Notes under the pieces: generated by a model
Databases searched by the model: none
Told to the model about the DNA's origin: nothing
The model's input: only the letters and a program-made list of their open reading frames with translations
NCBI GenBank assembly: GCA_016186955.1
Contig: JACPKP010000003.1
Location: forward strand, 66,290-130,289
Length of the DNA stretch: 64,000 bases
Source of the DNA: Candidatus Daviesbacteria bacterium
Lineage (GTDB): Bacteria; Patescibacteriota; Microgenomatia; Daviesbacterales; UBA10151
Direction: 5' to 3'
Position numbers and translations under genes: made by a program
Shown here: positions 1 to 64,000 of the stretch, one piece after another
How positions within the stretch are numbered: the stretch's first letter is position 1
How the letters are laid out: every line of letters begins with the position of its first letter

Positions 1-1
1 A

Positions 2-1402
2 TTTTTAGCTTTGACAGCCCATCTAAGTTATGAATTGACATTATCATTGCCTCTGATGGTTTTTGCCTACCAATTACTTATGAAATTTAAAACAGGCAAA
101 TGGCGCTGGAAACTGTCAATACCGTATTTTTTCATAGTTTTAACTTATCTGTTTGTTAAATTTGGGTTAGTACATATGTATGGGGCACAAAAATATTTAG
201 CTGATAACTTTTTACTTACCTGGCTAGTTATGTTAAAAGTTTTTGTTTTATATATAAAACTGCTGGTTTTTCCACTCAACTTATCTATAGATCCGTCTCT
301 TGGACCCGGAATACAGGTACTCCTGGACCCCTTCAGCAATATTAATTATTTAAAATCCCTGACAATTTTTACTCCTGAGATTTTTTTGAGCTTGGTAGTC
401 TTGGTAATAATCATTTTTCTAGGTTTTAAAAACTTTAAGAAAAACCCTTGGGTTATATTCGGGATTGGCTGGTTTTTTATTGCCCTTTCGCCGGTATCCT
501 ATATATTTCCACAAGATGCAGCGTATCAGGAGAGGTATCTTTATATCGCCTCATTTGGGTACACTTTTATTTTATCCTGTTTGATATTTAAAATTTTTTC
601 TTTAAAGAAAAAATTTCTTTGGATAAAATATCTGACTATCTTTTGCTTAATTTTTTACCTGTCTTTTTATCTAACCAGAACATTTTTGAGAAATATGGAT
701 TGGAAGGATTCGGTGACTATGTGGAGAAAAGTTGTTACCCAAATCCCAGATTCTGTTGTGCAAAATTATGTTTATGCAATACATCTTGAGAGTGCGGGGG
801 ATAAATCTTTAGCGTTGGAGCAATACATTAAAGTTATTAACCTGGAGCCCCAATTTATAGATATTTATACAAAGATAGCAGAGATTTATAATGAGCAGGG
901 GAATATAAAAAGGGCTGTTACTTTTTTAAACACAGCCTTATTTTTGGATCCTGGCCATAAATCCAGCAAAGAACTATTAAATTCTATCATCGACAAAAAT
1001 AGTTCAACAGAGGGGATAATTATGACAGAAGGTTGGGTAGGACGGAAGATAGATGGTTTTCTCGTTTTTTATCCGGCAGATTGGAAAATAAATTTGGGAA
1101 AACAGTTTGAATTTAGAAACAGAGCTGGCGATTTTTTTCTACGATTAAAATTTAATGAGTTGGAAAATTTAACTGCAGATGCTTTTGTAAAAAAACAAAA
1201 AGTATCTGCAAAAGTAGAAAAAGAAGGACCGGCAAAGTTACCAAATTTCAATCCCGCATATGTTAGAATTTTACAGGACAATCAGATGCAACTTTTTTTA
1301 TTTAGACGTACAAAAGTTGTTGAGGTATTATTGCTGCCGAAAGATTCACCAGAGATGAAAGTTTTTGAAGAAATGATCGGACTTTTAACCCCGCTTGAGT
1401 AA
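2..1402 (+). CDS. TMTC-like (DUF1736-type) GT-C membrane glycosyltransferase with C-terminal TPR repeats; 5' end lies outside the window (frame open to position 2; ORF track starts at TTG 11)
   Basis: Shares the P(Q/V)GPxxxERYLYxASFGF then RNxDW(K/Q)D then TPR architecture with the ORFs at 5187 and 7004. TPR-like helices appear at aa ~250-330. No in-frame stop upstream to the window edge. Confidence 0.6.
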   Translation, partial: FLALTAHLSYELTLSLPLMVFAYQLLMKFKTGKWRWKLSIPYFFIVLTYLFVKFGLVHMYGAQKYLADNFLLTWLVMLKVFVLYIKLLVFPLNLSIDPSLGPGIQVLLDPFSNINYLKSLTIFTPEIFLSLVVLVIIIFLGFKNFKKNPWVIFGIGWFFIALSPVSYIFPQDAAYQERYLYIASFGYTFILSCLIFKIFSLKKKFLWIKYLTIFCLIFYLSFYLTRTFLRNMDWKDSVTMWRKVVTQIPDSVVQNYVYAIHLESAGDKSLALEQYIKVINLEPQFIDIYTKIAEIYNEQGNIKRAVTFLNTALFLDPGHKSSKELLNSIIDKNSSTEGIIMTEGWVGRKIDGFLVFYPADWKINLGKQFEFRNRAGDFFLRLKFNELENLTADAFVKKQKVSAKVEKEGPAKLPNFNPAYVRILQDNQMQLFLFRRTKVVEVLLLPKDSPEMKVFEEMIGLLTPLE

Positions 1403-2848
1403 ATGATAAAAATTATTAAAAGATATAAGTTTTGGGTTTTACCCCTTTTCCTATTTATATCCCAGGCGGTGTATACATTTAATTCAATGGGGCAGATTAG
1501 ATACGAAGAGCTTGCTGAATCTGTCAGAAATCCTTTCTGGTTTCAAAACAGATTAATGTTTGACGGATTATCCGGCAGTCTGTCTTGGTATGGTTTTCAG
1601 GCTCTGGTCTATAATATTTTCGGTTTCCATCTATTTGCCGCTAAAGTTATTAGGTTAATACTGGCAGGGATATCGATTTTTTGCCTTGCAGGTATTTTAA
1701 AAAAATATTTAGGCATCAGGAATGGTTTGATACCGCTGCTGGCTATTGGTATCTCACCGACACTTCTTTATTTTAATATTTTACAAACTACATATGGTAT
1801 GGATTTGCAGTTTTTGCCAATATGCCTTTACCTCTTGTCACGGATTTATCAAAACCCTCAAAAAACCTTAAACCATATCTTACTTTGGATGTTAGTTATG
1901 ATTGCCTGGCTTTGCTACCCTAACTTTGTTTTTTATATTCCTGCGTTGGGTGTAGTGGATTATGTTATTTTACGGGGTAGCAAAATACAGAGTAAATCCA
2001 AAAAGGTCTCATTTTCAATTATCGCTTTTTTATCCCCACTGCTGATTGTATTTTTTTATATTAAAAATAGGCAGGATCTGATCTATGATCCGGTTGCCAA
2101 AAGCGGATTATTTAGGGGTGGGGTAAAATCAGGGTTGGACTTTTCTTCTCTTTGGCCGAGTCTGCAGGTGACACTGGGCGATCTTTTTCAAAAGGGGAAC
2201 AGTTATTATTTTGAATTAAAAAATGCTGAATTTTCAGGATATTATCCAATCACTGCCGTTTTACTAGTAGTGGCCGCAAGTTTTTATATTTTTTTTACTT
2301 TAAAAAAAATCAGATTAATTTTAGGGGTTATATATCTGACAGTTTTACTGACAATATTTTTAGGGCACAGCGCCGGAGACAGTGTATTTTCGGGCATCCG
2401 CAGGGCTACACCTCTTCTGGTTTCTTTTTACATACTTTATTCAATAGTCTGGTCATTTATATTGAAACTTAAGATAAAAATGAAGTTTTTAAAGTTTTCT
2501 CTGGTCTGCCTTTTGCTGCTTTTACCCCTTCACCACTTGCTGGTATATCCGGAAAACCTCTTATTTTTAAAAAGATATAGCCCTTATAGGAACCAGGGAT
2601 GGTTTGCAGTTGGTTCCTCTCCGGAGAAATCCCTTGATATTTTAGTTAGCCAGGTGCAAAAAGATGACTTGAAATTGGCATGTAAAGATAACAAAGGTCA
2701 AACAAACCTTTGTAGATATCAAGAAGTTTATGCAGCTGTTGCAGGGTCATGTTTGTGGAACAGATTGGAGTGTCATAAAATTTTAGGGTATGATGAAAGA
2801 ACTAAAAAAATGATCCCATTGTCGGTTGAACTTCTAGATCCCGATTAA
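1403..2848 (+). CDS. Polytopic membrane protein of unknown family, possibly glycosyltransferase-like; paralog of 3566..5005
   Basis: 481-aa ORF with many hydrophobic helices. Motif QIRYEELAESVRNPFWFQNR and the Cys-containing C-terminal block CRYxE(V/I)YAAVAGSCLWNRLxCHKILGYD are conserved with 3566..5005. Start abuts the upstream stop (TAAATG). Confidence 0.55.
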   Translation: MIKIIKRYKFWVLPLFLFISQAVYTFNSMGQIRYEELAESVRNPFWFQNRLMFDGLSGSLSWYGFQALVYNIFGFHLFAAKVIRLILAGISIFCLAGILKKYLGIRNGLIPLLAIGISPTLLYFNILQTTYGMDLQFLPICLYLLSRIYQNPQKTLNHILLWMLVMIAWLCYPNFVFYIPALGVVDYVILRGSKIQSKSKKVSFSIIAFLSPLLIVFFYIKNRQDLIYDPVAKSGLFRGGVKSGLDFSSLWPSLQVTLGDLFQKGNSYYFELKNAEFSGYYPITAVLLVVAASFYIFFTLKKIRLILGVIYLTVLLTIFLGHSAGDSVFSGIRRATPLLVSFYILYSIVWSFILKLKIKMKFLKFSLVCLLLLLPLHHLLVYPENLLFLKRYSPYRNQGWFAVGSSPEKSLDILVSQVQKDDLKLACKDNKGQTNLCRYQEVYAAVAGSCLWNRLECHKILGYDERTKKMIPLSVELLDPD

Positions 2849-3582
2849 AGTTTTTTTTGTGCAATAGCAATTATAGATAAACCAAAATTCAAGGGAACCG
2901 TTTTATCTAGGAAATCTAAACATGGAACAAGCTTATTAATAAGCCAAGTTTGGTGTTGAGGAAGACCCTTTCTTTTTAAAAGTTTACTGTTAACAAACCA
3001 ACCCAAGGCGCCTAGCTTATTAATATAAAATATTTTTTTTATTTTAAAGTTTGTTTTGACTAATTTATTTGATATCTCTTTTTTGGAGTATCTTCTAAAA
3101 TGGCCCACCCTTTTATCATAAGATCCATATAAAAAATTATGTGCAGGAGCAAGCAGTATGAGAATACCCTTATCCTTCAGCAATTTAGAAATATTGATTA
3201 ATACTTTCATATCATCTCGGGTATGTTCGACAACATTTACAGCAACGATAGTCTGAAATTTTTTGTTTATTTTACATGGTTTAGTTATATCCAAAAATAA
3301 AGGCTGTTTTGAAAACTGTTTAAGTTTTTTGATATATTTTTTATTAATCTCAGAAGGAGTAACATTGAAACCGGTAGATATTAATATCGAGGTAATAGTG
3401 CCAATACCGCTTCCGATTTCCAAAACGTCATTTTTTATAAAGTTTTTAAACTTAGAAACAAGCCAAAGGTTGTAAGCATTAAGCCCTGAAAGTGTTTCTA
3501 ACGCTTGTATCTGCAAATCCATAAATTGATATTTATTTTTTGCTAATATATCATTTCCATCATCAATGCAAAAGAGGTTCAA
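2845..3582 (-). CDS. Class I SAM-dependent methyltransferase
   Basis: Motif I VLEIGSGIGTIT followed by an acidic residue after strand 2. Length 245 aa. Confidence 0.7.
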   Translation of the reverse strand: MNLFCIDDGNDILAKNKYQFMDLQIQALETLSGLNAYNLWLVSKFKNFIKNDVLEIGSGIGTITSILISTGFNVTPSEINKKYIKKLKQFSKQPLFLDITKPCKINKKFQTIVAVNVVEHTRDDMKVLINISKLLKDKGILILLAPAHNFLYGSYDKRVGHFRRYSKKEISNKLVKTNFKIKKIFYINKLGALGWFVNSKLLKRKGLPQHQTWLINKLVPCLDFLDKTVPLNFGLSIIAIAQKKL

Positions 3583-5005
3583 GGGTTGGTATTGGTTTTT
3601 GGTTTTGATTTTATTTGGTTTTCAGACAATTTTTATTTTTAACTCTTTGGACCAGATACGTTATGAAGAATTAGCAGAATCTGTAAGGAACCCTTTTTGG
3701 TTTCAGAATAGGCTGATATACGATGGCACCTCCGGTAGTATCTTTTGGTATGGAATTTTAGCATCCGTTTACAATATTTTTGGGTTTAGTTTATTCACTG
3801 CCAAATTCGTCAGGTTATTTTTATATCTAATATCGCTGTTGTCGCTGGCAGCTTTATTAAAAAAATATTTTGGAGTAAAAAAAGCTGTAATCCCTCTTAT
3901 AACAATAGGGTTTTCACCGACTCTGCTGTATTTTAATACAATACAAACCATAGGAATTGACTTGGTATGGCTGCCGATATCCCTGTATCTGCTTAGTCGA
4001 ATAGATTTTAAGAAGGGTGCTTTTACACAAATTTTATTTTGGGTGATTTTAATGTTTTCCTGGCTTTCTTATCCTACTGTTATTTTTTATACCCCTGCGC
4101 TAGTTCTCATATATGGATATAAATTATTTAAAACAAAAGCAGCAATACTAAAAAATGTTTTGATAAGTACAGCAACATTTTTTATGCCTCTAATTTTAAC
4201 CTTTATTTACATCACAAACAGAGAATGGATGATATACGACCCGCACCTTAGAAACGGTTTGTTTAGGGGTGCAGGACTGTTGCAGTTTGACGGCGGGTTT
4301 TTCTTTAGAAATCTTAATATCTTGAGTATGAATTTATTTGACCGGGCTTGGGGTTATTATTTTGAGCTTTCTAATGTTGAATTTTCACATATTTTGCCGA
4401 TGTTTTCTATTGGTTTAATTTTTTACATAGCTGTTAAGGTTTTTTTCATCAGCCCAAAACTTCGCTTCTGGGTTTTTTTGGCATTTATAACACTTATTCT
4501 AAACATTGTTGTGATAAGTTTTTCAATAGATCCTAATCTTGGAATCAGACGGTACACCCCAGTTATCGCTTCAATTTATGTACTGTTTATAATCTGCTGG
4601 GTATATACCAGAGATCTTCAAAAAAACAACCAGTTCCGTCTTATCACAACCTTAATGCTGATTATTATACCTGCCCACCATATATTAAGCTTTCCTGTTA
4701 ACTTAGTTCATTTAAAAGATCCAAGTTATTTTCGGGAAATGGTTTGGTTTAACAGATCAGAGACTCCCCAGAAATCCCTTGATCTGGCAGTCCAGGAGGT
4801 GCAGCAACATGATTTAGATCTGATCTGTTTGGATCAAAAAAATCAGCCCTATCCTTGCAGATATAGCGAAATTTATGCTGCAGTGGCAGGTTCTTGTTTA
4901 TGGAACAGACTGCAATGCCATAAAATTTTAGGTTATGATTTCAAAACAAAAAATTTTATTCCCCTTTCCGTTGAACTCTGGAATACTTACTACTTCGGGC
5001 ATTAG
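3566..5005 (+). CDS. Polytopic membrane protein; paralog of 1403..2848
   Basis: 479 aa with the same conserved N-terminal motif and Cys-rich C-terminal block as 1403..2848. Confidence 0.55.
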   Translation: MQKRFKGWYWFLVLILFGFQTIFIFNSLDQIRYEELAESVRNPFWFQNRLIYDGTSGSIFWYGILASVYNIFGFSLFTAKFVRLFLYLISLLSLAALLKKYFGVKKAVIPLITIGFSPTLLYFNTIQTIGIDLVWLPISLYLLSRIDFKKGAFTQILFWVILMFSWLSYPTVIFYTPALVLIYGYKLFKTKAAILKNVLISTATFFMPLILTFIYITNREWMIYDPHLRNGLFRGAGLLQFDGGFFFRNLNILSMNLFDRAWGYYFELSNVEFSHILPMFSIGLIFYIAVKVFFISPKLRFWVFLAFITLILNIVVISFSIDPNLGIRRYTPVIASIYVLFIICWVYTRDLQKNNQFRLITTLMLIIIPAHHILSFPVNLVHLKDPSYFREMVWFNRSETPQKSLDLAVQEVQQHDLDLICLDQKNQPYPCRYSEIYAAVAGSCLWNRLQCHKILGYDFKTKNFIPLSVELWNTYYFGH

Positions 5006-5186
5006 CTCGAAGCAAGCTTGCTTATTTCGAGCATTAGCAAGAAACAAATTTGTTTATTTTGGACACTAAATTTAATTTACAATTTATAGTTTGCAATTTA
5101 CAATGAATTTTCAGTTACACAATTTTTAAACTATTGATACATTATAAATTCAATGAAAATTAGAAATTAAAAATTGAAAATTATCA

Positions 5187-6965
5187 ATGATGTTAAAAAA
5201 ATTAAAATCACAAAAAGTTCAACTTCTGATAATTATTATTTTAACCTTTCTTGCTTATTCAAATATCTTCACCAACCACCTTGTTATAGATGACCAGTTT
5301 TTTATCAAAGAATGGCCCCAGATGCAAAACTTTGATGTTGGTGTATTGCTTGGTGGTTCACTTCCTGCAAAGGCCAGCGGGGTCTACCGGCCGATCAGAA
5401 GCTTACTTTATGCATTTTATTACCAGATAGGAGGGGAGAATACATTCATTTATCATCTACACTCAATCCTCGTCCACCTGGCAGCAACATTGTTAGTCTA
5501 TTTTATAACCAGGCAGCTCATTCTCACCCCGGGGGTGAAAAACTTGAGATTACACCCCCGGGGTGGTCACTGGTTGGCTTTTTTAACTGCCCTTCTTTTC
5601 GGCCTGCACCCAATCCATACAGAAGAAATTACATATATCTCAGCCAGCATGGATGCAACAGGGATTGTGTTTTTGTTGGCCTCATTTTACCTGTATATGC
5701 GCTCGCAATTCACCCCGGGGGTGAAAAAAATGCAGCTACACCCCCGGGGTGTAGTCTTGGGAGGTTCAATAGCTTTCGCATTACTGGCATTTTTCACAAA
5801 CGAATTAACGCTGATACTGCCAGTACTCATCATTTTATATGAGATCTATTTTGGCAAAATTGCAGCCTCATCAATAAGATTGCCACGTCCTCCGATGGAC
5901 ATCGGAGTCCTCGCAATGACAATGTTTTACTTTGGTTTAACTGCTTTCTATATGTTTGTGAGGTTTTTTGTGGTCCAAGTTCCATTCAGCAGGGGGGATT
6001 ATCTGGCCCAAAGTTTTTACCATACTATGTTGGTGATGCCGGGAATCGTTTTGAAGTATATTTATCTTCTTGTTGTTCCTTTAAAACTTTCTTTTTACCA
6101 CACTCTTGCTCCTGGCTTTGAAAATTATATGGTGGCTTACACTCGTTTTGATTCAATTTTAAAAAAGTCATTTTTTGATGCTGATGTTTTATTGTCCCTG
6201 GTAGGATTGATTGGACTGATAGGACTTATTTTCTGGTTTTTCCAAAAAAACCGGTTGGTTAGTTTTTGTCTGGCCTGGTTTTTTATCACAATGTTACCAG
6301 TCTCATACATTATACCAGTTGGCCCGGCAATTTCTGAAAGATATCTATATTTGGCTTCCTTTGGGTTTTGTTTATTGGCAGGCTATCTGATGATAAAAAT
6401 TTCTAATTTCAAATTTCTAATTTCAAATTTCAAACTCCTTTTTTTAACTTTTAACTTTTTACTTTTAACTTTTTACTTTTACCAGACTTATCAACGCAAC
6501 TGGGATTGGCAGGATATACCCTCTCTTTACAAAAGCACATTAAGGGTTTATCAGAAGAGCCTAATTGCCAGCTATCATCTGGCTGTTTATTACTCAAATA
6601 ACCAACAATTTGCATTGGCAGTTCCTGCTTACCAGAAAGTATTAAGCATAGAGCCGGATTTTTATGAAGCCCATGCTAATTTAGGGAGCGCCTATTTTAA
6701 TTTAGGCCTGAAAGATGAGGCAGGGATCCAATACCAAAGGGCATTAAGCATTAATCCAAATTTTTTAGATGCCTATTTAGGTTTAGCATCTGTTTACAAA
6801 CAACAAGGAAAATCTAAAACTGCGGTGGAAATGTTAAAAAAAGGTTTAGATATTGATCCTGGAAAATACAAAACTTTAGGAGTGTTAAAAAGCCCGGAGG
6901 AGATCAATATTAAACTGGCTGGTATCCGTAAAATGCTAAAGGAGTTGCAAACTCCAACCCATTGA
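5187..6965 (+). CDS. TMTC-like (DUF1736) GT-C glycosyltransferase with C-terminal TPR; carries in-frame palindromic insertions
   Basis: Motifs GVYRPIRSLxYA, GLHPIHTEE, PVGPAISERYLYLASFGF and RNWDWQD, followed by TPR repeats (AHANLGSAYFNLG..., AYLGLASVYKQQG). Paralog of 7004..9091. Confidence 0.7.
   Translation: MMLKKLKSQKVQLLIIIILTFLAYSNIFTNHLVIDDQFFIKEWPQMQNFDVGVLLGGSLPAKASGVYRPIRSLLYAFYYQIGGENTFIYHLHSILVHLAATLLVYFITRQLILTPGVKNLRLHPRGGHWLAFLTALLFGLHPIHTEEITYISASMDATGIVFLLASFYLYMRSQFTPGVKKMQLHPRGVVLGGSIAFALLAFFTNELTLILPVLIILYEIYFGKIAASSIRLPRPPMDIGVLAMTMFYFGLTAFYMFVRFFVVQVPFSRGDYLAQSFYHTMLVMPGIVLKYIYLLVVPLKLSFYHTLAPGFENYMVAYTRFDSILKKSFFDADVLLSLVGLIGLIGLIFWFFQKNRLVSFCLAWFFITMLPVSYIIPVGPAISERYLYLASFGFCLLAGYLMIKISNFKFLISNFKLLFLTFNFLLLTFYFYQTYQRNWDWQDIPSLYKSTLRVYQKSLIASYHLAVYYSNNQQFALAVPAYQKVLSIEPDFYEAHANLGSAYFNLGLKDEAGIQYQRALSINPNFLDAYLGLASVYKQQGKSKTAVEMLKKGLDIDPGKYKTLGVLKSPEEINIKLAGIRKMLKELQTPTH
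5525..5565. repeat. 41-bp palindromic element, copy 1 (13-bp stem CACCCCGGGGGTG / CACCCCCGGGGTG, 15-nt loop), in-frame inside the CDS
   Basis: Perfect inverted repeat read directly from the sequence. It encodes an extra LTPGVKNLRLHPRG segment that the paralog 7004..9091 lacks. Confidence 0.75.
5711..5751. repeat. 41-bp palindromic element, copy 2 (same 13-bp stems, different 15-nt loop), in-frame inside the CDS
   Basis: Perfect inverted repeat. It encodes FTPGVKKMQLHPRG, which is absent from the paralog. Confidence 0.75.
6396..6482. repeat. Two adjacent 14-nt tandem duplications (TTTCTAATTTCAAA x2 and ACTTTTAACTTTTT x2, each with a partial third copy) inside the CDS
   Basis: Read directly. 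Translates to KISNFKFLISNFKLLFLTFNFLLLTFYFY. The words resemble the AT-rich intergenic motifs at 44462-44560. Confidence 0.6.
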
Positions 6966-7003
6966 TTACTCAACTTCTACTGTGATATTCTCAGCTCATC
7001 GCT

Positions 7004-9091
7004 ATGGAGCAAGTTTTCAAATATCTGGATAAAAATAAGTATTTGGGGCTTGTTATTGTTTTGGTGGCTACTTTTTTAGTTTATGCAAACTCACTCCAAA
7101 ATGGGTTTGTAATTGAAGATGATATTTATATCAAAAATTGGTCTCTCACCCAAAGCCTTGCCAACATCCCAAAAATGTTTGGCGGGGATACTGCCCCAAC
7201 CGGGAATTATGGCATCTACAGGCCATTGCGGGGGGTATTTTATGCAATCAGTTATGCAATGTGGGGCGCTTCTAACCCTTTAATCTATCATACTCAGGCA
7301 TTATTGGTGCATCTTATCATCACCGGGCTAGTATTTTTGATAGCCCTGCAGGTTTTTAAAAAACCTTACCTGGCTACCCTGGCAGGTCTTTTGTTCGGCC
7401 TTCATCCTATTCATACAGAACCGGTCGATTACCTGACCGCTAATTTTGATGCAGTCTCCTACATCTTTTTTTTCGGTTCGCTTTACTTTTACTTAAAGAG
7501 TCTAAAACTGCCAAAATTTGATATCAACTATTACCTGTCTTTAGCCCTGGCAACATTGGGGTTTTTCTATTTCGAAATGACTTTAACACTGCCGTTTCTG
7601 GTACTTGCCTATGATTTTTGTTTCAGAAGAAAGATGTTTAAAAAATGGGAGGATACTTTAAAAATATACGGGCCTTATTTTTTCGCAGCAGGAGTTTTTC
7701 TGTTTATAAGAATTGTTTTACTCAATATGACTGTCAGGGGGGAATATTTAGGGGGAAGTTTTTATCTGACCATGCTCACCATGGTTAAAGTGATAGTAAA
7801 ATACCTATATCTTTTGATCTTTCCCCTTAACCTCTCAATTAACCCCCAGATTGCAGACGGCATTTATTCCTGGGTTCACCCTCTTGCTAGGATGGACAAA
7901 ATTCTTTCTCAGTCAATTTTTAATCCGGATATCTTGGCAAGATTGGGGTTGCTAGGCGGACTTTTTTATGCTGCGTATTTTTTTTACAAAAAACTGCCTA
8001 TGGTTCCGTTTTGTATCTTCTGGTTTTTTATCTCAATTTTGCCAATCTCCTATATCATCCCGCAGGGGCCAATTATGCAGGAAAGATATATCTATACCGC
8101 CTCGTTTGGGTTTGTCATGCTTTTGGTATATCTTTTTGATTATCTGCAACACCATGATTTCAGTAAAAACAAAAAAAGATCAAAAGAGGTCCGTGAAATC
8201 CTGCAGCCTGCACTGGTTACGTTACTTATTATAACCCTATCTTTTTATGCCTTCAGGACATTTACCAGAAACAGGGATTGGAAAGACTCTTTTGCGGTTT
8301 GGTCAACTTTAGCAAAAGAGTCTCCGCAGGATGTGATAGCAAACTTTTACACAGCCAACCTTTATGCCCAAAATAATATGGATGATTTGGCAACGCAGTA
8401 TTATAACAAGGCGCTGTCAGTGGAATATAAACTTCATGAAGCGCATTTTGCTTTAGGAAAAATAGCCTTCAAGCAGGGCAATTTTGACTCTGCGGCCACT
8501 AAATTTTATCAAACCCTTGCTATAAACCCAAACTTTACTCCGGCTCTTGAAGGTTTAGACCTGATAAACAAGGAAGCAACCGCAGAAGGAAAACTGAACA
8601 AGGAAAATATCTGGAAAGAATGCACCCTGCAGCAACAGTCTGAAATTACACTTATTTTTTCCTGTCCAACTACTTGGAAGATGATCAAAACTAAGCAAGG
8701 TTTAACCCTGAAAGATACGAAGGGCGAATTCCATATAGAGATGAGTTTGGACAGCGCCCAAGGCGAACCCAATTTGGATGAATATCTTGCCAAGCAAACA
8801 GATACATATGGTAATTTAGTCAACCAGGGCCTTGCCAATTTCCTGAATTTTGACGCAGCTGCAGTCAAAGTATGGGAGGAACCAGCAGAAGAGGCGACCC
8901 AGCCCAAAAAAACCCAGAAGAAAGATGGGGGAGAACAAACCCAGCCTGAACAAAATTTGCAAAAATTACAGTTCTTCCTTTTTAAAGGAAGTAATGTTAT
9001 TAAAATACTTGTTTACCCCTCAAACTCTCCTTTAATGCCTAAATTTGAAAGGTTAGTCAGCTCTATCAAAGAAGTTGAGAAAGCTCCCTAG
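7004..9091 (+). CDS. TMTC-like (DUF1736) GT-C glycosyltransferase with TPR repeats and an acidic/lysine-rich C-terminal extension
   Basis: Motifs GIYRPLRGVFYA, GLHPIHTEP, PQGPIMQERYIYTASFGF and RNRDWKD. TPR: YTANLYAQNN..., AHFALGKIAFKQGNFDSA. Confidence 0.7.
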   Translation: MEQVFKYLDKNKYLGLVIVLVATFLVYANSLQNGFVIEDDIYIKNWSLTQSLANIPKMFGGDTAPTGNYGIYRPLRGVFYAISYAMWGASNPLIYHTQALLVHLIITGLVFLIALQVFKKPYLATLAGLLFGLHPIHTEPVDYLTANFDAVSYIFFFGSLYFYLKSLKLPKFDINYYLSLALATLGFFYFEMTLTLPFLVLAYDFCFRRKMFKKWEDTLKIYGPYFFAAGVFLFIRIVLLNMTVRGEYLGGSFYLTMLTMVKVIVKYLYLLIFPLNLSINPQIADGIYSWVHPLARMDKILSQSIFNPDILARLGLLGGLFYAAYFFYKKLPMVPFCIFWFFISILPISYIIPQGPIMQERYIYTASFGFVMLLVYLFDYLQHHDFSKNKKRSKEVREILQPALVTLLIITLSFYAFRTFTRNRDWKDSFAVWSTLAKESPQDVIANFYTANLYAQNNMDDLATQYYNKALSVEYKLHEAHFALGKIAFKQGNFDSAATKFYQTLAINPNFTPALEGLDLINKEATAEGKLNKENIWKECTLQQQSEITLIFSCPTTWKMIKTKQGLTLKDTKGEFHIEMSLDSAQGEPNLDEYLAKQTDTYGNLVNQGLANFLNFDAAAVKVWEEPAEEATQPKKTQKKDGGEQTQPEQNLQKLQFFLFKGSNVIKILVYPSNSPLMPKFERLVSSIKEVEKAP

Positions 9092-9094
9092 AAG

Positions 9095-9215
9095 CTATTT
9101 CAAAACGTCATCGCGAGCGACCGGGGGGAGCATAGCGATCTTACTTCAATCAGATTGCTACGTCACTCGCTGCGCTCGTTTCTCGCAATGACATCGGGTT
9201 TTGAAATGGGCTCTA
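9095..9215. terminator. Long imperfect inverted repeat between convergent genes; putative bidirectional terminator
   Basis: TTTCAAAACGTCATCGCGAG ... CTCGCAATGACATCGGGTTTTGAAA, with a second internal dyad CGAGCG ... CGCTCG. It lies between the 3' ends of 7004..9091 (+) and 9213..10655 (-). Confidence 0.4.
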
Positions 9216-10655
9216 GAATTTAATCTGGTATACTCCGGTAAAATCCCCTTCTGCTCTGGAAAATATCCTTAATGGTTTTATGTATGGTTTGATCTCTGTA
9301 GGAATTAACTGGCTGTGGGATATAAAATAAACTGGGGATAATTTGGCCAAAAACCTAATCTGATTTAAATCAATATGGTCTTTGGGCAGGGCCAAAATTT
9401 TTAATCCAAGACTATTTCGGTAGTAGCTTAGCGCATAAGATGAGATATTGCTCATTCCGTCGAGGGTAGGGACCAGTAAAAAAACTTCCCCTTTAGAGGG
9501 CCTTATTGAATCAAAAAAAGCCAATGCTTCTTTAACACTATATCCTGAAGGCCAATCAAATACGTAGGCCCGTTCTATCTGAAGCAGGGAACCTTTGGGG
9601 ATTAAGGAAAAAAAACCAAGGGGGTGAAAAGTTATAAGCAAAGCTTCAAACAACAATGGTAGGAAGATTAACATCCTAATCCATAAGGCATTTTTTAAAC
9701 GTGAGATTAAGTTATCCAAACCAACCGCAAGGATGAGCAAAAGCGGGGCTGCAGCGAATAAATCATAACGGAAATTTAACATCTTAGAAGTCAGTATCAG
9801 CAAAAGAGAAGGCATCAAAAACCATAGGAATAAAACCCTAGTCTCTTTTTGTGCTGTATCTTTTTTTAGAAAAAAAAGCCCTGCAAAAACAGCAGGTGTG
9901 AAATAAAGCAGATATGAGATAGTAAAGAAAAGTAAATTCCTAAACCAGGTTTGGATGGGGAAACCGGCAACTTCGTTTAATGGAAGTGCAAACCCCTGCC
10001 CCTCAAGTAAAATCAAGTTGAAATCCGGCCTTAAGATTAAAGGTAGGATAAAGCTCAAGGAAACAATTAAGGGGATTATTAAGGTTCTAACCCTAAAAAC
10101 GATTAACGCAACAAAAGCTGTGATACCAAGATATAAACCGGTAGTTTTTATCCAAAGAGTCAAACCAAGGATTATCCCCAGATTTAAAGCGTCAACCCAC
10201 CGGAATTTTTTTCTTAGTTTAAAGACCAATGCTAAAACCATAATGTTTAAATCAAACAAAATACCATCCATTAAGGCTGTTGCCTGTGAAAAAATCAAAA
10301 AAGGAGAAAAAGCGTATAATATTAAACCAATGGTTGCTGCATTTGCATTTCTCAGCTGCCTTATGAGTTTATATAAAATAAAAAAAGGTGGGATACTTAT
10401 TATCAGGTTTACCAATCTGGCGCCGGTGACCGGGTTATTAAAAATTTGTGCTCCGAACCCGTAAACCCAAAAAAGCAAAGGTTGTTTATGCCAAACTTCA
10501 ACCGGCATAAACAACCCGTCTTTTAACTTCAGCGAAAGGATTCCCCACCAGGCATAATTTGACTCATCAATAAATGGTGGGAAAGTAAAGATAAAATAGA
10601 TACGCAAAGCCAAAAATAAAATAAAAACCCAGATAATTTTAGTTGATGTAGCCAC
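9213..10655 (-). CDS. ArnT/PMT-like GT-C membrane glycosyltransferase (GT39/GT83-like)
   Basis: N-terminal TM helix followed by a first-loop DE motif (FPPFIDESNYAWWG). Polytopic, 480 aa. Confidence 0.5.
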   Translation of the reverse strand: MATSTKIIWVFILFLALRIYFIFTFPPFIDESNYAWWGILSLKLKDGLFMPVEVWHKQPLLFWVYGFGAQIFNNPVTGARLVNLIISIPPFFILYKLIRQLRNANAATIGLILYAFSPFLIFSQATALMDGILFDLNIMVLALVFKLRKKFRWVDALNLGIILGLTLWIKTTGLYLGITAFVALIVFRVRTLIIPLIVSLSFILPLILRPDFNLILLEGQGFALPLNEVAGFPIQTWFRNLLFFTISYLLYFTPAVFAGLFFLKKDTAQKETRVLFLWFLMPSLLLILTSKMLNFRYDLFAAAPLLLILAVGLDNLISRLKNALWIRMLIFLPLLFEALLITFHPLGFFSLIPKGSLLQIERAYVFDWPSGYSVKEALAFFDSIRPSKGEVFLLVPTLDGMSNISSYALSYYRNSLGLKILALPKDHIDLNQIRFLAKLSPVYFISHSQLIPTEIKPYIKPLRIFSRAEGDFTGVYQIKF

Positions 10656-10656
10656 A

Positions 10657-12381
10657 TTATTTAGTTTTCTTCCGGTATAGAAAGATGAAGGATAGAGAGA
10701 CTATGAAAAAATTAATGCTGAGTATGTTGCTGACTGACCTTAATGTGGTGTTTTCTAAGTTTAAAATTACTTCATGTTTGCCCGGAGGGAGTTGGATATC
10801 CATAAACCCGTAAATATTGTCGTAGTTGGGTTGTGCTTCTTTACTGTCTACAAATACCTTCCAACCCGGATAATAATGGGTGAAAAACCTTGCCACTGAT
10901 GGTTTTTGCATCTCCATATTGTATTTTTTCAAGGATGCAGTAAGTTTGTAGTCAATTATTTTGGCCTCACCCAGCAGAATTTTTACCTCTTCTTTAGGCC
11001 GGTCTGATTCTGCAGGTAAGACATCTGTCCAGCGGGGCATGTATCCCGGCTCAGGGTCAAAATTTTTCAGGTTCTCAGAAGGGTGTAAAATTTTATAGCC
11101 AAAATCAACCTCATTTGAATTACCATAAGCTGCAGGTTTTAAATAACCGCCATAGGCATAGGTTGCAGCTACCATTAAACAAACAAAAACGATATACCTG
11201 GAAGTGTCGTTTTTAAAGGCTATAAGAATGCTGCCTGCGATAAACGATGAAGTAAATGTCGCCACTGCCAGAAACCTCCAGGAATACTGGATGAAAGGGA
11301 TATATGGTAGAGTTTCCCAGATAGGTTGGGAGATAGGCAACATAATATAAACAGAGGTAAAAAGGGTTGCTAAAAAAATCAACAATAGCCAGTATTCCCT
11401 AAGATTGAAATTTTCCAGGTTGACAAAGTTTGAGATAAATGCCAGTTTTTTTCCGGCCCAAAATTTTGCACAGATAATAGCGGCAAGTATAAAAACAGCC
11501 AGCCAATGGACTATTCCCAACTGGAAAGAGATCTTATCTGTGCAGCCGGTTTGTGAAGTGCCATAATTCCAAGACGGGGTAAAAAGCTGCTGCAGGCAGA
11601 CAAAATGGTGGTGGAAATCATAGTACCCAGAGTGCATGTAAACAATCTGGACATAATCCTGTTCAAAATAAGCCGGGATCAGAAAGAAAGATACCAACCC
11701 AAACCCTACAAACAGTGAGAATATGACTGGTAAAATTTGTCTGAAGGATTTATACAACAAGTATAGGTATGTAATATAAGCCAAAATTAAAGGGGAGAAC
11801 ATGATAATTGTCGGCGGATGGGAAATGGTTACCAGCGCTACAAAAAATGAGGCAAGGGTCAAATAAAGGCCCTTTGAGCTGTCAAAATAGGCTTTAATGC
11901 CCCAGAAAATACCAGGGACAAATGCCAGGGCAGTAAATTCCGGCAGGGCGCTCCTTACAAAAATATCCAGTATATGGTAAGGCGCAAGAAAATACAGGAA
12001 AGAGGAAAGGATGCCGGGCAGTGTGCCGAAATGCCTTTTTGCAAACAGGAACATCAACAGGGCTGAAATAAACCATAAAAAAACAGCAGAAACATTGAGT
12101 GAGGGTATATAGTCCAACCCTAAAGACCTGGGGATTTGAAATAAATAGTAGATCCCGGGCTGGTAAAAATTAAAAAGCGGTTGGTTAAAACCCGGCACAA
12201 ACCAGTCAATCCAGCGTACCGGGAATTGTCCTGCCCTCAAAGCCTCCTCGAATTTCCTTAGGTAAATGGAATGCAGCTGGCTGTCATGGCCCAAAAACAT
12301 CCCTTCTTTCAAAAAAGGCGCCAAAATCTGGGTAAAAAGCAGCAATGAAAAAATTATTATAATCCTGTACCAGAATTTCAT
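10657..12381 (-). CDS. Large polytopic membrane protein, YfhO-like or related to the 18583/25650/28547 family; probable GT-C-type
   Basis: 574 aa, at least 10 TM helices. N-terminal motif GHDSQLHSIY...GQFPVRWIDW, C-terminal soluble region and a final TM helix. Confidence 0.4.
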   Translation of the reverse strand: MKFWYRIIIIFSLLLFTQILAPFLKEGMFLGHDSQLHSIYLRKFEEALRAGQFPVRWIDWFVPGFNQPLFNFYQPGIYYLFQIPRSLGLDYIPSLNVSAVFLWFISALLMFLFAKRHFGTLPGILSSFLYFLAPYHILDIFVRSALPEFTALAFVPGIFWGIKAYFDSSKGLYLTLASFFVALVTISHPPTIIMFSPLILAYITYLYLLYKSFRQILPVIFSLFVGFGLVSFFLIPAYFEQDYVQIVYMHSGYYDFHHHFVCLQQLFTPSWNYGTSQTGCTDKISFQLGIVHWLAVFILAAIICAKFWAGKKLAFISNFVNLENFNLREYWLLLIFLATLFTSVYIMLPISQPIWETLPYIPFIQYSWRFLAVATFTSSFIAGSILIAFKNDTSRYIVFVCLMVAATYAYGGYLKPAAYGNSNEVDFGYKILHPSENLKNFDPEPGYMPRWTDVLPAESDRPKEEVKILLGEAKIIDYKLTASLKKYNMEMQKPSVARFFTHYYPGWKVFVDSKEAQPNYDNIYGFMDIQLPPGKHEVILNLENTTLRSVSNILSINFFIVSLSFIFLYRKKTK

Positions 12382-12502
12382 ATTAGATAATTTTCAATTT
12401 TTAATTTACAATTTTTAATCAATAATCTAATTTTTAAATTTTCAAATTGATTTATTGAAAATTCAATGAAAAATGAAAATTGATACTTGTAAATTTGTGA
12501 CT

Positions 12503-15109
12503 TCATAGAGGTTTAAATGTTCCCAGCATTTTATAAAACAGGTCAAGTTTTATTGAATTTCCTGGATAAACTTTAAACTGCCAGACCTCACTCTCTTTGA
12601 TTAGAACAAAACGTTGTGAAGAATCCCCCTGGGGCGTGCCGAAAACCTGCACGGCTGCTATAAAACCTATAAAATTAATAGGCTGGACATCCAAAAGCAC
12701 ACCGGTCATCTTCAAGGGTGATTTGCTGATATGGTCTTCAATATTTTCCCCTTCTTTGAGCTTGGTGGCCAGAGCCTGGATATTGAGGCCCATACTGCCG
12801 GGGTTATTATCGGAAATCAGCATAATTTGAGCATTAGGATCTTTACTTACTGAAAACTTAGGGGGTATTTTGATGGAAAAGTGATTCCCCGGATCTTGTA
12901 TTTCTTTCCAGGAAACAGTCTGTTCTAAATTTGCCGGGTCGTTTAAATTATAAGTGCTGATTTTTTTAAGTATATTATCAGCCTCCAGGCCGATCGGGTC
13001 GCCGATCGGGGATAGTTGTTTCACAGTCTCAAACTCCAGTTTTGCCTGGTCTGTCCTGCCGATATTGATATATGATAACCCGAGGTTAAAATGTACGGAG
13101 AGATTTTTTACATCCAGCCTCTCCGCTTTGGCAAGGTAATGGTAAGAGCTGTTAAAATCCCTCATCCTTGCGTAAAACTCTCCCAGATGTGCCAGGACTT
13201 CGGCATTCTCCGGGTTTGTAGCTTTAGCCATGTTGAAATATTTCAGCGCCTGCCCATTATCACCTTGCTTTGCAAAATAGTCTCCGAGGTACTCATAGGC
13301 ATAGACATAGTCGTTTAAGATATTATTAAAGCCTCCGCGGTAGTTTCTTTCCAGGTAATAAGGTTTTGGGTGCAAAGGCGTGGTAAATTTAAAGTCATAC
13401 AAAGCTAAATTAAGTTTAGCTTCCTGCGTTGCCCGGATCACTTTTAAGGTTAATCCATTGGGGACGAATTTAAACCTTTTTTCATCCAGCCTGAGCTGTC
13501 CTCCGTCGGTAGCTGCCAAAGCAGAAGCCCGCAGGGTTAAATGGGTGACATAAATAGGGTGGGAGTTAATATTTTCATCAATAAACTGGTTCATGGCATC
13601 GTTATACTCAGAGTATTTTTTATATTGGATAATCTGTTCTATTTTGTCTGAAACTGATAAATTTGTGGCATGGCGGACCACGTCCCTTTCCCACCTGTTT
13701 ACATAAAACACATTTGCCGTTAAAGGTGTCACATCAGGCCTGTAAATATCCGCTTCATGCAAATAATGGGACAGTGAATTAAAAAAATCCCCGGTGCCGA
13801 TTATGATGGCGTTTTTCTCAAGCGGGGAGTATAAGTTATAGGCATAATCCGAAGCGAAATAGTGGTTGCTTCTGTCCAAGATCCAGAAGAAGCTTAAAAG
13901 CGGCAAAAAGCACAGTGAAAAAACCAGGAAAAGTTTTCTGCCGGATAACTTAAATTTTAAAGCAGCAAAATAAAAACCAGCCCCTAAAAAAATTGATAAA
14001 AATTCCCAGGCTAAAATAAACCATGATTCCTGGTTTCCGGAATAGTATATTCCGGAATATACGACATCAATTACCGGAACTGAGAGTAAAAATACCAGCA
14101 AAAACCTGTTTACCTTGTAAACATAGTAAATACCCAAAGCCATAAAAGGGAACAGGAATGGCGTAAATTGGATCAATGTATTCAATAGGAAATAAGAGAA
14201 TGATTGCGCAAAGATAAGCGGGGAGCCGGTGAAACCATTGATGGATCCTCCTTCAGGTTCATAAATATTTAATCCCTCGCCATGTAAGTGGCCAATAAAA
14301 AGTTTCCATGTTTGCGGGTTGCCCCAGTTGATAAAAGGCCAAGAACTGGCCCGGATCGGCAGATAAGAATAAACAGCAGAAATTGTGGCTGCAAAAATTA
14401 AACCTAAAATGATCAGTTTGGGTATATTTAAAGACTTACGGTTTAAAAACATGACATAAAGCGTGGCAGGCACCAGGGATGCGACAGTCGGGTTGGCGCC
14501 TGCAGCCAGCCCGTAGAGGAATGCAACCAGCAGGAGTATTTTAAATAGGTATGCAGAGTAGCGGTTAAAACTTAATTTTTTTTCAGTTATTTCACGTTTT
14601 TTAACCATAATTTTAAGAAGCAAATAGGCAAAAAGCGCCACAAAAAAATAGGTAAAAATAAAAGCCTCGGTATTTTGTGACTGTGACCAGTACTGGTAGG
14701 AAAATGCCAAGGCAGTTGCCCCAAAAAGGGCGGAAAGATGAGGGAGCCCGCCTGAAGCGCTATATGTAGCATTGCGGGCAGGTTTGTGGAAGAAAAAGTT
14801 GTTTTGTAAAATCAGCAGGATGATTTTGTATACCATCAGCAGCAAAGCCAAAGAAAAGATAATGGTAAAAAGCTCCAGGCTTAAAAGTTTGGTAAAAAAA
14901 GGTGTGACTTGGGTAAAAATATGGGATGCCATCATATAAAAAGGGAAACCTGGCGGATTTGGGATGCCAAGTGATGAGGCTGCTGCAATCATGGTTCCCG
15001 AATCTATCCAGAGTATTGATGGAGGTTTGGTGTAAAAGTAAATTAGAAAAGCCAGTATCAATAAAGATAAAGGCATAATGTTGGGGTATTTTAAAAAGCT
15101 TTTGGGCAT
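12503..15109 (-). CDS. TMEM260-like (DUF2723) GT-C glycosyltransferase with C-terminal TPR repeats
   Basis: N-terminal motif ILWIDSGTMIAAASSLGIPNPPGFPFYMM matches the DUF2723 WxDSGE...LGIxHPPGYPLY signature. At least 11 TM helices. C-terminal TPR: YAYEYLGDYFAKQGDNGQALKYF, AHLGEFYARMRDFNSS. Confidence 0.65.
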   Translation of the reverse strand: MPKSFLKYPNIMPLSLLILAFLIYFYTKPPSILWIDSGTMIAAASSLGIPNPPGFPFYMMASHIFTQVTPFFTKLLSLELFTIIFSLALLLMVYKIILLILQNNFFFHKPARNATYSASGGLPHLSALFGATALAFSYQYWSQSQNTEAFIFTYFFVALFAYLLLKIMVKKREITEKKLSFNRYSAYLFKILLLVAFLYGLAAGANPTVASLVPATLYVMFLNRKSLNIPKLIILGLIFAATISAVYSYLPIRASSWPFINWGNPQTWKLFIGHLHGEGLNIYEPEGGSINGFTGSPLIFAQSFSYFLLNTLIQFTPFLFPFMALGIYYVYKVNRFLLVFLLSVPVIDVVYSGIYYSGNQESWFILAWEFLSIFLGAGFYFAALKFKLSGRKLFLVFSLCFLPLLSFFWILDRSNHYFASDYAYNLYSPLEKNAIIIGTGDFFNSLSHYLHEADIYRPDVTPLTANVFYVNRWERDVVRHATNLSVSDKIEQIIQYKKYSEYNDAMNQFIDENINSHPIYVTHLTLRASALAATDGGQLRLDEKRFKFVPNGLTLKVIRATQEAKLNLALYDFKFTTPLHPKPYYLERNYRGGFNNILNDYVYAYEYLGDYFAKQGDNGQALKYFNMAKATNPENAEVLAHLGEFYARMRDFNSSYHYLAKAERLDVKNLSVHFNLGLSYINIGRTDQAKLEFETVKQLSPIGDPIGLEADNILKKISTYNLNDPANLEQTVSWKEIQDPGNHFSIKIPPKFSVSKDPNAQIMLISDNNPGSMGLNIQALATKLKEGENIEDHISKSPLKMTGVLLDVQPINFIGFIAAVQVFGTPQGDSSQRFVLIKESEVWQFKVYPGNSIKLDLFYKMLGTFKPL

Positions 15110-15206
15110 AATTTTGGTGTGTAACGATTTTTGCAGAAATGAAGATAGTTTTCAAGACCGTAGAAAGAACTTGTAATGGCAAAAAATTTATTATAAAGTA
15201 GATGCA

Positions 15207-16115
15207 ATGCATCAGTTAAAACTGGATTGGAAAAAATTATTGCCGCTTATTCCGCCTGCAGTAACCAAGCTTAAAATATCCGGCTTGGCATTTTTCAGGC
15301 GGCGTTCCCCGGTTATTTTAGGGGCAATATTAGGTCTGTTGGTCTCATACCTGACTTATACCTATGTCACAAGCCCCAATCCCACCATTACACTACAAGT
15401 TCCAGCTGGTGACCAGGAAGTAAAAAGCGAAAACCTATTTGTTAAGGGAATAGTAGCGCCTATTGGGTCTAAGGTCAGGGTTAACGGCCAGGAGGTTGCT
15501 GAAAACGGCGACGGTACTTTCACCACTGTTATTAACATACCCGAAGGTAAAAGCACACTCAAAATAGAAGCAAACTACCGGGGGAAAAACGCGGAAGTGA
15601 TACACCTTATTAACAGGCTGTTGACAGAAGAGGAACAAAAAACCAAAGATGAACAAAAAAGAAGGGCCCAACTAAAAGACAAAGAGGATGTTTTGGGGAT
15701 AGACCAAAAGATTGATGAGCTGATAGTGGCGTACAATAACAAAACCGGCAGTGATATTGTACGGGTATTAGACCATAAGGTAAATGAAAAAGCAGGGTTT
15801 CGGTCTGTCAGCGGAGAAGTCATAAACGGTGCCAAAGAAGATGTGTATTGGGTGAAGGTTACAGCTAACTTTTATGATGAACACGACAGCCTGGTTGACA
15901 CAAAAATAGGGTTTGCTGTGGCGCTTGACCAATATTTAAAACCAGGGGACAAGGGGACTTTTGACAGCCAGTCAACATCAAAAGAATTTTCTTACTATAA
16001 ACTTTCAGTGGAATGGAAAAAAGGCAGCGATTTGGGTGGCGCCCAGTCGCAGGAAGAAGCTGAAGCTGCCACAAAATCCGCTGAAAAAACACCCCAGCCT
16101 TCACCCAAAAAGTGA
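15207..16115 (+). CDS. Hypothetical membrane-anchored protein with a K/E-rich extracytoplasmic region
   Basis: Single N-terminal TM helix (VILGAILGLLVSYLTYTYV), then a beta-rich segment, a charged coiled region and a C-terminal PQPSPKK tail. Confidence 0.5.
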   Translation: MHQLKLDWKKLLPLIPPAVTKLKISGLAFFRRRSPVILGAILGLLVSYLTYTYVTSPNPTITLQVPAGDQEVKSENLFVKGIVAPIGSKVRVNGQEVAENGDGTFTTVINIPEGKSTLKIEANYRGKNAEVIHLINRLLTEEEQKTKDEQKRRAQLKDKEDVLGIDQKIDELIVAYNNKTGSDIVRVLDHKVNEKAGFRSVSGEVINGAKEDVYWVKVTANFYDEHDSLVDTKIGFAVALDQYLKPGDKGTFDSQSTSKEFSYYKLSVEWKKGSDLGGAQSQEEAEAATKSAEKTPQPSPKK

Positions 16116-16126
16116 AAAAAGTGTAG

Positions 16127-16480
16127 GTGAGTCAGATCGAAATGTTGACAAATTCTTACTGGTATGATATTCTTACTAGTATGAACGATTATACTCAAAC
16201 TATTTCTAAAATAAGAGAAAGGGGTCAGTTAACTGTCCCCCAGAGTGTAAGATCAGCCTTAAATTGGCCTGAAGATGAAGTGATGGTTAAAGTTACCACT
16301 ATCCAAGATGGGTTTAGAGTGGAGAGATTACCTGTTTCTCACCCCCAGCACCCTAAAAAGAAATTAACGGAAAAAGAATGGAGTAGGATCTGGAAGAATT
16401 TTCAGAAAATTAGCCGCTCGGGCAGGCAGGACATTAAATTAACAGATTTTTTGAGGCAAGACAGGGATACTCACTTTTAA
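16127..16480 (+). CDS. AbrB/MazE/SpoVT-type antitoxin (VapB-like); true start probably ATG 16181
   Basis: Swapped-hairpin motif RGQLTVPQSVRSALNWPEDEVMVKV. Its stop overlaps the PIN gene start (TAAATG). Confidence 0.6.
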   Translation: MSQIEMLTNSYWYDILTSMNDYTQTISKIRERGQLTVPQSVRSALNWPEDEVMVKVTTIQDGFRVERLPVSHPQHPKKKLTEKEWSRIWKNFQKISRSGRQDIKLTDFLRQDRDTHF

Positions 16481-16900
16481 ATGAACACTTATGTCCTGGA
16501 TACTTCAGTGGTGCTGCAGTGGATTCATCAGAAACATGAGCTTCATCCTAAACAGGCGCAGAAAATTTTTGAAGACTTACAATCCGGCAAGATCAATATT
16601 TTAATTCCCAATTTGTTAACTGTTGAACTTCTTAACGCGCTGCTTATCGGTAAAAAGACTTCAACAGAAGAGGCTAATTTAGCTGTTAAAGAAATCTTTG
16701 AGAGTACATTAACTATTGTTGAAGTAACCTTACCATTACTCTTTGAGACCTCTGTTTTGATGAGAGAGTATAGTCTTACGTCTTATGATGCTTATTTTCT
16801 GGCCCTTGCCCAAACAGAAGGATGTCAATTGATAAGTGATGATCAAAAAGCCCATGGTAAGATAACTGATGGAACAGTTCTAATGCTTGAAGATTATTAA
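16481..16900 (+). CDS. PIN-domain toxin (VapC-like)
   Basis: N-terminal YVLDTSVV (first acidic residue). Conserved D in SYDAYFLALAQ...LISDD. 139 aa. Confidence 0.7.
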   Translation: MNTYVLDTSVVLQWIHQKHELHPKQAQKIFEDLQSGKINILIPNLLTVELLNALLIGKKTSTEEANLAVKEIFESTLTIVEVTLPLLFETSVLMREYSLTSYDAYFLALAQTEGCQLISDDQKAHGKITDGTVLMLEDY

Positions 16901-16963
16901 GATTCCGGTAGTTCAAATCCCAGGGTTGATATTTTCCACAGAAAATTACTATGATAATAAAGT

Positions 16964-18319
16964 ATGCAGGAGATGCTTGATGGGCAGGATATCAGACGTG
17001 GGATAGACTTTTCAGCCAGGATGGGAAAGACTGTTGCCGAAAACCTGGAGGAAAAATTCTCCTGGTGGGGGGGTTCAGGGTGGAGCAGTGCCACGCTGGT
17101 ATTTTTGGCGCTGGTATTTTTTATTAACCTATTGGTTGTTTATCCTATATTTACCTATAACCTGGCCGGTTCATTTTCCTCTTCAGCGCTGCTTACTTTA
17201 GCTTTTTTATCAGAGCAGCTTGGTATTTTAAAAATAGGGCAGTTTTTACAATTTATTACCATATCCTCACTCATACTAACCCCTGTCAGTATTTACTTTT
17301 TTGTCAGAAAAAACACCAACCATGACCTGACAGCCCTGTTTGCCACATTATTTTTTATCTTGCCCAACCCTTTTGTTAAAGAAGGTATGCCTCTTTTAGG
17401 TGTGCTTTTTTCCGGCGACGGAGCACATGTTGTTGCGTTTACTTTTATACCATTGATACTGCTTTTGGTACAGGCGTTTATATCAGAGGGTATATCCATT
17501 TACGGGGTAATAGGTGCGATGCTGACAGCTGGTGTGGCTATTATTTCACCTTTTAGCGCATTTACCCTGTTGTGTTTATTTGGGTTGTTAATCCTGGCTG
17601 AAGGGTTTTTAGGCCACATACGTATAAAAATTGCCAGGCTGGGATTTTTACTGACTGCAGTATTTGCCCTGACCGCATTTTGGTATTTTCCTAATGTTTT
17701 GAACAATAAGATCATTGCCTTAGACCATGTTGGGTTAACTTTGCGCAGGATTACCGGAAGTTTACCTGTTGCCATCCCGGCGATTCCTATTTTTGGGACA
17801 GTTTCCTTCTTAATTTTCGACAGAAGGGCTAAATTAAAACCGGTTTTTTTAAGCGCGTCACTGTTACTCTATTTTTACCTTCTCTACAGTGTCAGCAATA
17901 ATCTTAATATAAACGGTATCTTTACAGCTGAAAGGTATGTTGCCGGCCTAACCCTTGGCGCAGCCTTTTTCTTAGCTGTAATGGCAGCCCCTTTGGTTGA
18001 AATGATCACCAGAAAATATATTTTAAAATTACATAAGCTATTTCTGGTTGGGCTTGCTGTAACCGTGTTTTTTATTGGTCTATTTTTAGCCAACTCCGGG
18101 TATATACAGATCCAGTCAGCCCAGTACTGGTCCAGTCAGTCTGCTGTTAAAAACCAGACCAATAAAGGGATAGGTTCGCTTGGCAGGAGTAATGATAACC
18201 CGCTTTTTTCAAATATTGCAGCAGGAGTCTCGCTGGCGATGCTTTTTATTTTCATCTTTGTCCTGATCCGTTATCCCGCGGTATTAAAGGTTAATGAGGG
18301 TAATGGAGCTTTACCATAA
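16964..18319 (+). CDS. Polytopic membrane protein, unknown family
   Basis: 451 aa, about 10-12 hydrophobic helices. No recognisable catalytic motif. Confidence 0.45.
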   Translation: MQEMLDGQDIRRGIDFSARMGKTVAENLEEKFSWWGGSGWSSATLVFLALVFFINLLVVYPIFTYNLAGSFSSSALLTLAFLSEQLGILKIGQFLQFITISSLILTPVSIYFFVRKNTNHDLTALFATLFFILPNPFVKEGMPLLGVLFSGDGAHVVAFTFIPLILLLVQAFISEGISIYGVIGAMLTAGVAIISPFSAFTLLCLFGLLILAEGFLGHIRIKIARLGFLLTAVFALTAFWYFPNVLNNKIIALDHVGLTLRRITGSLPVAIPAIPIFGTVSFLIFDRRAKLKPVFLSASLLLYFYLLYSVSNNLNINGIFTAERYVAGLTLGAAFFLAVMAAPLVEMITRKYILKLHKLFLVGLAVTVFFIGLFLANSGYIQIQSAQYWSSQSAVKNQTNKGIGSLGRSNDNPLFSNIAAGVSLAMLFIFIFVLIRYPAVLKVNEGNGALP

Positions 18320-18537
18320 TGTTAAACCGGGTTCCGGTCTGTGAAAACCATCTTGCAGCCCTTTATGAAGCCTTAAAAAGAGATGATTTAAAAGTAGTGC
18401 GTAAAGTTGAGCATCTCCTGACCGGTGAAGAGAAATGCGTGGCATGCTCATATATGTTTATAGCCCAAGGGGGCGCAAAAAAGGCTTTCAAAGAATTTTT
18501 AGTGGCAAGAAGGGTTTTGTACCCGCGCCTGAACTAA
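18319..18537 (+). CDS. Small hypothetical protein (72 aa) with CxxH...CxxC; start overlaps the upstream stop
   Basis: TAATG overlap with the upstream gene. Cys/His pattern CENH...CVAC. Weak. Confidence 0.3.
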   Translation: MLNRVPVCENHLAALYEALKRDDLKVVRKVEHLLTGEEKCVACSYMFIAQGGAKKAFKEFLVARRVLYPRLN

Positions 18538-18582
18538 TTTGTCATTGATCTTTCCTCTTTTTGATGATATGTTTTTTGATTA

Positions 18583-20700
18583 GTGGAATTAAAAAATAAG
18601 ATACCCGAGTACTCCAAAAAGGCTTTAACTTTAGTTGCAGCTGTCATCAGCGTTAGTGTTATTGCCTGGCTGAACTGGCAGATCATCTCCGGTTGGTTTG
18701 GCAAGAACGGTCCTGCAAATGTAGGTTCAATAGAGGTGTCCTATGTCTCAATGGGTAAGTTTATTTTGGATTTAGGGTTTGGGACTTGGGCGCCTTTTTG
18801 GTATTTTGGTTTTCCGTTCCATGTTTTCTACACCCCTCTTTTGCCTTTTCTTGAAGCTGTTGCCAACAAATTTTTTTCCATTCCGCTTTGGCAGTCATAC
18901 AGACTTCTCACGGGAATAGGATATATCCTGGCTCCTGTCAGTGTATTTTTCTTAGGCTGGCAGCTCTCAAAACGGGTGATAGGCGGGCTAATTAGCGGGT
19001 TGCTTTATTCTGTGGGTCCGACGGTTTTTTATTTCATAATTGCCGGTGTCGAGGTAGCCCGTGACAGGATGTCCTTGGATTTTTGGGATCCGAGGCGTTT
19101 TACTATCCTGGTGCGTTGGGGGGAAGGGCCTCATACCTTCTCTTTGGTATTCCTGCCTTTGGCAGGCGTATTTTTTGCGCGTTTCCTGGAGAAACCAAAA
19201 ACCTCAAATTTAATTTTAACTTGTGTCTTTGTCGGTTTGATTGCGTTGACCAACGCAATTGGACTATTTGCAACCATCCTACTGATGGCTGCAATGAGTT
19301 TTGCCAAGCTTTCTATTGACCGCAGCTGGAAAAGCATCGGTTTAATGGTACTTACGGGTATAACCTCCCTAGGTTTGGTATCTTTTTGGTATAACCTGAC
19401 ATTTATCTCAACTTTTTTGAGGGAAGGAGGAGACAGTGGGAGCATATTAACATCCCTTTTCCCCTGGGGGTGGATAGTAGGGGTAGTGGTAGCGCTATTC
19501 CTGTACTTTATATTAAACCGTTTCATCAGGAACTTTGGTTTGGCAACCGCACTGCTTTGGTCAGGGGTGCTTTTTTCAGTGGTTGCGGTCTATTACTTAT
19601 CAGCAGGGCAGGATGAATCTTACAGGCGACTTCAGTTGTTACCCCAGGCTCTGCGTTACAACACAGAAGTAGATTTAAGCCTTTCCCTGCTGGCAGGAGT
19701 TTTGATAGCCTATCTTTTGGGCCTTTTAACAAGAATATTGGCGGTATTTGGATTGGTTGCAGGAGTGCTGGGAATCTCGTCGATTATAGTTGCTATTTAT
19801 TATATACAGCCATTTCTGCCTGCAGCCCGGCAATCTTCATCAACAGTAGTTGATGTAAATTCTACAGCCGAGCATAGAGTTGCAGCCTGGATGGTAGGGA
19901 ATACGGATCAGATGAAAGGTGAAAGGGTACTGTTACCGGGGAATTACGGCTTCTATTTAAATTGGTTTAATTACGTTTGGCAGCTTAGGGGTGGACTTTT
20001 CCAGGCATCAACCCATAGATGGCCTGACCACATCTATTACCAGTTTGCAAACGGGAAAGATCCGGCTGTAATGGATGCCTGGCTTACAGTCTCAAATATA
20101 AAATATGTTTTAGTTACTACTCCGGGGACCAGCGAACTATACAAAGAGTTAAAAAATTTGGACCGTTTCAGCAGCATGCATGCTGTATACGAACAACAAG
20201 GGGATATAATTTATGAGGTTTCCCTGAAGCGTTCCTCTCCGGCAAAACCGGTCAGTGTCCAACCTATTAAAACATTGGAAGCTCCGGTAAAAGCGGATGA
20301 TAAGAAAAATCTGCTGGCCTATGCTGACTGGGTAGAAAATTCCAGCGCTAATGATTTAAGTTTTAAGCTGATAAGTTATGATAAGCTTGCTGTTACCGGC
20401 ACACTAGGTGAAAAAGAGGCGGTTTTAGTCCAAATTACTGCAGATCCAGGTTGGAGCGCTTATGATAAAATCAGCCGGCAGGGGATCAGAACCGGCAAAG
20501 ACCCGCTTGGGTTTTTAATGCTCTACCCAAAACCGGGTCCGGTTAATATCGCTTTGGAACACCATACCTCCTGGCAGGAATGGTTGGGATATCTAATCAG
20601 TATTTTGACAGTCTTCCTGCTATTTTGGTTTAATCTTTTTAAAAAAAGGTCTCCCGATGTTGTTGCACAAAATCCAACTGATGTGTACCAGATATCATAG
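18583..20700 (+). CDS. Large GT-C-like membrane protein with extracytoplasmic C-terminal domain and terminal TM anchor; paralog family with 25650 and 28547
   Basis: 705 aa. N-terminal block SGWFGKNGPANVGSIEVSYV...FGFPFHVFYTPLLPF is alignable to the N-termini of 25650..28571 and 28568..31411. About 12 TM helices plus a final C-terminal helix WLGYLISILTVFLLFWFNLF. Confidence 0.5.
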   Translation: MELKNKIPEYSKKALTLVAAVISVSVIAWLNWQIISGWFGKNGPANVGSIEVSYVSMGKFILDLGFGTWAPFWYFGFPFHVFYTPLLPFLEAVANKFFSIPLWQSYRLLTGIGYILAPVSVFFLGWQLSKRVIGGLISGLLYSVGPTVFYFIIAGVEVARDRMSLDFWDPRRFTILVRWGEGPHTFSLVFLPLAGVFFARFLEKPKTSNLILTCVFVGLIALTNAIGLFATILLMAAMSFAKLSIDRSWKSIGLMVLTGITSLGLVSFWYNLTFISTFLREGGDSGSILTSLFPWGWIVGVVVALFLYFILNRFIRNFGLATALLWSGVLFSVVAVYYLSAGQDESYRRLQLLPQALRYNTEVDLSLSLLAGVLIAYLLGLLTRILAVFGLVAGVLGISSIIVAIYYIQPFLPAARQSSSTVVDVNSTAEHRVAAWMVGNTDQMKGERVLLPGNYGFYLNWFNYVWQLRGGLFQASTHRWPDHIYYQFANGKDPAVMDAWLTVSNIKYVLVTTPGTSELYKELKNLDRFSSMHAVYEQQGDIIYEVSLKRSSPAKPVSVQPIKTLEAPVKADDKKNLLAYADWVENSSANDLSFKLISYDKLAVTGTLGEKEAVLVQITADPGWSAYDKISRQGIRTGKDPLGFLMLYPKPGPVNIALEHHTSWQEWLGYLISILTVFLLFWFNLFKKRSPDVVAQNPTDVYQIS

Positions 20701-21337
20701 TATTGATATAATCTCCTCCCGGTTGGTTACAAAGGGGTCTAAAGTTTTAGATTTGGGTTGTGCGGAGGGTTTGTTGGGATCCTCTTTTTGTAAAATTGGA
20801 TGCACTGTAATAGGAGTAGAGATTAGTCAAAAATCTGCTAGAAAGGCTAAAAATAAGATCAATAAAGTAATCACGGGGAATATTGAAGATGTTAAAGTTT
20901 TCAACAAAATTAAAAATCTTGGCCCTTATGATATAGTATTTGCTTCTTCAATCTTTGAACACTTAGTTAATCCTCAATATACAGCGATAAAATTATCAAA
21001 ATTACTTAAGAAAAATGGTTTTATGATTATCACTCTGCCTAATATTGGCCATTGGACTGCACGGTTATCCATCCTTTTGGGCAAATTTGATTACCAAGAT
21101 AGCGGAATATTCGACAGAACCCATCTGCATTTCTACACAATCAAGACAGCCAGAGAATTTTTTAAAGAAAGTAATTTGACGATTAAAGAATATGATTATG
21201 AATTGACAGAATTTCCCATACTTCATCGCCTTTTTAAATTATTACCCGGCGGCAGTTTACTGCAGTTTAAATTTTACAGATTTTTCCCAGCCTTTTTTGC
21301 TTATCAAATGATGTTTAAAGTAAATCCTACCAAATGA
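20657..21337 (+). CDS. Class I SAM-dependent methyltransferase (start possibly ATG 20681)
   Basis: Motif I VLDLGCAEGLLG. Acidic residue at VIGVEIS. 226 aa. Confidence 0.7.
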   Translation: MLLHKIQLMCTRYHSIDIISSRLVTKGSKVLDLGCAEGLLGSSFCKIGCTVIGVEISQKSARKAKNKINKVITGNIEDVKVFNKIKNLGPYDIVFASSIFEHLVNPQYTAIKLSKLLKKNGFMIITLPNIGHWTARLSILLGKFDYQDSGIFDRTHLHFYTIKTAREFFKESNLTIKEYDYELTEFPILHRLFKLLPGGSLLQFKFYRFFPAFFAYQMMFKVNPTK

Positions 21338-22245
21338 AAAGAAGTGATTGCTACCCCACTGTTAGTATTGTCATACCTGTTTATAACTCTAATTATCTTC
21401 CGGCGCCCCTCTTGAAAAGCTTAAAACAGCTAGCCTATCCAAAAAATAAACTTGAAATAATTTTAGTAGAAATATTGTCTCATGTAAAAGATATCAGACT
21501 GAATGAAATTAAGATTAAAAATATTCTGATCAATCAAAAAACAGGATATAGTGAAGCTGCCAATAGAGGTATTGAAGAAAGCGCCGGGGATTTCATTCTA
21601 CTTCTGAATCCGGATGTTCAATTGGATACGTTAACGCTCAAGTATTTGATAGATTGCATCACAGGTGATAAGCGGATAGCAATTGTTGGGCCCAGGGCTT
21701 ACTCAATGCTGCAGCCTAACAATATCTCAGGGTTTGATCTGCCGGTTTCACAATTTAACCGGTCTTTGGGTGTGATCAAACCAATACCCTCAAAAAACTT
21801 AGGTCAACTTGGGACAAATATTGAAGTTGAGTGGATTTCAGGATCAGCAATGCTATTTAAGAGGTCATTATGGAAAAAGCTCAAAGGTTTTGATAAACAA
21901 TTTTTTTTATACTGGGAAGACGCGGATTTTTGCATCAGGGCTAAAAAAATGGGGCTAAAAATTATTTTAGTGCCCCAAGCTAAAATATGGCATCAAGGTT
22001 CTGCCAGTGTTGGAGCGGATAATCCTATCAAACATTATTATTTGAAAAGAAATTCAATGATTTTTCTAAAAAAACACGCAAATTTTAAAGGTTTACTGGT
22101 TGAAAACTTCAGGACTGCTGTTTTAGTATTGGCAAAGATATTTAGGTTTATAATGCAGAAACATAGACGGGAAGAAAGCTATATGTATTTGCTCGGTGTA
22201 CTGGATTTTTACAGGGGAAAAACTGCAAATCTTGACAAATTATGA
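21334..22245 (+). CDS. Glycosyltransferase family 2
   Basis: PTVSIVIPVYNS N-terminus. DxD-like FILLLNPDVQLD. ATGA overlaps with both neighbours. Confidence 0.7.
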   Translation: MKRSDCYPTVSIVIPVYNSNYLPAPLLKSLKQLAYPKNKLEIILVEILSHVKDIRLNEIKIKNILINQKTGYSEAANRGIEESAGDFILLLNPDVQLDTLTLKYLIDCITGDKRIAIVGPRAYSMLQPNNISGFDLPVSQFNRSLGVIKPIPSKNLGQLGTNIEVEWISGSAMLFKRSLWKKLKGFDKQFFLYWEDADFCIRAKKMGLKIILVPQAKIWHQGSASVGADNPIKHYYLKRNSMIFLKKHANFKGLLVENFRTAVLVLAKIFRFIMQKHRREESYMYLLGVLDFYRGKTANLDKL

Positions 22246-23402
22246 AAGTTGCTGTTGTTAGGGGGCCCGGTTTGAGTAAATGGGAGATGCAGATTTATGA
22301 GCCACTGGCAAAATGGTTTGATCTTTTGGGAATTGGGTCTAAATTGCCAATAAATGATATAACGGGGATTAATTTTCCCATAACTCAACTTTATTGTCCC
22401 AGCCAATACCCGACAAGGATCCCAAAATTTATCAGGTTTATGATGGAGGCAACAGGAGATACCCAATGGCTCCTGGGTTTTGACCATGCAATATCCGGTT
22501 ATGATCTTCTCCATTGTGTAGAGACAAGAAATGGTTATACTCTGCAGGCCATTAGGGCAAAACAACGCGGTCTTGTTAAAGCAGTAACTTTAACAGTGTA
22601 TGAGAATATACCGTTTGTTTTTGATGAATACCCAAAGCGTAGGCAGATAAGACAGGAGGTTATCCAATATGCTGACCATTTTTTGGCAGCCAATGAAATG
22701 GCCAAACAGGCGCTTATAATAGAAGGTGCAGATGCAAAGAAAATATCAATTACCCCTCAAAGCGTAGATACTGGTATATTTAGGCCGGTAGTGAGATCTG
22801 ACAATCCAAGTCTTGCCAAATTGAGAAAAAAATATAAGTTTAGCAGGGATGATTTTATCGTGCTTTGTGTCGGACGGATGGTTTGGGAAAAGGGCTGGTA
22901 TGATATTATTCCCGCTGCCTTAATGATGAAAAAAATTTCAAAAAGGGTTAAATTTTTATTTGTCGGCGGTGGTTCTGAAACGCAGAAACTGAAAAATTTT
23001 ACAGTGTTGGCAGGTGCATCAGATGTAGTTGTATTTGCTGGACCTTTGCCTTATACAGAAGTGCCCATCCTGTTCCGTTTAGCAGATGTATTTCTCTATC
23101 CGTCTCTTCCAACCAAATATTGGAATGCCCAATTTGGCGGGGTTTTGATTGAGGCTATGGCAAGTGGAATCCCGCTTGTGGTGACAGATTGCGGAGGGGT
23201 ATTTGAAACCATTGGTAAGGATGGGGCAATTTTTACCAGGCCCCAGGATTTTTCAGCGCTCGTGGCGGCTTTAATAAAATTCATGAATTACCCTAGCTTT
23301 AGAAAGAAAGTAGGGGAGAGAAACAGGAATACGGCTTTAGCAAAATACGATGTGGATGTAGTTGCAAAAAAAATCAAAAATATTTGGGAAAGGATTTTAT
23401 AA
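22242..23402 (+). CDS. Glycosyltransferase family 4 (GT-B, Glycos_transf_1)
   Basis: FLFVGGG...ADVFLYPS...GGVLIEAMASGIPLVVTDCGG (EX7E region). Confidence 0.75.
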   Translation: MKVAVVRGPGLSKWEMQIYEPLAKWFDLLGIGSKLPINDITGINFPITQLYCPSQYPTRIPKFIRFMMEATGDTQWLLGFDHAISGYDLLHCVETRNGYTLQAIRAKQRGLVKAVTLTVYENIPFVFDEYPKRRQIRQEVIQYADHFLAANEMAKQALIIEGADAKKISITPQSVDTGIFRPVVRSDNPSLAKLRKKYKFSRDDFIVLCVGRMVWEKGWYDIIPAALMMKKISKRVKFLFVGGGSETQKLKNFTVLAGASDVVVFAGPLPYTEVPILFRLADVFLYPSLPTKYWNAQFGGVLIEAMASGIPLVVTDCGGVFETIGKDGAIFTRPQDFSALVAALIKFMNYPSFRKKVGERNRNTALAKYDVDVVAKKIKNIWERIL

Positions 23403-23405
23403 ACG

Positions 23406-24878
23406 ATGCAGATACCGGAGCTAAATCAGGAGATTCCGGCAATCCAGAAAAAGGTTGTGAATGGGGTTTTTATTTTAGGTTTGAAACGTATTTTAACCCA
23501 GCTAATTTTAACTTCATCTAATATTATCCTTTCCAGAGTCCTTTTTCCGGCAGATTTTGGCAAATTTGCGGTTATCTCATTTGTACTTGCTATTTTTACC
23601 CTCACTTCTGATATTGGCTTGACTGCTGCACTAGTCCAACGCCGTAAGAAACCTTCAGAAGATGAGTTAAAAACCATTTTTACACTGCAAATAATTTTGG
23701 CAGTGACTTCTGTGGTCCTGATCTGGTTATCTACCCCTTTTCTGCTGATTTTTTACAAAAGCGGTTTTGATAGTACAAGTGCAGTGATGCTTAAAGTAGC
23801 TGCATTTTCAATATTATTTTTTAACCTTAAATTGATTCCAGCAGTTCTTCTAGAGAGGGAGATGAGGTTTGCCAGATCAGTTATTGCGGAAGTATTTGAA
23901 CTTTTAATAATGCAACTTACAACTGTAATTTTCGCATTGAAGGGTTTTGGATTTGAAAGTTTTGTTTTTGGGCTTTTAGTCAGCCGTCTGGCTGCTGTCC
24001 CAATATATTATATTCTGCATCCTTTTAAAATAGGTTTTAGGTTATCCTTAAATGAACTGAAAACTTATCTGCCGTTTGGTATGCATGTTCAGTTTAACTC
24101 TATAATCGGGACAATAGGTGGGATGAGTGTGCCTGTTGTTGTAGGGGGGATGTTAGGAGTGTCACAATTGGGTTTAGTTAACTGGGCTGGTGGTGTGGCT
24201 GTTTTACCCAGGGCAGTGGGTGATGTGGTTGGCAGGATAATATTCCCAATGTGTGCAAGGTTCCAAACAGACAGGAGGTTTTTAAAAAAGATTATAGAAA
24301 GGGCGCTGCAACTTAACAATCTGGCCTCTTTTCCGGTTATCATCATGATAATTGCACTGGCCCAACCGGTTACCCTGATTATTTTTACCGATAAATGGAT
24401 AGGAGGAATCAGTGTTTTATACCTTTTGACACTGCAATCAGCATTTATGGTGCCGGAAGTGATTTTCACAACCGCCCTTTTAGCGCTTGGGTATTCCAAA
24501 ACAGTCCGTAATATTAATCTAATGTTTACGGCTCTGATATGGTTTTTATCAATTCCTTTAGTTAAGATATTGGGTTTAAACGGTTTTGCATTGGCAAGCC
24601 TTTTTGCCTCTTTAATATTTTTGGTCTCCTTAAGGGAGTTGAGAAAACATGTTAAAATTGCCGTTGTCCGCTACACCTTGCCTTATATGTTTTATGCAGT
24701 TTCTGCCGGGATTTTAGTGTATGTTTATTCATTAGTCTTTCCGATCCGTTCCTTGTTGGAGCTTATTTTGTCAGTAGTGTTTGGTGGATTATCTTATGGA
24801 TTCTTATTACTTTTATTTGAAAGAAAAGAGCTCATAAAGGATATGGTGCAAGCCTATCAAATCTTACAAAAAAAATGA
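23406..24878 (+). CDS. Wzx-like oligosaccharide flippase / polysaccharide biosynthesis protein (MOP superfamily)
   Basis: 490 aa, about 14 TM helices, typical size and topology. Sits in a glycosylation operon. Confidence 0.55.
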   Translation: MQIPELNQEIPAIQKKVVNGVFILGLKRILTQLILTSSNIILSRVLFPADFGKFAVISFVLAIFTLTSDIGLTAALVQRRKKPSEDELKTIFTLQIILAVTSVVLIWLSTPFLLIFYKSGFDSTSAVMLKVAAFSILFFNLKLIPAVLLEREMRFARSVIAEVFELLIMQLTTVIFALKGFGFESFVFGLLVSRLAAVPIYYILHPFKIGFRLSLNELKTYLPFGMHVQFNSIIGTIGGMSVPVVVGGMLGVSQLGLVNWAGGVAVLPRAVGDVVGRIIFPMCARFQTDRRFLKKIIERALQLNNLASFPVIIMIIALAQPVTLIIFTDKWIGGISVLYLLTLQSAFMVPEVIFTTALLALGYSKTVRNINLMFTALIWFLSIPLVKILGLNGFALASLFASLIFLVSLRELRKHVKIAVVRYTLPYMFYAVSAGILVYVYSLVFPIRSLLELILSVVFGGLSYGFLLLLFERKELIKDMVQAYQILQKK

Positions 24879-25630
24879 CTGCCATATCAATAGTAGTGAT
24901 TGCTAAAAATGAGGAAGAGATAATTGAGGGTTGTCTTCAGAGTGTATCGTGGGCGGATGAAATTATCGTGGTTATTGATGATAAAACAACCGATAATACT
25001 GCCAAAATTGCCAAAAAATATACTGATAAAGTTTTTAAGCGTAAATATGACCGGGCGCCCAACCAAAAACAATTTGCTTTGGATAGGGCTAAAAATGAAT
25101 GGGTTTTTGTATTGGATGCTGATGAAAGGGTTACCCCGAAATTAAGAAAAGAGATTATCAGGAATTTGAAAAGCAAAAAATATGTAGCTTATCATACCTA
25201 TTTCCAGACTGTTTTTTTAGGAAAAGTTTTCGATGCTTCGACAATCCGTTTTCAAGGCACGCAAAGGTTATTTAAAAGGAGTAAATGCAGGTTTATCCCA
25301 AACACTGCCCACGAAAAAATGGCTATTGATGGTCAGATTGGAGTGTTGAAAAATGAAGTATTGCACTTTACCAGCAGGTCAATTTCCCAAACCATTGCAA
25401 AAAATAACTTTTATACTTCTTTAGAGGCTAATGAATTAAACAAAGCAGGAATACGGACAAATTTATTGGTGGTATTTTTAGCGCCTCTGAATATTTTCCT
25501 CAGAATCTATTTCGGTGAAAAAAAATACCGTAATGGTGTGTACGGTTTTGTTTATACACTGCTTCAGGCAAACTACTGTTTTATAAAACATCTTAAGATG
25601 TGGGAGCTGCAGCTGGTTGAAAAGAAATAA
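24875..25630 (+). CDS. Glycosyltransferase family 2 (small, WaaE/KdtX-like)
   Basis: ISIVVIAKNEEEIIEGCLQSV...EIIVVIDDKTTDNT...VLDADERV. Confidence 0.7.
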   Translation: MTAISIVVIAKNEEEIIEGCLQSVSWADEIIVVIDDKTTDNTAKIAKKYTDKVFKRKYDRAPNQKQFALDRAKNEWVFVLDADERVTPKLRKEIIRNLKSKKYVAYHTYFQTVFLGKVFDASTIRFQGTQRLFKRSKCRFIPNTAHEKMAIDGQIGVLKNEVLHFTSRSISQTIAKNNFYTSLEANELNKAGIRTNLLVVFLAPLNIFLRIYFGEKKYRNGVYGFVYTLLQANYCFIKHLKMWELQLVEKK

Positions 25631-25649
25631 ACCTTTGTTCTAAACTGAG

Positions 25650-28571
25650 ATGATGCGTATAAAAGTTACCGCTTTCCTGAAATTTTCAATCAGCCTAATC
25701 CTGACAGGGTTTGCAGCTATACTGATTTTTTTTATGATCCGTCCGTTTTCCGGCTGGTATTTAAATTCTACCCCCGCAGTAGGGGTCGATTTATATAACA
25801 GCGCCACCTATGTTGCGTTCCATCTGAAACATTTTTCCTTGCCCTTGAATGGCTTTAAGGATATCTGGTTTGGAGGTTATCCTCTCGCTTTGGATTTTCC
25901 TCAGCTCTCATTTTTTCTGATGCTTCCTTTCGGAGCTTATTTCGGTCCCCATTTTGGGGTGCAAATATTTTCTATGGTTGTTTTATTTTTATTGCTTTTT
26001 TTCTGCTATCTTTTATATTTTCATCTTGCGAAAAACTTTGGGCTCGCCCTGTTTTTGACAGCCGCTGTTTTTTTGTCTGTCAACCTCTATGGTGATTTAA
26101 CATGGGCCGGGTCCATCCCGTACTTTACTTCGCAGTTATTTTTTCCCCTGGGTCTTTTGGCAGCAGTTTGTTATTTTGAAAAACCTGAACGGAGAAGAAT
26201 GGCAACATTAATTTTAGTCACGGGTTTAGGTATCCTTATTCATCCTCTTGGGGTTTTGGCATACCTGATTCCATCGGCTCTGATAATTATATTTCTGAAA
26301 GGGTTAATGCAACCCCATCCAATCAGCAAAATTTTGACACACAGTTCATTGTATATAGTAGGATTTCTGCTGGCCTCATTTATCTTTACCAGCGGTTATG
26401 TTGTGCCGATTTTGGTATCAATGCAGATCCCCAATATTGTGTCGGTTCCCCAGACGCCTGCTACCGAAACAACAGTTTCACCGGAAGCCGCGGCAGGCGC
26501 AAAAGCGATCGCCGATTTTTATAAAGGGCAAATTACTTCTTTATATACCCAGACAAATATCTGGATTTTTATATTGGTTGCAACAGGTGCAATCTTCTTC
26601 ATCTTAACTCTGCCAATTAGGGGAGATAAAAAAAGGTTGGGGTTGGCTTTGCCGCTTATTTTAATCACTATTTATGCTGCCGCCCATCCTGCGGTCAATC
26701 TGGCCGGGATTGTCAGCATATTCCGCCACGACCCATACAGGGCTTTCTGGCAGTTTCCGGTTGCAGTCGGAGCGCTGGCAGCCTATTTTTGGGGTTACGG
26801 GTTATCAGCGGTAGGTTTGAAATTGGCGCAGTTGAAAGTTTTAGGCAAGGTTACAAACTACCTTTTAATTTTTAGCACAACCTTAATTTTTGGTGTCATT
26901 GCTTTCGCAGTCTATATGGGCGAGGTGGAAAAAATGATTGCGCAAATCAGCGCACATTCCGAAGTGTCTTCTGCTTTTCCGGAGGCGTTAAATGATAATC
27001 TGCGTAAGGAAAATCTGGAAAAAATTACAAAATCTATAATCCCTTCATTCATAGACCCTCATGATAAAAATAAGAGGATGTACAGCGCCGATGCTACAAT
27101 TAATATCTGGTGGAACTCTTTTTTTGATATGCCTCTTGTTAGGGGTTATCTCGATCCTCCGATCGGTACCGATAGGAGGGGAGGCTTTTTTTGGTTGGAT
27201 ATAGCAATTGCTAACGATTCCCTGACCCGGGATTTTAAAATACCGGAAGACATAGCCTTAAATAATGCTAAGTTCCTGATGGATTGGTATGCGGTAAACT
27301 ATTTTGAGGGAGGCCGCCCAAGCAGCCGGGGTCCCAACCCCGGCCCGTCAAAGTACTTGCTCGATAATGCCATGCTTGACAAAGTGGAAGAGGTTACGGC
27401 TTCAGGAGCGCTACTAAGATGGATGACCGCCTCAGGTAAACCGGAGTGGCATCCGGAACTTACCCAAACTCTTAAGTACTTTAAAGTTGCGGATGAATAT
27501 GCCTCTCCCATATTGTCTCTTTCCGATGCCCCCTCAGTATTAGTTTTTAGTGATTGGCCGGGATATGAAGATTTTATGCGGGTTTTAGGGGCTTTTAATA
27601 TCAACTCTAAAAACCTGGTTCCTGTATACGGCGGAAAATACATTGACGATTTTGATCTTAAATCCTTAAACCGGTTCGAAGCGGTTTTTTTACACAATTA
27701 TGATTACCGTAACCGGAAAGTTTTTGATAAGTTTACAGATTATGTTAACCGGGGAGGAAAAATTTTTGTTGACACAGGGGGTGAAGTAAAAGATTCAAAA
27801 TCCGATAAATTGCCTGAGATTTTTCCTATGAAAGACTCTGTGAGTGGGGAGATGGGAAAGGAATGGGAGTTGGGCTTGTTTGAAAGCCCGTTTATAAAAG
27901 AGGTGGAACTTGATTCTTTCGGCCCGTTAATTTTCAATCAAAATCCTTGGAAAATTACAACACCCAAAAATAAGGATTTAAAGGCAGGTTCAACAGTTAT
28001 ATTAACCCATAAAGATAAACCAATCCTTGTTGAGAGGAAGATTGGGCAAGGTGATGTAGTCTGGTCCGGTTTTAATGCCATCTACCATTACAATCAATAC
28101 AGGAGCAGGTCAGAAGGCAAGCTGCTGCTGAACATAGTAGAAGAGTTGACCAGATTCAAGGACGTCCCATCTGTCATCCATACTTCTGTATCCTGGGTCA
28201 AACCGGAGAAAGTTATTGCCAGCGTGGACCAGAAAGCTGGAGGGATATTATTTAAAGAGCAGGGATATGAGGGGTGGCAGGCAAAGATTATCTCATCCGG
28301 CAAAGCGCTGCCTATTTTTAAGGCAGGACCAACTTTTCCGGGCTTTATGTATGTTCCTTTAGATGGTGTAGATTTCGGATCAAAGGTAGAATTTAACTTT
28401 GTCGGCGACTACCATAATTTTATATGGGCAGCGATAAACCTTATAACAGTACTGATACTTTTGGAAATGATTTTTTTTAAAGGTAAGTTAGTGGGAGACT
28501 GGCTTGGGTTGAGAGCTGGGAAATTCAGGAGCAAAGTATTTTCCTGGTGGGAAAAAGAGGAAGAAGTATGA
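25650..28571 (+). CDS. Large GT-C-like membrane protein (973 aa) with extracytoplasmic C-terminal domain and terminal TM anchor; tandem paralog of 28568..31411
   Basis: About 13 N-terminal TM helices, a C-terminal domain of roughly 500 aa, and a final TM helix (FIWAAINLITVLILLEMIFF). Collinear with the next gene, for example NIWWNSxxxMPLxRGYxDPP and DTGGEVK. Confidence 0.5.
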   Translation: MMRIKVTAFLKFSISLILTGFAAILIFFMIRPFSGWYLNSTPAVGVDLYNSATYVAFHLKHFSLPLNGFKDIWFGGYPLALDFPQLSFFLMLPFGAYFGPHFGVQIFSMVVLFLLLFFCYLLYFHLAKNFGLALFLTAAVFLSVNLYGDLTWAGSIPYFTSQLFFPLGLLAAVCYFEKPERRRMATLILVTGLGILIHPLGVLAYLIPSALIIIFLKGLMQPHPISKILTHSSLYIVGFLLASFIFTSGYVVPILVSMQIPNIVSVPQTPATETTVSPEAAAGAKAIADFYKGQITSLYTQTNIWIFILVATGAIFFILTLPIRGDKKRLGLALPLILITIYAAAHPAVNLAGIVSIFRHDPYRAFWQFPVAVGALAAYFWGYGLSAVGLKLAQLKVLGKVTNYLLIFSTTLIFGVIAFAVYMGEVEKMIAQISAHSEVSSAFPEALNDNLRKENLEKITKSIIPSFIDPHDKNKRMYSADATINIWWNSFFDMPLVRGYLDPPIGTDRRGGFFWLDIAIANDSLTRDFKIPEDIALNNAKFLMDWYAVNYFEGGRPSSRGPNPGPSKYLLDNAMLDKVEEVTASGALLRWMTASGKPEWHPELTQTLKYFKVADEYASPILSLSDAPSVLVFSDWPGYEDFMRVLGAFNINSKNLVPVYGGKYIDDFDLKSLNRFEAVFLHNYDYRNRKVFDKFTDYVNRGGKIFVDTGGEVKDSKSDKLPEIFPMKDSVSGEMGKEWELGLFESPFIKEVELDSFGPLIFNQNPWKITTPKNKDLKAGSTVILTHKDKPILVERKIGQGDVVWSGFNAIYHYNQYRSRSEGKLLLNIVEELTRFKDVPSVIHTSVSWVKPEKVIASVDQKAGGILFKEQGYEGWQAKIISSGKALPIFKAGPTFPGFMYVPLDGVDFGSKVEFNFVGDYHNFIWAAINLITVLILLEMIFFKGKLVGDWLGLRAGKFRSKVFSWWEKEEEV

Positions 28572-31411
28572 GAAAAACAGTAAAATTTTTGGTTGAGGTA
28601 ATTTTATTCCTATTGGCGGCCGGGATCATTGCAGCAACTTTCCTGCCAATAGCTAACTGGTATTTTAGTGCAACACCCCTTTGGGGTGTTGATTTTTACT
28701 ACACTGCTACAATTGTAAATTTGATTCAAGCAAACCTGACGATACCACCATTAGGATGGGGGTATGCGTGGTTTAGCGGGTGGCCGATAGTTTCTAATTA
28801 TCCTATTTTACATTATTACATCATACTCGCCTTCACACATTTCTTTGATCTTATTTCAGCAATAAAAATTTGGATGCTGACAAGCCTTTTTATCTATTTT
28901 TTAGGATGCTACATAGTTTTTTACCAGCTTTGTAAAAACTGGGCGGTTTCAACAGTTTTATCTATTGGAGGAATTTATTCTGTTGGAGTATACGGAACGC
29001 TGATGTGGGGGGGGAGTTTGCCCTCCCATGCAACCCAGGCTTTTTTCCCCTGGGTTTTGTTTTTACTGATTTGCTACCTTAAAAACAACCAGACGAAGTT
29101 TCTTCTTTTGGGGGCTCTTCTGACCGGCATCTCCATTTTGGCGCATCCCCAGATAGTCATTGCTTATATTTATCCCTCGTCCTTCATACTTTTTATAACC
29201 TGGTTTGGAAGAATAAAATTGATTAACCGGATAAAATCATATGTTTTCTATTTTATAGTGTCATTTATTGTTGGTTTACCCGGATTCTATGTCGTTTTTT
29301 TGAAGGCGTTGCAAAGTATAGTTAACATTCATGCCAATAAAATTGCTGCATCAACGGTTACTGTTTCGCAAAAAGCGGTAAATGAGATTGAAGCTTTCAG
29401 TAGGGCCCAGCCGCTGAGGATTTTTCATGATACCAATACCGCCGTCTTCATTTTGCTTGGCGCAGCTTTAGCATTTTTTCTATTGGGGTTGATTTTACGG
29501 GTTTCAAAACAACGGCTTCTTGATGTCTTACCTGTTGTTTTTTTGGCGGGTTGGTTAACCGCCTATATATGGATGTTCGCATATGGGATTTCTATCTATC
29601 ACGGAGGTTGGTACCGTCTTTTTTGGACAACACCCCTTTGGTTAGGTATGGTAGTTGCTGTTTTTTGGGGATATTTCCAGCATTCATTGAAAGACAGGCT
29701 AGTTGTTCATTGGCATTTTAAAGGGATGATTGTAATAGTGAGTTTTCTGATTCTTGGCGGAGGTTTATATCTGGTGCTTTATTTTTCATCAGGATTTAAG
29801 GAGAGAGTAATTGCTAGAAGTACGCCGTCTTCAGCTTTTCCTGATGTTTTGAACTTAAGGGTTGATCCAGATGGGAGAGAGCAGTTGAAAACCGAGCTTG
29901 TGCCCAATTGGCTTGACCCCCAGCGCACTGATTACAGGCTTTATGGTTCTGACCAGACTGTTAATATCTGGTGGAATTCCCTTTATAAGATGCCTCTTGC
30001 GCGTGGGTATTTTGATCCGCCAAGCTCCTCTGAATATACTTTTTGGCTGGATGCTGCATTAAGCCAAGATAGTTCAACCGGAGAAGACCAATTAGCAGGC
30101 TCTTTTAAGTATCCGAAAGAGATTGCTTTCAACAATTCACTATTTTTGGTTGACTGGTATGCTGTTAAATTCGCGGAAGCCGGGCATGCAAGTCCCACGG
30201 TGTATGCACCGTTACCCAAAAGCCTGACTGATAAAAATTTGCTTGTTAATGAGCAGGAATTAGAGTTTAATAAGGAAAAATATAATAAGTTGAACCTGGT
30301 TCTCCACTATTTTGAGTTTAAAGATGAGTTAGTATCACCGATCCTTACAGCTACAAATGCCCCGGTCTTGTGCATTTTTGGTTCCGACCAGGGTTTTGGA
30401 ACCATTATCAGAGGGCTTGCGGATCTTAACCTGTCTTCACAACAGGTCATACCTTTAAAATTTGGTAAGTATCTGGATAAAATTAGCTTAAGCGATTTAC
30501 GCTTATGTGACGCTGTCATAATTTACGATTATGATTATCAGGATAAAGCGAAAGCATTCAGGCAGATAAGCGACTATGTTAAAAAAGGAGGCAAGGTATT
30601 CATAGATACCGGCGGGGAGGTTAAACAGTCTGAGGATAAAGGTCCTCTGCCGGATTTTTTTCCCATTGATAAAACTTACAGAAAGCCGTTAGGCAGGACT
30701 TGGGAGTTTGAGGTCGCAGATGATCCTATAACAAGAGATGTTGACTTTTCTACTTTTGATCCGCCAATTTTTGATGGGTCAGAATGGAATCTGTCTTTTC
30801 CCCAACAACCTGACGATGTACGGCAAAATGCAGTAATTTTATTGAAGAATCACACGAAGCCCATATTGGTTTCAGAAAATATCGAAAATGGTTTTGTTTT
30901 TTGGAGCGGGATGAACCTGCCTTACCACATCATCCGTAACCATAATACAAACGAGTTGGTATTTTTTAAAAAAATTATTGAAAAATTGATCGGGTCTGAA
31001 AAACCTACACCACCTCAATCTACCGTAAAATTTATTTCAGCCGGTAAACGCGAGCTTTCTACCTCAGGCGCCAGGGGCGTTTTATTTAAAGAACAGGCTT
31101 ATGACGGATGGAATGCAGTATGGACGGAAAACGGTAGAAACAGGGATCTTAAAGTGTATAAAGCCGGACCGGCAGATCCTGGATTTATTTTTGTGCGCCT
31201 TCCTGCCGGGTCCGGTACGGGAAAGCTCATCTTTTCCTATAACGGTTCAGGTAATACCTGGTTGGTTACGCTTTTATCAGTAACACTTTTTATATTAATT
31301 TTGGATGAGGTAATTTTTGGGGAAAAACTGTTGGGGGGAGCAAGACGTTGGATTTGGAGGAAATTCCACCACCGTTTAACCGGTTGGTGGGGTAGGGAAG
31401 ATGAAATTTAG
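28568..31411 (+). CDS. Large GT-C-like membrane protein (about 947 aa); paralog of 25650..28571 (ORF track start 28547; ATGA overlap favours 28568)
   Basis: Same architecture and conserved blocks as the upstream gene. C-terminal TM helix WLVTLLSVTLFILILDEVIF. Confidence 0.5.
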   Translation: MRKTVKFLVEVILFLLAAGIIAATFLPIANWYFSATPLWGVDFYYTATIVNLIQANLTIPPLGWGYAWFSGWPIVSNYPILHYYIILAFTHFFDLISAIKIWMLTSLFIYFLGCYIVFYQLCKNWAVSTVLSIGGIYSVGVYGTLMWGGSLPSHATQAFFPWVLFLLICYLKNNQTKFLLLGALLTGISILAHPQIVIAYIYPSSFILFITWFGRIKLINRIKSYVFYFIVSFIVGLPGFYVVFLKALQSIVNIHANKIAASTVTVSQKAVNEIEAFSRAQPLRIFHDTNTAVFILLGAALAFFLLGLILRVSKQRLLDVLPVVFLAGWLTAYIWMFAYGISIYHGGWYRLFWTTPLWLGMVVAVFWGYFQHSLKDRLVVHWHFKGMIVIVSFLILGGGLYLVLYFSSGFKERVIARSTPSSAFPDVLNLRVDPDGREQLKTELVPNWLDPQRTDYRLYGSDQTVNIWWNSLYKMPLARGYFDPPSSSEYTFWLDAALSQDSSTGEDQLAGSFKYPKEIAFNNSLFLVDWYAVKFAEAGHASPTVYAPLPKSLTDKNLLVNEQELEFNKEKYNKLNLVLHYFEFKDELVSPILTATNAPVLCIFGSDQGFGTIIRGLADLNLSSQQVIPLKFGKYLDKISLSDLRLCDAVIIYDYDYQDKAKAFRQISDYVKKGGKVFIDTGGEVKQSEDKGPLPDFFPIDKTYRKPLGRTWEFEVADDPITRDVDFSTFDPPIFDGSEWNLSFPQQPDDVRQNAVILLKNHTKPILVSENIENGFVFWSGMNLPYHIIRNHNTNELVFFKKIIEKLIGSEKPTPPQSTVKFISAGKRELSTSGARGVLFKEQAYDGWNAVWTENGRNRDLKVYKAGPADPGFIFVRLPAGSGTGKLIFSYNGSGNTWLVTLLSVTLFILILDEVIFGEKLLGGARRWIWRKFHHRLTGWWGREDEI

Positions 31412-32313
31412 TAAAATCTACGTACTAGTCGTCTAGCATTTAATGTATTTTTAAGGTTTAAAATATTCCAATAAAGTCCTTTTATAAGTGGAATATAAGT
31501 TTTAACTGACGAATTAAAGTTTTCAAAAGCGATTACTATACTAAATTGGAAAGCCAAGGAAGAAACAATCTGGAAAACTGTTGCGTGTTTAAACATACAA
31601 CGCCATTTACTTCGGTATTTTATTGTGGCTATATCTTCCCAGCGGATTTCCCTATAAGCTGTTTTTGAGCTTATGTGGTAAAAAACAGCATTTGGGTTGT
31701 ATAAAACCTTAAATCCTGCCCGTTTGGTTCTGATGCAATAATCAATATCTTCAAAATATAGAAAAAAACCCTCGTCTAGCGAACCAATTTTATTTATAAG
31801 TTTCCTGCGGACAAAAAAACCTCCCGCGGGTGGAATGTCGCACTCCCGGATGCTGTCTAAATTATTTAAATCGTATTGGTGATATCCAAGATATGGGTTG
31901 ATCCTTAACCCGTTAAACCCAATTGTGCCACCCTTTTGGTTGTAACACTTACCGCCAATTATCCCAATTTTAGGATTGGACTCTGCCAATTGAACCATCT
32001 TGGTGAAAAAATCTTTGTCAAAAATAACGTCGTTGTTTGAAAATAAGATATAATCACTTTTTGTTTTTTTTACTGCAAGATTTACAGCCTTAGAATATCC
32101 TAAATTTTTTGGTTGACATATGATTTTTACCCATGGAAAATTTTTCTTTATCAGAGCAGGTGTATTATCAGAAGAATTATTGTCAATAACCCAAACCTCC
32201 AACTTATTTTTAGGATAACTGACCTGTTGTAAAGATTTAAGGCATCTTTTCGTATCCTGCCAGCCGTTAAAGGTGGGGAAAATGACTGAAATTTTTTCAT
32301 TAGAAATTTTCAT
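31408..32313 (-). CDS. Glycosyltransferase family 2; paralog of 42536..43426
   Basis: ISVIFPTFNG...LEVWVIDNNSSDNT...ILFSNNDVIFDKD. C-terminal GLYWNILNLKNTLNAR is shared with 42536..43426. Confidence 0.7.
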   Translation of the reverse strand: MKISNEKISVIFPTFNGWQDTKRCLKSLQQVSYPKNKLEVWVIDNNSSDNTPALIKKNFPWVKIICQPKNLGYSKAVNLAVKKTKSDYILFSNNDVIFDKDFFTKMVQLAESNPKIGIIGGKCYNQKGGTIGFNGLRINPYLGYHQYDLNNLDSIRECDIPPAGGFFVRRKLINKIGSLDEGFFLYFEDIDYCIRTKRAGFKVLYNPNAVFYHISSKTAYREIRWEDIATIKYRSKWRCMFKHATVFQIVSSLAFQFSIVIAFENFNSSVKTYIPLIKGLYWNILNLKNTLNARRLVRRFY

Positions 32314-34643
32314 GTTCGTAATTCTTTCATTGCAATTTGCAAGATTGCAGCAAATTTTAACGAGATTTTCTCCCAGGTTAGTTTAGAGGCCTGAAACTCT
32401 GCCTTTTTTGATAAATGAATGCGGTATATATTATCAGTTAAAATACGGATAACCTTATTTGCAAAATCATAATAATCCCCAAGGGGAACTTTCCGGTAGC
32501 CTTTTTTGTAAACTGTTTCCAACACCCCTATGTCCCATCCTATCACCGGGAGTTTGGCTGCCATAGCTTCGCCTACAGCTAATCCCCACCCTGCTTCATG
32601 ATCGGTAAACAGAAAAACTTTAGCAGTTTTAAGAATTGACCATACCTTTGGCTGTGGGATAAATCCCAAAAGCTTAATATTATCTCCAAGGCCAAAATTT
32701 TTTATCTGCAGCCTAAGCTCTCTTAAGATATTATTTGGACCGGGTCCAATAACTGCCAGCTTGGCTTGGGGGGACTTCTTTGTTACTTCAACCCAAATCT
32801 TAGGTAAATCAAAAATGCCTTTAGTAGGATGCAATCTTCCCAAAAAAACACCGTCATATTTTTTTCTCCAAGCAGGACGAAATGATTTGATTGCCTGATA
32901 ATCTACCCCCCCTCCCAAAACAATCACTTTTTGAGCATTAAACCCTGATTCGTGAAGCTGATTTTTAAGGTTTTGGTTTAGCGCTATGATTAAATCAGCT
33001 TTTTGTTTAATTGCTTGAAGAGAAACCCATTGCAGGAATGACGAGCCTAAATTTACCCAGAGCCTGCCGGGTCTTTTAAAAGGGGAGGGAGATAGGTGGT
33101 GGATTCTTGCTATCCAATATACGCCGGCTTTTTTGGTAAGATAAGCCGGTAATATATCGGGTAAGATACTTGTTGAAGAATATATAATTTTAGATTCTGA
33201 AATTTTCTTGAGTAACTTAGTTGAGGAGATAATCCTTAAAAGATAAGTTATAAATACCCCCCATGGTCCAGTATGATTATCAAAAACAGTCCTCTTTAAT
33301 TTTATTAAGTTTATCTTGAGCCCTGATTGGACCCAATGGCTAGTATTGGTTTCCGGCAAAACCACACTAATTTTAGGGGCAAGTGCGAGTCTTTTCGCCA
33401 TTTCCACAAGTAACAAATCACCTCCGGCTATACCGGATTGTGCAATATGCCCGGTTTCTAAAGCAATAAATTTGGGTTGGTGGTGTTTTAGAATGTCGTT
33501 TATTAATTTAACTAAGCTTAGGGTATGTTGCAAATGTGTATAGTAAAGTTTAACTAATTTGGCAGCTTCCACCCCCATTTTGTAGGCCCGACGCTCATCC
33601 TTCAAAAGAATTTCCACAAACTTTTTTAAAATATTAGCTGAAATTTGATTAGGGAAAAAGCCATGCTTATTATTTTGGAATAGTTCAGTGATTCCTGATC
33701 GCTTGGGAATGATAATGGGAATTCCCAAGCTGGCAGCTTCCAGCGCAGACAGAGAAAAAGCTTCAAAATGGGGATGAATCCAAACCCTGGCTTGGTTACA
33801 AATCATCTCCAACTCGTTTTGTTTGTAGCCTGTTATCAAGGTGACCCTATTCTGCAGCTGTTTTTGTTTGATAAGCTTTCTAAACCAGGTAAGATTGTGT
33901 TTACTGCTCCATGTGCCTGCAATAATAAGCTCTGTTTGGGGAAGTTGTTCTAAGAGCTCAAGTAAAATATCCAGATTTTTTTCTCTGTCCCAACGGCCAA
34001 AAGAAATAATCTTGTCACCCCTTTTTTTTGGTAAATTTTTAGGAGGATTAACCCCCAGGTAGAGTATTGTTGGATTGACCCGGTAGGAGTTTTTAATAAA
34101 GTTTGCATGTACGGTGGAATCTACCAGACACAGGTTTGAAGCCTGTATAAAATGTTTTTCTAAAAATGACGCGATGGGTTTAATAATAGGGAAGAATAAA
34201 CGCAGCATTGTTTCTGAATATACTTTTTCCAAAATATAAACCATAGGGTCATGGATAACAGCGATATAGGGGATATGGCGGAAATGGCAAAGAGCCCAAA
34301 TAGTAAGAGAAGTTGTAGTCCCGTGGCTAATAATTATATCAAATTCTTTAGGGCCTACTTTTATAGGCGCTAAAATGGGGCTTACAAGGTGTAAACTGGA
34401 CAGGAATTTAAAAATAGGCAGTTTAAAACTGGACTGTAAAATTTTTGGATACCTGTCTGAGAGAAATTCATGTGGTATGTTTGCAACAAGATAACTATTC
34501 CTTTTTTCAAAACCCCTGCGCATTAATATTAAAAGGGTTGCATGAAATCCCAATTTGTTTAATTCCTTTACTTCTTCAATCGCAGCTTTCTGTACGCCTC
34601 CAGGTAAGATTTGATCAATAACTACTGCAATTTTTGGTTTCAT
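32310..34643 (-). CDS. Tandem two-domain GT4 glycosyltransferase (777 aa)
   Basis: Two GT-B C-terminal signatures: FEAFSLSALEAASLGIPIIIP and EAGWGLAVGEAMAAKLPVIGWD. Confidence 0.7.
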   Translation of the reverse strand: MKPKIAVVIDQILPGGVQKAAIEEVKELNKLGFHATLLILMRRGFEKRNSYLVANIPHEFLSDRYPKILQSSFKLPIFKFLSSLHLVSPILAPIKVGPKEFDIIISHGTTTSLTIWALCHFRHIPYIAVIHDPMVYILEKVYSETMLRLFFPIIKPIASFLEKHFIQASNLCLVDSTVHANFIKNSYRVNPTILYLGVNPPKNLPKKRGDKIISFGRWDREKNLDILLELLEQLPQTELIIAGTWSSKHNLTWFRKLIKQKQLQNRVTLITGYKQNELEMICNQARVWIHPHFEAFSLSALEAASLGIPIIIPKRSGITELFQNNKHGFFPNQISANILKKFVEILLKDERRAYKMGVEAAKLVKLYYTHLQHTLSLVKLINDILKHHQPKFIALETGHIAQSGIAGGDLLLVEMAKRLALAPKISVVLPETNTSHWVQSGLKINLIKLKRTVFDNHTGPWGVFITYLLRIISSTKLLKKISESKIIYSSTSILPDILPAYLTKKAGVYWIARIHHLSPSPFKRPGRLWVNLGSSFLQWVSLQAIKQKADLIIALNQNLKNQLHESGFNAQKVIVLGGGVDYQAIKSFRPAWRKKYDGVFLGRLHPTKGIFDLPKIWVEVTKKSPQAKLAVIGPGPNNILRELRLQIKNFGLGDNIKLLGFIPQPKVWSILKTAKVFLFTDHEAGWGLAVGEAMAAKLPVIGWDIGVLETVYKKGYRKVPLGDYYDFANKVIRILTDNIYRIHLSKKAEFQASKLTWEKISLKFAAILQIAMKELRT

Positions 34644-35350
34644 GAATTATTCTTTTGGGCAGCTACCCAAAAACTGTCCCTGATCAAAGCCAATGGGGAG
34701 GACCAAAGTAGGTAAACAAACAAGATCTTAATTGGAGTAGGCAGATCCCAATAGAAAGGTGTATTATAAGCAGTTTTGAAATTAAATTTAATTTTTTTAA
34801 ACCGTACTTTTTTTAAATCTTTTGCTAAAGAAAAAGGTGTATAAAAATTAATGTGTGTCGGGTCGGAATACCCAAACCACCTTTTGCCCCGATAAAGCCT
34901 GACAGGGGATAATAAGTTGGGAGTCACAATGAAAATAATTCCATTAGGTTTTAATATTCTCTTTGCTTCCTTTAGAAAAATATTAACCTGTTTTTTAGTT
35001 AGGTGTTCAATAACAGAGATAGAAGTAATCATATCAAAAGTAGCCCGTTTAAAGGGCAACTTTGTTGCATCTGCTTTTATAAATTTTTTCTTAGCAGATT
35101 TTACGGCAAATTTTCTGGCAATTTTTATCGCTTCTATACTACTGTCAGTACCAATAACGTCAAACCTATTTTGATTTAAATAATTTACGATTTTTCCCGT
35201 TCCGCATCCGACATCCAGAATTTTTTTAAAATTATTTTTTTCCAGAAGAATTCTAATAGTATAAGCTATGCGTTCGTCGAGATAATCCCTATCTTCGAAA
35301 TATTTTTTATTGTAGTGTTTTTTTAATGATTTTTTCATATTGTTTAGCAC
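34640..35350 (-). CDS. Class I SAM-dependent methyltransferase
   Basis: ILDVGCGTGKIV then VIGTDSS. Confidence 0.7.
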   Translation of the reverse strand: MLNNMKKSLKKHYNKKYFEDRDYLDERIAYTIRILLEKNNFKKILDVGCGTGKIVNYLNQNRFDVIGTDSSIEAIKIARKFAVKSAKKKFIKADATKLPFKRATFDMITSISVIEHLTKKQVNIFLKEAKRILKPNGIIFIVTPNLLSPVRLYRGKRWFGYSDPTHINFYTPFSLAKDLKKVRFKKIKFNFKTAYNTPFYWDLPTPIKILFVYLLWSSPLALIRDSFWVAAQKNNS

Positions 35351-36440
35351 ACCTTTTCCAGCTGAAAAAAAGTGTTTTTAGTTTAGCATTTTGTCCTAAC
35401 TTTTGCCTAAATTGATCATTTTCTATGAGTATTTGTAAATAGTTTCTGAACTCTTCCGGTGTTTTGGCAATAAAACCCGTTTTACCATGGTCAATCAGTT
35501 CCTTTGCTGCTGCCAGATCCATGGAAACTGTGGGGATGTCAAATTGTGCAGCTTCCATGATGGGCAGGCCAAAATAAAGGTATTTATCCCCACAAGCATA
35601 AATATCAGACCTTTGGTAAAGTTTTGCCAGCTTTCCGTCTGTTGGGTCGATAATAATTCTGACCATTTCTCCGCCAATTTTTTTGAGATATTTTATATAA
35701 TTTTTTTTGGGTTGCGACCCTACTATCGTGAATTTAATTTTTTTGTCAGAATTAATTTTTTTTAAAGCGTTAATTATAAAATGGAAACCCTTATAAGGAG
35801 TAATCCTGGAAACGGAAATAACAGTGATATATTTTTTAGGAGTTTGTATGACATTCTTTGCAAGTAAAGAAGTAGCGCCTAAATACACTGAGCAATCTAC
35901 TTTTCTGCTAAATAACCTCTCACCTTGTTTTGCCGCAAACTTACTAATAGCTACAATTTTTGATGATAGCTTAAATGATATTAACTCGGTTAAGTATATT
36001 ACTAAATTGCCTAATTGATTGATTAGAGTATCAAAAATATTGGTTTTCTCATCAGGGGATTTATTTTCCAGTAACGCATCCAATTGGATACCCATAAAAA
36101 GGCGGATTATAGGGATTCCTGAAAGTTTACCGGCTAAAAAAAATGGTAATGTACCGGCAAAGATCAATACCTCGGGTTTATCTTTTCTCAAGATTTTATA
36201 TAGAAAGACGGCAGATATATATTTACCAATGATTGGAGTTTTATTTTGAGTGAATGTGACGATTTTGACTCTATCTCTTTGCAAATTTTTTTCAGTCTCA
36301 ACATCCCGCATCGTGTCATAAGCATACGTTGTGACATTATGTCCAAGTATTGCCAGGTGTTTTCCGATCTCCAGTGGCGCCCTGGAGCCTGAGTGGCCAT
36401 TTATTATTTCCGTCAAAAGCCCAATTCTTATTTTTTTCAA
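35307..36440 (-). CDS. Glycosyltransferase family 4
   Basis: FTIVGSQP...SDIYACGDKYLYFGLPIMEAAQFDIPTVS...GKTGF. Confidence 0.65.
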   Translation of the reverse strand: MKKIRIGLLTEIINGHSGSRAPLEIGKHLAILGHNVTTYAYDTMRDVETEKNLQRDRVKIVTFTQNKTPIIGKYISAVFLYKILRKDKPEVLIFAGTLPFFLAGKLSGIPIIRLFMGIQLDALLENKSPDEKTNIFDTLINQLGNLVIYLTELISFKLSSKIVAISKFAAKQGERLFSRKVDCSVYLGATSLLAKNVIQTPKKYITVISVSRITPYKGFHFIINALKKINSDKKIKFTIVGSQPKKNYIKYLKKIGGEMVRIIIDPTDGKLAKLYQRSDIYACGDKYLYFGLPIMEAAQFDIPTVSMDLAAAKELIDHGKTGFIAKTPEEFRNYLQILIENDQFRQKLGQNAKLKTLFFSWKRCAKQYEKIIKKTLQ

Positions 36441-37495
36441 CTTTTGTATAAATTACAAAGATCATCCATAATCTTGTTATTATCAAAAGTAATATTCCAT
36501 TTAGGGTATTTTTTTCTGAATTTGCCGGAGGAATAAATACACCATTTATGGTCACCCCGCCGGGTTTGATCAGAATACTCGATATCTGCCTTTTTATTTA
36601 ATTTTTTTTCAGCCATAGTTACCGCTTCCAAAATTGAATTGTTTGAAGACCTGCCCCCGCCGATGTTGTAAGCTTCGCCGTATGAGCCGCTTGGATCCTG
36701 ATAAACCTGCCAGAAGGCATTAACCAAGTCGTATGCATGAATATTGTCGCGCACCTGTTTCCCTTTATATCCGTTAATAATATATTTTCCCCCGGTTGCG
36801 ATACATTTAACGAGGTAAGCCAAGAAACCGTGTAGTTTTGCTCCTTTGTGTGCAGATCCTGTTATACAAACCGGCCTGAAAATTGCAATTGGAAGATTAA
36901 AATAGTGCCCATATTCCCCGGCCATAATATCCCCGCATGCTTTGGATGCGCCAAATAATGAATGAAGGTTACCGTCTAACCTGCCAAAAGATTCATCAAC
37001 TCCGCCATAGTATTTATGATTTTTGGGTAAATCATACCTGGTTTTTAATTCTTTTAAAGGTAAGCTATTGACCGAATCACCATAAACTTTAGAGGAAGAG
37101 CAATGGATAAATATGGCTTTGGGGGATAGTTGCCGGTAAACTTCCAGTAAATTCATTGTGGTTGAAGCATTTAGTTCGAAATCTTCTATTGCATGGTTGG
37201 TTGACCACTCATGAGCCGGTTGGCCGGCACATGCCCCGATCATGTCGAATGGCCCATATTTTTTAAATATAGATTTCAGTTTAGGGAAATCCCTAAGGTC
37301 TAAGTTTATATGGGAATAATTTGTATACTTTAATTTCAATTCCTTACCAACTGGGGTAGTTGAGCACTCAGGCCCGAATAAGTATTTTCTTGTATTATTA
37401 TCAATGCCAAAAACCACCCATTTTTTTTTGGCAAAAAACTTTACCATTTCCGAACCAACCAGGCCGTGTGATCCCGTAACCAGTAACCTTTTCAT
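36437..37495 (-). CDS. NAD-dependent sugar epimerase (extended SDR; CDP-paratose 2-epimerase/CDP-tyvelose epimerase-like)
   Basis: LLVTGSHGLVGS Rossmann motif. Blocks INGYKGKQVRDNIHAYDL and YNIGGGRSSN resemble the RfbE family. Confidence 0.55.
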   Translation of the reverse strand: MKRLLVTGSHGLVGSEMVKFFAKKKWVVFGIDNNTRKYLFGPECSTTPVGKELKLKYTNYSHINLDLRDFPKLKSIFKKYGPFDMIGACAGQPAHEWSTNHAIEDFELNASTTMNLLEVYRQLSPKAIFIHCSSSKVYGDSVNSLPLKELKTRYDLPKNHKYYGGVDESFGRLDGNLHSLFGASKACGDIMAGEYGHYFNLPIAIFRPVCITGSAHKGAKLHGFLAYLVKCIATGGKYIINGYKGKQVRDNIHAYDLVNAFWQVYQDPSGSYGEAYNIGGGRSSNNSILEAVTMAEKKLNKKADIEYSDQTRRGDHKWCIYSSGKFRKKYPKWNITFDNNKIMDDLCNLYKS

Positions 37496-37529
37496 ATATT
37501 TATTCTTTATGAAAGTTTTAACATATTTG

Positions 37530-39857
37530 CTATCTCTTTTGCATTAAAGTAACTTCTGCTTGACCGGTTTTGAATTTTTTGACATTTATAAATTTCCTGT
37601 TAATTTCATTTTTTACAACTTGGGATTCTTTATCATCAGTCCAGATATTCGTATCTACTAACCAAAACTCTTTTGCGGTGATATTTTCCTTTTTACCGCC
37701 AATATACTTGATTGTTTGGGGAGAAAATAGGTTTTTAGTAAGTAAAATATTTTCCCGCTTGGTATAAAAGTAGGTTGAATAAAAAGTAAGGGAGGAGGTA
37801 TGTGCAATGGGAATTTTTGGGTTCGAGTTTATAATTTGAATGATTGGCTTAATTTTTATTCCATTAAAAAAAGGACCCGTGAGTTGGATGAGAGAGGTAG
37901 AGCTTAGTAGGAACAGACATATAAGAATCAGTTTTTTAGATTTAAAAGACGCGAGACCCAAAGCCATAATCATTAAAAAAACCGGTGAATAAACCGAAAA
38001 CCCTTTCGGTGAAAAGATGGGTATAAAAAAACCCGCCCCGGATAACAATATAAGCGGGATACCATAAACCAGGCTTAAATAAAAACTTTTAATTAACCCT
38101 TTGAGAAATAAAACAAGGGAGACAATTGTCAGAGGGATAAATAAAAACAAGTAATACCATGGTAATTTTGGGAAATTGCGCAAGGTAACTTCTCCGATCC
38201 CCCCCAGGGTTGGTGAGGCGAGAGATGCCGGCAATGACAATATACTATTGGGGCAGGAGCAACCATTATGAGGTGTTTGTATTGAAAAGAAAAGCCATGG
38301 GATAAACAAGATTACTTCAATCATCAAAATGACAAACCATCTACTGCGAAGCTGCGGTTTTTTCACCAGTAAAAATAAAGTTAAAGGAAAGAAAATCAAT
38401 ATTACATAAAATTGTGTATATAACCCCAAAATAGAAACCAAAACAAATAAAATAGTATATTTAAAGTCAGGTTTCTCAAATAGTTTAAGAAAAGATAAAC
38501 ACATTGCGCTGATAAAAAAAATGGCCATGGAATGAAGCCTGGCAGTGGTTGCGAGATAAACTGTAAGAGGGGAAAGCGAAAATAATGCGGCCGCAAGGCT
38601 TGCCGCTTTTTTATTGAAGTCTGCCGAAAACCGTGGACTATTAGTCCACGGATGAAGGCGACGGAAAGAAGCGATTTCTGAAAGAAACCGCTCCGATGTA
38701 CATCGGAGCGGAGCTTCATTAAATCTCTGGGTAATTTTAAACAGTAACAAAATAGTTGCTAAATTAAATAATAGTGAAGGCAGCCTTAAAAAAACCTCAT
38801 TACTGTTGACCTTTAGCCAAAAATGCATCAGGGTATAATACAAAGGAGGATTATTGTCCGTTAAAACAGCCTCAAAAACTGTTTTTAATGGAAGTTTTGC
38901 AATATGGTATGTAAAGGCTTCATCAAACCAGAAATCATGGGATATCAGAGCATAAATCCGGAAAAATAAACCTAAGAAAAAAGATAGAATAAGAATCTTA
39001 GTTTCAAACCGGCTGTTTTTAAAGTTCCACCAAAAACCCCACCACCGCTCATTTAAAGTATTTCTTTTTTTAAAAACTAACAGGTAAAAAGGTGCAATAA
39101 ATAATTGAAAAATTGTAACAACAATTTTTTGCGGTAGATTACCGTAAGTATATATAATACTGAAAGTGGCCTTGTAATAATAATGATATTTTAAAGGGAA
39201 GTATGTCGGAGTTGATTTGCTTTTGCCATGATAAACAAAGGTATCCGGGAAATAGACAATTTTGCCGCCTTTTTTTTTAATCCTCAGGCTAAAATCAGGG
39301 TCATCTCCATAAAAAAAATATTTTTTATCAATTAACCCAATTTTTTTCAGGGTTTTTTGGGGAAAAATATGAACCAGCCCTTCCAAATAATCAAATTTTT
39401 GGCCCTCATTTTTAATAATTACCGGAGTTACTAACCCGGTATAGAAATTAATATTTATGGTTGGCGGGAGCAACCGGTGGGAGTCTTTAGCATAAACTTT
39501 GACACCCAAAAGGGCAATGTCCGGATCCCGGTTGAATTTCTCAACTACTTTAACAAAGAAACCCTTTGAAACTGTTACATCGGACTGTATGGAAAAAATC
39601 AACTCTCCGCGGGCTTCCTTATAACCGATATTAAATGCCGGCATCCCTAAGTTTTTAGGCAGTTGAATAACTTGAACTCTCGGGAAAAAATGTTTGATTT
39701 TAGAGCATGTCTGATCAGTTGAGGCGTTATCCACAACAATTATTTCGTATTTATTTTTGGGGTAATCTGCCCTATTTATTGAATATAGAAGATTTGAGAC
39801 ATCGCGCTTACTATTCCATGTTAAAATGACAACAGAAACAAAAGGAAACCTAGTCAT
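37530..39857 (-). CDS. Fusion protein: N-terminal GT2 glycosyltransferase plus C-terminal ArnT/PMT-like GT-C membrane domain (775 aa)
   Basis: N-terminus FPFVSVVILTWNS...IIVVDNASTDQT...SIQSDV (GT2). C-terminus from aa ~290, FWFDEAFTYHIAKLP...DNNPPLYY, is collinear with the whole of 40422..41780, with the DE motif in the first loop. Confidence 0.65.
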   Translation of the reverse strand: MTRFPFVSVVILTWNSKRDVSNLLYSINRADYPKNKYEIIVVDNASTDQTCSKIKHFFPRVQVIQLPKNLGMPAFNIGYKEARGELIFSIQSDVTVSKGFFVKVVEKFNRDPDIALLGVKVYAKDSHRLLPPTININFYTGLVTPVIIKNEGQKFDYLEGLVHIFPQKTLKKIGLIDKKYFFYGDDPDFSLRIKKKGGKIVYFPDTFVYHGKSKSTPTYFPLKYHYYYKATFSIIYTYGNLPQKIVVTIFQLFIAPFYLLVFKKRNTLNERWWGFWWNFKNSRFETKILILSFFLGLFFRIYALISHDFWFDEAFTYHIAKLPLKTVFEAVLTDNNPPLYYTLMHFWLKVNSNEVFLRLPSLLFNLATILLLFKITQRFNEAPLRCTSERFLSEIASFRRLHPWTNSPRFSADFNKKAASLAAALFSLSPLTVYLATTARLHSMAIFFISAMCLSFLKLFEKPDFKYTILFVLVSILGLYTQFYVILIFFPLTLFLLVKKPQLRSRWFVILMIEVILFIPWLFFSIQTPHNGCSCPNSILSLPASLASPTLGGIGEVTLRNFPKLPWYYLFLFIPLTIVSLVLFLKGLIKSFYLSLVYGIPLILLSGAGFFIPIFSPKGFSVYSPVFLMIMALGLASFKSKKLILICLFLLSSTSLIQLTGPFFNGIKIKPIIQIINSNPKIPIAHTSSLTFYSTYFYTKRENILLTKNLFSPQTIKYIGGKKENITAKEFWLVDTNIWTDDKESQVVKNEINRKFINVKKFKTGQAEVTLMQKR
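38588..38711. repeat. Cluster of perfect small palindromes inside the CDS: CCGTGGACTATTAGTCCACGG at 38631-38651, CCGCTCCGATGTACATCGGAGCGG at 38688-38711, and GCAAGGCTTGC. Corresponds to an insertion of about 35 aa relative to the paralog
   Basis: Read directly. The paralog 40422..41780 lacks the segment APLRCTSERFLSEIASFRRLHPWTNSPRFSADFN. Confidence 0.65.
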
Positions 39858-40404
39858 ATTTTTTAATGGGTTTTAACATAAAAATTATTTCGGTTGAGGG
39901 AAAAATCCAGCAGAAAAAATATTCATATATTTTTCTGGTAAAGTCGTTAATATTGACAATATATTCAAAGGGTTTATAAGGTAAGGCAAATATAATCATT
40001 TTTTTTATCAAATTGAATCTGATTTTTGGATTATAGCCGGACATGGTTGAAAGGTAAGTCCCTTTTATATAAAAATCAAGGCTTCTTGAGGAAAAAAAAG
40101 TTTTGTGAGTGAGGTCTGTGTACATCCCTTCAGAGGTATAGTGGGGGACTCTGATAAAAATCTCCCCCTCACTTTTACAGATGCGCCAGCATTCTTCGAT
40201 GAGTCGTTTGGCATTTACTACATGTTCAAAAGCATGGTTTGAATAAATAAAATCAGCATAATTTTTGGGAAAAGGGAGTGATTTTTCCAGATTATGCACA
40301 ATGTCTACAGATTTATGTTTTATACAGTCAACACCAATAACTTTCTCACCCCTTTTGGGTTTTAATTTATCATTACCACAACCTAAATCCAAAATGATTT
40401 TCAT
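39850..40404 (-). CDS. Class I SAM-dependent methyltransferase (Methyltransf_11-like)
   Basis: KIILDLGCGNDK...VIGVDC. 184 aa. Confidence 0.65.
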   Translation of the reverse strand: MKIILDLGCGNDKLKPKRGEKVIGVDCIKHKSVDIVHNLEKSLPFPKNYADFIYSNHAFEHVVNAKRLIEECWRICKSEGEIFIRVPHYTSEGMYTDLTHKTFFSSRSLDFYIKGTYLSTMSGYNPKIRFNLIKKMIIFALPYKPFEYIVNINDFTRKIYEYFFCWIFPSTEIIFMLKPIKKYD

Positions 40405-40421
40405 TATTTAGCGGATTTTGT

Positions 40422-41780
40422 TCATTTAAGTTTAAGGTATTCTACAGAAATATTATCTACCCTGAACGCTTTTTCTATAATGAAATTTTGGCTTACTTGT
40501 TTTAAGACTTCAGCCCTCTCTTTTGGGTCAACCCAGATTTTTGTGTCAACAAACCACGCGTTTGAGCGTGGAAGCTCCGGTTTTTTGCCGCCAACGATAT
40601 AAAAAACCGTTGCCGGGGAAAGCGGGTTTTTTGTAAGTAAAATATTCTGTTTGTTTAAATAGTAATTTATTGAATAATATGTATAAGGGGAGGTGTGCAC
40701 TATAGGCAAGCTGTCCCCGGATACAATATCCGCTACAGACTGCAGCCTGTCACTTTTAAAAAATGGGTGTGTCAGTTGAATAATTGAAACACTAAAAATC
40801 AATACTAATATAACCATAGCAACCACTTTTTTGCTGGTTCCCTGAGCCAATATTAAAAAAAATAAGGGGTTGAACACCCCAAAAGCTTTTGGGGAAAATA
40901 CAGTAAAGAAACTTCCCAAAATTGTTAAAATTGCCAATGGAATCAAGAATATTGATGATAAAAAGGATTGTCTTAAGCCTTTTAAAAAAATGATAAAAGT
41001 TAAAATGGCTGTCACTGAAAAAAGAATTATTAGTGCAAAAGGAAGAGTAGGAAAAGCTCTCAGTGTTATGAGTCCCACACCTCCAATAATTGGTGAAACC
41101 AAAGATGCGGGAAGTGATAAGAGTGCAACCGGGCAAGCACATTCACTATGATTGATTAGCGCAGAAAGATATAGCCAGGGCAATAAGGGGACTGTAATGG
41201 TTGCCAAAATTCCAGCCCAAATTTTTTTACTAAAGCCTGCTTTAAAAGCCAACCAGGAGAAAGGCAGCAATAAAAGCATTAAATAATACTGGGTATAAGC
41301 GCTAATAATTCCAAAAAGAGTAAAGAAAACATAATTTTTAAGCACCCTTTTTTTTAACAGAGAGAAAAACAAGCTTGTTAAAAAAATCGCTTCTAACATC
41401 CCCAATGCGTGCAACCGGGCTTCTGTTGCCATATAAATTGTCAAAGGAGAAACGGCAAATAACATCGCCGCAATCAACCTGGTGGATCTTCCGATTTGAT
41501 TTCTAAATTGGAAATAAATTATCTGCATTGCTGCCAAACTGAAAAGCAGCGAAGGTATACGCAGAAGTATTTGATTGCTGCCCAGTTTTAAAACAAAATG
41601 AATTATGAGGTAATAAAAAGGGGGGTTGTTATCTGAAAGGGCAGCAGGGAAAAATTGGTTCAGCGGTAACCTGGCCAGGTGGTAGGTAAATGCTTCATCA
41701 TACCAAAACGCCCGTTGGTTTATTGCTAATACCCGGAGTAATATTCCCAGCATAAAAACCAGCACGAAAGTCTTATCCAT
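40422..41780 (-). CDS. ArnT/PMT-like GT-C membrane glycosyltransferase; paralog of the C-terminal half of 37530..39857
   Basis: AFWYDEAFTYHLARLP...DNNPPFYY. About 12 TM helices. Confidence 0.55.
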   Translation of the reverse strand: MDKTFVLVFMLGILLRVLAINQRAFWYDEAFTYHLARLPLNQFFPAALSDNNPPFYYLIIHFVLKLGSNQILLRIPSLLFSLAAMQIIYFQFRNQIGRSTRLIAAMLFAVSPLTIYMATEARLHALGMLEAIFLTSLFFSLLKKRVLKNYVFFTLFGIISAYTQYYLMLLLLPFSWLAFKAGFSKKIWAGILATITVPLLPWLYLSALINHSECACPVALLSLPASLVSPIIGGVGLITLRAFPTLPFALIILFSVTAILTFIIFLKGLRQSFLSSIFLIPLAILTILGSFFTVFSPKAFGVFNPLFFLILAQGTSKKVVAMVILVLIFSVSIIQLTHPFFKSDRLQSVADIVSGDSLPIVHTSPYTYYSINYYLNKQNILLTKNPLSPATVFYIVGGKKPELPRSNAWFVDTKIWVDPKERAEVLKQVSQNFIIEKAFRVDNISVEYLKLK

Positions 41781-42555
41781 TTTTAATGCTGATAATAAAT
41801 GAACAACTGGGGATATTTTTTAGCTCAGGTAATATTTTGATGACTTTGCCGTAATTTACAGGCAAAGTCCAAACGCCTTTAAAAACAATGTGCAACCCGG
41901 CAATTTTGAACATTTTTTCCAGCTGTTTTTCTGAAATAGGTTGCTCAATAGGTTGGTGGGTAACATGCAGCAGTTTGGTCGCCAATTTATGGACTGTCAA
42001 GGCACAAGGGATAGGCAATGGTTTATGGACTGTCAAAACCTGTATCTTGGCAACCCGGGCCATCTCATTGATTGCTTTTTGAGGATTTGGGAAATGTTCT
42101 AAACTTCCTGCAGAAATTGCCACATCAAAGGTATTATCTAAGAAAGGCAGGTTTTGAGCGTCAGCCAACACTAAATACTTTGCGCCATTCTTTTTGGCTT
42201 TTTTTAAAGCATTTAGTGAAAATTCTACCCCTACAGTTTCCGGTGCAAGTTTTTCAATCAAGCCCTCCCCGCATGCTATATCAACTGTTTTATTACCCCG
42301 GGCAATCGTTGCCAAAATTTCATATGAACCGTCATTTGGTCCGCCGAAGGTTGTTTGGTGCATTTTATCGTACTCAGCCAGGGATTTTTTTGAAACATTT
42401 CCCGAATAAAGCAAGTTCCAGATGCCGTCTATTTTTGGGTATGTATTATGGCATCTTTTACAGCTGGCTTTTAGTTCCTTAATAGTGAAGGCTATTTTAC
42501 ATTTCGGGCATGCCAGGTAATTTATAAACCATTTGTTATCCATTGTTTCGGGCAT
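41773..42555 (-). CDS. SAM-dependent methyltransferase with N-terminal Trm112-like zinc ribbon
   Basis: CPKCK...CKRC...YPKIDGIWNLL, then DIACGEGL and VGVEFS. Confidence 0.65.
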   Translation of the reverse strand: MPETMDNKWFINYLACPKCKIAFTIKELKASCKRCHNTYPKIDGIWNLLYSGNVSKKSLAEYDKMHQTTFGGPNDGSYEILATIARGNKTVDIACGEGLIEKLAPETVGVEFSLNALKKAKKNGAKYLVLADAQNLPFLDNTFDVAISAGSLEHFPNPQKAINEMARVAKIQVLTVHKPLPIPCALTVHKLATKLLHVTHQPIEQPISEKQLEKMFKIAGLHIVFKGVWTLPVNYGKVIKILPELKNIPSCSFIISIKNG

Positions 42556-43426
42556 TTAAGGTTTTTTTAAGGTTTAAAATATTCCAGAAAAAGCCTTTTA
42601 AAAGCGGGACTAGCCGGCCTTCTTTAAAATGTATTACATTGAAAGGCATTACCAAAAATATCTGAATCAGTAAAATGTTTATTATATTAGCAGGCGGCAT
42701 GTGTTTGAGTATAAATCTGAACTTATTTTTGTACCACTGGTAATATTTTTCAGGTTTATTTTTATTCATCGTGACAGTATTACCGTGCCAAAATTTTGCC
42801 TCAGGAAGACAAGTGACTTGAAACCCTGATTCTCTTGCCCTAAAACAAAAATCAATATCTTCAAAATAGATTAATGAAAACCCTTCATCTACAAGTCCAA
42901 TCTTGTTGATAACTTTTTTGGGTACCATCATACAACATCCTTGAACCCAATCAGGTTCTTTTGATTGGTCAGGATTTTTAGCCATGTATATTTGTCCGGT
43001 CCATCTATTAAACATAAACCCGGCAGAAATAATTTTTTTGGGGTTGGATTTTAAAAATATCTTTCCTCCCAAAACCCCAACTTCTGGATTTTGTTTTAGG
43101 TAGTCTGTCATAATTTTGAAGCTGTCTTTTCCAAAAACCACGTCGTCGTTGGTGATTAGAATATATTGACCGGTTGATTTTTTAATGCCTTGGTTGATAG
43201 CTTTTGCAAAACCCAAATTAGTTTTATTTTTTATAAGTTTAACTTTAGGAAATTTTATTTTAATCTTTAAATCAGACCCGTCTGTGGAATTGTTATCTAT
43301 GACAATAACCTCCAATTGAGACTTTGGGTAATTAAGGTTTTTAATGGATTTAAGGCAATCAAGGGGTTCTTTGCCGCCATTGAAGTTTGGGAATATGATT
43401 GAAATTTTAGGTGATGTCATCCCCAA
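42536..43426 (-). CDS. Glycosyltransferase family 2; paralog of 31408..32313
   Basis: ISIIFPNFNG...LEVIVIDNNSTDGS...ILITNDDVVFGKD. Confidence 0.7.
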   Translation of the reverse strand: MGMTSPKISIIFPNFNGGKEPLDCLKSIKNLNYPKSQLEVIVIDNNSTDGSDLKIKIKFPKVKLIKNKTNLGFAKAINQGIKKSTGQYILITNDDVVFGKDSFKIMTDYLKQNPEVGVLGGKIFLKSNPKKIISAGFMFNRWTGQIYMAKNPDQSKEPDWVQGCCMMVPKKVINKIGLVDEGFSLIYFEDIDFCFRARESGFQVTCLPEAKFWHGNTVTMNKNKPEKYYQWYKNKFRFILKHMPPANIINILLIQIFLVMPFNVIHFKEGRLVPLLKGFFWNILNLKKTLNARNNG

Positions 43427-43435
43427 AATACTAAC

Positions 43436-44461
43436 CTAAATCAGTTTATTTTTCCAGGTGGTGGGAGTTGATCCGGTGGTCAGTTCAAGTTTATCAAGAT
43501 ATTGAAACTTTTGTGGGCCCACACTTTTGGCCCATTCCACCATTTTTGCCACACCCTCCTTCAGGGGTGTTTGGTTTTTAAAACCTAAAAGTTTTTTGGC
43601 TTTTGTATCGGTTGAATATGCCATTTTGACTTCCTGGGGTCGGTCTGGAACAAAAATAGGTTTTAGGTGTTTTGGGATATCGTTTAAATTTGTTACAAAA
43701 TGGGATAGTATTTCATTTGCCAGTTCATTGATGGTGTATTCTTTGGATGGGCCGACATTAATTATCTCCCCGGCGGTTTTTGATAAAAAACCAGCATTGG
43801 CTATATAAGGGGTGACATCATCAATAAAGCTGAAAGCCCTTTTTTGCTGCCCATCACCATAAATATAAAAATTTTTACCTTGCATCAGGCAGTTTATAAA
43901 AATTGCCACTACATTTCTGTAGGGATCAGCCAGGTTTTGCTTTGGGCCAAAGACATTATGGGGCCTAATGATAGTGTATTCAAAGCCATAGACTTGGGAT
44001 AAAACTTTGGTTGCATCTTCCATAGCAGCTTTTGATATCCCGTATATATCTACAGGTTTTTTGGGTATGTTTTCTGAGAAGGGAGGTTTTTGGTCACCAT
44101 AAACACTCATGGAAGAGGTCATCACCACCCTTTTGGTTTTAGCTTTAACTGCACCCACTAAAATGTTAAGCGAGGCATTCAAATTACGCTCCGTTGCCCT
44201 GACCGGAGTGAATTGGCTTCTGCCTTCTGTTGCATCAGCAGCCAGATGGTAGATAAGTTGAGGTTTGATTTTGACAATCAAAGCAACTGTTTTGGGGGTA
44301 TTTCTAAGATCCAGTTTGGTAAATATACTCTTGGGGTTTACATTGCGCATGTAGCCGCCCGAAAGATCGTCCACCCCATAAACTTGATGTCCTATCCTGA
44401 TGAGATGATCAACTAAGTGCGAACCCATAAATCCAGCAGAGCCTGTGATAAATATACGCAT
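43436..44461 (-). CDS. NAD-dependent epimerase/dehydratase (UDP-sugar 4-epimerase or dehydratase-like extended SDR)
   Basis: IFITGSAGFMGSHL. Catalytic SSMSVYGD ... YGISKAAME (YxxxK). Confidence 0.65.
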   Translation of the reverse strand: MRIFITGSAGFMGSHLVDHLIRIGHQVYGVDDLSGGYMRNVNPKSIFTKLDLRNTPKTVALIVKIKPQLIYHLAADATEGRSQFTPVRATERNLNASLNILVGAVKAKTKRVVMTSSMSVYGDQKPPFSENIPKKPVDIYGISKAAMEDATKVLSQVYGFEYTIIRPHNVFGPKQNLADPYRNVVAIFINCLMQGKNFYIYGDGQQKRAFSFIDDVTPYIANAGFLSKTAGEIINVGPSKEYTINELANEILSHFVTNLNDIPKHLKPIFVPDRPQEVKMAYSTDTKAKKLLGFKNQTPLKEGVAKMVEWAKSVGPQKFQYLDKLELTTGSTPTTWKNKLI

Positions 44462-44496
44462 AATTCAAAATGCAAAATTCAAAAGGTAAAAGTACA

Positions 44497-44531
44497 ATTC
44501 AAAAGTAAAAAGCTTTCAAACTTTTGAATTT
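44497..44531 (-). terminator. Hairpin (11-bp stem AATTCAAAAGT/ACTTTTGAATT) followed by a T-run on the minus strand; putative intrinsic terminator of the methyltransferase gene 44531..45775
   Basis: Perfect inverted repeat in the 69-nt gap. The minus-strand downstream sequence is T-rich. Confidence 0.45.
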
Positions 44532-45775
44532 TAACTTGAAATTTTAACTTTTGATTTTTGACCTTTGACTTTTTCAGGGTATAGTTTCGCCATTTGCTCC
44601 CTTGAGAATAGCATAAAGATGCCGTTTTTGCTTTTGTAAGTTGTTTTGCAGATGGGACATGAAAGAGTTTTGGTGGATTTATGGTAATTTAAGCCTGGTT
44701 TCTGTTTACAATTGGGACAAGCTAAAAGTTCAAATAATTTCTGTTCAGAAAGTCGCTCGCCACCTTCAAAAAAACCGCGAGTCCTTCCACGCGACTCGCT
44801 TGGAGTTTGTCTCGCGCCGTAAAAGTTCTCGGATGTGATGTTATGTGGTGCGCTCGACTGCACTACATTTTTTTGAATTGGTGGCTTCGCTTCTTTCTCT
44901 GATTTTTTGCATAAAGCCTCTATTCCTCCGCCTAAAATCTGCAAAAGGATGTTTTTATATAATGGGGGATTGAGCCAGCCCCGTACCGGATGGTACTGGG
45001 GCCAACCTTTTTTTGGTGTTTTGATTTGCACACTAATTGGGCCATAAGGGAAAGCCTTTAATGTGGCTTGAACTGCATCAAATACATTTAGGGTTTTTTC
45101 CCAGGTTTTTAAAGAAAAAGCTTCCTCTAAGATATTATTTTCAATCTCACTTTTGCCTATTTTGGAAATGAAATGCAAGACAAGCAAGCTCCTGAGGATT
45201 TTTTCAAACCAGCGCAAGTTCCTGTCCCTTTGCCATAAATTCAAGTTGATCATTTGGGCAACTGGCTCTTCATTAAAATAAAAATAACCTCCCGGCGCCA
45301 ACACCCTATATATCTCTTCCAAAACCGGTTTTGGGTCAGGAAAATGATGGAGTGTTTCAACAGTGAATATAAACGGTAGGGAGTTTGTTTTAAATGGCAA
45401 ATTATAAACATCACAGCAAACCCGAAACGGCATTTTTTTAAAATGCAGCTTGTCTTTATAGTGGTTAGCAAGTAGAAGCGTGTCATATGAGATGTCTGTG
45501 GCAAATCCCTGGGTTTTATATTGATCTTCCAAAAACATTGCCCCTTGCCCAATTCCTGAGCCAATTTCTAAATATGGCTCCAAAGTCATTTCATGTGAAA
45601 TTAAAGATTTAAAATATCTTTTGTAATCTTTAACCCTGCCGCGGATTATAGATAAATTTTGTTTATAAGATGGTTCACCAGGATACATAACTTCCTGCCC
45701 TGCAAATTGTTTAGCCAGCTTACGCCTGAAGTTTACTTCTCCCTGTTGGTTTCTCAGGTTTTGCAGGTTTGACAT
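44531..45775 (-). CDS. SAM-dependent methyltransferase with C-terminal Trm112-like zinc ribbon
   Basis: EIGSGIGQGAMFL motif I. C-terminal CPNCK...CPICK...NGIFMLF. Confidence 0.6.
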   Translation of the reverse strand: MSNLQNLRNQQGEVNFRRKLAKQFAGQEVMYPGEPSYKQNLSIIRGRVKDYKRYFKSLISHEMTLEPYLEIGSGIGQGAMFLEDQYKTQGFATDISYDTLLLANHYKDKLHFKKMPFRVCCDVYNLPFKTNSLPFIFTVETLHHFPDPKPVLEEIYRVLAPGGYFYFNEEPVAQMINLNLWQRDRNLRWFEKILRSLLVLHFISKIGKSEIENNILEEAFSLKTWEKTLNVFDAVQATLKAFPYGPISVQIKTPKKGWPQYHPVRGWLNPPLYKNILLQILGGGIEALCKKSEKEAKPPIQKNVVQSSAPHNITSENFYGARQTPSESRGRTRGFFEGGERLSEQKLFELLACPNCKQKPGLNYHKSTKTLSCPICKTTYKSKNGIFMLFSREQMAKLYPEKVKGQKSKVKISS

Positions 45776-45813
45776 TGCAGCAATTGTAACATTATGTATA
45801 ATCTAGAAAAATA

Positions 45814-46947
45814 ATGCACGTTTTATTGGTTAGTCCTTTAAATCCCAGAGGTTTTGTAAAAAAGTCAAAGCTTAGGTTTCTCAATGGCGAAAGTACTTAC
45901 ACCGAAGCTTTATTAAAAAATCCTCCCAAAGGGGTTGAGTATACTTTTTACTCGGATGCCCTGAAAAAAGGGTGGATTAAACATACATTGTGGCAAAAAC
46001 CCCTTAACTGGTTAATCAAGTTCAGAGTTTTACCCCTCTCCCCGCAAATTATTTGTTTTAAACTCAGAAAAAATTTCGACCTTGTCCATTCCTTAGGCCA
46101 TGGTCTAAAAATTTCAGGAAATCACCCGCCTGTTGTGCTTGCAGATTCATCAGGTAATTATCAAATGGTTAAAGGGTACATGGGGTGGGGTGAAGCAAGG
46201 ATTAAAGTAACCTATTTGATTAAAAGGTTTGTTGTAAAATTTTTAAAATTATACGACCAGGAGTTAAATATTAAAGATGCAAGACTGATTGTTTGGTCGG
46301 AAGCTTCTAAAAAAGATCATATCAGGTTTGGAATTAAAGAAAATAGGATTATAACCATCCCGCCAGGACTGCATAAACCCCTTAAAATGAGGAAAAAAAT
46401 TCCATCTCTATTTAACATCCTTTTTATAGGCACATGGTTTGAAAGGAAGGGTGGAAATATTTTATTAAAAGTTTATGAGCAGCTGGTTAAAAGATACCCC
46501 GGAATAAGCCTGACCATAGTTACAAATATACCTAGTAATACCAAACTGCCTGAAAATACCTACCACCGGGATTTTCTTCCCAGAAAGGAGATATTTGAAT
46601 CACTTTACCCAAAAGGTAGTGTACTTGTACTGGTTCCGCCCAAAGCAGAAGGGTTTGGGCTAACGGTTTTGGAGGCTGCATCCTTCGGGATTCCTGCAAT
46701 TGTTTCCAGGGTGTATGCTTTACCGGAAGTGGTGGAGGATGGCAAAAACGGTTTTTTAATTAAGCCGGGAAGTATTAAGGAACTTGAAAAGGCGCTGGAA
46801 AAATTAATTACTAACCCTGAACTTACAGCAAAGATGGGAAGGGAGGCAAAAAAGAAATTTTTAAAGCATTTCTGGATTAAACAGACTAACAAAAAATTAT
46901 TTAAAGTTTACAAAGAAGCCTTCTATAACAGTAAGCATAGACTCTAA
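45814..46947 (+). CDS. Glycosyltransferase family 4
   Basis: FGLTVLEAASFGIPAIVSRVYALPEVVEDGKNGFL. Confidence 0.7.
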   Translation: MHVLLVSPLNPRGFVKKSKLRFLNGESTYTEALLKNPPKGVEYTFYSDALKKGWIKHTLWQKPLNWLIKFRVLPLSPQIICFKLRKNFDLVHSLGHGLKISGNHPPVVLADSSGNYQMVKGYMGWGEARIKVTYLIKRFVVKFLKLYDQELNIKDARLIVWSEASKKDHIRFGIKENRIITIPPGLHKPLKMRKKIPSLFNILFIGTWFERKGGNILLKVYEQLVKRYPGISLTIVTNIPSNTKLPENTYHRDFLPRKEIFESLYPKGSVLVLVPPKAEGFGLTVLEAASFGIPAIVSRVYALPEVVEDGKNGFLIKPGSIKELEKALEKLITNPELTAKMGREAKKKFLKHFWIKQTNKKLFKVYKEAFYNSKHRL

Positions 46948-47847
46948 TTAGCTAAACCCTCCATCCCATAAATATCTTACCCTTTTTTTTGGAACAAAAT
47001 AATTTTTCCTGTCCCTTATAGTATGGAGGAGATCAGCAATAAGGGTAACGAGGATCAGTACAGGTTTGTAGCGGGTATATGACCAGATTAAATCCTTAAA
47101 ACGGCGCTTATAATAAAACCAGGTAGACGTATTTTCTATAGTTAACTTTTTTACCTCCTTTTGTACTGAGTCTTTCTGGGAGATAATAATACTGTGTTTA
47201 TAAATAGTTGCCTGATACATTTTAATCCTGCAAAACTTTATATTTAGCCCTGTTTTTATGCAATTTACCATAAATGCTAAGTCTGCGATTGGAGTATTGG
47301 GGAAAAGGTTTGATTTGGCGAGCGAGCTTTTTCTAATTAAAAACCCCAGTCCGCAGGCGCCATGAATAAAGACATCCAATACACTTTTGCCATAATTTTG
47401 GCCGGGCCCAACATAGTTATAATGGAGTGCTCTTTTACCTTCATATTTAACTATGCCTCCGCAAACAAGCACATCAATTTCCTGGTGTTTTTCCATCGTT
47501 TCCACCGCTTTTTCCAGTCCTTGCGAAAATATCGTGTCATCATCGGGTAGGATTACTGCGTATTTGCCCCGTGCCAGGAGCAGGCCTTTGTTAGTGGCAT
47601 GGACATTGTTAAGATCAGGTTCTGATAAGAAAATATCAATTAATTTAGACCTTTTGGCTACTTTTATAGTTTGGTCACTAGAGTTTCCGTCAATAACAAC
47701 CAATTCATCCCCTTTTTTTCTGAGCGATCTGTATATCTTAAGCGCTTTTTTGAAATACTTGACTCTGTTTTTAGTGGGGATAATAAAACTGACTCTTTTA
47801 GTCAATAAATTGTCAATGTTTTTAACGGTTTTCATTAAATTTCTCAA
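46948..47847 (-). CDS. Glycosyltransferase family 2
   Basis: RVSFIIPTKNR...LVVIDGNSSDQT...VILPDDD. Confidence 0.65.
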   Translation of the reverse strand: MRNLMKTVKNIDNLLTKRVSFIIPTKNRVKYFKKALKIYRSLRKKGDELVVIDGNSSDQTIKVAKRSKLIDIFLSEPDLNNVHATNKGLLLARGKYAVILPDDDTIFSQGLEKAVETMEKHQEIDVLVCGGIVKYEGKRALHYNYVGPGQNYGKSVLDVFIHGACGLGFLIRKSSLAKSNLFPNTPIADLAFMVNCIKTGLNIKFCRIKMYQATIYKHSIIISQKDSVQKEVKKLTIENTSTWFYYKRRFKDLIWSYTRYKPVLILVTLIADLLHTIRDRKNYFVPKKRVRYLWDGGFS

Positions 47848-48655
47848 TATTCCATAATATCCAGACAGTCAACTTATACCACAAAAAGGCTAAAGTCAGC
47901 ATTGGGTGGTTAATCAGTTTCCGCCAGGATTTTATCCAGACCGCCAGCCTGTAAGCAAGATTGGATTGGATAGTAAGAGCTTTTGGGTGTTTTTTCTGGT
48001 AGTTTTTTATGTTTCTAATATAGTAGAGCTCTTTCTGCAGCAGCTTTGAGAGAGAATCTTTGGATTCATGATGGGTGATGAGGGAGATACGGGAGATTTG
48101 GGTAGAGTAACCTGCTTTGGCAAATCGTAAGGTTAAATCCCAATCTTCTGCTGCAATCAGCTTAGGGTCATAGCCTCCAATTTTCAAAAAATCCTTCTTT
48201 GGGAAAAATCTGGCGCCCAAAAGCCAGGTTGCATCATGATAGCAATTGCGCTCTAGCGCTAAAGCCCTGCCCCAAAAAGTGGTGCCTTGGGAATGCTCTT
48301 TGAGAGCAAGGATAGGGTATAGGGTATAGGGTATAGGGTATAGGTAGAAAGAAATACATTCTGTAACAGTATTTGATTTAAGCTCCATGTCTGCGTCAAT
48401 AAATAACAGATATTTACCTTTAGCAATTTGAGCACCAAAATTACGCTGAGTTGAGCGTTCAGAGCCTTGCAGAAAGACTTTTTTAGTAAATAATTTTGCT
48501 AATTTGACTGTTTTATCTTCTGAAAAATTATCAACTACAATTATTTCAATCTTCCCTCCATATTTTTGCCTTTTGATGGATTTTAAGCACCGCCCAATAT
48601 TTTGCTCCTCGTTTTTGGTGGGTACGATAATAGAAACAGTTGGGTATATTTTCAT
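47822..48655 (-). CDS. Glycosyltransferase family 2 (DPM1/GtrB-like); contains a heptanucleotide tandem repeat
   Basis: TVSIIVPTKNEEQNIGRCL...IEIIVVDNFSEDKT...QRNFGAQIAKGKYLLFIDADMEL. Confidence 0.7.
   Translation of the reverse strand: MKIYPTVSIIVPTKNEEQNIGRCLKSIKRQKYGGKIEIIVVDNFSEDKTVKLAKLFTKKVFLQGSERSTQRNFGAQIAKGKYLLFIDADMELKSNTVTECISFYLYPIPYTLYPILALKEHSQGTTFWGRALALERNCYHDATWLLGARFFPKKDFLKIGGYDPKLIAAEDWDLTLRFAKAGYSTQISRISLITHHESKDSLSKLLQKELYYIRNIKNYQKKHPKALTIQSNLAYRLAVWIKSWRKLINHPMLTLAFLWYKLTVWILWNIEKFNENR
48310..48344. repeat. Heptanucleotide tandem repeat (ATAGGGT, about 4.7 copies; TATACCC on the coding strand) inside the GT2 CDS
   Basis: Read directly. Encodes YPIPYTLYPI. Confidence 0.8.
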
Positions 48656-49785
48656 TTTTGATGATGTTGGTATGCAACTTTTTCAATTAACTTCAAGCTC
48701 ATTTTTTTGGATTTTTCCCATGTAAATTTTTTACTCCATGCCAAAGCCCCTTTTTTGAGCCTGCTGTATTTCTTCTGGTCATTTAGTAAATTGAGTATAT
48801 TATTTGCAAGCTCTAAAGGTGTATTATCTTTACAAATTACCCCTGAAATACCATGTTTTACAGAATCAACCAGCCCGGGAGATGAGTAAGCCATAACAGG
48901 TGTCCCAACACTGTTAGCTTCTATATTTACAAGTCCCCAGCCTTCCCGTGCCGAAGGATTGATTAGAAGATGTGAACGGGAAAGCAGTTTGAATTTATCT
49001 TTTTCTGAGACATATCCCCAGAATTTCACTTTTTTTGATATGCCAAATCTTGCAGCCAGTTTTTTCAATTTCCTGGTATAGATTGTTGTTTGGGGTTTTC
49101 CTATGACCCAAAAGCGGAAGTCACCCAGTTTATCTAAAAAAGAGTAGCATTTGAGCGCATCTTCAATGCCTTTATCTTTTGACAAAGCTCCCAGAAACAT
49201 AATCGTCCATTGTTTGTTTTTATGTATTTTTTTAAATTGAATTAGTTTAATCGCGTGGTTAATAATGTAGATCCTGTCAGGTTTAATACCAAGATTGACC
49301 AGGTCTTTTTTAGTAGAAGGTGAACCAGTCCAAAAGGGTATACCGGTGTAGATTTTAAAGATTAGAGGTTCAAGTACGTATCCCAGTAGTCCAAAGATCC
49401 AACTGAGAGGCCATTTTAGCTCATTCATAAACCAGACCTCTTTTGCTACCTCTTGAATCACTGCCAGCTTTTTTATTCTAATATAAAGCGGGGTAAAAAA
49501 CGGCAGGCCATGGAATTGATCAAACACCAGATCAAATTTAGACTGATTTCTTAAATAGTAAAAACAAGCAGCTATCTGGACTCCCAGATACTCGTGCCCG
49601 CTTCTTAAAATATTGACCCCATCGAGTGTTTCCTCTTTTGCAGCGCCTTGGAACCGGGAAGAAAATAGGTATACAGTATGTCCTGCTGCTATCCAGCCTT
49701 TGGCATGCTCATGGGTAACCTGTTCTGCGCCTCCTGCCAAAGGGTGTTTAGGGTCGCGCCAGGAAAGAATTAGTATGTTCATCAC
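48652..49785 (-). CDS. Glycosyltransferase family 4
   Basis: N-terminal MNILILSWRDP...GGAEQ. C-terminal INPSAREGWGLVNIEANSVGTPVMAY. Confidence 0.7.
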   Translation of the reverse strand: MMNILILSWRDPKHPLAGGAEQVTHEHAKGWIAAGHTVYLFSSRFQGAAKEETLDGVNILRSGHEYLGVQIAACFYYLRNQSKFDLVFDQFHGLPFFTPLYIRIKKLAVIQEVAKEVWFMNELKWPLSWIFGLLGYVLEPLIFKIYTGIPFWTGSPSTKKDLVNLGIKPDRIYIINHAIKLIQFKKIHKNKQWTIMFLGALSKDKGIEDALKCYSFLDKLGDFRFWVIGKPQTTIYTRKLKKLAARFGISKKVKFWGYVSEKDKFKLLSRSHLLINPSAREGWGLVNIEANSVGTPVMAYSSPGLVDSVKHGISGVICKDNTPLELANNILNLLNDQKKYSRLKKGALAWSKKFTWEKSKKMSLKLIEKVAYQHHQK

Positions 49786-50597
49786 CCTATATTTACTCTA
49801 AAGTTAAGCTCCGGGTCAAATACCCATCTTCTTTTATTTTTGTCAGAATAATAATGCATCAGTTTTAACCTGTAAAAAACCGCCAAAGTATCCCAAAGTA
49901 TCCGGAATATTGTTATATAAAAGTTTTTACCTGTAACAGCTGAAGTATTGCCAAACTCCAGTTTAATCTCCACCGGAGCTTCAAAAATCCTTTTAAACCC
50001 TGTATAATTTGCAACAGCCAGTATTTCGATATCAAATGCGTAAGTTTTAACAAGCAGGCGGGGGAGCACTTTTTCCAAAACTTCTCTCCGGAAAAACTTC
50101 AGCCCTACCTGGGTGTCTTTGACCTTTAAGCCGAATAAAACCCCTGTTAAAACCTGGTATCCGATTGAAAGGATCCTTCTTTGCCATGGATAAATAACTT
50201 TAGAGACGGGATGCCTTTTTGACCCTACCACAATATCAGCCCCATACCACTCAAAATGTTCCAGCAGCATTGACAACCCGTTTGGGTTTAAATCCATGCC
50301 TGAATCTATAAAAGCGATAATATTTCCTCTGGCTTTAGCCATCCCAAAGCGGATAGCGTAACCCTTACCTCTATTGGTTTCATATCCGACCACTCGGACA
50401 CCAGGATTTTTTTTGGAAAATTCGGCTGCTTTTTGGAGTGTTTTGTCTGCGAATCCGTCTACCACACAGATCAACTCTGTTTTGTACCTAAGCTTGTCCA
50501 GGATTTGTTTAATCCTGCGCAGGTCTTTGATAATGGTTTTTTCCTGCTTGTAGGCAGGTATAATAATAGATATCAGGGTTTTTCTCATTGGCTGCAC
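49782..50597 (-). CDS. GT2 polyprenyl-phosphate sugar synthase-like (DPM1/ArnC-like)
   Basis: ISIIIPAYKQEK...LICVVDGFADKT...NRGKGYAIRFG...IAFIDSGMDL. First gene of the minus-strand operon. Confidence 0.55.
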   Translation of the reverse strand: MQPMRKTLISIIIPAYKQEKTIIKDLRRIKQILDKLRYKTELICVVDGFADKTLQKAAEFSKKNPGVRVVGYETNRGKGYAIRFGMAKARGNIIAFIDSGMDLNPNGLSMLLEHFEWYGADIVVGSKRHPVSKVIYPWQRRILSIGYQVLTGVLFGLKVKDTQVGLKFFRREVLEKVLPRLLVKTYAFDIEILAVANYTGFKRIFEAPVEIKLEFGNTSAVTGKNFYITIFRILWDTLAVFYRLKLMHYYSDKNKRRWVFDPELNFRVNIG

Positions 50598-50615
50598 CTT
50601 TTATAACCTTTTTTC

Positions 50616-50661
50616 TTATCCAGATCAAGTGTTGTTTAAGAGTTATCCACAGTTATCCACA
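50616..50661. promoter_or_regulatory. DnaA-box cluster: TTATCCAGA at 50616-50624 plus two perfect tandem TTATCCACA boxes at 50643-50651 and 50653-50661 (a 10-bp AGTTATCCAC duplication)
   Basis: Exact match to the DnaA box consensus. Lies 20-65 bp upstream of the minus-strand gene start at 50597, at the edge of an ~830-bp ORF-free region. Confidence 0.45.
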
Positions 50662-51305
50662 ACCGCTATTTTTTGCCCAAAAGATTTTTAAGGCAAGATG
50701 GTTTAATTGGTATATCAAGCTAATCATGCTCCAATATCCCCCAAAATAAACTCCAGGCTGCCCTAAATTTTACGTATTTTTTGCTATGGGATCTGCAAAT
50801 CTTGACAAATAGTTTTTTATATGCTATCTTTTGAGCAGATGCTTAATTTTAGATTCAATACAAGAAGTAAATCAGGTATGGCCATAAGAAGAAGGCAGAT
50901 AGGAAACCGTGATTCTATGGAAAGTCATGTCAGGAAAGTTTTAACAGACCTTGATCAGAGGTTGATACTGATGGTCAGGAACTGAAAGTTCTTTAACAGC
51001 ACAAAAAAAGAGCATTACTACCGCAGACGGACTCGAATAGCAATGCTCCTTTATTAATTACGAAAATAACCTCAAGAGCAGTTAAAAGTTATTTTCTATA
51101 TTTAGAATATTCATAAAACTGCTTTGTTGTCAAGTAGTCATTTTTGGGAGATTATGGATCAGTATCGGGGGTTTGTCTAGGGCAGGGACAAGTCCCCGAT
51201 ATTGGTCCCTAACAGCGGGAGGAGATTTGACAATACACCCTTCGGCTGCGCCGGAGCAGGGCAGGGTCCAGTCTCCAATCTGAATTAGCACCACGGGTTG
51301 TCGTC

Positions 51306-51334
51306 TTGACACAGTATCAACTTTGTGTTTTAAT
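51306..51334 (+). promoter_or_regulatory. Putative sigma70-type promoter for rho (TTGACA, 17 nt, TTTAAT)
   Basis: Read from the sequence. About 95 nt upstream of the rho ATG. Confidence 0.3.
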
Positions 51335-51428
51335 ATAAGGTTAGATACTCAAATTTGTCTTTTCCAAATATAGTTTTAAATAAATAGACCTCTATCCTAA
51401 ATGAAATTTCACTTTTCACTTTAAATTT

Positions 51429-52712
51429 ATGGCTAATACACGTTCATTCAAACCTGCCCGCAACACTTCAGAGACTGTAGAGGATATGGTCGGAAAACCT
51501 GTGGAACCGGAAAACCACAACGGTTACCGTTCCAACGGTTACGGTGAGCGGGATTATTCCACACGGGATGTCCCTACGGAGCAGGTGGCAGGTTACCTGG
51601 ATATTATGCCGGAAGGCCACGGGTTTTTAAGGCCAAAATATATCCCAAGCGACCGCGATGTCTATATCTCTGCCAGTCAGATTAGGCGTTTTAATTTACG
51701 GCCCGGGGATTTTGTTGAAGGCGGGGCCAGGCAGCCTAAAGAAAATGAGCGTTATTTCGGGCTGCTCCAGGTGGATAAAGTTAACGGTAAAGATGCCGAG
51801 CAGCTGGTTGCTTTGGACCAGGGTTCTGGCCGGGGAAAAACTAGACGGGTGAGGTTTGAAGACCTGACTGCGATTTACCCAAACCGCAAGTTGAAGCTTG
51901 AAACCGGGAAGGCTCCACTGTCCCAGCGGGTTATAGACTTGATTGCTCCGATCGGTTTTGGACAGCGTGGTTTGATTGTTTCCCCCCCTAAAGCAGGTAA
52001 AACTACAATTTTGAAAGATATTGCAGCAGGTATAGCCAAAAACCATCCCGATGCAGTGCTTATGGCAGTCTTGGTAGGCGAACGTCCGGAAGAAGTTACT
52101 GACATCTCCCGTTCAATTAAAGGCGACGTAATCGCTTCAAATTTTGATGAACCGGCGGAAAACCAGACTAGGGCTGCAGAAATTGCCCTGGAGCGTGCAA
52201 AAAGGCTGGTCGAAGAAGGTAAAGATGTGATCATCCTGTTGGATTCTGTTACCAGGCTTGGCCGTGCCTATAATCTGGTTGTCCCGCCATCCGGCAGGAC
52301 CCTGTCAGGGGGTTTTGACCCGGTTGCGCTTTACCCTCCCAAGCATTTCTTCGGGGCGGCCCGCAATTGTGAAGAGGGCGGTTCTTTGACCATTATCGGG
52401 ACAGCGCTTGTTGACACCGGTTCAAGGATGGATGACTTAATTTATGAGGAGTTTAAAGGCACTGGGAATATGGAGTTGCACCTGGACCGCCGCTTGGCTG
52501 AACGCAGGATTTATCCGGCTATAGATATAGAAGCTTCATCTACCAGACAGGAACAGCTGCTGTTTAAAGAAGATCTGTACAGGCAGATTATTGTGATGAG
52601 AAGGATGCTGGGGATCCTAAATGGGGAAGAAAGGACAGCGGTATTTTTGGAAAGGCTTGAAAAAACTGCAGATAATGATGAGTTCTTAAGCTCACTCAAA
52701 GACGTTAAGTAA
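51429..52712 (+). CDS. rho: Transcription termination factor Rho
   Basis: N-terminal RNA-binding region ...FGLLQVDKVNG. Walker A GQRGLIVSPPKAGKT. Walker B VIILLDSVTRL. Q- and R-loop regions are present. 427 aa. Confidence 0.95.
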   Translation: MANTRSFKPARNTSETVEDMVGKPVEPENHNGYRSNGYGERDYSTRDVPTEQVAGYLDIMPEGHGFLRPKYIPSDRDVYISASQIRRFNLRPGDFVEGGARQPKENERYFGLLQVDKVNGKDAEQLVALDQGSGRGKTRRVRFEDLTAIYPNRKLKLETGKAPLSQRVIDLIAPIGFGQRGLIVSPPKAGKTTILKDIAAGIAKNHPDAVLMAVLVGERPEEVTDISRSIKGDVIASNFDEPAENQTRAAEIALERAKRLVEEGKDVIILLDSVTRLGRAYNLVVPPSGRTLSGGFDPVALYPPKHFFGAARNCEEGGSLTIIGTALVDTGSRMDDLIYEEFKGTGNMELHLDRRLAERRIYPAIDIEASSTRQEQLLFKEDLYRQIIVMRRMLGILNGEERTAVFLERLEKTADNDEFLSSLKDVK

Positions 52713-52825
52713 TACCACCCTTTGTCAAGTTGACACCTCATTGACAGTCTCTGTTAAAATACTTTGAAGAGGCCTTTAAGGTTATTAAGGCAGTTAAGTA
52801 ATACCTTAAGCAAACTTAATCCTAA

Positions 52826-53941
52826 ATGAATTCTACCAAAGATGATTTAGCCTCACTTTTAAAATTTTTAGTCATCTACCAGTCCAGAAAAACTCGTGTA
52901 TTTGGCGCTAATTTCGAACGGTTCAAAAACACTTCAGTAGAGGTTTTGATGCACCGGAGAGGAAAGCTGCAAAAATCAGTATTCCATACTTCAATGATAG
53001 GGTTGGCTTCAGTCGGGGTTTTAACATCAGGAGTTTTAGGGGGTAATTCCCTGGTTGCTTCTTCCCTTCCCGGAGTGGGCGGGCCTGACCCAAGGATTAT
53101 TGAGACATATGACCCTAATGCTTCGGGCGTCAGCTTGGATTCCCTGATCGATTTCCATACTGATATTTCCCAAAAACCCCGGTCTGAAATTTTGGAATAT
53201 GAGGTTAAAAGCGGTGAAACCATTTCGCAGATAGCTGTAAAATTTGGCATATCGGTTGAAACCATTAAATGGGCCAATAACCTTGACTCTGTGCACACCA
53301 TAAAACCAGGCCAAATCTTAAAAATACTGCCTGTTTCAGGCGTGATGCATACCGTAAAAAGCGGTGATACCCTGGAATCAATTGCCAAAAAATACTCTGC
53401 AGAGGCGCAGGCAATTTTGGATTACCCTTTTAACGACGTACCGGATGATTTTAAACTGAAGATAGGACAGGTGTTGGTTATACCTGACGGTGCTCCTCCT
53501 GAAACTAAGGTAAAACCCAGGTTACAACCGCAATATATTGCCCAGGGTCCATCAACCCAATTTAGCGCACCGGGTGGGGGTAACTTTATTTGGCCGACTA
53601 CCTTACAAGGCATTTCACAATATTTTGCCTGGTACCATCCCGGGATAGACCTGCCAAACAGGTCTGCGCCGCCTATTCTGGCATCAGACGGGGGGACTAT
53701 TATTGTTGCCGGATGGCCTGATAACTATGGGTATGGCAACAGGATAGTCATAGACCATGGGAATGGCTACCAAACCCTTTACGCGCATTTATCAAATATC
53801 TATGTCTCTGCGGGTCAGACAGTCTCAAGGGGACAGGCGATAGGCCAGATGGGTTCTACGGGCCGTTCTACAGGGACACACCTGCATTTTGAAATCCATT
53901 TCAAGGGAGTAGCTGTCAACCCTCTGGCAATTTTGAAATAG
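52826..53941 (+). CDS. LysM-domain M23 family metallopeptidase
   Basis: Two LysM repeats (YEVKSGETISQIAVKFGISVETIKWAN and HTVKSGDTLESIAKKY). M23 catalytic region HPGIDL...YGNRIVIDHGNGYQTLYAHL...GSTGRSTGTHLHFEI. Confidence 0.85.
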   Translation: MNSTKDDLASLLKFLVIYQSRKTRVFGANFERFKNTSVEVLMHRRGKLQKSVFHTSMIGLASVGVLTSGVLGGNSLVASSLPGVGGPDPRIIETYDPNASGVSLDSLIDFHTDISQKPRSEILEYEVKSGETISQIAVKFGISVETIKWANNLDSVHTIKPGQILKILPVSGVMHTVKSGDTLESIAKKYSAEAQAILDYPFNDVPDDFKLKIGQVLVIPDGAPPETKVKPRLQPQYIAQGPSTQFSAPGGGNFIWPTTLQGISQYFAWYHPGIDLPNRSAPPILASDGGTIIVAGWPDNYGYGNRIVIDHGNGYQTLYAHLSNIYVSAGQTVSRGQAIGQMGSTGRSTGTHLHFEIHFKGVAVNPLAILK

Positions 53942-53958
53942 GAGTATACTTAGCACAT

Positions 53959-54031
53959 GGGCCGTTAGCTCATTTGGTAGAGCGTCTGGCTGGCAGTCAG
54001 AAGGTGACCGGTTCAAGCCCGGTACGGTCCA
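53959..54031 (+). tRNA. tRNA-Ala (anticodon GGC)
   Basis: Manual cloverleaf: acceptor GGGCCGT/ACGGTCC with G3:U70, D-arm GCTC-ATTTGGTA-GAGC, anticodon stem TCTGG/TCAGA with loop CTGGCAG, T-arm ACCGG-TTCAAGC-CCGGT, discriminator A. CCA is not encoded. Confidence 0.8.
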
Positions 54032-54053
54032 CTTAAAAATATATAATTAAATT

Positions 54054-54584
54054 ATGGCAGAAACTGATATTACAACCAAAAATCAGGCCTTGCAGCCCCA
54101 AGCTGCAACTTCTGGAGGGGTGAAGGCAGCAAAAAATGGTGTGGAGGAAAGGGTTATCCGCATCCAGGTTATAGGAGGCGTGGCAAACGGTGATTACCCC
54201 TCATCTGATTTTCAGACTGCTAAAAGAACGTGGGAGGCTTTTGTAGAAGCAGGCATTGAGCCCCAATTTTTAGTTGCTAATGGGCTGCATGAGGGGCACA
54301 ATTACCAGGTTTCAGAAGTTTCTACCAGGCAGTTGCTCAAAAAAGGAGGAGTAATCAACTTGATAGGGGAATCAAGGGCTACTGAGGAAGCTTTGCTGGC
54401 ATATAATTATACTAAGTCACAGGCTCAAGCTGACAATAATTTAATCAGTGGTACAGATAAAAAGACTGCTTTAGTTAAGGTAAGCCAGGAACTGGGTAAG
54501 TTTGATGAAGCAGGAGAAATCGTAGAGGCAACTGTGATATTGCCTGAAAAACAGCAGAAAATTGCTGAGCCTAACTCAAACTAA
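54054..54584 (+). CDS. Hypothetical soluble protein (176 aa) flanked by two tRNA-Ala genes
   Basis: Intact ORF with no TM helix or signal peptide. No recognisable domain. Confidence 0.5.
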   Translation: MAETDITTKNQALQPQAATSGGVKAAKNGVEERVIRIQVIGGVANGDYPSSDFQTAKRTWEAFVEAGIEPQFLVANGLHEGHNYQVSEVSTRQLLKKGGVINLIGESRATEEALLAYNYTKSQAQADNNLISGTDKKTALVKVSQELGKFDEAGEIVEATVILPEKQQKIAEPNSN

Positions 54585-54586
54585 TC

Positions 54587-54657
54587 GGGCTTGTAGGCAA
54601 GTGGTATACCGGTACATTCGCATTGTACAGTCCCGGGTTCGATTCCCGGCAAGTCCA
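54587..54657 (+). tRNA. tRNA-Ala (anticodon CGC), with a somewhat irregular D-arm
   Basis: Acceptor GGGCTTG/CAAGTCC with G3:U70. Anticodon stem GTACA/TGTAC with loop TTCGCAT. T-arm CCGGG-TTCGATT-CCCGG. Discriminator A. The D-stem has one mismatch. Confidence 0.6.
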
Positions 54658-54671
54658 CACAATATGAACAT

Positions 54672-54944
54672 TTACAATTTGTAGATATCATGACTGCCAA
54701 TTTTATGAAATAAAACCTTTCCTTGCCCCATAAATTCAAATATAATCCTATCTTTATAATTTATAGAAAATGCCCATAAACCTTCTAATTGACCAGTAAG
54801 TTTATGGGTTTTTGACGTAGGGGAAAATGGATCCTTTTTAAATAATTTCTCTGCCTTGATAGCCTGTTTCTGTATCTTTGGGGTGAGTTTTTTAAATTGT
54901 TTGACAAAATTACTTGAGTACTCTATTTGAGTAATAGCCATCAA
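54672..54944 (-). CDS. Type II toxin, RelE/ParE family
   Basis: KLTGQLEGLWAFSINYKDRIIFEF...VLFHKIGSHDIY, typical of the RelE/StbE family. 90 aa. 4-nt overlap with the upstream antitoxin. Confidence 0.7.
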   Translation of the reverse strand: MMAITQIEYSSNFVKQFKKLTPKIQKQAIKAEKLFKKDPFSPTSKTHKLTGQLEGLWAFSINYKDRIIFEFMGQGKVLFHKIGSHDIYKL

Positions 54945-55252
54945 ATTAAATCAGAGAGTGAGCCTGTTTTGATAGTTTTGTCTTCTTTATACTCTTTTCT
55001 GCCTTCCTCTACCACCCGGAGTGTATCCGCCACTTCCGCCTCGTAGGCAATTCTTCTCAGATTCTCTAAAGCCTTATAATCAATTATTGCCACATCTGGT
55101 TTATTGTTGGATAGCACAACCACAGGCTCCTTAGTTTTTTTGACCCTATCAAAAACCTTACGGTAGTTTTTTTGTATATCAGATACAGAGACTGTATTAG
55201 GCATCAATGTAATCATAATATGTATAATATTACATAAAATTTTATATGTCAA
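54941..55252 (-). CDS. Type II antitoxin, Phd/YefM family (start probably an internal Met)
   Basis: VSVSDIQKNYRKVFDRVKKTKEPVVVLSNNKPDVAIIDYKALENL. Confidence 0.65.
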   Translation of the reverse strand: MTYKILCNIIHIMITLMPNTVSVSDIQKNYRKVFDRVKKTKEPVVVLSNNKPDVAIIDYKALENLRRIAYEAEVADTLRVVEEGRKEYKEDKTIKTGSLSDLI

Positions 55253-57546
55253 GGGGTTGGTGAAGGAGAGGGAGTATTTTTAGGTGATGGTTTAGGGCTA
55301 ACTTTGACAGCTTCAGGTGTAGCGATATTTTCCGGTTGTGGCAGGTTCAGAACTTTTGGCAGCTGTTTTTTTTGGAGGGCGCCTTTTTCTTCCTGGGGGA
55401 TATTCTGCTTAGCGCTGCCGGTTGCAGTTTTATTGCCCTCAGATTTAATATCAGATAGCAGTTTGCTGGCTGTATCATAGTCTTTATCTTTGGGGTTTAA
55501 TAAAGATATTAATGCTTTCACGGTAAGCTCGGCGCCTGCAAAATCCCCCTTATCTTTCTGGGTTGCTGCAAGGCGGTAATAAGCAATGGTAAGATCCGGT
55601 TTTAAATTGATAGCATCAGTGAAAAACCTGATAGCCAGGTCATAATTTTTGATAGAACGGTGGATTTCCCCAACGCTAAACCTTAGCAGCGGGTTTAACG
55701 GGTCTCTTAATATTGCTTGCCCGTATGAATCCAGCGCAAAACTGAGGGCGTTTTGCGCCACACCGGTGATTTGCCGGTATATTGAACCCAATATTTCATA
55801 ATTGGTGCTGTTTCTCGGGCTTAAAAATATGGCATTTCTCGCCTCACTGATTGATTGTGATAAAAGCTGGCTGATGTCCTGTTTATCCTGGTCTGTCAGG
55901 GAGCCGGTGGGGGAGGCCTCGCTCGGGCCTTTGGCGGCTGCAATCCCGTTAGCCAAGGCAAAATCAACCTGGGCGAGGTTAATCCTGTACAGGTCAATTT
56001 GGGAGTTTAATTGTTTGGCTTGTTGCAGCCGGTAGTAGGTGTCAGGGCCTTTTTTATAAATTGAATCCAGCGCCAGCCGGTGCTGGTAGTCGGCAAGCGC
56101 CACCCGGTATATATTACTGGCGGCTGCTGCCACAAAAATAAATACTACTATTAGCAGGGTAATTGGCAAAACATCACCGGCTATCAGGTTTTGCATTGCC
56201 TGGGGATCCAGCCTGGATGCCTTGATACCCAAATGCCATTCTTCCGCCTTGCCGGCCATTTTATGCATTGCCACCAGCATCGCCCATATAGTAAGTGTTA
56301 CCACCATAGTTGTTGGAGTAGAAACATGCATGGCAAGCAGTATCAGGGCAGCAATAGCGCTAATGGAAAGGGACGCCGCAGCCAGGTTATTCTCAGGCTG
56401 CATCAGCCCCCTGGCCCCTAGCTTAAATACTGTAAATGACAGGTATAAAAAGGCCAGAAAACCTGTGATTCCTAGTGTCCCTAAAATCTGTAGGTATTCA
56501 TTAAAAGCGCTGTCAAAGCGTAAATTCCAGAATTTGGTCATGTTAAATTCAATTGGTTTATTTTTGGTGAAGTTAAACAGGTAAGTACCAGGGCCTGTGC
56601 CTAAAAATGGGGCATCACGGAAAGCGGAAGCGGATATCTGCCAGGAGATAGCCAGCGGCAGTTGGATCTCCTTTGGAAAATCCAGCCGTTTTTGGAAAAA
56701 GGGGTTAGCGGGTTGGCCTGTTTTGATAAAACCCAAAATTAAAATCAGCGCTGCAATACAAAATGGGATGGCGGCATAGATAACACTACGTTTAATACGT
56801 TCCAGTTTAGCTGTAAAAAATGTCAACCCTAAAACTGCCAAAGCAGCCGTACCTGTTGCCATGTCTCCAATCAAAGCTATGGCGGCTGCAAACAAACCGG
56901 ATAATATAATAGCTAAATACAGCGGTATAAAATTATTCGGGTTGGCTATTGAAAGCAATGTTACCGGCAGCATCAACACCAGCAGTGTTGATGCGGAAAA
57001 AGAGGATCCTGTAGGGGTAAAATTGACAGTTTGCGCAAAGGGAAGGGGAATATACCAGTTGAAATAAGATACAATACTAACAGCGGCTACCAATACTGCA
57101 GAAGAGAGTAGACTATAGTATAAAGCTTTAACCTGGGTTCTGGATTTGATATTGGATACAAGGATAAAATAGAACAGTATGTAAGTGATAAAGCTGACTA
57201 TTGAACCATGGACCCTGGGTAAATTGCCAAAGATTGCCACTGGCTTTGAATCTGTAAAAACAGTGGACAACACCAACACTGCAAGCAGTAACACAAGGGG
57301 TAGGTCAAGAGGGGTTTTGGTCACTACCACCTTGCCCTCTAAAACCCACTTCAGCGACCACAGCAAAAGTAAAAGCAGGACAGTTACTGATAAAAAAATA
57401 AGTTTGGGGATGTCAAAAAATTCTGTCGTAAGGGGGACAAAAATAAGCGGGGTGATAAAAATTACCAACACCATCAAAACTGTCATCAATTTACTTACCC
57501 ATGTTAATAAAGCTTGTTTCATAATCTTAAAATTTGATCTTTCCAA
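55249..57546 (-). CDS. Wzy_C / O-antigen-ligase-like membrane protein with C-terminal TPR repeats (PglL/WaaL-type candidate oligosaccharyltransferase)
   Basis: About 12 TM helices. Wzy_C-like loop motif FRDAPFLGTGPGTY...SAFNEYLQILGTLGITG. C-terminal TPR (AYYRLAATQKDKGDFAGA...) and a PKPSPKNTPSPSPTP tail. Confidence 0.5.
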   Translation of the reverse strand: MERSNFKIMKQALLTWVSKLMTVLMVLVIFITPLIFVPLTTEFFDIPKLIFLSVTVLLLLLLWSLKWVLEGKVVVTKTPLDLPLVLLLAVLVLSTVFTDSKPVAIFGNLPRVHGSIVSFITYILFYFILVSNIKSRTQVKALYYSLLSSAVLVAAVSIVSYFNWYIPLPFAQTVNFTPTGSSFSASTLLVLMLPVTLLSIANPNNFIPLYLAIILSGLFAAAIALIGDMATGTAALAVLGLTFFTAKLERIKRSVIYAAIPFCIAALILILGFIKTGQPANPFFQKRLDFPKEIQLPLAISWQISASAFRDAPFLGTGPGTYLFNFTKNKPIEFNMTKFWNLRFDSAFNEYLQILGTLGITGFLAFLYLSFTVFKLGARGLMQPENNLAAASLSISAIAALILLAMHVSTPTTMVVTLTIWAMLVAMHKMAGKAEEWHLGIKASRLDPQAMQNLIAGDVLPITLLIVVFIFVAAAASNIYRVALADYQHRLALDSIYKKGPDTYYRLQQAKQLNSQIDLYRINLAQVDFALANGIAAAKGPSEASPTGSLTDQDKQDISQLLSQSISEARNAIFLSPRNSTNYEILGSIYRQITGVAQNALSFALDSYGQAILRDPLNPLLRFSVGEIHRSIKNYDLAIRFFTDAINLKPDLTIAYYRLAATQKDKGDFAGAELTVKALISLLNPKDKDYDTASKLLSDIKSEGNKTATGSAKQNIPQEEKGALQKKQLPKVLNLPQPENIATPEAVKVSPKPSPKNTPSPSPTP

Positions 57547-57591
57547 TCATCGGATAAAAGCAGTAAATTGTCAACCCTTTTACCCAAGATT

Positions 57592-60500
57592 TTATGGCGC
57601 TCCTGTTACCGGGCCATATCTAGCTGCGCCACCATCATTATATAAAGCCTTAATTTGGGTGGCAGTTAGGGCATAGTTATAGATCCTGGCATCATCAATC
57701 TGGCCGTTTAAAGGTTGTTGGTTGGATTGAGAGTTGCCTAACTTGGCATTCACATTAGGACTAGTATTGGCAACAGCAGACTCTGCTTGGCTTAAAGAAC
57801 CTTCCTGGACACCATTAACATATATATAATGAACATCAGCATCACTATCAAATACCGCTGCCATATGATACCAGGTTCCCGTAGCGGCAGTTGTACTGGT
57901 GGCGCAAACATTTCTTCTGGAGGAACCAGAAGTGCCTGTCCTGAAGCTAAAGGCGAAATGGTTTGCTGTACAAACAGTACCAAGGTTATCCATCCAGACC
58001 TGAGCTCTGATGAAGCTTGCAACATCTGCCACTGGTTCATAGTAAAGTGAAGAATTCCCTAAAGCGGTAATATTCATCCAGCCGCTGATAGTATATTGGC
58101 TCAAACCTTTAACACTAAAAGAGCCCAAATCCACATAATCATCATTTCCATCAAAGTTAAGGGAATAATTCCTCTTACCTGAATTACTGCCTGATGCACC
58201 ACCCCAGGCAGATGTTGATGTTGAACATGTGCCAACTGTAGTTGTTCCACCAGAACCGAGGGTGATTGTACCTGGATAGCTGTTACCTGAGGAATCATTA
58301 ATAGTTGTCCCCTGGCACTCATCCATCTTCCAGTGGGCAACAGGAGCCCCCCTGTTATAATCCCAGGCAATTTGGGCCGGAGTCCTGGCATAAGTAAATT
58401 CTTTTAACCCATCAATAGTCCCATCAAAAGTACTACCACTAGTAATATCATAAGTTGCCACAGCTATAAAAGCCGGATTAGTATTGGCAATTGTGCCTAC
58501 AGCTGTAGTGTCTGTATCTTCCAGCTTGCCATTAACGTATAGTTTGTGCGAGTCATTCACACTATCATAAACACCAACGATATGATACCAACTGTCTCCA
58601 GCAGCTACAGTTGTAGAACAAAGGGTAGCATCAACCCCGTTATTAGCAGTATCAAAAACAAAGGAAAAATTCCCGGCACTACACCGCAGTCCACCATCAA
58701 TTTGAAGTCCTATTCTAGGCGCACTTCCCCCTGCATTCTGTTCCTCATAAATTTCTCTATCGCCTGATCCAGGTATAGTGTTGGGTTTTACCCATGCTTC
58801 AATTGTTACAGCGGTCTGGTTTTTTACTGTAGCGGTGGTTGGTACATTTACATACGTTGTATTACCATTAAACTTTAAAGCCCCACCAATTTTACCTACC
58901 ACTACCGTTGGGGTATTAGTTATAGTTCCAGCGTAACCGTTGCCTGAAGTATCGTAAGCACTTCCTGAATTAGCTTTTTCTTCAAAATCATACCTTAAAA
59001 GTGGTTCTGCACAGGAAGTAGAATCCCCAGGCACACAATATTCCTGGTTTGCAGCCTGGACCTGATAAGAAGAATTATCAGACAAAGCCCCTAAAACCTG
59101 GGATGAGCTTCTATTCATGTCCAGTTTTACCTGCTCTGCAGTTAAAGCCTGGTTATAAACTTTAGGCTCATCTATTGTCCCTGCAAATAAATTAGACCCT
59201 GCATTTTCTGCGCCAATATCCAAAATAGTAGTAGGGTTTTGCAGGGTAGTGGGGATAGAAGTGGTGTTACTGGCATCTTGTACTCCATTAATATATAGTT
59301 TGACAGAATTTGCGCTGGAAAATACTCCGGCTACATGATACCAGGTGCTAGCCGAGAGTTTAGTTGTCCCGGTTGTCGTGATAATAGAAGGTCCTGTAGA
59401 ATTCACAACTGACATATTCAAATAGACACCTCCTATGCCGGTATCAATATACAAACAATATGCAGAGGTAGCAGCAGTGCCTGTGTATTTACAGATAATG
59501 TCATGGGTAGAGGAGGTATCAGCTAAATTAACCCAGGCTGATAAAGTCAGATCACCGGTAATTTTTAAAGCAGCCACATCAGATGGCATAGCCACATAAT
59601 CATTTGTCCCATCAAAGATCAATGCTTTACCAAACTTGCCTGAATTAGTCCAGCCAGAGGTGGAAGTAGCAGGCACTGCCATGCCAGACTGAGCTCCATC
59701 TAGAGCAGATCCTTGGGATCCTGAATTACAGGCATCATTTGTCCCTCCAGAGCAGGTATTATCTGCTCCCTGCTCAAACTTCCAATGCCCCAAAGGCGTC
59801 CCCACAGGGGAACCTGGCGCAGGGTGCCCGGCATTCATGTCTTCTATAATTTGAGCAGAAGTCCGGACATAATTATAAATTTTAACTTCATCAATCTTTC
59901 CATTAAAGAAAGAGGAACCAACTAGACTACCTATTCGGAAACTATTCAATACAGTGTTAAAAGCAGTAAAACTTGTATTTTGGCCAACCAACACACCATT
60001 TAAATAAAGTTGAATAGTTGTTGAGCCATTAAAGACTCCTGCCAGATGGTACCAGGTTTTAGTAGAAACCGTATTGGTAACATCAAAGTCATTATTCCAA
60101 CCAAAGTATCTTATTTTTTGGGTCCCGGCATCATTTACCAACTGTAACCCATTAGCACCATTATCTGTTCCTTCTGTACCATAACGAAAAATGGTCGCTT
60201 GAACATTGTTACTTGGTAGAGAGTTAGCATAAAACCAAGCCTCAATTGTTCTTGGTTTAGAACCGCTTGGAAATGTAGAATCTGATCCGGCAATAAATGC
60301 AGAACTCCCGTCAAAACTTCCTGCTTTGCCATATTTACCAATAGTTACAGTTGCCGAAGTGCTTGTTCCGTTTATTCCATTCCCTGATGAATCCTTAACT
60401 TCTCCTGAAGTTCCATTCCAGCTTGGTTCCTCCATCTTCCAATACCCCACTGGCCCTGGAGCAAAGTTATACAGCTGGGAGACTTCAGCAGGAGAGATGG

Positions 60501-62946
60501 CTCGATTATAGACTCTTACTTCATCTACTCTGCCTTGAAAATTAAATCCACCACTGGTCGAGCCAATTCTCAAGGCGTTGGTATCATTAACTACAGAGGT
60601 AGTAGTTGAGGAGGATTCTTCTAATACTCCATTAACAAAAATTCTGACCTCCTTACCATCATATGTCCCAACTACATGGGCCCATGTACTTGTCGAAATT
60701 GCTGTTGTACCAGTGGCGGTTACCCAAGCTGATCCTGTACTGACTTCAAAAATTGGAAAATTATTTGCGCTTCTAAAGCCTAATTCATAACTTGAATTAG
60801 CATTTGTTGAGCCGTCACCTTTATTAATAGCCATTTCAGCTGTTACAGTTCGTCCTCTATAAAGCCAAGCAGCCACGGTTACTCTGGAAGGGGTTAAGCC
60901 ATCATTATCATCAATATTGACATAGTCATTTGTACCATCAAAGTCACCAGCATTGCCAAATTTTCCAGTAAGTGGGTCATTGGCATCTGCATTTGGGCAT
61001 GATTCACCATTATTACTATTTCCTGATGCATCAGTTACTTCCTCTGTTGTACAATCACTAGTCCAGGAACTCTCATCCATCTTCCAATATCCCACCAGCC
61101 CATTAGAGAGATTGCTTCGCGGATCGCTCGCAATGACGGTTGAGGCTCCTTCATTATTCCCCCTGGCGTTAAAATCAGCTAACACCTGTGTAGCCGAGCG
61201 GGCATAAGGGTAAACCTTAACCTCATCTATAAACCCCAGCCATTCATTGGACGTGCCATCCCGGTCTACACCGACATAAAAAATATTGGTATTAGCTAAA
61301 GTTGCAGTTGTTGGGTCTGTTTGGCTGTCTTTTTGAATGCCGTCCACATACACATAAACTTTATCATCGGTATTGCTTCGTACCCCGGAAACAAAATGCC
61401 ACTTGTCATCATCAAAGTTGGCATTGGCAGAGCAGGTAGAGATATCGGGGCCCCAGGATGAATCATCATCGATGCCAAAACACAAATCCCCATCTGCGTC
61501 CATCCATAGTTTATACCCGCCTGTTGTCGTATCGGCTTTACTCATAATGTAATTAATAGCGCTGGAGGCGCCGTTCCTTTTCACCCAGGTAGAAACAGTA
61601 AAGTTGTCGGTTGCAGCAAAATCCAGTTTTGCATCATCTGCTTTTGATACATTCATATTGGCAGTACCGGAAAAGTAATAACATTTTCCGCTAATGCACA
61701 TATCTTCAGTCTGCCAGGTAGGATTGTTGTTTAAAGTTCCATCTAAATTGTTAGTAGTTGAATCCTGGATAACACTACTTATTGCAGGGTCATCAAATTT
61801 CCAGTATAAGGTAGGGGAGGGGGCTTTAGCTTCAGAACCAAGTGAGCCTACTGAATAGTTGGAAGCCTGGGATTGGGAAAAAGCCCCGACATCTTTGGAA
61901 GACACAGCAGGGTTGCCATAATATACATAATAAGTGGATTTTAAATCCGGGAATGAGGTAAGAAGAAAATCAACAGTTGTGTTAGAAAGGTTACAGGCAT
62001 TAGTCCTGCCAATATAGTAAGGTAGGTTCTTTCCTCCCTGGTCAGTAATCCTGATATCCTGGCAGGATGATTGTAATTTCCCTGCAGTAATTAAAGTTGC
62101 AGTATCAAGGCTAAAAGAGATAAAAACATTGGATTGGGCAGAGCCGTTGGTAGAGGTAACAGGCACTTCCTGCCTGTACGCCCAATCATCATTGAACCAG
62201 ACAGCTTGTGTAGATTTAGTCCAAGGACCAAACAGATACAACAGCCCTGATCCTGACAGGGCAAAGAATATAATAAGGTAGGTAGTTAGGGTTTTTTTGG
62301 TAAGTTTAATAAAGCCTTTTTGCCAAGCTTTTCCTCTTTGCTCAAGGCGTTTTTTAAGTAAATTTTCATTAAATCCACCCTCTTTGGTGTGTTTTTCTTT
62401 TAAAGATTGAATTAATTTATCTATTAAAAAATTGGCTTGCTGGATTAAGGTAATTAGTAAATTAACAGCCCGGGTGGAATCTGAGGGAAGAGAGGGGAAA
62501 TTAGGTTGAGAAGGGAGATAGGGATTATTTTTAATTATCTCCCAAATTACCCCTATTTCCCTTATCTCCCTTTTCGCCCTTTCTTTATCCCAAATTTCTA
62601 TTTTATTTTGCCTGGCATAAGATAAGTAGTCATTTAGAAGCTCCTCTAAGGAGCCTCTGGAAACTCCTGAAAGCTTAATATAACCTGCTAAGCTTTGCTG
62701 TTTGTAGCCCTCCGGAATATTTTGCATACCACTCCTTGCTGCTTGCTCCATCTGATCAACTGTTCTTGACTTATAAGGGATGTATTTTTTAACAAATTCC
62801 ATTGTAAGGTCATAAATAGGTACAGTTAGCTTATATGCTAAGAGATATTCATAGCCTGCTTTTTTCTTTTGATTCTGCTTTTGGTTTATTTCCATATCTT
62901 CCATATTTCCCTTATCTCCCTTATGGTGCTCCAGTGCTTGGTCCAT
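57592..62946 (-). CDS. Giant surface protein (1784 aa): N-terminal four-helix-bundle (Avd/TIGR02436-like) domain, one TM helix, then at least 7 tandem LamG/concanavalin-A-like lectin domains
   Basis: N-terminus MEQAARSGMQNIPEGY...SRGSLEELLNDYLSYA matches the four-helix-bundle protein family. TM helix TYLIIFFALSGSGLLYLF. Repeated modules end in D(E/D)V(K/R)(V/I)YNxAL(S/T)xxQ(V/I). Rich in G/S/T/N. Confidence 0.7.
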   Translation of the reverse strand: MDQALEHHKGDKGNMEDMEINQKQNQKKKAGYEYLLAYKLTVPIYDLTMEFVKKYIPYKSRTVDQMEQAARSGMQNIPEGYKQQSLAGYIKLSGVSRGSLEELLNDYLSYARQNKIEIWDKERAKREIREIGVIWEIIKNNPYLPSQPNFPSLPSDSTRAVNLLITLIQQANFLIDKLIQSLKEKHTKEGGFNENLLKKRLEQRGKAWQKGFIKLTKKTLTTYLIIFFALSGSGLLYLFGPWTKSTQAVWFNDDWAYRQEVPVTSTNGSAQSNVFISFSLDTATLITAGKLQSSCQDIRITDQGGKNLPYYIGRTNACNLSNTTVDFLLTSFPDLKSTYYVYYGNPAVSSKDVGAFSQSQASNYSVGSLGSEAKAPSPTLYWKFDDPAISSVIQDSTTNNLDGTLNNNPTWQTEDMCISGKCYYFSGTANMNVSKADDAKLDFAATDNFTVSTWVKRNGASSAINYIMSKADTTTGGYKLWMDADGDLCFGIDDDSSWGPDISTCSANANFDDDKWHFVSGVRSNTDDKVYVYVDGIQKDSQTDPTTATLANTNIFYVGVDRDGTSNEWLGFIDEVKVYPYARSATQVLADFNARGNNEGASTVIASDPRSNLSNGLVGYWKMDESSWTSDCTTEEVTDASGNSNNGESCPNADANDPLTGKFGNAGDFDGTNDYVNIDDNDGLTPSRVTVAAWLYRGRTVTAEMAINKGDGSTNANSSYELGFRSANNFPIFEVSTGSAWVTATGTTAISTSTWAHVVGTYDGKEVRIFVNGVLEESSSTTTSVVNDTNALRIGSTSGGFNFQGRVDEVRVYNRAISPAEVSQLYNFAPGPVGYWKMEEPSWNGTSGEVKDSSGNGINGTSTSATVTIGKYGKAGSFDGSSAFIAGSDSTFPSGSKPRTIEAWFYANSLPSNNVQATIFRYGTEGTDNGANGLQLVNDAGTQKIRYFGWNNDFDVTNTVSTKTWYHLAGVFNGSTTIQLYLNGVLVGQNTSFTAFNTVLNSFRIGSLVGSSFFNGKIDEVKIYNYVRTSAQIIEDMNAGHPAPGSPVGTPLGHWKFEQGADNTCSGGTNDACNSGSQGSALDGAQSGMAVPATSTSGWTNSGKFGKALIFDGTNDYVAMPSDVAALKITGDLTLSAWVNLADTSSTHDIICKYTGTAATSAYCLYIDTGIGGVYLNMSVVNSTGPSIITTTGTTKLSASTWYHVAGVFSSANSVKLYINGVQDASNTTSIPTTLQNPTTILDIGAENAGSNLFAGTIDEPKVYNQALTAEQVKLDMNRSSSQVLGALSDNSSYQVQAANQEYCVPGDSTSCAEPLLRYDFEEKANSGSAYDTSGNGYAGTITNTPTVVVGKIGGALKFNGNTTYVNVPTTATVKNQTAVTIEAWVKPNTIPGSGDREIYEEQNAGGSAPRIGLQIDGGLRCSAGNFSFVFDTANNGVDATLCSTTVAAGDSWYHIVGVYDSVNDSHKLYVNGKLEDTDTTAVGTIANTNPAFIAVATYDITSGSTFDGTIDGLKEFTYARTPAQIAWDYNRGAPVAHWKMDECQGTTINDSSGNSYPGTITLGSGGTTTVGTCSTSTSAWGGASGSNSGKRNYSLNFDGNDDYVDLGSFSVKGLSQYTISGWMNITALGNSSLYYEPVADVASFIRAQVWMDNLGTVCTANHFAFSFRTGTSGSSRRNVCATSTTAATGTWYHMAAVFDSDADVHYIYVNGVQEGSLSQAESAVANTSPNVNAKLGNSQSNQQPLNGQIDDARIYNYALTATQIKALYNDGGAARYGPVTGAP

Positions 62947-64000
62947 AGTTTATTGCCCCATTACTATAAAGTGTTTTTACCTGGGTAGAACTTAAAGCAT
63001 AATTAAATAATTTTATCTCATCCATTTGCCCCAGATACCTGCCAGCTCCGCCTGAGGTTTCCCCCATATAAAGAATGGAGGAGGCAGCAGTTACATTATT
63101 AGTTTCAGAGCTCTGTTTAATTAACTGCCCATTTAAATAGGTATTAATATTTGTCCCGTCATATGTACACAAAACATGATTCCACGAACTGAGCGTTAAA
63201 GTCGAAGTTGGTGCAGAGGAGTTGTGGAAGGCTGCGGAGTAATAGACCCCGCAAATTGGCATGGAACTGCTATCTGTAGTCAGCTGAAACTCACTGGATT
63301 TCTCAAGTAATGTTTTAGATGCAACTGAAGTTGTAGGATAAAACCAGCCTCCCCAGGAAAATTTAGTGGTAGTGGCAGCTGCAGCAGCCAGAGGTGAGAA
63401 AGCGCTAGTTGTCACAAAATCATCAGTGCCATCAAAATTTAGGGAGTAATTTATCTTGCCAGTCCTGCCATTATACCAGGCAGTGGCAGTATCCACCACC
63501 GCGCAGGCTCCAGCACTAGTTTGGGTTCCAGAGGCTCCAATAGTAATAGTCCCTGTATTGGAATTTCCTGATAAATCATTAACACTTGCTCCATTACACT
63601 CATCCATATCCCAGTAAGCCATAGGAGCCCCCCTGTCCATATCCCACTTGATCTGGGCAGGGGTTCTGGCGTAGCTGTAAATCCTAAAATCGTCATATGT
63701 CCCCTTAAATTCTGTGGTGGCATTGGCCCAGGCGCCTATTGAAATACCGTTTGGTGCGGTATCCTCAACAGCAGATACTGATTGGGACAAAGAAGCATCT
63801 AGTGTGCCATTTAAATATATCTTATGGATATCAGATACACTGTCAAAAACCGCAGCCACATGATACCACCTGTTAGTTGATAAAGCAGTTTGACTGCACA
63901 CATCATACCTGGTTGAAGTACTATCTCCTGTCCTGAAATGAAAACTGAATGCGGCAGAGCCGGCATTGCAATTACTAAAATTATATCCAGTTGTTAAAAA
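62921..64000 (-). CDS. LamG/concanavalin-like repeat protein; N-terminus lies beyond the window end (frame open to 64000)
   Basis: Same repeat modules (DDFRIYSYARTPAQIKWDMDRGAP, DEIKLFNYALSSTQVKTLY). C-terminus ...NYGPSTGAP is similar to the giant protein's C-terminus. No stop occurs between 63901 and 64000 in frame. Confidence 0.65.
   Translation of the reverse strand, partial: FLTTGYNFSNCNAGSAAFSFHFRTGDSTSTRYDVCSQTALSTNRWYHVAAVFDSVSDIHKIYLNGTLDASLSQSVSAVEDTAPNGISIGAWANATTEFKGTYDDFRIYSYARTPAQIKWDMDRGAPMAYWDMDECNGASVNDLSGNSNTGTITIGASGTQTSAGACAVVDTATAWYNGRTGKINYSLNFDGTDDFVTTSAFSPLAAAAATTTKFSWGGWFYPTTSVASKTLLEKSSEFQLTTDSSSMPICGVYYSAAFHNSSAPTSTLTLSSWNHVLCTYDGTNINTYLNGQLIKQSSETNNVTAASSILYMGETSGGAGRYLGQMDEIKLFNYALSSTQVKTLYSNGAINYGPSTGAP

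Follow-up and report, generated by a model that had tools for sequence, protein, structure and literature searches.

A dense glycosylation region with TMEM260-like and TMTC-like GT-C genes in a Candidatus Daviesbacteria genome

The locus is an exceptionally dense glycosylation region in a CPR bacterium. The window, i.e. the whole 64,000 bp stretch of DNA analysed, comes from a groundwater Candidatus Daviesbacteria (Microgenomates/CPR), and sugar-transfer genes fill about 50 kb of this tiny genome, with about 39 of about 42 consecutive genes being glycosylation-related. Between positions 2 and 57546 there are 14 polytopic genes of the GT-C type, in agreement with the roughly 14 of the original prediction, and one Wzy_C gene with TPR; all 15 candidate membrane genes have 6-11 TM helices according to TM prediction. 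Pfam also gave the 5 GT4 genes (one of them a double GT4), the Wzx flippase, the 6 methyltransferases and the 2 NAD-dependent epimerase/dehydratases that had been expected, and 8 GT2 genes (7 free-standing and 1 fused) where nine had been claimed. Directly established are the folds and families, the conservation of catalytic residues and of gene order, and the recurrence of neighbourhoods; the enzymes probably decorate cell-surface proteins and envelope glycan, both of which are candidate targets only.

A single multi-enzyme system had been proposed. The region is instead a composite of two glycosylation modules, the K/L cluster usually being more than 10 kb away from the TPR enzymes in other genomes. 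Module 1 is the glycan-assembly cluster at about 20.6-50.6 kb, perhaps including I and J. Module 2 comprises A-H at 2-15.1 kb together with O at 55.2-57.5 kb, that is, GT-Cs carrying or partnering with extracytoplasmic TPR. The two glycosylation modules flank a housekeeping island with Rho, a LysM-M23 peptidase and two tRNA-Ala genes, and are separated by two toxin-antitoxin pairs as well. The features are listed in Table 1.

Table 1. Features of the region with positions in the window, strand, assignment and supporting matches
Feature	Position	Strand	Assignment	Evidence
A	11..1402	+	TMTC-like GT-C, C-terminal TPR	TPR matches; 30-31% identity to D and E; D-family profile 2e-98
B	1403..2848	+	PMT_2-type GT-C, 481 aa, 8+ TM	Pfam PMT_2 7e-8, above gathering score; first-loop YEELAE
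MT1	2845..3582	-	SAM-dependent methyltransferase	Methyltransf_23 4e-10
C	3566..5005	+	PMT_2-like GT-C, paralog of B	48% identity to B over 480 aa
D	5187..6965	+	TMTC-like GT-C, ~11 TM, C-terminal TPR	
E	7004..9091	+	TMTC-like GT-C with TPR, tandem paralog of D	35% identity to D; TPR matches
F	9213..10655	-	ArnT/PMT_2-type GT-C, DE motif IDES	PMT_2 5e-14
G	10657..12381	-	YfhO/PTPS_related-type GT-C, constant partner of H	PTPS_related 2e-5, below threshold
H	12503..15109	-	TMEM260-like (DUF2723) GT-C, then Rossmann-like domain, TPR, C-terminal TM helix	PF11028 2e-23; TPR
Glucodextran_B protein	15207..16115	+	Membrane-anchored protein, Glucodextran_B (Ig-like) domain	Pfam 4e-7; one N-terminal TM helix
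Toxin-antitoxin pair	16127..16900			
I	16964..18319	+	Small GT-C-like membrane protein, 10 TM, distant from PTPS_related	
J	18583..20700	+	Probable GT-C-like membrane protein, 9 TM, outer domain, C-terminal TM	
MT2, GT2a, GT4a, Wzx flippase, GT2b	20657..25630	+	Upstream part of cluster	Pfam; Wzx Polysacc_synt_3 2e-50
K	25650..28571	+	973-aa GT-C, large extracytoplasmic domain, Microgenomates-restricted family	
L	28547..31411	+	954-aa paralog of K	32% identity over full length
GT2c, double GT4 (777 aa), MT3, GT4b, Epi1	31408..37495	-	Conserved core: double GT4, MT3, GT4b	Pfam
M	37530..39857	-	GT2 domain (WbbL/rhamnosyltransferase-like) fused to PMT_2 GT-C, FDEA motif	Glyco_tranf_2_3 1e-19; PMT_2 3e-8 (C-terminal half)
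MT4, N, MT5, GT2d, Epi2, MT6, GT4c, GT2e, GT2f, GT4d, GT2g	39850..50597	-, except GT4c +		Pfam
N	40422..41780	-	PMT_2 GT-C, YDEA motif	PMT_2 4e-10
GT2g	49782..50597	-	DPM1/GtrB/ArnC-like GT2	Dol-P-Man synthase 5mlz 3e-14; GtrB 5ekp 3e-13; ArnC 2e-6
Toxin-antitoxin pair	54672..55252			
O	55249..57546	-	Wzy_C membrane protein, 11 TM, C-terminal TPR	Wzy_C 2e-9, 37.7 bits vs cut-off 31.7
Giant LamG	57592..62946	-	Giant surface protein, 1784 aa, 6 LamG_3 domains	Laminin_G_3 3e-156, 6 stretches
Second LamG	62921..63901	-	LamG protein, C-terminal part	Laminin_G_3 4e-37

Judged by its sequence, H is a genuine member of the TMEM260 family, as predicted. It matches the cryo-EM structure of human TMEM260, a protein O-mannosyltransferase (9rql, about 3e-10), and has the same order of GT-C, Rossmann-like and TPR domains. 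D36 and D441, present in every one of 25 homologs, are the equivalents of the donor-site D52 (the Asp of DSG) and the catalytic base D441 of the human enzyme, in which the TPR alone binds the acceptor peptide (bioRxiv 10.64898/2026.03.17.711096). Unlike in human TMEM260, the Microgenomates clade (20/25) has Asn where the human enzyme has H67, the donor-loop residues R264 and Y267 do not align, an invariant R253 is at a different position, and H has an extra C-terminal TM helix and no IPT-domain clients. The existence of distant bacterial TMEM260 homologs has been noted (PMC10214176); they are uncharacterised. G adjoins H in six related loci, and the G ortholog in L032 carries a YfhO match. The Glucodextran_B protein encoded next to H is possibly a surface protein; it has no orthologs in the related loci and is not kept beside H elsewhere.

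The three genes predicted to be TMTC/DUF1736-like with TPR, A, D and E, do have the GT-C fold, the TPR and four TMTC motifs (defined in PMC7801869), but DUF1736 was not matched by Pfam in any of them even at E<=1. PF08409 was likewise found in none of 120 homologs, whose Pfam relation, when there is any, is PMT_2. The D family keeps motifs M1 (DD, 48-49 of 49), M2 (YRP), M4 (E, 49 of 49) and M7 (ERxxY), while M5 (DW), a TMTC motif, was not found in it. A is cut at the window edge and lacks about 190 aa of its N-terminus, the alignment to D and E starting at their residue ~190. With about 11 TM helices, DD in outer loop 1 and TPR at the C-terminus, these proteins resemble both metazoan TMTC1-4 (GT105 cadherin O-mannosyltransferases) and Pseudomonas aeruginosa TfpW, an 11-TM GT-C arabinosyltransferase with a DDX motif and C-terminal TPR that glycosylates pilin (bioRxiv 10.1101/2020.04.19.049825); their size of 590-700 aa is also like that of TfpW (646 aa). 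In contrast to the setting of TfpW, no pilin gene adjacent to A, D or E was found in the window, and the Daviesbacteria genome, although small, has at least six TMTC-like paralogs, unlike TMTC or TfpW. The D/E tandem is kept in four related loci, and D is 100% identical to a Ca. Daviesbacteria protein. The TMTC-like and TMEM260-like families are widespread in bacteria and DPANN archaea, and the label 'eukaryote-like', given to them originally, misleads.

B and C form the expected pair, with C itself having no Pfam match, and the three ArnT/PMT-like genes with a DE motif were identified as F, M and N. The C-terminal part of M is 39% identical to N, and L114 has GT2 and PMT_2 as separate adjacent genes in place of the fused M. 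The four giants described as YfhO-like could not be upheld as such: K and L have sub-threshold PTPS_related matches and are not YfhO, and J has no Pfam family match. J is probably GT-C-like, its sole support being that it weakly matches the K/L profile in collinear segments (1.6e-5 as the best i-E), and is the weakest assignment among the candidate GT-Cs. I has no Pfam match itself, and within its family PTPS_related is matched by 10 of 39 members and PMT_2 by one. Conserved acidic residues are kept in H and in the D family (DD and E); the DUF1736 and YfhO assignments failed.

The core of Module 1 at about 22-46 kb (Wzx, K, L, GT4s and methyltransferases) has a gene order that is kept across Microgenomates, with synteny in 25 genomes that span five candidate phyla-level groups. 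The K-L tandem is kept in about 20 genomes; GT4a and Wzx are found upstream of K in three loci and Wzx in five others, the double GT4, MT3 and GT4b follow K/L in eight, and the positions of MT2, GT2a and GT2b vary. The fold of K matches AftD (553 aligned residues), AftA and AftB, and the large outer domain of K and L is like that of mycobacterial AftD and Emb, but the K/L family is confined to Microgenomates and is below every curated family threshold. Two DPM1/ArnC-like synthases had been claimed; from the matches listed for it, GT2g is the only GT2 that is clearly assignable as a polyprenyl-phosphate-sugar synthase. Its presence together with many GT-Cs, including the YfhO/PTPS-like G and F, M and N with their ArnT/PMT DE motif, resembles three-component systems, in which a GtrB/CsbB-type GT2 and a flippase are combined with a GT-C (for example YfhO, GtrC or ArnT). 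Unlike in these systems no GtrA/GtcA-type small flippase was found here, and the number and diversity of GT-Cs are far higher than in three-component or Aft/Emb systems. An initiating phosphoglycosyltransferase was found neither in the window nor up to 10 kb from K in two further genomes. Module 1 fits an envelope polysaccharide no less well than it fits protein glycosylation.

Wzy_C covers polymerases, lipid ligases and protein O-oligosaccharyltransferases alike. The prediction of a Wzy_C/PglL-like ligase with TPR holds for the domains of O, but a PglL function is indistinguishable by sequence from other Wzy_C roles, and O is a candidate O-oligosaccharyltransferase, ligase or polymerase. The above-threshold Wzy_C and the 11 TM helices are shared with the O-oligosaccharyltransferases PglL, PilO and WsaB and with WaaL ligases, the C-terminal TPR extension is not, and no PDB relative was found. 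The surroundings of O, with Wzx, GT4/GT2 and methyltransferases, presumably resemble the slg (S-layer glycan) clusters of Geobacillus and Paenibacillus. Lipid A is generally reported to be absent from CPR bacteria, and because of this a WaaL-type role is unlikely.

The giant LamG surface proteins predicted to be adjacent are present beyond O. The first is a candidate acceptor; at the start of its ORF there is a 23S_rRNA_IVP four-helix-bundle domain together with a TM anchor (TM helix 220-238), and its S+T content is 19.8% compared with a window mean of 12.3%, with only modest S/T-rich patches. The second gene is probably truncated by the window end. Elsewhere in Microgenomates, TPR-bearing GT-Cs again have LamG proteins of the giant or pilin-like kind as neighbours, in few independent lineages. 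In L032/L042 a pilin-like LamG, G, D, E, H, IVP and a homolog of the giant LamG adjoining H are found together, and in L118 a pilin-like LamG precedes G and H. O orthologs adjoin H in three loci: L034 has O, H, G and a 1144-aa Kelch-like protein, L035 has Rho, LysM-M23, O, H, an MT1 ortholog, a C-like gene and GT2g, and L116 has Rho, LysM-M23, H, H, G, O and a protein of more than 2300 aa. In 9 of 80 metagenome loci a GT2g-like gene is close to an H homolog. Co-occurrence of GT-C and LamG genes was thus seen in these lineages for the H/G/O/D-E module, and no LamG genes were found in about 500 kb around K-family genes.

Ser/Thr O-glycosylation of proteins by the TPR-bearing enzymes is plausible, and we are evenly divided on it. 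In the cytoplasm a polyprenyl-linked, methylated oligosaccharide would be assembled by the GT4 and GT2 enzymes, the epimerase/dehydratases and the methyltransferases, to be flipped by Wzx; K, L and the PMT_2-type M and N may extend or transfer sugars on the outward-facing side of the membrane, and GT2g may make a polyprenyl-phosphate monosaccharide donor. The TPR of the GT-Cs would hold an extended polypeptide while Ser/Thr of secreted or surface proteins are O-glycosylated, as in human TMEM260 and P. aeruginosa TfpW, and O might transfer the flipped glycan en bloc like PglL or WsaB. Giant and pilin-like LamG proteins would be the likeliest acceptors. A literature search found no published description of protein glycosylation in CPR, which agrees with the original statement that such a system is undescribed in these organisms. 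Counted against the protein reading are the change of H67 to Asn, the unaligned R264/Y267, the missing DUF1736 and M5, the missing initiating phosphoglycosyltransferase and the few LamG-adjacent lineages, and there is one clear polyprenyl-phosphate-sugar synthase for 14 GT-Cs.

The preference for protein glycosylation over a polysaccharide locus, as first proposed, is favoured by the recurrence of TPR GT-Cs near LamG, but Module 1 fits an envelope polysaccharide at least equally well. The whole region could build and decorate a non-protein envelope glycopolymer (secondary cell-wall polysaccharide, lipoglycan or teichoic-acid-like polymer), a possibility of some weight that we nevertheless lean against. 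After cytoplasmic synthesis of a repeat unit or backbone and its flipping by Wzx, the Wzy_C protein would polymerise or ligate it, and many GT-Cs would branch and extend it outside from polyprenyl-phosphate sugars, as Aft/Emb do on mycobacterial arabinogalactan and LAM and CsbB/YfhO-type three-component systems on teichoic acids, with the TPR domains as scaffolds or glycan binders. The conserved gene order of the K/L cluster is as for an essential envelope polymer locus, and the Aft-like fold of K and the YfhO/PTPS-like nature of G and its orthologs point the same way, as do deoxysugar and C-/O-methyltransferase genes in related loci, typical of polysaccharide clusters. Wall-polymer glycosylation by multi-component GT-C systems is well established (PMC8035078, PMC11127046), and TPR is frequent in exopolysaccharide export and assembly machinery (BcsC, PgaA and LapB are among the weak NCBIfam matches). 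Against a glycopolymer, no LCP ligase, initiating phosphoglycosyltransferase or teichoic-acid genes were found in the window, and H retains, in its Rossmann-like domain, the Asp with which human TMEM260 deprotonates its acceptor Thr. Moreover, the sole characterised GT-C enzymes with TPR (TMTC1-4, TMEM260 and TfpW) are all protein-directed, and the H/G/O/D-E module can be separated genomically from the K/L cluster and is found repeatedly next to genes for giant surface proteins.

It is improbable that independent loci without a shared pathway are accidentally juxtaposed, some paralogs maybe being redundant or decaying. Since Microgenomates commonly have giant LamG genes, the LamG adjacency could then be a coincidence. 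The toxin-antitoxin and housekeeping genes between the modules and the distance between K/L and the TPR enzymes elsewhere are consistent with juxtaposition, and the Rho/LysM-M23/O side abuts H directly in L035 and L116, so the arrangement in the window would reflect rearrangement. However, the ORFs are all intact, long and tightly packed with catalytic residues conserved across families, a run of glycosylation-related genes of this length is not expected by chance, and many lineages again have the H+G pair, often together with O, D/E and GT2g-like genes.

The region is composite. It was originally predicted to be one system, and in related genomes it is separable into a cluster around the paralogous genes K and L and a module comprising H, G and O. 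According to the ORF map and Pfam searches on all ORFs of at least 150 amino acids, about 39 genes in the uninterrupted series of about 42 between positions 11 and 50597 have to do with glycosylation. To the right of these lie the genes for Rho and a LysM-M23 peptidase, two tRNA-Ala genes, a probable small toxin-antitoxin pair, gene O and the LamG giants. The GC content of the window is 0.34-0.44. The Rho gene is identical in Logan assemblies from four sequencing runs, and the order Rho, LysM-M23 peptidase, small ORF is kept in the related loci L001, L035 and L116.

Positions of the features discussed, counted within the window unless a related locus is named
Feature	Position	Strand	Description
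A	11-1402		TMTC-like, TPR
B	1403-2848		PMT_2-type
C	3566-5005		PMT_2-type
D	5187-6965		TMTC-like, TPR
E	7004-9091		TMTC-like, TPR
F	9213-10655		PMT_2-type
G	10657-12381		partner of H
H	12503-15109		TMEM260-like, TPR
Toxin-antitoxin pair	16127-16900	+	VapB/AbrB-like antitoxin (117 aa), PIN-domain VapC-like toxin (139 aa); assigned from sequence reading
I	16964-18319		GT-C-like
J	18583-20700		GT-C-like
K	25650-28571		GT-C-like
L	28547-31411		GT-C-like
M	37530-39857		PMT_2-type, GT2 fusion
N	40422-41780		PMT_2-type
MT6	44531-45775	-	methyltransferase, 414 aa
GT2g	49782-50597		GT2
tRNA-Ala GGC, tRNA-Ala CGC	53959-54658		flank a 176-aa ORF without family match
Two small ORFs	54672-55252	-	90 and 103 aa; between the tRNAs and O
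O	55249-57546		Wzy_C, TPR
LamG giants	57592-63901
LamG ORF with IVP domain	57592-62946	-	N-terminus at 62300-62946
Pilin-like protein, L032	5757-6935		about 390 aa; N_methyl motif, LamG_3
Pilin-like protein, L118	4249-5400		about 390 aa; N_methyl motif, LamG_3

All 15 candidate GT-C or Wzy_C genes are predicted to encode polytopic membrane proteins. The families found above the Pfam cut-off are PMT_2 (B, F, N and the C-terminal half of M), TMEM260-like (H) and Wzy_C (O). G, K and L gave PTPS_related matches below threshold, and no Pfam match was obtained for C, I, J or the membrane parts of A, D and E. The NCBIfam search on the GT-C proteins returned TPR noise only. Identity between paralogs is 30-35% for A, D and E, 48% for B and C, 32% for K and L and 39% for the C-terminal part of M and N. 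The acidic motif of the first loop is DD in D and E, DE in F, N and M, and EE in B and C, with a conserved D in K, L and G. Pfam, paralogy, the fold model of K, the gene I family and the first-loop motifs together uphold the predicted count of about 14 GT-C genes and one Wzy_C gene; nine GT2 genes had been predicted and eight were counted.

The scores against PMT_2 (PF13231, cut-off 26.1 bits) are 33.3 for B, 53.3 for F, 40.5 for N and 34.5 for M, and C is assigned as PMT_2-like solely through its identity to B. The DE motif expected in three ArnT/PMT-like genes is present in F, N and M. The four YfhO-like paralogs were not recovered: no window protein, including G, J, K and L, matches YfhO (PF09586), and a precomputed YfhO match is carried only by the G ortholog of locus L032. 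The predicted model of K (pLDDT 87.9) matches the structures of Pmt4 (19.8), STT3B (18.9), Pmt2 (17.8) and AftD (15.5, over 553 residues), as well as PglB and AftA, and has a GATase1/ThuA-like fold within its outer domain. By the fold of this model K is a GT-C. The family of gene I has 111 representatives among 1.8 billion, with Pfam matches to PTPS_related in 10 of 39 and to PMT_2 in one of 39. In three of the 39 the protein is fused to a SAM methyltransferase domain, which hints at a functional tie to sugar methylation. J aligns weakly and collinearly with the K/L profile and with nothing else, and is the least secure of the putative GT-C genes.

The predicted TMEM260/DUF2723-like protein with TPR was confirmed in gene H, which scores 83.7 bits against PF11028 (2e-23, cut-off 24.2) and matches the human TMEM260 cryo-EM structure 9rql_A at about 3e-10. 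The identical NCBI entry (100%) is named 'DUF2723 domain-containing protein' from Candidatus Daviesbacteria. In the human protein D52 and H67 have been identified in the GT-C domain and R264 and Y267 in a donor loop, H67, R264 and Y267 being essential to the enzyme; D441 of the Rossmann-like domain is the catalytic base, and the acceptor peptide is bound by the TPR domain alone (10.64898/2026.03.17.711096). D36 and D441 of H align to the human donor-site Asp D52 and to human D441, correspond to the two catalytic Asp and are invariant in all 25 aligned homologs (H and 24 others). At the position of human H67 there is an N in 20 of the 25, the Microgenomates clade, and an H in five. Human R264 and Y267 fall opposite G and L of H, at a low-confidence end of the alignment. 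Distant bacterial homologs of TMEM260 have been noted, none of them characterised (PMC10214176).

The likeness of A, D and E to TMTC, predicted for three TMTC/DUF1736-like genes, is partial. The reference motifs (PMC7801869) are DD (M1), SHKSYRP (M2), KE(T/Q)xxT (M4) and ERxxY (M7), followed by a luminal C-terminal TPR. In the D family (49 sequences) M1 (DD), M2 (YRP), M4 (the invariant Glu) and M7 (ERxxY) are retained, and A, D and E combine the GT-C fold, these four motifs and the C-terminal TPR of TMTC (GT105). The parts of the prediction that failed are DUF1736 (PF08409), absent from A, D and E at E<=1 and from all 120 homologs of D, and the metal-binding motif M5, as no conserved DW is found in the EL4 region of the D family. 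D is 100% identical to an NCBI entry named 'tetratricopeptide repeat protein [Candidatus Daviesbacteria bacterium]'. By the identities of D and H the window comes from a metagenome-assembled genome of the Microgenomates (CPR/Patescibacteria). The closest characterised bacterial architecture is that of TfpW, which glycosylates type IV pilin and is a GT-C of 11 TM helices carrying a DDX motif and, C-terminally, a TPR. Homologs of D occur in Microgenomates, Omnitrophica and DPANN archaea. Those on the DPANN side (MAGs labelled Woesearchaeota, Altiarchaeota and Bathyarchaeota) are 26-36% identical over more than 90% of the length, which suggests that the family is common to CPR bacteria and DPANN archaea. 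With relatives of H in more than 436 metagenome stretches and those of D in bacteria and DPANN archaea, neither family is rare in prokaryotes and the description 'eukaryote-like' is misleading.

The neighbours of H are conserved. An ortholog of G adjoins H nearly always, and genes of the D/E, O and GT2g types often do. The order is pilin-like N_methyl and LamG protein, G, D, E, H, 23S_rRNA_IVP protein, giant LamG protein in the Microgenomates loci L032 and L042; Rho, LysM-M23, O, H, MT1, C, GT2g in L035; O, H, G and then a 1144-aa Kelch-like protein in L034; H, E, D, D, H, G in L036; Rho, LysM-M23, H, H, G, O and then a protein of more than 2300 aa in L116; E, E, H, G in L117; and a pilin-like LamG protein followed by G and H in L118. 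In the Daviesbacteria locus L030, G and a tandem array of four D-type genes have a sortase and a PEGA protein as neighbours. Since O and the Rho/LysM side directly abut H in L035 and L116, the separation of O from A-H in the window is a rearrangement around the K/L cluster. In L032 and L118, which belong to two distant Microgenomates genomes, 2-5 kb separate the pilin-like LamG gene from the G-H pair. No type IV pilin N-methylation motif was found in the six frames of the window.

The K/L cluster was followed by a profile scan with one genome per species, in which the neighbours were labelled by the window's own proteins. The family was found only in Microgenomates-type MAGs (Daviesbacteria, Curtissbacteria, Levybacteria, Chisholmbacteria, Gottesmanbacteria and MAGs titled 'Gammaproteobacteria'). 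The latter titles, 'uncultured Gammaproteobacteria' (L010-L015, L020, L022, L025, L028 and L029), go with the same gene order in the cluster and are probably placeholders or wrong taxonomy. The conserved order is (GT4a)-Wzx-(GT2/MT)-K-L-(third paralog)-double GT4-MT3-GT4b-PMT_2 GT-C-GT2-epimerase-MT, which marks about 22-46 kb as the core, conserved throughout the lineage, of a glycan cluster that here spans about 20.6-50.6 kb. The 10 kb around this cluster hardly ever include a TPR enzyme or a LamG gene. Two Pfam-annotated K/L loci have extra deoxysugar and C-/O-methyltransferase genes, and no initiating phosphoglycosyltransferase was found in these two. Nor does any window ORF of at least 150 aa match Bac_transf or Glycos_transf_4 in Pfam, and Wzz, LCP and export genes are likewise missing among these ORFs; the gene for the initiating enzyme may lie outside the window. 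MT6 carries at its C-terminal end a Trm112p-like zinc-ribbon domain (3e-6), which sugar methyltransferases do not usually have.

GT2g matches DPMS (5mlz, 3e-14, residues 8-228), GtrB (5ekp, 3e-13) and ArnC (2e-6), and its best NCBIfam matches are PgfS, PpgS and ArnC, each below cut-off. Judged by sequence it is clearly a DPM1/GtrB/ArnC-like polyprenyl-phosphate glycosyl synthase and the only clear case. The second such enzyme predicted was not found; GT2c, GT2d and the N-terminus of M belong with GT2a to the WbbL/rhamnosyltransferase-like group. Wzx and a Wzy_C protein, O, are both present in the window; a conventional Wzx/Wzy O-antigen or capsule locus would in addition have an initiating phosphoglycosyltransferase (WecA/WbaP type) and a chain-length regulator or an export/ligation partner. 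O has the predicted Wzy_C domain at residues 219-367 (PF04932; 37.7 bits, cut-off 31.7; 2e-9), and by sequence the predicted PglL role, transfer of a lipid-linked glycan to protein Ser/Thr, is not separable from transfer to lipid A-core or to a growing polymer. PDB sequence searches with K, O and the N-terminus of D found no relatives, and for O no relative of solved structure was detectable.

The LamG giants contain 19.8% S+T against a window mean of 12.3%, and no sortase LPXTG motif was found in the LamG proteins of the window. The N-terminus of the larger ORF has a 23S_rRNA_IVP four-helix bundle (aa 36-132, 2e-8) and a TM segment (aa 220-238). Loci L032 and L033 instead encode IVP as a protein of its own (221-236 aa), its gene lying immediately downstream of a homologous LamG giant. 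Here it is in frame with the next LamG gene, which may reflect genuine fusion, a start codon that was missed or an error of assembly. IVP proteins resemble the Avd proteins of diversity-generating retroelements. Such an element was rejected for the IVP/LamG genes, with no TR/VR-like repeats and no reverse transcriptase in the window; the repeats in 54-64 kb are LamG-domain repeats only, of 60-80% identity.

The folds, the families, the conserved catalytic residues and the conserved neighbourhoods are directly established. In the mechanism proposed, GT2g would supply a polyprenyl-P-monosaccharide. Like TMEM260 and TfpW, A, D, E and H would hold extended stretches of secreted proteins with their TPR and attach this sugar there to Ser/Thr. 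The extension of glycans, or action on other acceptors, would fall to G and the PMT_2-type enzymes. The cytoplasmic GT4 and GT2 enzymes, the epimerases and the six methyltransferases would build a methylated oligosaccharide to be flipped by Wzx and then either transferred en bloc to protein by O (PglL/WsaB-like) or polymerised and extended by K/L. Acceptor candidates are the LamG giants and the pilin-like LamG proteins. That the TPR-bearing enzymes glycosylate proteins is an evenly balanced proposition, and the LamG proteins are doubtful as their targets. A two-route protein O-glycosylation in Microgenomates can be suggested tentatively: TMEM260/TMTC relatives with TPR 'fingers' would place single sugars from polyprenyl-P-sugar onto captured giant LamG adhesins or pilin-like proteins, and the Wzy_C-TPR enzyme would add the Wzx-flipped methylated glycan en bloc.

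The conservation of the K/L cluster throughout the lineage and the resemblance of the K model to AftD agree with a pathway to an envelope glycopolymer, comparable with the Aft/Emb systems of mycobacteria or the CsbB/YfhO systems of Gram-positive bacteria (PMC8035078, PMC11127046). This is a real possibility, short of being probable, and it fits less well with the conserved acceptor-side catalytic Asp of H and with a separable H/G/O module beside giant surface proteins. A purely accidental juxtaposition of loci is improbable, as it leaves the recurrent gene associations unexplained, although it is partly true of the physical layout.

All the enzymes can be placed in a known superfamily or likened to one, and H already has its DUF2723 label at NCBI. 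What appears to be new is the scale, with at least 14 GT-C genes in about 50 kb, which would be about 5% of a genome of about 1 Mb, the typical CPR size, together with the Microgenomates-restricted K/L family and the conserved H/G/(D/E)/O module, linked as it is to LamG proteins of giant size or pilin-like build. A literature search on protein glycosylation in CPR/Patescibacteria found no paper, in agreement with the prediction that such a system is undescribed in these organisms. CPR bacteria are thought to be host-attached, which makes surface chemistry central to their biology, and to our knowledge almost nothing is known of it. About 50 kb of a Daviesbacterium genome is devoted to glycosylation, with two sub-modules conserved across Microgenomates, and this gives testable candidates both for enzymes (the H/G pair, the D/E tandem, O and K/L) and for acceptors (the LamG giants and pilin-like LamG proteins). 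Human TMEM260 is a congenital-disease gene, and compact bacterial homologs with the two catalytic Asp could be tractable models of its mechanism and of how TPR-coupled GT-C protein glycosyltransferases arose in evolution. If true, the two-route reading would describe the first prokaryotic functional counterpart of animal cadherin/plexin O-mannosylation, a major investment of episymbiotic ultra-small bacteria in surface remodelling, by an enzyme family shared with DPANN archaea. The glycopolymer pathway, if true, would be a lineage-specific envelope pathway built around a new GT-C family of about 960 aa.

At least three further TMTC-like paralogs (P0003, P0048 and P0103), not identical to A, D or E, are found on the same NCBI contig outside the window. 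The genome thus holds at least six TMTC-like copies, and the glycosylation cluster may continue past the left edge of the window. Rfam gave nothing in the window beyond the two tRNAs. The VapB/VapC-like pair lies between the left GT-C array and genes I and J. The two small ORFs next to O are probably a second toxin-antitoxin pair, the 90-aa ORF probably being the gene with a weak YafQ_toxin match on the identical Logan contig L001.

Follow-up and report, generated by a model that had tools for sequence, protein, structure and literature searches.

REPIN-type palindromic doublets inside a TMTC-like gene of a Daviesbacteria genome, and their probable link to a RAYT-like transposase

Palindromic repeats that lie within genes and are translated have been known since the Rickettsia palindromic elements (RPEs), and what moves them is unclear. 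The classical REP/REPIN-RAYT systems, known mostly from Proteobacteria, are regarded as extragenic. The window analysed here, a 64-kb stretch of DNA from a Candidatus Daviesbacteria genome, raises the question of how two copies of one short hairpin came to lie in-frame within a single membrane-protein gene, and whether they are mobile DNA or an old part of the protein.

Two doublets in one membrane-protein gene

The host protein is 100% identical to an NCBI 'Candidatus Daviesbacteria' protein (P0001), Pfam recognises TPR families in it, and its homologues are labelled protein O-mannosyl-transferase by JGI. An earlier note on this DNA had reported two copies of a 41-bp perfect palindrome inserted in-frame in the gene, with identical 13-bp stems around different 15-nt loops. 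Their coordinates proved exact (Table 1); both copies have the form CACCCCGGGGGTG-N15-CACCCCCGGGGTG, lie in-frame and are GC-rich, and the six differences between them all fall within the 15-nt spacer (p = 0.0011 under uniform mutation). The term perfect palindrome was an overstatement, because only the arms, which are perfect reverse complements of each other, are palindromic and the spacer is not. The note had also missed that each 13-mer is in itself an odd palindrome, CACCCC-S-GGGGTG (pattern CACCYCSGRGGTG). This 13-nt palindrome is the basic unit, which the 41-bp element contains twice, in inverted orientation.

Table 1. Features of the window discussed in the text
Feature	Position	Strand	Description
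Host gene, 592 aa	5187..6965	+	Multi-pass membrane domain (PMT_2/TMTC-like), then C-terminal TPR repeats
Doublet copy 1 (site 1)	5525..5565	+	CACCCCGGGGGTG AAAAACTTGAGATTA CACCCCCGGGGTG; peptide TPGVKNLRLHPRG
Parts of copy 1	5525-5537; 5538-5552; 5553-5565	+	Arm (central G); spacer AAAAACTTGAGATTA; arm (central C)
Doublet copy 2 (site 2)	5711..5751	+	CACCCCGGGGGTG AAAAAAATGCAGCTA CACCCCCGGGGTG; peptide TPGVKKMQLHPRG
Parts of copy 2	5711-5723; 5724-5738; 5739-5751	+	Arm; spacer AAAAAAATGCAGCTA; arm
Flank 3' of copy 2	5752..5768	+	TAGTCTTGGGAGGTT; GGGGTG-TAG junction yields GTAG
Adjacent paralogue, 695 aa, 35% identical	7004..9091	+	Without both inserts; internal 'empty site' reference

The doublet pattern did not occur once in 100 dinucleotide-preserving shuffles, and a search of the 64 kb for the 13-mer, allowing up to two mismatches, returned the four arms of the two doublets only. 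Folded as RNA, each copy gives a 13-bp hairpin (-28.3 kcal/mol, z about -6); Rfam, at gathering thresholds, recognised no more than two tRNAs in the window, and the elements had no match. In the flank downstream of copy 2, CTTGGGAGGTT agrees at 10 of 11 bases with the REP core CCTGGGAGGTT found around a Daviesbacteria RAYT (flanks of L033), a match which hints, weakly, at what could be left of a second REP type.

Compared with the host protein, the paralogue is shorter by exactly 13 aa at site 1 and by about 8-10 aa at site 2, where the note had given about 13 aa for each. Most homologues lack both inserts, in line with the lineage-specific insertion that the note had proposed to look for, and its expectation of surface loops is borne out by the AlphaFold model, where both inserts form low-confidence inter-helix loops in a confident structure (mean pLDDT 88.4). 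Copy 1 corresponds to loop residues 113-126 (pLDDT about 66-69) between helices at 96 or above, copy 2 to loop residues 173-184 (about 67-71), and both sites come after transmembrane helices. Their preserved frame suggests that the inserts are presumably translated, and they would be neutral additions.

The palindrome family and its probable transposase

Scans by DNA pattern gave 30 loci in genomes and at least 80 in metagenomes. Across public genomes and metagenomes the 13-mer occurs as singletons and as inverted doublets, in both inverted arrangements, and the 13-nt core is identical in several bacterial phyla (CPR, Omnitrophota and others, from groundwater and sediment). The odd palindrome is usually lengthened by a lineage-specific palindromic extension of 3-10 bp, doublets measure 33-57 bp across the family, and the spacer of window copy 2, AAAAAAATGCAGCTA, is the family's consensus spacer. 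Units can be dense, with eight in 7.4 kb of one Microgenomates locus (L026) and at least seven doublets in Omnitrophota nzgw300. Copies lie both between and inside genes, where all three reading frames are used, and the invaded genes include AtpA, PheT, UvrB, RecG, DinB, SecD, BioB, ThrRS, ClpB-like, PurL, CarB and Fmt (Pfam-verified); in AtpA the insert sits in a variable loop after the P-loop helix. The search of related genomes that the note had proposed thus finds the element between genes as well as in other genes and other frames, and not at this locus only.

Several of the taxon labels on metagenome-assembled genomes look unreliable, e.g., CAZFVS is labelled Gammaproteobacteria yet is Daviesbacteria-like. 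Some matches to the generic pattern (L005/L008, L015) resemble ordinary terminators with T-runs and could be chance hairpins. A scan of viral contigs for the element gave no match, and there is therefore no sign of phage carriage. In the full-text literature we found no paper for either 13-mer, and none treating both RAYT/REPIN and CPR/Patescibacteria. As judged from sequence, this appears to be a widespread and previously undescribed family of REP/REPIN-type mobile palindromes, new within the REP/REPIN-RAYT kind.

A homologue of the IS200-superfamily Y1 transposases is encoded at 12 of the 110 loci listed, all of which had been chosen by DNA pattern alone, and most of the 12 genes are directly bracketed by units (L026, L036, L016, L010, L042, L057 and L092). 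Genomes of Microgenomates/CPR relatives encode one or two copies of this protein of about 222 aa, whose HUH motif and catalytic Tyr motif are invariant in the family. The representative at L026:5470-6138 matches Pfam Y1_Tnp (E 1e-10), and its best NCBIfam model is the REP-associated tyrosine transposase (REP_Tyr_transpos) with 55.9 bits, below the curated cutoff of 80, against 20.4 bits for IS200. A profile of the family finds E. coli TnpA-REP (4ER8) as the best solved structure, weakly (E 9e-4) and just ahead of ISDra2 TnpA (2XM3); a single-sequence search of the PDB gave no meaningful match. Variant cores CACCTCSGAGGTG, CACCTCTAAGGTG and AACCTGGGAGGTT flank matching RAYT paralogues or orthologues (L037, L038 and L033); variant cores track variant transposases. 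A tblastn search of the window for RAYT homologues was negative, and there the variant cores AACCTSSSAGGTT and CACCTNNNAGGTG are absent or at chance level. The link between RAYT and units is correlative, and mobilisation by the RAYT is a prediction from this association.

Mobility and competing explanations

Evidence that the element moves comes from its copies in other contexts. The paralogue P0007 (L031) carries the same element, with spacer AAAAAAATGCAGTTA, at another nucleotide position and in reading frame 0, where it encodes HLGGEKNAVTPPRW, and PheT of another Daviesbacteria genome (L020), a gene unrelated to the host gene, carries the same element family. Copies are 73-95% identical while the host-gene flanks are often at random-level identity, as in one pair that agrees at 35/41 element positions but at 13/45 and 12/45 flank positions; window copy 2 and the copy at L014 share 39/41 positions, and 27/45 and 29/45 in their flanks. 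Among 130 distinct doublets, target-site duplications of at least 3 bp are at chance (2 observed, 2.0 expected) and none reaches 4 bp, and palindromic extension into the flanks is enriched (36 observed, 2 expected). Over eight homologous copies all 104 of 104 stem cells are paired, three pairs being altered in both arms and one pair having become G.U on the sense strand, and none of 500 shuffles scored as high in covariation. Selection need not be the source of such mirrored stem changes, which template-switch correction of quasi-palindromes could also produce.

That TPGVK..LHPRG is an ancestral, selected peptide repeat with DNA palindromy as its by-product has next to no probability. The peptide does recur at the same two loops in several paralogues, but the frame-0 copy in P0007 reads the same DNA into a different peptide, and together with the intergenic copies it already contradicts this explanation. 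The element is also found in unrelated proteins, most family members lack it, synonymous positions in the arms are invariant where the flanks are saturated, and we found no case of the peptide conserved without the palindromic DNA. The window elements are accordingly best read as mobile DNA and not as an ancestral peptide. Little more can be said for a DDE-type MITE, with the 13-mers as terminal inverted repeats and the Y1 gene an incidental neighbour, which we regard as very improbable. An arm-spacer-arm architecture, short length and several copies per genome would suit it, but the 13-mers also stand alone as singletons, target-site duplications of 3 bp or more do not exceed chance in the 130 doublets, none of the copies examined has a DDE transposase beside it, and it is the Y1 gene that is repeatedly bracketed by units. 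It is also improbable, if less so, that host-level selection keeps the hairpins, through ribosome pausing after a transmembrane helix, transcript stability, or a DNA structure or protein-binding site, with mobility secondary. Such a role would be in keeping with the perfectly paired stems, their mirrored substitutions, the sense-strand G.U and the variable loop, with window arms that stay identical despite six spacer differences (p = 0.001), with a very stable hairpin (-28 kcal/mol) and with sites that follow transmembrane helices. However, soluble proteins also contain units, at unrelated positions and in any of the three frames, and further units are intergenic; most homologues of each invaded gene lack them, and conserved stems are equally expected from template-switch correction or from element-level selection, under which a hairpin has to be intact to be copied.

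The more serious competitor, which we still hold to be unlikely, is that the window copies arrived with their flanks by homologous recombination or gene conversion and that the family is an immobile relic here. At site 1 the flanks of the window gene match those of P0020 (L032) at 36/45 and 37/45 positions, though the proteins are only 43% identical overall, and P0048, the counterpart of P0020 in the window's own genome, lacks the site-1 element. Downstream of the site-1 copy in L031 the flank resembles site-2 flanks, and the window has neither a RAYT nor an intergenic unit. All four known copies in this genome, two of them (in P0003 and P0048) recognised from peptides alone, lie in one paralogue family, which also counts against our main reading. 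On the other side, the site-2 elements of different paralogues are 85% alike whereas their flanks agree at random level, the L031 site-1 copy has another position and another frame, the family reaches the unrelated gene PheT, and recombination accounts for spread but not for origin. At site 1 the element probably did move between paralogues together with its flanks by recombination. With neither a RAYT nor intergenic copies in the window, its two doublets may be stranded relics. DNA uptake sequences, DGR hairpins, integron attC, dif, protelomerase sites and translational bypassing were dropped in view of the variety of frames, the occurrence as singletons and doublets and the association with a transposase.

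We therefore return to REPIN-type doublets, likely moved by a RAYT-like Y1 enzyme and surviving in-frame in tolerant loops, as the reading that we consider probable. Two inverted 13-nt REP-like odd palindromes, CACCCC-S-GGGGTG, around a 15-nt spacer make up such a doublet, and the family would be non-autonomous, its single-stranded DNA hairpins being most likely moved by a RAYT-like Y1 (HUH) tyrosine transposase whose own gene is bracketed by the same units. Insertion would proceed without target-site duplication, and in gene-dense genomes many insertions would fall in genes, with survivors expected where the frame is kept, no stop codon arises and the site is a tolerant surface or inter-helix loop. 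The G+C-rich core may favour survival within genes because it is stop-free and gives Pro/Gly-rich turns (TPGV, HPRG, HPGG, PPG) in every frame; taken alone, the lack of stops carries little weight, since 28% of random 13-mers from the window are also free of them in all six frames. The window would then hold two survivors, as 13-aa extensions in two loops of a TMTC-like membrane protein. Against this reading stand the lack of a RAYT and of further units in the window, the RAYT score under the curated cutoff, the weak 4ER8 match and the want of a universal GTAG or CGTC tag.

More tentatively, and in our estimate doubtful, there may be an ORF-compatible REPIN lineage whose core has been shaped to be stop-free with Pro/Gly turns in six frames. 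Within this reading, a six-frame-tolerant core combined with a RAYT would allow the lineage to persist in essential-gene loops of streamlined genomes, where intergenic space is nearly nil. If true, such a lineage would systematically add loop insertions to core proteins, and it would be the first intragenic element of RPE type whose mobilising enzyme has been identified. For the main reading, the significance lies in the physical linkage, in CPR bacteria, between a RAYT-like transposase and an RPE-like, in-frame coloniser of essential genes, which makes mobilisation directly testable with protein and oligonucleotides. Short Pro/Gly-rich loop insertions (TPGV...HPRG) in AtpA, PheT, UvrB, RecG and DinB would be scars of selfish DNA rather than lineage-specific functional motifs. 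This would affect the annotation and comparative analysis of CPR proteins, for which the 13-mer is a handy marker of such scars.

Comparison with known palindromic elements

REP/REPIN sequences and their RAYTs have been described in E. coli, Pseudomonas and Stenotrophomonas (Nunvar 2010; Bertels & Rainey 2011, PMC3116915; Di Nocera 2013, PMC3733652). Their units are palindromes of about 20-40 nt that can fold into a stem-loop, with many copies in a genome. At one end of the unit an unpaired tetranucleotide, GTAG or CGTC, is conserved and defines the REP super-families, intragenic REPs are known, and RPE-4/6 have been treated as CGTC-tagged REPs (Di Nocera 2013, PMC3733652). The elements studied here share with this kind a short, G+C-rich, stem-loop-forming palindromic unit, found both singly and in inverted doublets that can fold into a long hairpin, and a Y1 HUH gene bracketed by units in conserved synteny (the REPtron arrangement, seen in relatives and not in the window). 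Also shared are the matching of variant units with variant transposases, the absence of target-site duplication, compensatory stem changes, and occasional intragenic copies, including some in DNA-repair genes, that are presumably translated. They differ in their hosts, which are CPR/Patescibacteria and other uncultivated lineages, in a core that is an odd palindrome of only 13 nt and identical across distant lineages, and in a transposase of about 222 aa whose score stays under the curated RAYT cutoff. No universal GTAG or CGTC tag is present in the flanks of 83 oriented units, some lineages having G-TAC, G-TAA or G-TAG overlapping the arm end. Furthermore, 39-53% of 92 sampled doublets lie in long open frames, against 60-73% of random positions in the same loci, and these doublets are thus not predominantly extragenic, whereas classical REPs are overwhelmingly so.

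RPEs, of which RPE-1 to RPE-8 were reportedly described by Ogata and colleagues in 2000, are Rickettsia-specific sequence families, mostly of 100-150 bp, and we know of no dedicated transposase for them. In-frame palindromic insertion into coding genes, essential ones included, at structurally tolerant positions is common to both, as are presumed translation into surface-loop additions and lineage specificity relative to orthologues. Differences are the doublets of a 13-mer, the missing CGTC tag and the associated Y1 transposase, and by description (Daviesbacteria host, 33-57 bp, no CGTC tag) the elements do not belong to RPE-1 to RPE-8. The earlier note had likened them to RPEs; the mobile in-frame hairpin stands, while the closest family is REP/REPIN with its RAYT-type transposase.

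A third comparison is with palindrome-associated transposable elements derived from IS200/IS605 and with single-strand transposition of the IS608/ISDra2 type. With these the family shares a Y1 HUH enzyme, hairpin recognition in DNA (predicted here) and the lack of target-site duplication, but its transposase comes without distinct left and right IS ends and without tnpB, and its symmetric palindromic units are much shorter than IS ends. Taken together, the closest known kind would be REP/REPIN-RAYT, combined with the intragenic, translated behaviour of RPEs and of intragenic REPs.

Paired palindromes in a TMTC-like gene

The two 41-bp palindromes described in the earlier note were confirmed as doublets with exactly reverse-complementary arms, either of which is by itself an odd palindrome, CACCCC-S-GGGGTG ([13C] or [13G] by central base). 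The doublet pattern was absent from all shuffles of the window, and searching the 64 kb for the 13-mer, with up to two mismatches allowed, returned only the four arms of copies 1 and 2. A 13-bp hairpin is predicted for the RNA of either strand (about −28 kcal/mol, z about −6), and the six differences between the copies all fall within the spacer (p = 0.0011 under uniform mutation).

The host gene encodes a protein also recorded, without a difference, as an NCBI 'Candidatus Daviesbacteria' protein, and the label TMTC-like is fair, because JGI names its homologues protein O-mannosyl-transferase. Of the segments that the earlier note put at about 13 aa each, the adjoining paralogue 7004..9091 is missing 13 aa at site 1 (copy 1) and 8–10 aa at site 2 (copy 2). 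When the host protein is modelled with AlphaFold (mean pLDDT 88.4), both inserts fall in inter-helix loops, as expected (residues 113–126 and 173–184; pLDDT about 66–71), bordered by helices of at least 96. Judging from the preserved frame alone, the copies would be translated as 13-aa loop extensions.

Features of the window and of loci from other genomes or metagenomes (L-numbers); [13], the 13-nt unit
Feature	Location	Description
Copy 1	window 5525-5565	CACCCCGGGGGTG-AAAAACTTGAGATTA-CACCCCCGGGGTG
Copy 2	window 5711-5751	CACCCCGGGGGTG-AAAAAAATGCAGCTA-CACCCCCGGGGTG
Host ORF	window 5187..6965	592 aa, multi-pass membrane domain and TPR repeats; both doublets in-frame
Glycosyltransferase-like membrane gene cluster	window 8-1393, 3566-5005, 5187-6965, 7004-9091, 9213-10655(-)	at least five genes
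Flank 3' of copy 2	window 5752-5768	TAGTCTTGGGAGGTT
AT-rich inverted repeat	window 44465-44561	42-nt arms, 76% complementary, recurring CAAAAT/TCAAAAG motifs; at the junction of minus-strand ORFs 43436..44461 and 44531..45775, right arm overlapping the 3' end of the second
tRNA genes	window 53959-54031, 54587-54657	plus strand; sole Rfam gathering-level matches in the window
Y1_Tnp protein ORF	L026 5470-6138	Pfam E 1e-10
RAYT P0208	L033 10001-10669	Daviesbacteria; core CCTGGGAGGTT upstream and downstream
AT-rich site-1 insert	L014 663-764	P0014 gene; ..SIKYHVLRKDPLIHNTYYI..
dinB doublets	L026 7136-7173, L036 11627-11664	orthologues, same codon position, both 38 nt; [13G]TACGAATTCGTA[13C] in one genome, [13C]CACAGACCTGTG[13G] in the other
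Flank variant	Microgenomates MAG	TGTG[13]TAC
Flank variant	Omnitrophota MAG	CCTCT[13]AGAGG
Flank variant	another MAG	CTTCG[13]CGAAG

The gene cluster comprises three TMTC-like TPR paralogues (one truncated by the window start), a minus-strand PMT_2 protein and a 479-aa multi-pass protein without a Pfam match; one of the five genes carries palindromic inserts. The AT-rich inverted repeat bears no relation to the GC-rich elements.

Distribution and insertion into host genes

The element also recurs in other genomes: a search for arm-N5-35-arm, with each species represented by one genome, found 30 loci, and at least 80 came from metagenomes, where either central base was accepted, although some matches to the generic pattern may be chance terminator hairpins. 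The same doublet pattern found no match in viral contigs. Units are arranged as singletons, C-first doublets or G-first doublets (65 C-first and 10 G-first among the metagenome matches listed), and the 13-mer is constant while flanks and spacers are lineage-specific. Verified housekeeping hosts include AtpA, PheT, UvrB, RecG (twice), DinB (three times), SecD, BioB, a MiaB-like protein, an IscS-like aminotransferase, a prepilin peptidase, ThrRS, a ClpB-like protein, PurL, CarB, Fmt and a P-type ATPase. Intragenic copies use all three frames, and the AtpA insert (about 16 aa) occupies a variable loop following the P-loop helix. Doublets lie inside long open frames in 39–53% of cases (n = 92) vs 60–73% of positions drawn at random from these loci, a depletion in genes that is far weaker than for classical extragenic repeats.

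A 49-nt class, [13C]-AAGTC plus 18 variable nt-[13G], has a spacer that is always 23 nt but poorly conserved in sequence (L044, L065, L070, L073, L076, L077, L079, L081, L108 and L113). It is mainly intragenic, reading TPGVKS..TPGV or HPRGE..HPGG, and four copies occur on one 137-kb metagenomic contig. Taxon labels are doubtful for several MAGs, and other 'binchicken' labels among the matches may be unreliable. GCA_964522265.1 (L014, L031, L032; CAZFVS01...), titled 'uncultured Gammaproteobacteria', has a G+C of about 35%, and its paralogues closely resemble the window genes of Daviesbacteria, the flanks reaching 80% identity; its label is probably wrong.

Lineage-specific insertion, as the earlier note had proposed, was borne out by an alignment of 21 homologues, most of which lack both inserts. 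The insert peptide occurs in two same-genome paralogues outside the window (P0003 and P0048) and in four genes of the related MAG GCA_964522265.1 (L014, L031 and L032). The reading of the insert as an ancestral peptide is nevertheless rejected, the DNA being decisive against it. At L031 the site-1 loop is CACCTCGGAGGTG-AAAAAAATGCAGTTA-CACCTCCGAGGTG, with a spacer identical to that of window copy 2, and the element, displaced three codons further along, is read as HLGGEKNAVTPPRW, its exact frame-0 translation. An element with spacer AAGAAATGCGATTA lies in the PheT B5 domain of another Daviesbacteria genome (L020). Element copies are 73–95% identical pairwise, whereas the host sequence around them is often no more alike than expected at random (35/41 in the element, 13/45 and 12/45 in the flanks, for the window vs L032 at site 2); the copies are therefore younger than their host genes. 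An Omnitrophota homologue of the window gene has a doublet version of its own, in the loop that corresponds to window site 1. Besides insertion, recombination between paralogues probably also carried the site-1 element, as suggested by flanks about 80% identical to those in a 43%-identical paralogue of a relative. Because the 64-kb window contains no RAYT (REP-associated tyrosine transposase) or further units, a single paralogue family hosts all four copies known in the genome, and recombination is indicated at site 1, we judge the window copies to be surviving insertions, probably stranded. Variant cores in the window were not above chance.

A different, AT-rich insert occupies the site-1 loop in L014 and, by its peptide, in P0048; its DNA has inverted repeats ATGTATTA/TAATACAT and GTATTAAG/CTTAATAC, and a second kind of palindromic element may have invaded this loop in other paralogues. 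The flank 3' of copy 2 matches 10/11 bases of the core bracketing P0208, and the flanking sequence at site 2 is similar in L014 (CCTGGGAGCC) and L031 (TCTGGGAGCTT). This may be what is left of another REP type that inserted next to the doublet, or the match may be chance.

A probable RAYT-like partner and signatures consistent with transposition

At L026 the transposase gene lies between a doublet, 27 nt upstream, and a lone unit, 8 nt downstream. Among NCBIfam models, 'REP-associated tyrosine transposase' fits the protein best (55.9 bits, under the cutoff of 80), vs 20.4 bits for the IS200 model. The HUH (PNHFHLL) and Tyr (SRYIHLNP) motifs are invariant in the family, whose profile best matches, among solved structures, 4ER8, E. 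coli TnpA-REP bound to REP (E 9e-4). Databases list over 5,000 relatives of the protein, and CPR lineages account for many of them. Relatives retrieved through the protein sequence are bracketed too: an orthologue (81% identical, with synteny conserved beside dinB) is flanked on either side by exact 13-mer doublets, and the same MAG has a paralogue, 65% identical, between doublets of CACCTC-S-GAGGTG, the variant present at L031 site 1. The units around more distant relatives are CACCT-CTA-AGGTG or AACCT-GGG-AGGTT. Of the 110 loci retrieved solely through the DNA pattern, 12 contain a homologue, in most cases directly bracketed. A unit-bracketed transposase is the REPtron arrangement, defining for REP/RAYT systems; the RAYT association of the units is correlative. 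The 65%-identical RAYT paralogues (L036 and L037; GCA_054012835.1) have separate bracketing cores, CACCCCSGGGGTG and CACCTCSGAGGTG, and just downstream of the L037 units is a sequence resembling an opposite-strand tRNA gene.

Among 130 distinct doublets, target-site duplications of at least 3 bp were not above chance (2 observed vs 2.0 expected) and palindrome-extending flanks were strongly enriched (36 vs 2 expected at 3 bp), which disfavours a DDE-type MITE and is in keeping with single-strand transposition of the units guided by their hairpins, as a Y1 enzyme would perform. When eight homologous copies are compared, 104/104 cells of the 13-bp stem are paired around a variable loop; three pairs have altered on both sides, and one has become G.U. 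Four of these copies came via protein homology, without the DNA pattern, which means that a search artefact does not explain their complementarity. This mirroring could reflect element-level selection, with only intact hairpins being copied, variant master copies or template-switch correction. Differences are likewise mirrored at one dinB site, where two related genomes carry differing doublet versions that both remain near-perfect long palindromes; in-situ replacement or concerted change could explain them.

Comparison with known repeat systems

The evidence supports a REPIN-type doublet (an inverted REP pair) with a RAYT-like partner, which sharpens the earlier reading of a mobile, in-frame hairpin resembling Rickettsia palindromic elements (RPEs): the behaviour stands, while membership of the RPE family is rejected. 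Within the limits of the library searched, no paper mentioned the 13-mer or described RAYT/REPIN systems in CPR. Di Nocera et al. linked the Rickettsia elements RPE-4/6 with a REP super-family that carries the CGTC tag and lacks a known transposase, and intragenic, translated REP singletons and dimers were already known, notably in uvrA/uvrB and other replication or repair genes (PMC3733652). REP/REPIN-RAYT systems combine palindromic units, inverted doublets, a bracketed Y1 transposase and compensatory stem changes (PMC3116915, PMC3337134, PMC3733652). The 13-mer family works alike, but its core is a 13-nt odd palindrome common to distant uncultivated lineages, neither GTAG nor CGTC is present as a universal tag, its transposase scores under the curated RAYT threshold, and the family is far more often intragenic.

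Follow-up and report, generated by a model that had tools for sequence, protein, structure and literature searches.

A composite hairpin repeat as the probable source of an in-frame insert in a Candidatus Daviesbacteria glycosyltransferase gene

The fusion gene and its insert

The gene of interest lies on the minus strand of a 64-kb stretch of DNA (hereafter, the window) and encodes a membrane protein in which a GT2 domain (aa 7–215) is followed by a PMT_2 domain. The 775-aa protein has a 100% identical counterpart at NCBI, a Candidatus Daviesbacteria protein encoded on a contig of 322,873 bp; searching the assembly index for an exact copy of the fusion protein gave no match. The features of the gene that are discussed below are:

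37530..39857, minus strand: host gene, encoding the 775-aa GT2 + GT-C/PMT_2 membrane fusion
38619..38720, minus strand: net insertion of 102 nt (34 codons, N380–D413), from alignment with homologs
38610..38720, minus strand: full-length repeat copy (match to model R1, described below), running from AATGAA to AATAAA and including the right direct repeat
38715..38723, minus strand: left direct repeat TTTAATGAA, in codons F379-N380-E381; candidate target-site duplication
38688..38711, minus strand: hairpin 1, a perfect 24-nt palindrome CCGCTCCGATGTACATCGGAGCGG, at the hairpin A position of the repeat family
38680..38687, minus strand: T-run, TTTCTTTC in coding-strand letters (GAAAGAAA on the plus strand), immediately 3' of hairpin 1
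38631..38651, minus strand: hairpin 2, CCGTGGACTAATAGTCCACGG, with 10-bp arms (10+1+10)
38626..38630, minus strand: T-run, TTTTC in coding-strand letters (GAAAA on the plus strand), immediately 3' of hairpin 2
38610..38618, minus strand: right direct repeat TTCAATAAA, in codons F414-N415-K416
38593..38603, no strand assigned: third palindrome GCAAGGCTTGC (GCAAG-G-CTTGC), with 5-bp arms, outside the insert

The initial annotation of this DNA had described a segment of about 35 aa, at 38588–38711, that is absent from a paralog encoded in the window (40422..41780). Alignment bears out the absence and moves the limits: the paralog lacks the 34-aa peptide N380–D413 (NEAPLRCTSERFLSEIASFRRLHPWTNSPRFSAD), and the inserted DNA occupies 38619–38720, or 38610–38720 when the element is taken with its direct repeat. 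The same peptide is missing from 11 of 11 fusion orthologs (41–53% identity to the 775-aa protein) and from three standalone GT39 homologs; the 34 codons are hence without a counterpart in 15 homologs in total (11 orthologs, the paralog and the three standalone proteins). Conservation of the segment in orthologs had been named as the observation that would speak against an insertion, and the alignment shows it conserved in none. These comparisons support an in-frame insertion of hairpin DNA that is specific to this lineage. The 102 nt contain no stop codon in the frame of the gene, and the open reading frame stays open. Local GC content in the insert region is 0.44–0.48, as against ~0.21–0.34 in the flanking parts of the gene, and the 171-nt region folds at -59.6 kcal/mol (z = -5.7), with none of 200 shuffled sequences folding as well.

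At the protein level, the insertion leaves the host fold intact, as judged by alignment and by AlphaFold2. The AlphaFold2 model of the 775-aa fusion has a mean pLDDT of 83.2, while residues 381–410, which lie between two long helices (354–379 and 408–428), reach only 42–49. The 34 residues into which the insert is presumably translated are thus predicted to form a poorly ordered loop between TM3 and TM4 of the GT-C domain, which probably faces the extracytoplasmic side. The insert may well be neutral, or merely tolerated.

Three perfect palindromes, each preceded by GAAA(A)ACC, had been reported for the segment. Two of these are exactly as described, with GAAAA and GAAAGAAA before them. The third has no such lead, and is placed outside the insert because its codons (AASLA) align with conserved residues in all homologs; it is probably a chance palindrome. 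Hairpin 2, which reads CCGTGGACTA-T-TAGTCCACGG in plus-strand letters, is nested within an outer stem (GTCGCC/GGCAGAC), and its flanks, CTTCAT and TTTTCG, are exactly those of Woesebacteria-type repeats. The core of hairpin 1, CTCCGATGnnCATCGGAG, is free of stop codons in all six frames and occurs twice in the window, where 0.04 occurrences are expected. Perfect GC-rich hairpins number 39 in the window against 3–8 in five shuffles (stems of at least 8 bp, a nested hairpin being counted once per loop size, and the shuffles compared at that threshold only); oligonucleotide statistics of the window show no general excess of CCGATG or CTCCGAT words. The two palindromes of the insert are not due to chance.

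The insert is bordered by the AT-rich direct repeats TTTAATGAA and TTCAATAAA, which are 102 nt apart and identical at seven of nine positions. By our own rough estimate, a match of this quality would arise by chance in a few per cent of cases. Family copies begin and end with AATAAA, and the direct repeat is indistinguishable from the element's own termini.

A family of composite repeats

Judged from its sequence, the insert is one composite repeat of ~110 nt with a fixed architecture, rather than three independent mini-elements. Seven intergenic repeats on other metagenome contigs (one of them in a Woesebacteria genome), and no window sequence, were used to build a covariance model, R1. R1 matches 38610–38720 over its entire length (model positions 1–117 of 117; 62.7 bits, E = 2.2e-13), a score that comes in part from the hairpin used to fetch the family. 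For comparison, loci that share hairpin 2 alone score 17–24 bits, and other subfamilies score 40–68 bits.

The order of parts in the family is AATRAA, hairpin A, a T-run, a spacer of ~30 nt, CTTCAT, the hairpin CCGTGGACT-loop-AGTCCACGG, TTTTCG and AATAAA. The closest relatives measure ~100–120 nt, with longer variants of up to ~165 nt. The 3' hairpin of the family, with its CTTCAT and TTTTCG flanks and inside its outer stem, is present in the window copy, whose AATGAA and AATAAA ends likewise correspond to those of the family. At the hairpin A position, the family type is CCGAGGG...CCCTCGG followed by TTTTCT, and the window copy has a hairpin of the CTCCGATG type followed by TTTCTTTC. HMMs built on the sequence of the family flanks alone missed the window site; the left-flank HMM placed hairpin A onto hairpin 2, which shows that the two hairpins are related modules. 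Compensatory changes preserve the stems of the family: paired cells make up 92.5%, compared with 28–42% once the partners are slid, and in 22 of 27 pairs both sides vary. One example is the hairpin CCGTGGGTT/AACCCACAG of L257, a locus that carries a family copy outside the search-pattern selection. No terminal inverted repeats are evident by eye in the family alignment, the termini being direct (AATAAA...AATAAA), and no transposase was recognised.

The family is dispersed and mostly intergenic, with 28 of 30 related copies lying outside any long ORF, in either orientation. Relative to the upstream gene, 14 copies have the same orientation and 14 the opposite; with no orientation bias, the family does not behave as a dedicated terminator, and this count led us to give up a role as oriented terminators. 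At least three contigs carry more than one copy: two lie on L184, two on L213, and L145 and L151 share one 172-kb contig, where their outer flanks differ. The copy at L153 has folA on one side and a convergent gene on the other, and ThyA from the same contig shows 100% identity to that of Candidatus Woesebacteria RIFCSPHIGHO2_01_FULL_38_9; Woesebacteria loci that are syntenic around thyA-folA gave no empty-site comparison, as their downstream genes differ. The 64-kb window holds a single R1 copy. In loci with the hairpin 1 core, 650 kb in all, R1 found no copies, and the composite family is therefore not general to CPR bacteria. Rfam 15, applied to the insert, the whole window and 16 related loci, has no family for the insert; its matches elsewhere are a chance-level snoRNA, tRNAs and one group II intron.

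Origin of the insert

We consider it probable that the insert arose when a selfish, non-coding multi-hairpin repeat of the Microgenomates/CPR, usually intergenic, was inserted in frame and thereafter tolerated as a disordered loop. In the ancestral state, the F-N-K codons of the TM3–TM4 loop of the GT-C domain would have offered a TTYAATRAA site. One repeat copy would have inserted there (the expected empty-site junction is CAGAGATTTAATAAAAAAGCG), probably duplicating ~6–9 bp of the target, and the net gain of 102 nt without a stop codon would have left the gene open and the element translated into 34 extra residues. A transposition-like mechanism with target duplication may have been at work; movement is judged here from orthologs of which the nearest is only 53% identical, rather than from an empty-site/filled-site pair.

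Several other explanations can be weighed against this one. The hairpins could act in RNA: they might be latent terminators or attenuators within the gene, which would cut transcription of the GT-C part whenever translation is uncoupled, or they might make ribosomes pause while the protein is inserted into the membrane. Hairpin 1 is indeed the best of the terminator-like sites in an 18-kb scan (10 pairs, seven of them G-C, with the tail TTTCTTTC), both GC-rich stems are accompanied by U-runs in the sense direction, and the fold is stable (z = -5.7). Hairpin 1 thus has the form of an intrinsic terminator (a GC-rich stem-loop and a U-run), but it lies 380 codons into an ORF, where termination would yield non-stop mRNAs. 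Moreover, the region has no excess of terminator-like sites (18, against 17.5 expected), related copies lack an orientation bias (14 to 14), and orthologs have nothing at this position, which argues against a needed regulatory site. We regard an RNA-level role as unlikely. Less likely again is that the palindromes arose on the spot, by template switching, snap-back synthesis or local duplication, with no pre-existing element. Such an origin would fit the perfect arms, the capacity of the hairpin 1 flank GATTTAATGAAG to pair with the downstream CTTTCAGAAATC, like an inverted local copy, and the lack of a second family copy in the 64-kb window. It does not fit the end-to-end alignment of the whole 111 nt with repeats of other organisms—an alignment that includes the non-palindromic CTTCAT, TTTTCG and AATAAA—or the presence of both hairpin cores in hundreds of other loci.

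An assembly artefact, in which two halves were wrongly joined or the hairpin sequence was created during metagenome assembly, seems highly improbable. The ends of Logan contigs from the same organism do fall precisely on the palindromes: that of L002 is within hairpin 1, and that of L001 is four bases short of hairpin 2, where L010 starts. Among the contigs retrieved via neighbouring genes, none spans the insert or both hairpins independently, and none represents an insert-free strain. Nevertheless, the three contigs, from independent Logan assemblies of two other runs, agree base for base with the window sequence on both sides, and L001 and L010 meet in an overlap of 4 nt. The join also preserves the reading frame, and the joined sequence corresponds along its whole length to an external repeat family. 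It is scarcely credible, finally, that the insert RNA escapes translation through ribosomes hopping from the AAT at N380 to the AAT at N415; we know of no report of ribosomal bypassing of this sort in CPR bacteria. The AAT codons at the two ends are identical and within the direct repeat, and the byps of Magnusiomyces mitochondria, GC-cluster-derived elements over which ribosomes do hop, are likewise structured, GC-rich inserts of AT-rich genes (PMC8811140). However, with the insert stop-free and the frame kept, hopping is not needed, and the codon after the putative take-off (GAA) is ordinary.

In-frame insertion of a selfish repeat, the preferred reading, finds its closest parallels in two known systems, which the element resembles in kind. 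Rickettsia palindromic elements (RPEs) are ~100–150 bp long and occur between genes as well as in frame in unrelated genes, where they give a fold-compatible peptide (PMC10969869). Our element is likewise a small palindromic repeat of a reduced genome, both intergenic and in frame in unrelated genes. It differs in its host (CPR/Microgenomates), in having two or three terminator-like hairpins and in the intergenic position of most copies; each RPE family encodes a conserved peptide, whereas the hairpin 1 core is read in different frames by site, and the comparison is one of behaviour, not of sequence. The GC clusters of yeast mitochondria (var1 insertions, and the byps of Magnusiomyces) are GC-rich palindromes in an AT-rich genome, mostly intergenic, sometimes in frame, with short terminal repeats that are read as target duplications and hairpins that merge and shuffle (PMC8811140). 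The element described here shares with them its GC-rich palindromes, its mostly intergenic distribution, its short flanking repeats and its occasional in-frame place in a coding gene; it differs in having a bacterial rather than an organellar host, and in being longer than most byps.

Other hairpin repeats are more distant. As in RAYT-mobilised REP/BIME sequences, short hairpins are repeated in intergenic DNA, and metagenome contigs of high GC content have GTAG immediately before the palindrome CCGTGGACT...AGTCCACGG, which there often clusters with further hairpins. Unlike REPs, the low-GC family and its window copy carry CTTCAT in place of GTAG. The conserved REP tetranucleotide (GTAG, or GT[AG]G) is absent directly 5' of the two palindromes of the insert: hairpin 2 has TTCAT as its neighbour (GAAAA on the other strand), and hairpin 1 has AAGCT (GAAA on the other strand). 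ERIC and BOX repeats have intragenic copies that can give in-frame fusions; SPRITE and further repeats of terminator-like or MITE type (Correia, ERIC, BOX) differ from the element in their unrelated hosts, and in that no terminal inverted repeats are seen by eye here and no parent insertion sequence was recognised.

In-frame gene colonisation by palindromic repeats is best known from Rickettsia and yeast mitochondria; the present case comes from a CPR bacterium, with the elements also found in Woesebacteria contigs. A literature search on palindromic in-frame insertions in CPR or Patescibacteria found nothing relevant. Such inserts make the loops of these membrane enzymes longer and more diverse, a point to be considered when CPR proteins are annotated or aligned and when their structures are predicted. 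The palindromes of the inserts coincide with contig ends in the public assemblies of the same organism that were examined. Model R1 provides a means to mask or count the elements.

Related hairpins elsewhere

The second occurrence of the hairpin 1 core in the window lies in another glycosyltransferase gene:

5879..5920, plus strand: second site with the hairpin 1 core (CTCCGATGGACATCGGAG), in frame, in a different reading frame

Here, the core is nested in ATTGCCACGTC...TCCTCGCAATGAC, within a TPR-glycosyltransferase gene (5187–6965). The elements at 5525, 5711 and ~5890 of this membrane glycosyltransferase gene coincide with gaps in its paralog, and homologs of the protein have other Arg/Pro/Ser-rich inserts at the same loops. 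The initial annotation had grouped the insert with the 41-bp elements at 5525 and 5711 (CACCCCGGGGGTG) as one class of palindromic element that colonises the loops of membrane glycosyltransferase genes. The 41-bp elements are paralog gaps too, but no sequence relation was found; R1 gives them only 9–16 bits, which indicates that several families are involved. The hairpins do belong to repeated families of many genomes, but with 28 of 30 copies outside long ORFs, and in-frame copies in unrelated genes such as murD, membrane-protein loops are more likely to be places where an insertion survives than targets.

The 5879–5920 element also recalls NTS and Ssn-related motifs, hairpin repeats that are bound and cut by GIY-YIG ssDNA nucleases (PMC11893778). 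Its reverse strand, GTCATTGCGAGGA...GCAAT, has a GTCATT lead and a palindrome, as in CGTCATTCCCGCG...GGGAAT (PMC11893778). This is a resemblance only: unlike in NTS, the loop of the 5879–5920 element is filled by a CTCCGATG hairpin, and the likeness does not apply to 38610–38720.

Beyond the window, the hairpin 1 core CTCCGATGnnCATCGGAG was met at no fewer than 118 genome loci, of which 63 carry the label of a CPR lineage, and the hairpin 2 core CCGTGGACTnnnAGTCCACGG at a minimum of 120 metagenome loci; over-representation of both is argued from context, not from these counts. Both cores mostly cap intergenic repeats, and occasionally lie in frame within other genes. At low-GC loci with the hairpin 1 core, the perfect palindrome is extended by at least 4 bp at 30 of 85 sites (0.33 expected). 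In a Patescibacteria MurD, this core is in frame inside a 67-aa insert relative to PDB 3lk7, in a region that folds into nested stems. At L115, it falls in an open linker joining the two halves of a long ORF, which, read by eye, appears to be a Sua5-TsaE fusion. Neither ARAGORN nor Rfam recognised the tRNA-like units in which the hairpin 1 core occurs. Scans of viral contigs gave seven matches to this core without informative context, and no match to the 41-bp element.

One tentative and rather doubtful reading of these loci is that CTCCGATGnnCATCGGAG and CCGTGGACTnnnAGTCCACGG are hairpin modules that circulate across phyla as exchangeable tips of unrelated repeats, spread or homogenised by a hairpin-specific ssDNA enzyme, with their stop-free design allowing entry into in-frame loops of CPR proteins. 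On that reading, the modules are the tips of GTAG-type REPs (high-GC), CPR multi-hairpin repeats, NTS-like nested palindromes and the P3 stem of RNase P RNA. If true, they would constitute a standing source of protein-length variation in reduced CPR genomes (surface glycosyltransferases, MurD), and cores truly shared across phyla would imply an unrecognised mobilisation or recombination system.

Further hairpins in the window, at 27156, 27325 and 28671, were considered as insertions and rejected, being conserved or equal-length segments of paralogous genes. The sites at 28671 and 29032 lie inside a 954-aa gene. Across 40 window ORFs, 70 Pfam families were matched.

An in-frame, hairpin-bearing insert in a glycosyltransferase gene

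The window has a G+C content of 39% and is filled, coding almost throughout, by a glycosylation cluster: GT2 and GT1/GT4 glycosyltransferases, methyltransferases, epimerases, and several GT-C/PMT_2 and TPR membrane proteins. The gene of interest encodes a GT2 domain at the N-terminus and a PMT_2-type membrane domain at the C-terminus, and its product is 100% identical to a Candidatus Daviesbacteria (Microgenomates, CPR) glycosyltransferase encoded on a 322,873-bp NCBI contig. The relevant features are:

37530-39857, minus strand: host gene, a GT2/GT-C fusion of 775 aa
40422-41780: paralog of the host gene
38619-38720: insert, 102 nt, encoding residues N380-D413 (NEAPLRCTSERFLSEIASFRRLHPWTNSPRFSAD)
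38688-38711: hairpin 1, a perfect 24-nt palindrome
38631-38651: hairpin 2, 10-bp arms around one central base
38593-38603: third palindrome, 5-bp arms

The initial annotation described a segment that is absent from the paralog, made up of three palindromes. Its absence is borne out: BLASTP against the paralog leaves residues ~380-413 unmatched, and an alignment of 16 sequences (11 fusion orthologs, 41-53% identical; one partial protein; the paralog; and three standalone GT39 proteins) contains a clean 34-column gap everywhere except in the host protein. Two of the palindromes, hairpins 1 and 2, are as described, while the third lies outside the insert, at the position of conserved AASLA codons, and is best regarded as chance. 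The GAAA(A)ACC said to precede each palindrome holds for the two insert hairpins, where it corresponds to the T-run that follows each on the coding strand (TTTCTTTC and TTTTC). The insert is a G+C island (0.44-0.48, versus ~0.21-0.34 in the gene on either side), and its region folds far better than shuffled sequences (z = -5.7); in the RNA fold, both hairpins are nested within longer imperfect palindromes. Hairpin 1 ranks first among terminator-like sites in an 18-kb scan.

A dispersed family of multi-hairpin repeats

Rather than a set of separate palindromes, the insert is one composite element, whose architecture matches a repeat family end to end. The core of hairpin 2, CCGTGGACTnnnAGTCCACGG, is present at a minimum of 120 loci in a scan of JGI metagenomes. 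In low-G+C contigs its flanks are conserved (CTTCAT before, TTTTCG or TGTTC after), and the copies lie within repeats of ~105-165 nt. One subfamily has the order AATAAAC, hairpin A (the 5' hairpin, CCGAGGG...CCCTCGG), TTTTCT, spacer, CTTCAT, hairpin 2, TTTTCGCGAAGTTTGAATAAA; beyond these ends, the flanking sequence varies by locus. One copy (L153) sits between folA and a convergent gene, on a contig whose ThyA is 100% identical to that of Candidatus Woesebacteria RIFCSPHIGHO2_01_FULL_38_9, from another Microgenomates lineage.

A covariance model of this subfamily (model R1), built from seven repeats with the window excluded, aligns along its full 117 positions to 38610-38720 of the coding strand, with a score of 62.7 bits (E ~2e-13) that arises partly by construction. 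Training members score 95-143 bits, other low-G+C subfamilies 40-68 bits, and loci sharing hairpin 2 only (in high-G+C contigs) 17-24 bits; hence, ~40 bits of the window's score come from the remaining architecture, including a hairpin and T-run at the hairpin A position, the spacer and both termini (AATGAA and AATAAA). The window copy's hairpin A differs in sequence from that of the family, and sequence-only HMMs of the family flanks did not find the window site. Membership of 38610-38720 in the family is well supported but not perfect.

Extra copies, independent of the search pattern, were found on the same contigs (L184 5891-5995, L213 2328-2486) and on another Woesebacteria-like contig (L257 1357-1463), and a single 172-kb contig carries two copies (L145 and L151) with different outer flanks. 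Across three helices of 29 copies, in an alignment fitted to model R1 and hence biased toward structure, 92.5% of cells are paired (28-42% in a control with the partners slid), with changes on both sides in 22 of 27 pairs. In the L257 copy, CCGTGGGTT/AACCCACAG replaces CCGTGGACT/AGTCCACGG, giving two compensatory pairs.

The element matches no Rfam family, and we found no published description of such inserts in CPR. In behaviour it resembles the Rickettsia palindromic elements (PMC10969869) and the yeast mitochondrial GC clusters, found mainly between genes, with terminal repeats, in-frame insertions in var1 and shuffling of their hairpins (PMC8811140). It is not a demonstrable MITE, since neither inverted termini nor a parent IS was found. 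Nor is it a classical REP: the window element has no GTAG lead, unlike the same palindrome in high-G+C contigs. There, in unrelated bacteria (G+C of at least 0.5, among L132-L251; e.g., L230 270-579, L189, L236), (G)GTAG precedes the palindrome CCGTGGACT(GGA/TCC/CGA)AGTCCACGG, with companion hairpins GTCGCTACGCGAC and CACCGCTACGCGGTG and as many as three copies within 300 nt, an arrangement resembling classical REP/BIME clusters.

Insertion site and origin of the insert

The flanks of the insert, TTTAATGAA (38715-38723) and TTCAATAAA (38610-38618), are alike at seven of nine positions, and AATAAA occurs at both the start and the end of family copies. As read from the sequence, these flanking repeats would fit a candidate target-site duplication at TTYAATAAA; before insertion, the protein would read ...ITQRFNKKAAS.... 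AlphaFold2, run with the 16-sequence alignment, returned a confident model overall (mean pLDDT 83.2), but insert residues 381-410, between helices 354-379 and 408-428, score only 42-49. The conserved DE loop of GT-C enzymes (ArnT/PMT fold) faces outward; counting helices from this loop (FWFDEAFTY), we infer that the insert occupies the TM3-TM4 loop, on the extracytoplasmic side.

The mechanism that we favour, and consider probable, is a transposition-like insertion, after which translation of the insert would have been tolerated. Several weaker explanations can be weighed against it. The T-runs and the terminator rank of hairpin 1 would suit a function at the RNA level, but 28 of 30 family copies lie outside any long ORF and, with respect to the gene upstream, 14 copies point the same way and 14 the opposite way, which speaks for a selfish repeat rather than a dedicated terminator. 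De novo formation of the palindromes, with the family match to be weighed against it, and translational bypass of an insert whose 102 nt preserve the frame, are likewise weaker. An assembly artefact is unlikely, since two other runs, in their Logan assemblies, yield the window sequence to either side of the element. Among the independent Logan contigs found (from de Bruijn graphs), none spans the whole element, and contigs break exactly at or inside the palindromes: one ends in hairpin 1 (L002), another ends four bases before hairpin 2 (L001), and a third starts there (L010). Repeats of this kind may systematically fragment CPR assemblies, or the breaks may reflect differences between strains at the two palindromes.

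Related hairpins in the window and beyond

Further elements in the window include:

5525-5565 and 5711-5751, plus strand: 41-bp elements, CACCCCGGGGGTG-N15-CACCCCCGGGGTG, 13-bp arms, folding at ~-29 kcal/mol
5879-5920, plus strand: nested palindrome ATTGCCACGTC-CTCCGATGGACATCGGAG-TCCTCGCAATGAC, in-frame as LPRPPMDIGVLAM, at a paralog gap of 12 residues
27156-27179, 27325-27344 and 12990-13009: GC-rich palindromes inside ORFs (CCTCCGATCGGTACCGATAGGAGG, GCCGGGGTCCCAACCCCGGC and CCGATCGGnnnnCCGATCGG, respectively)

Three elements in gene 5187-6965 match gaps in its paralog that are 13, 8 and 12 residues long, and most of the 21 aligned homologs of its product are without these inserts. The two 41-bp elements share a reading frame (TPGVKNLRLHPRG and TPGVKKMQLHPRG). 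The TPGVKKMQLHPRG peptide recurs in the same loops of a same-genome paralog (P0162) and of proteins from other contigs (P0163, P0179), which could have arisen by an ancient insertion, by insertion more than once or by gene conversion; different Arg/Pro/Ser-rich inserts occupy those loops in other homologs. The initial annotation suggested a class of small GC-rich palindromes colonising membrane-glycosyltransferase loops. Such loops do gather inserts, but of several unrelated families: model R1 gives the 41-bp elements 9-16 bits.

In other Microgenomates TPR-glycosyltransferases homologous to the product of 5187-6965 (P0164, P0170, P0174, P0177, P0178), the same two or three loops contain long Arg/Pro/Ser/Gly-rich inserts. 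One reads ...VIPAQAGIQRRKDWIPVFTGMT, which we take to be the usual translation of dRS3/NTS-type palindromes. The outer arms of 5879-5920 recur with other inner hairpins in Endomicrobiia (L092), Gammaproteobacteria-labelled (L072) and Gottesmanbacteria (L123) MAGs, and its reverse strand resembles NTS/Ssn-related motifs in having a GTCATT start followed by a palindrome (PMC11893778).

The core of hairpin 1, CTCCGATGnnCATCGGAG, is present at two sites in the window (0.04 expected); the second, 5890-5907, belongs to a different membrane glycosyltransferase gene and is in-frame there, but read in another frame. Elsewhere the core is found at no fewer than 118 loci (one genome per species; CPR label on 63 among the matches listed), and the case for it rests on context, not counts. 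At 30 of 85 sites in low-G+C loci the perfect palindrome is extended by at least 4 bp (0.33 expected), and many such sites lie between an A-tract and a T-tract. The identical 24-nt palindrome occurs in L049, and several genomes contain two or three copies whose flanks are conserved in a genome-specific way (L014/L094, L119/L106, L042, L039/L111 and L072/L092). Read from its sequence, CTCCGATGnnCATCGGAG is stop-free in all six frames. It lies in-frame in a Patescibacteria MurD (L044 2916-4460), in which, compared with PDB 3lk7, 67 residues are inserted (~3684-3884) and the DNA of the insert region forms nested GC-rich stems over ~170 nt, including two perfect hairpins; within a variable linker of L-aspartate oxidase; and in an open linker joining the two halves of a long ORF (L115), read by eye as a putative Sua5-TsaE fusion.

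The same core occupies the anticodon-arm position in tRNA-like units (L073 4-254, L027 1336-1655, L102 1801, L093 213-325; three in tandem on a Falkowbacteria contig), with D-arm GCTCAGTCGGTTAGAGCA before and GGGTC after; an 8-nt loop would result, and the units are not called by ARAGORN or by the Rfam tRNA model. In a Saccharibacteria RNase P RNA (L022 4076-4387; Rfam, 142 bits), hairpin CTCCGATGTTCATCGGAG lies near the 5' end (4099-4116), where we would place P3. At L108 (~626-690), CTGATGAGTCGAAAACGACGAAAC, directly 3' of the hairpin, resembles a hammerhead ribozyme core, with no Rfam hammerhead match at the gathering threshold. A CCGAT motif stands repeatedly at hairpin tips in many CPR loci.

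The palindromes at 27156-27179 and 27325-27344 are not clear insertions, as the neighbouring paralog has segments of about equal length. Genes 25650-28568 and 28547-31408 (plus strand) encode tandem paralogous membrane proteins of ~950-970 aa each and overlap by 22 nt; the second had been missed on a simple longest-ORF map, on which 28571-29983 looked non-coding. The window's longest inverted repeat, 44465-44561 (AT-rich 42-nt arms, 76% complementary, 13 nt apart), sits in the gap separating two minus-strand genes, where it overlaps a promoter-like TTGACC-16-TATAGT.
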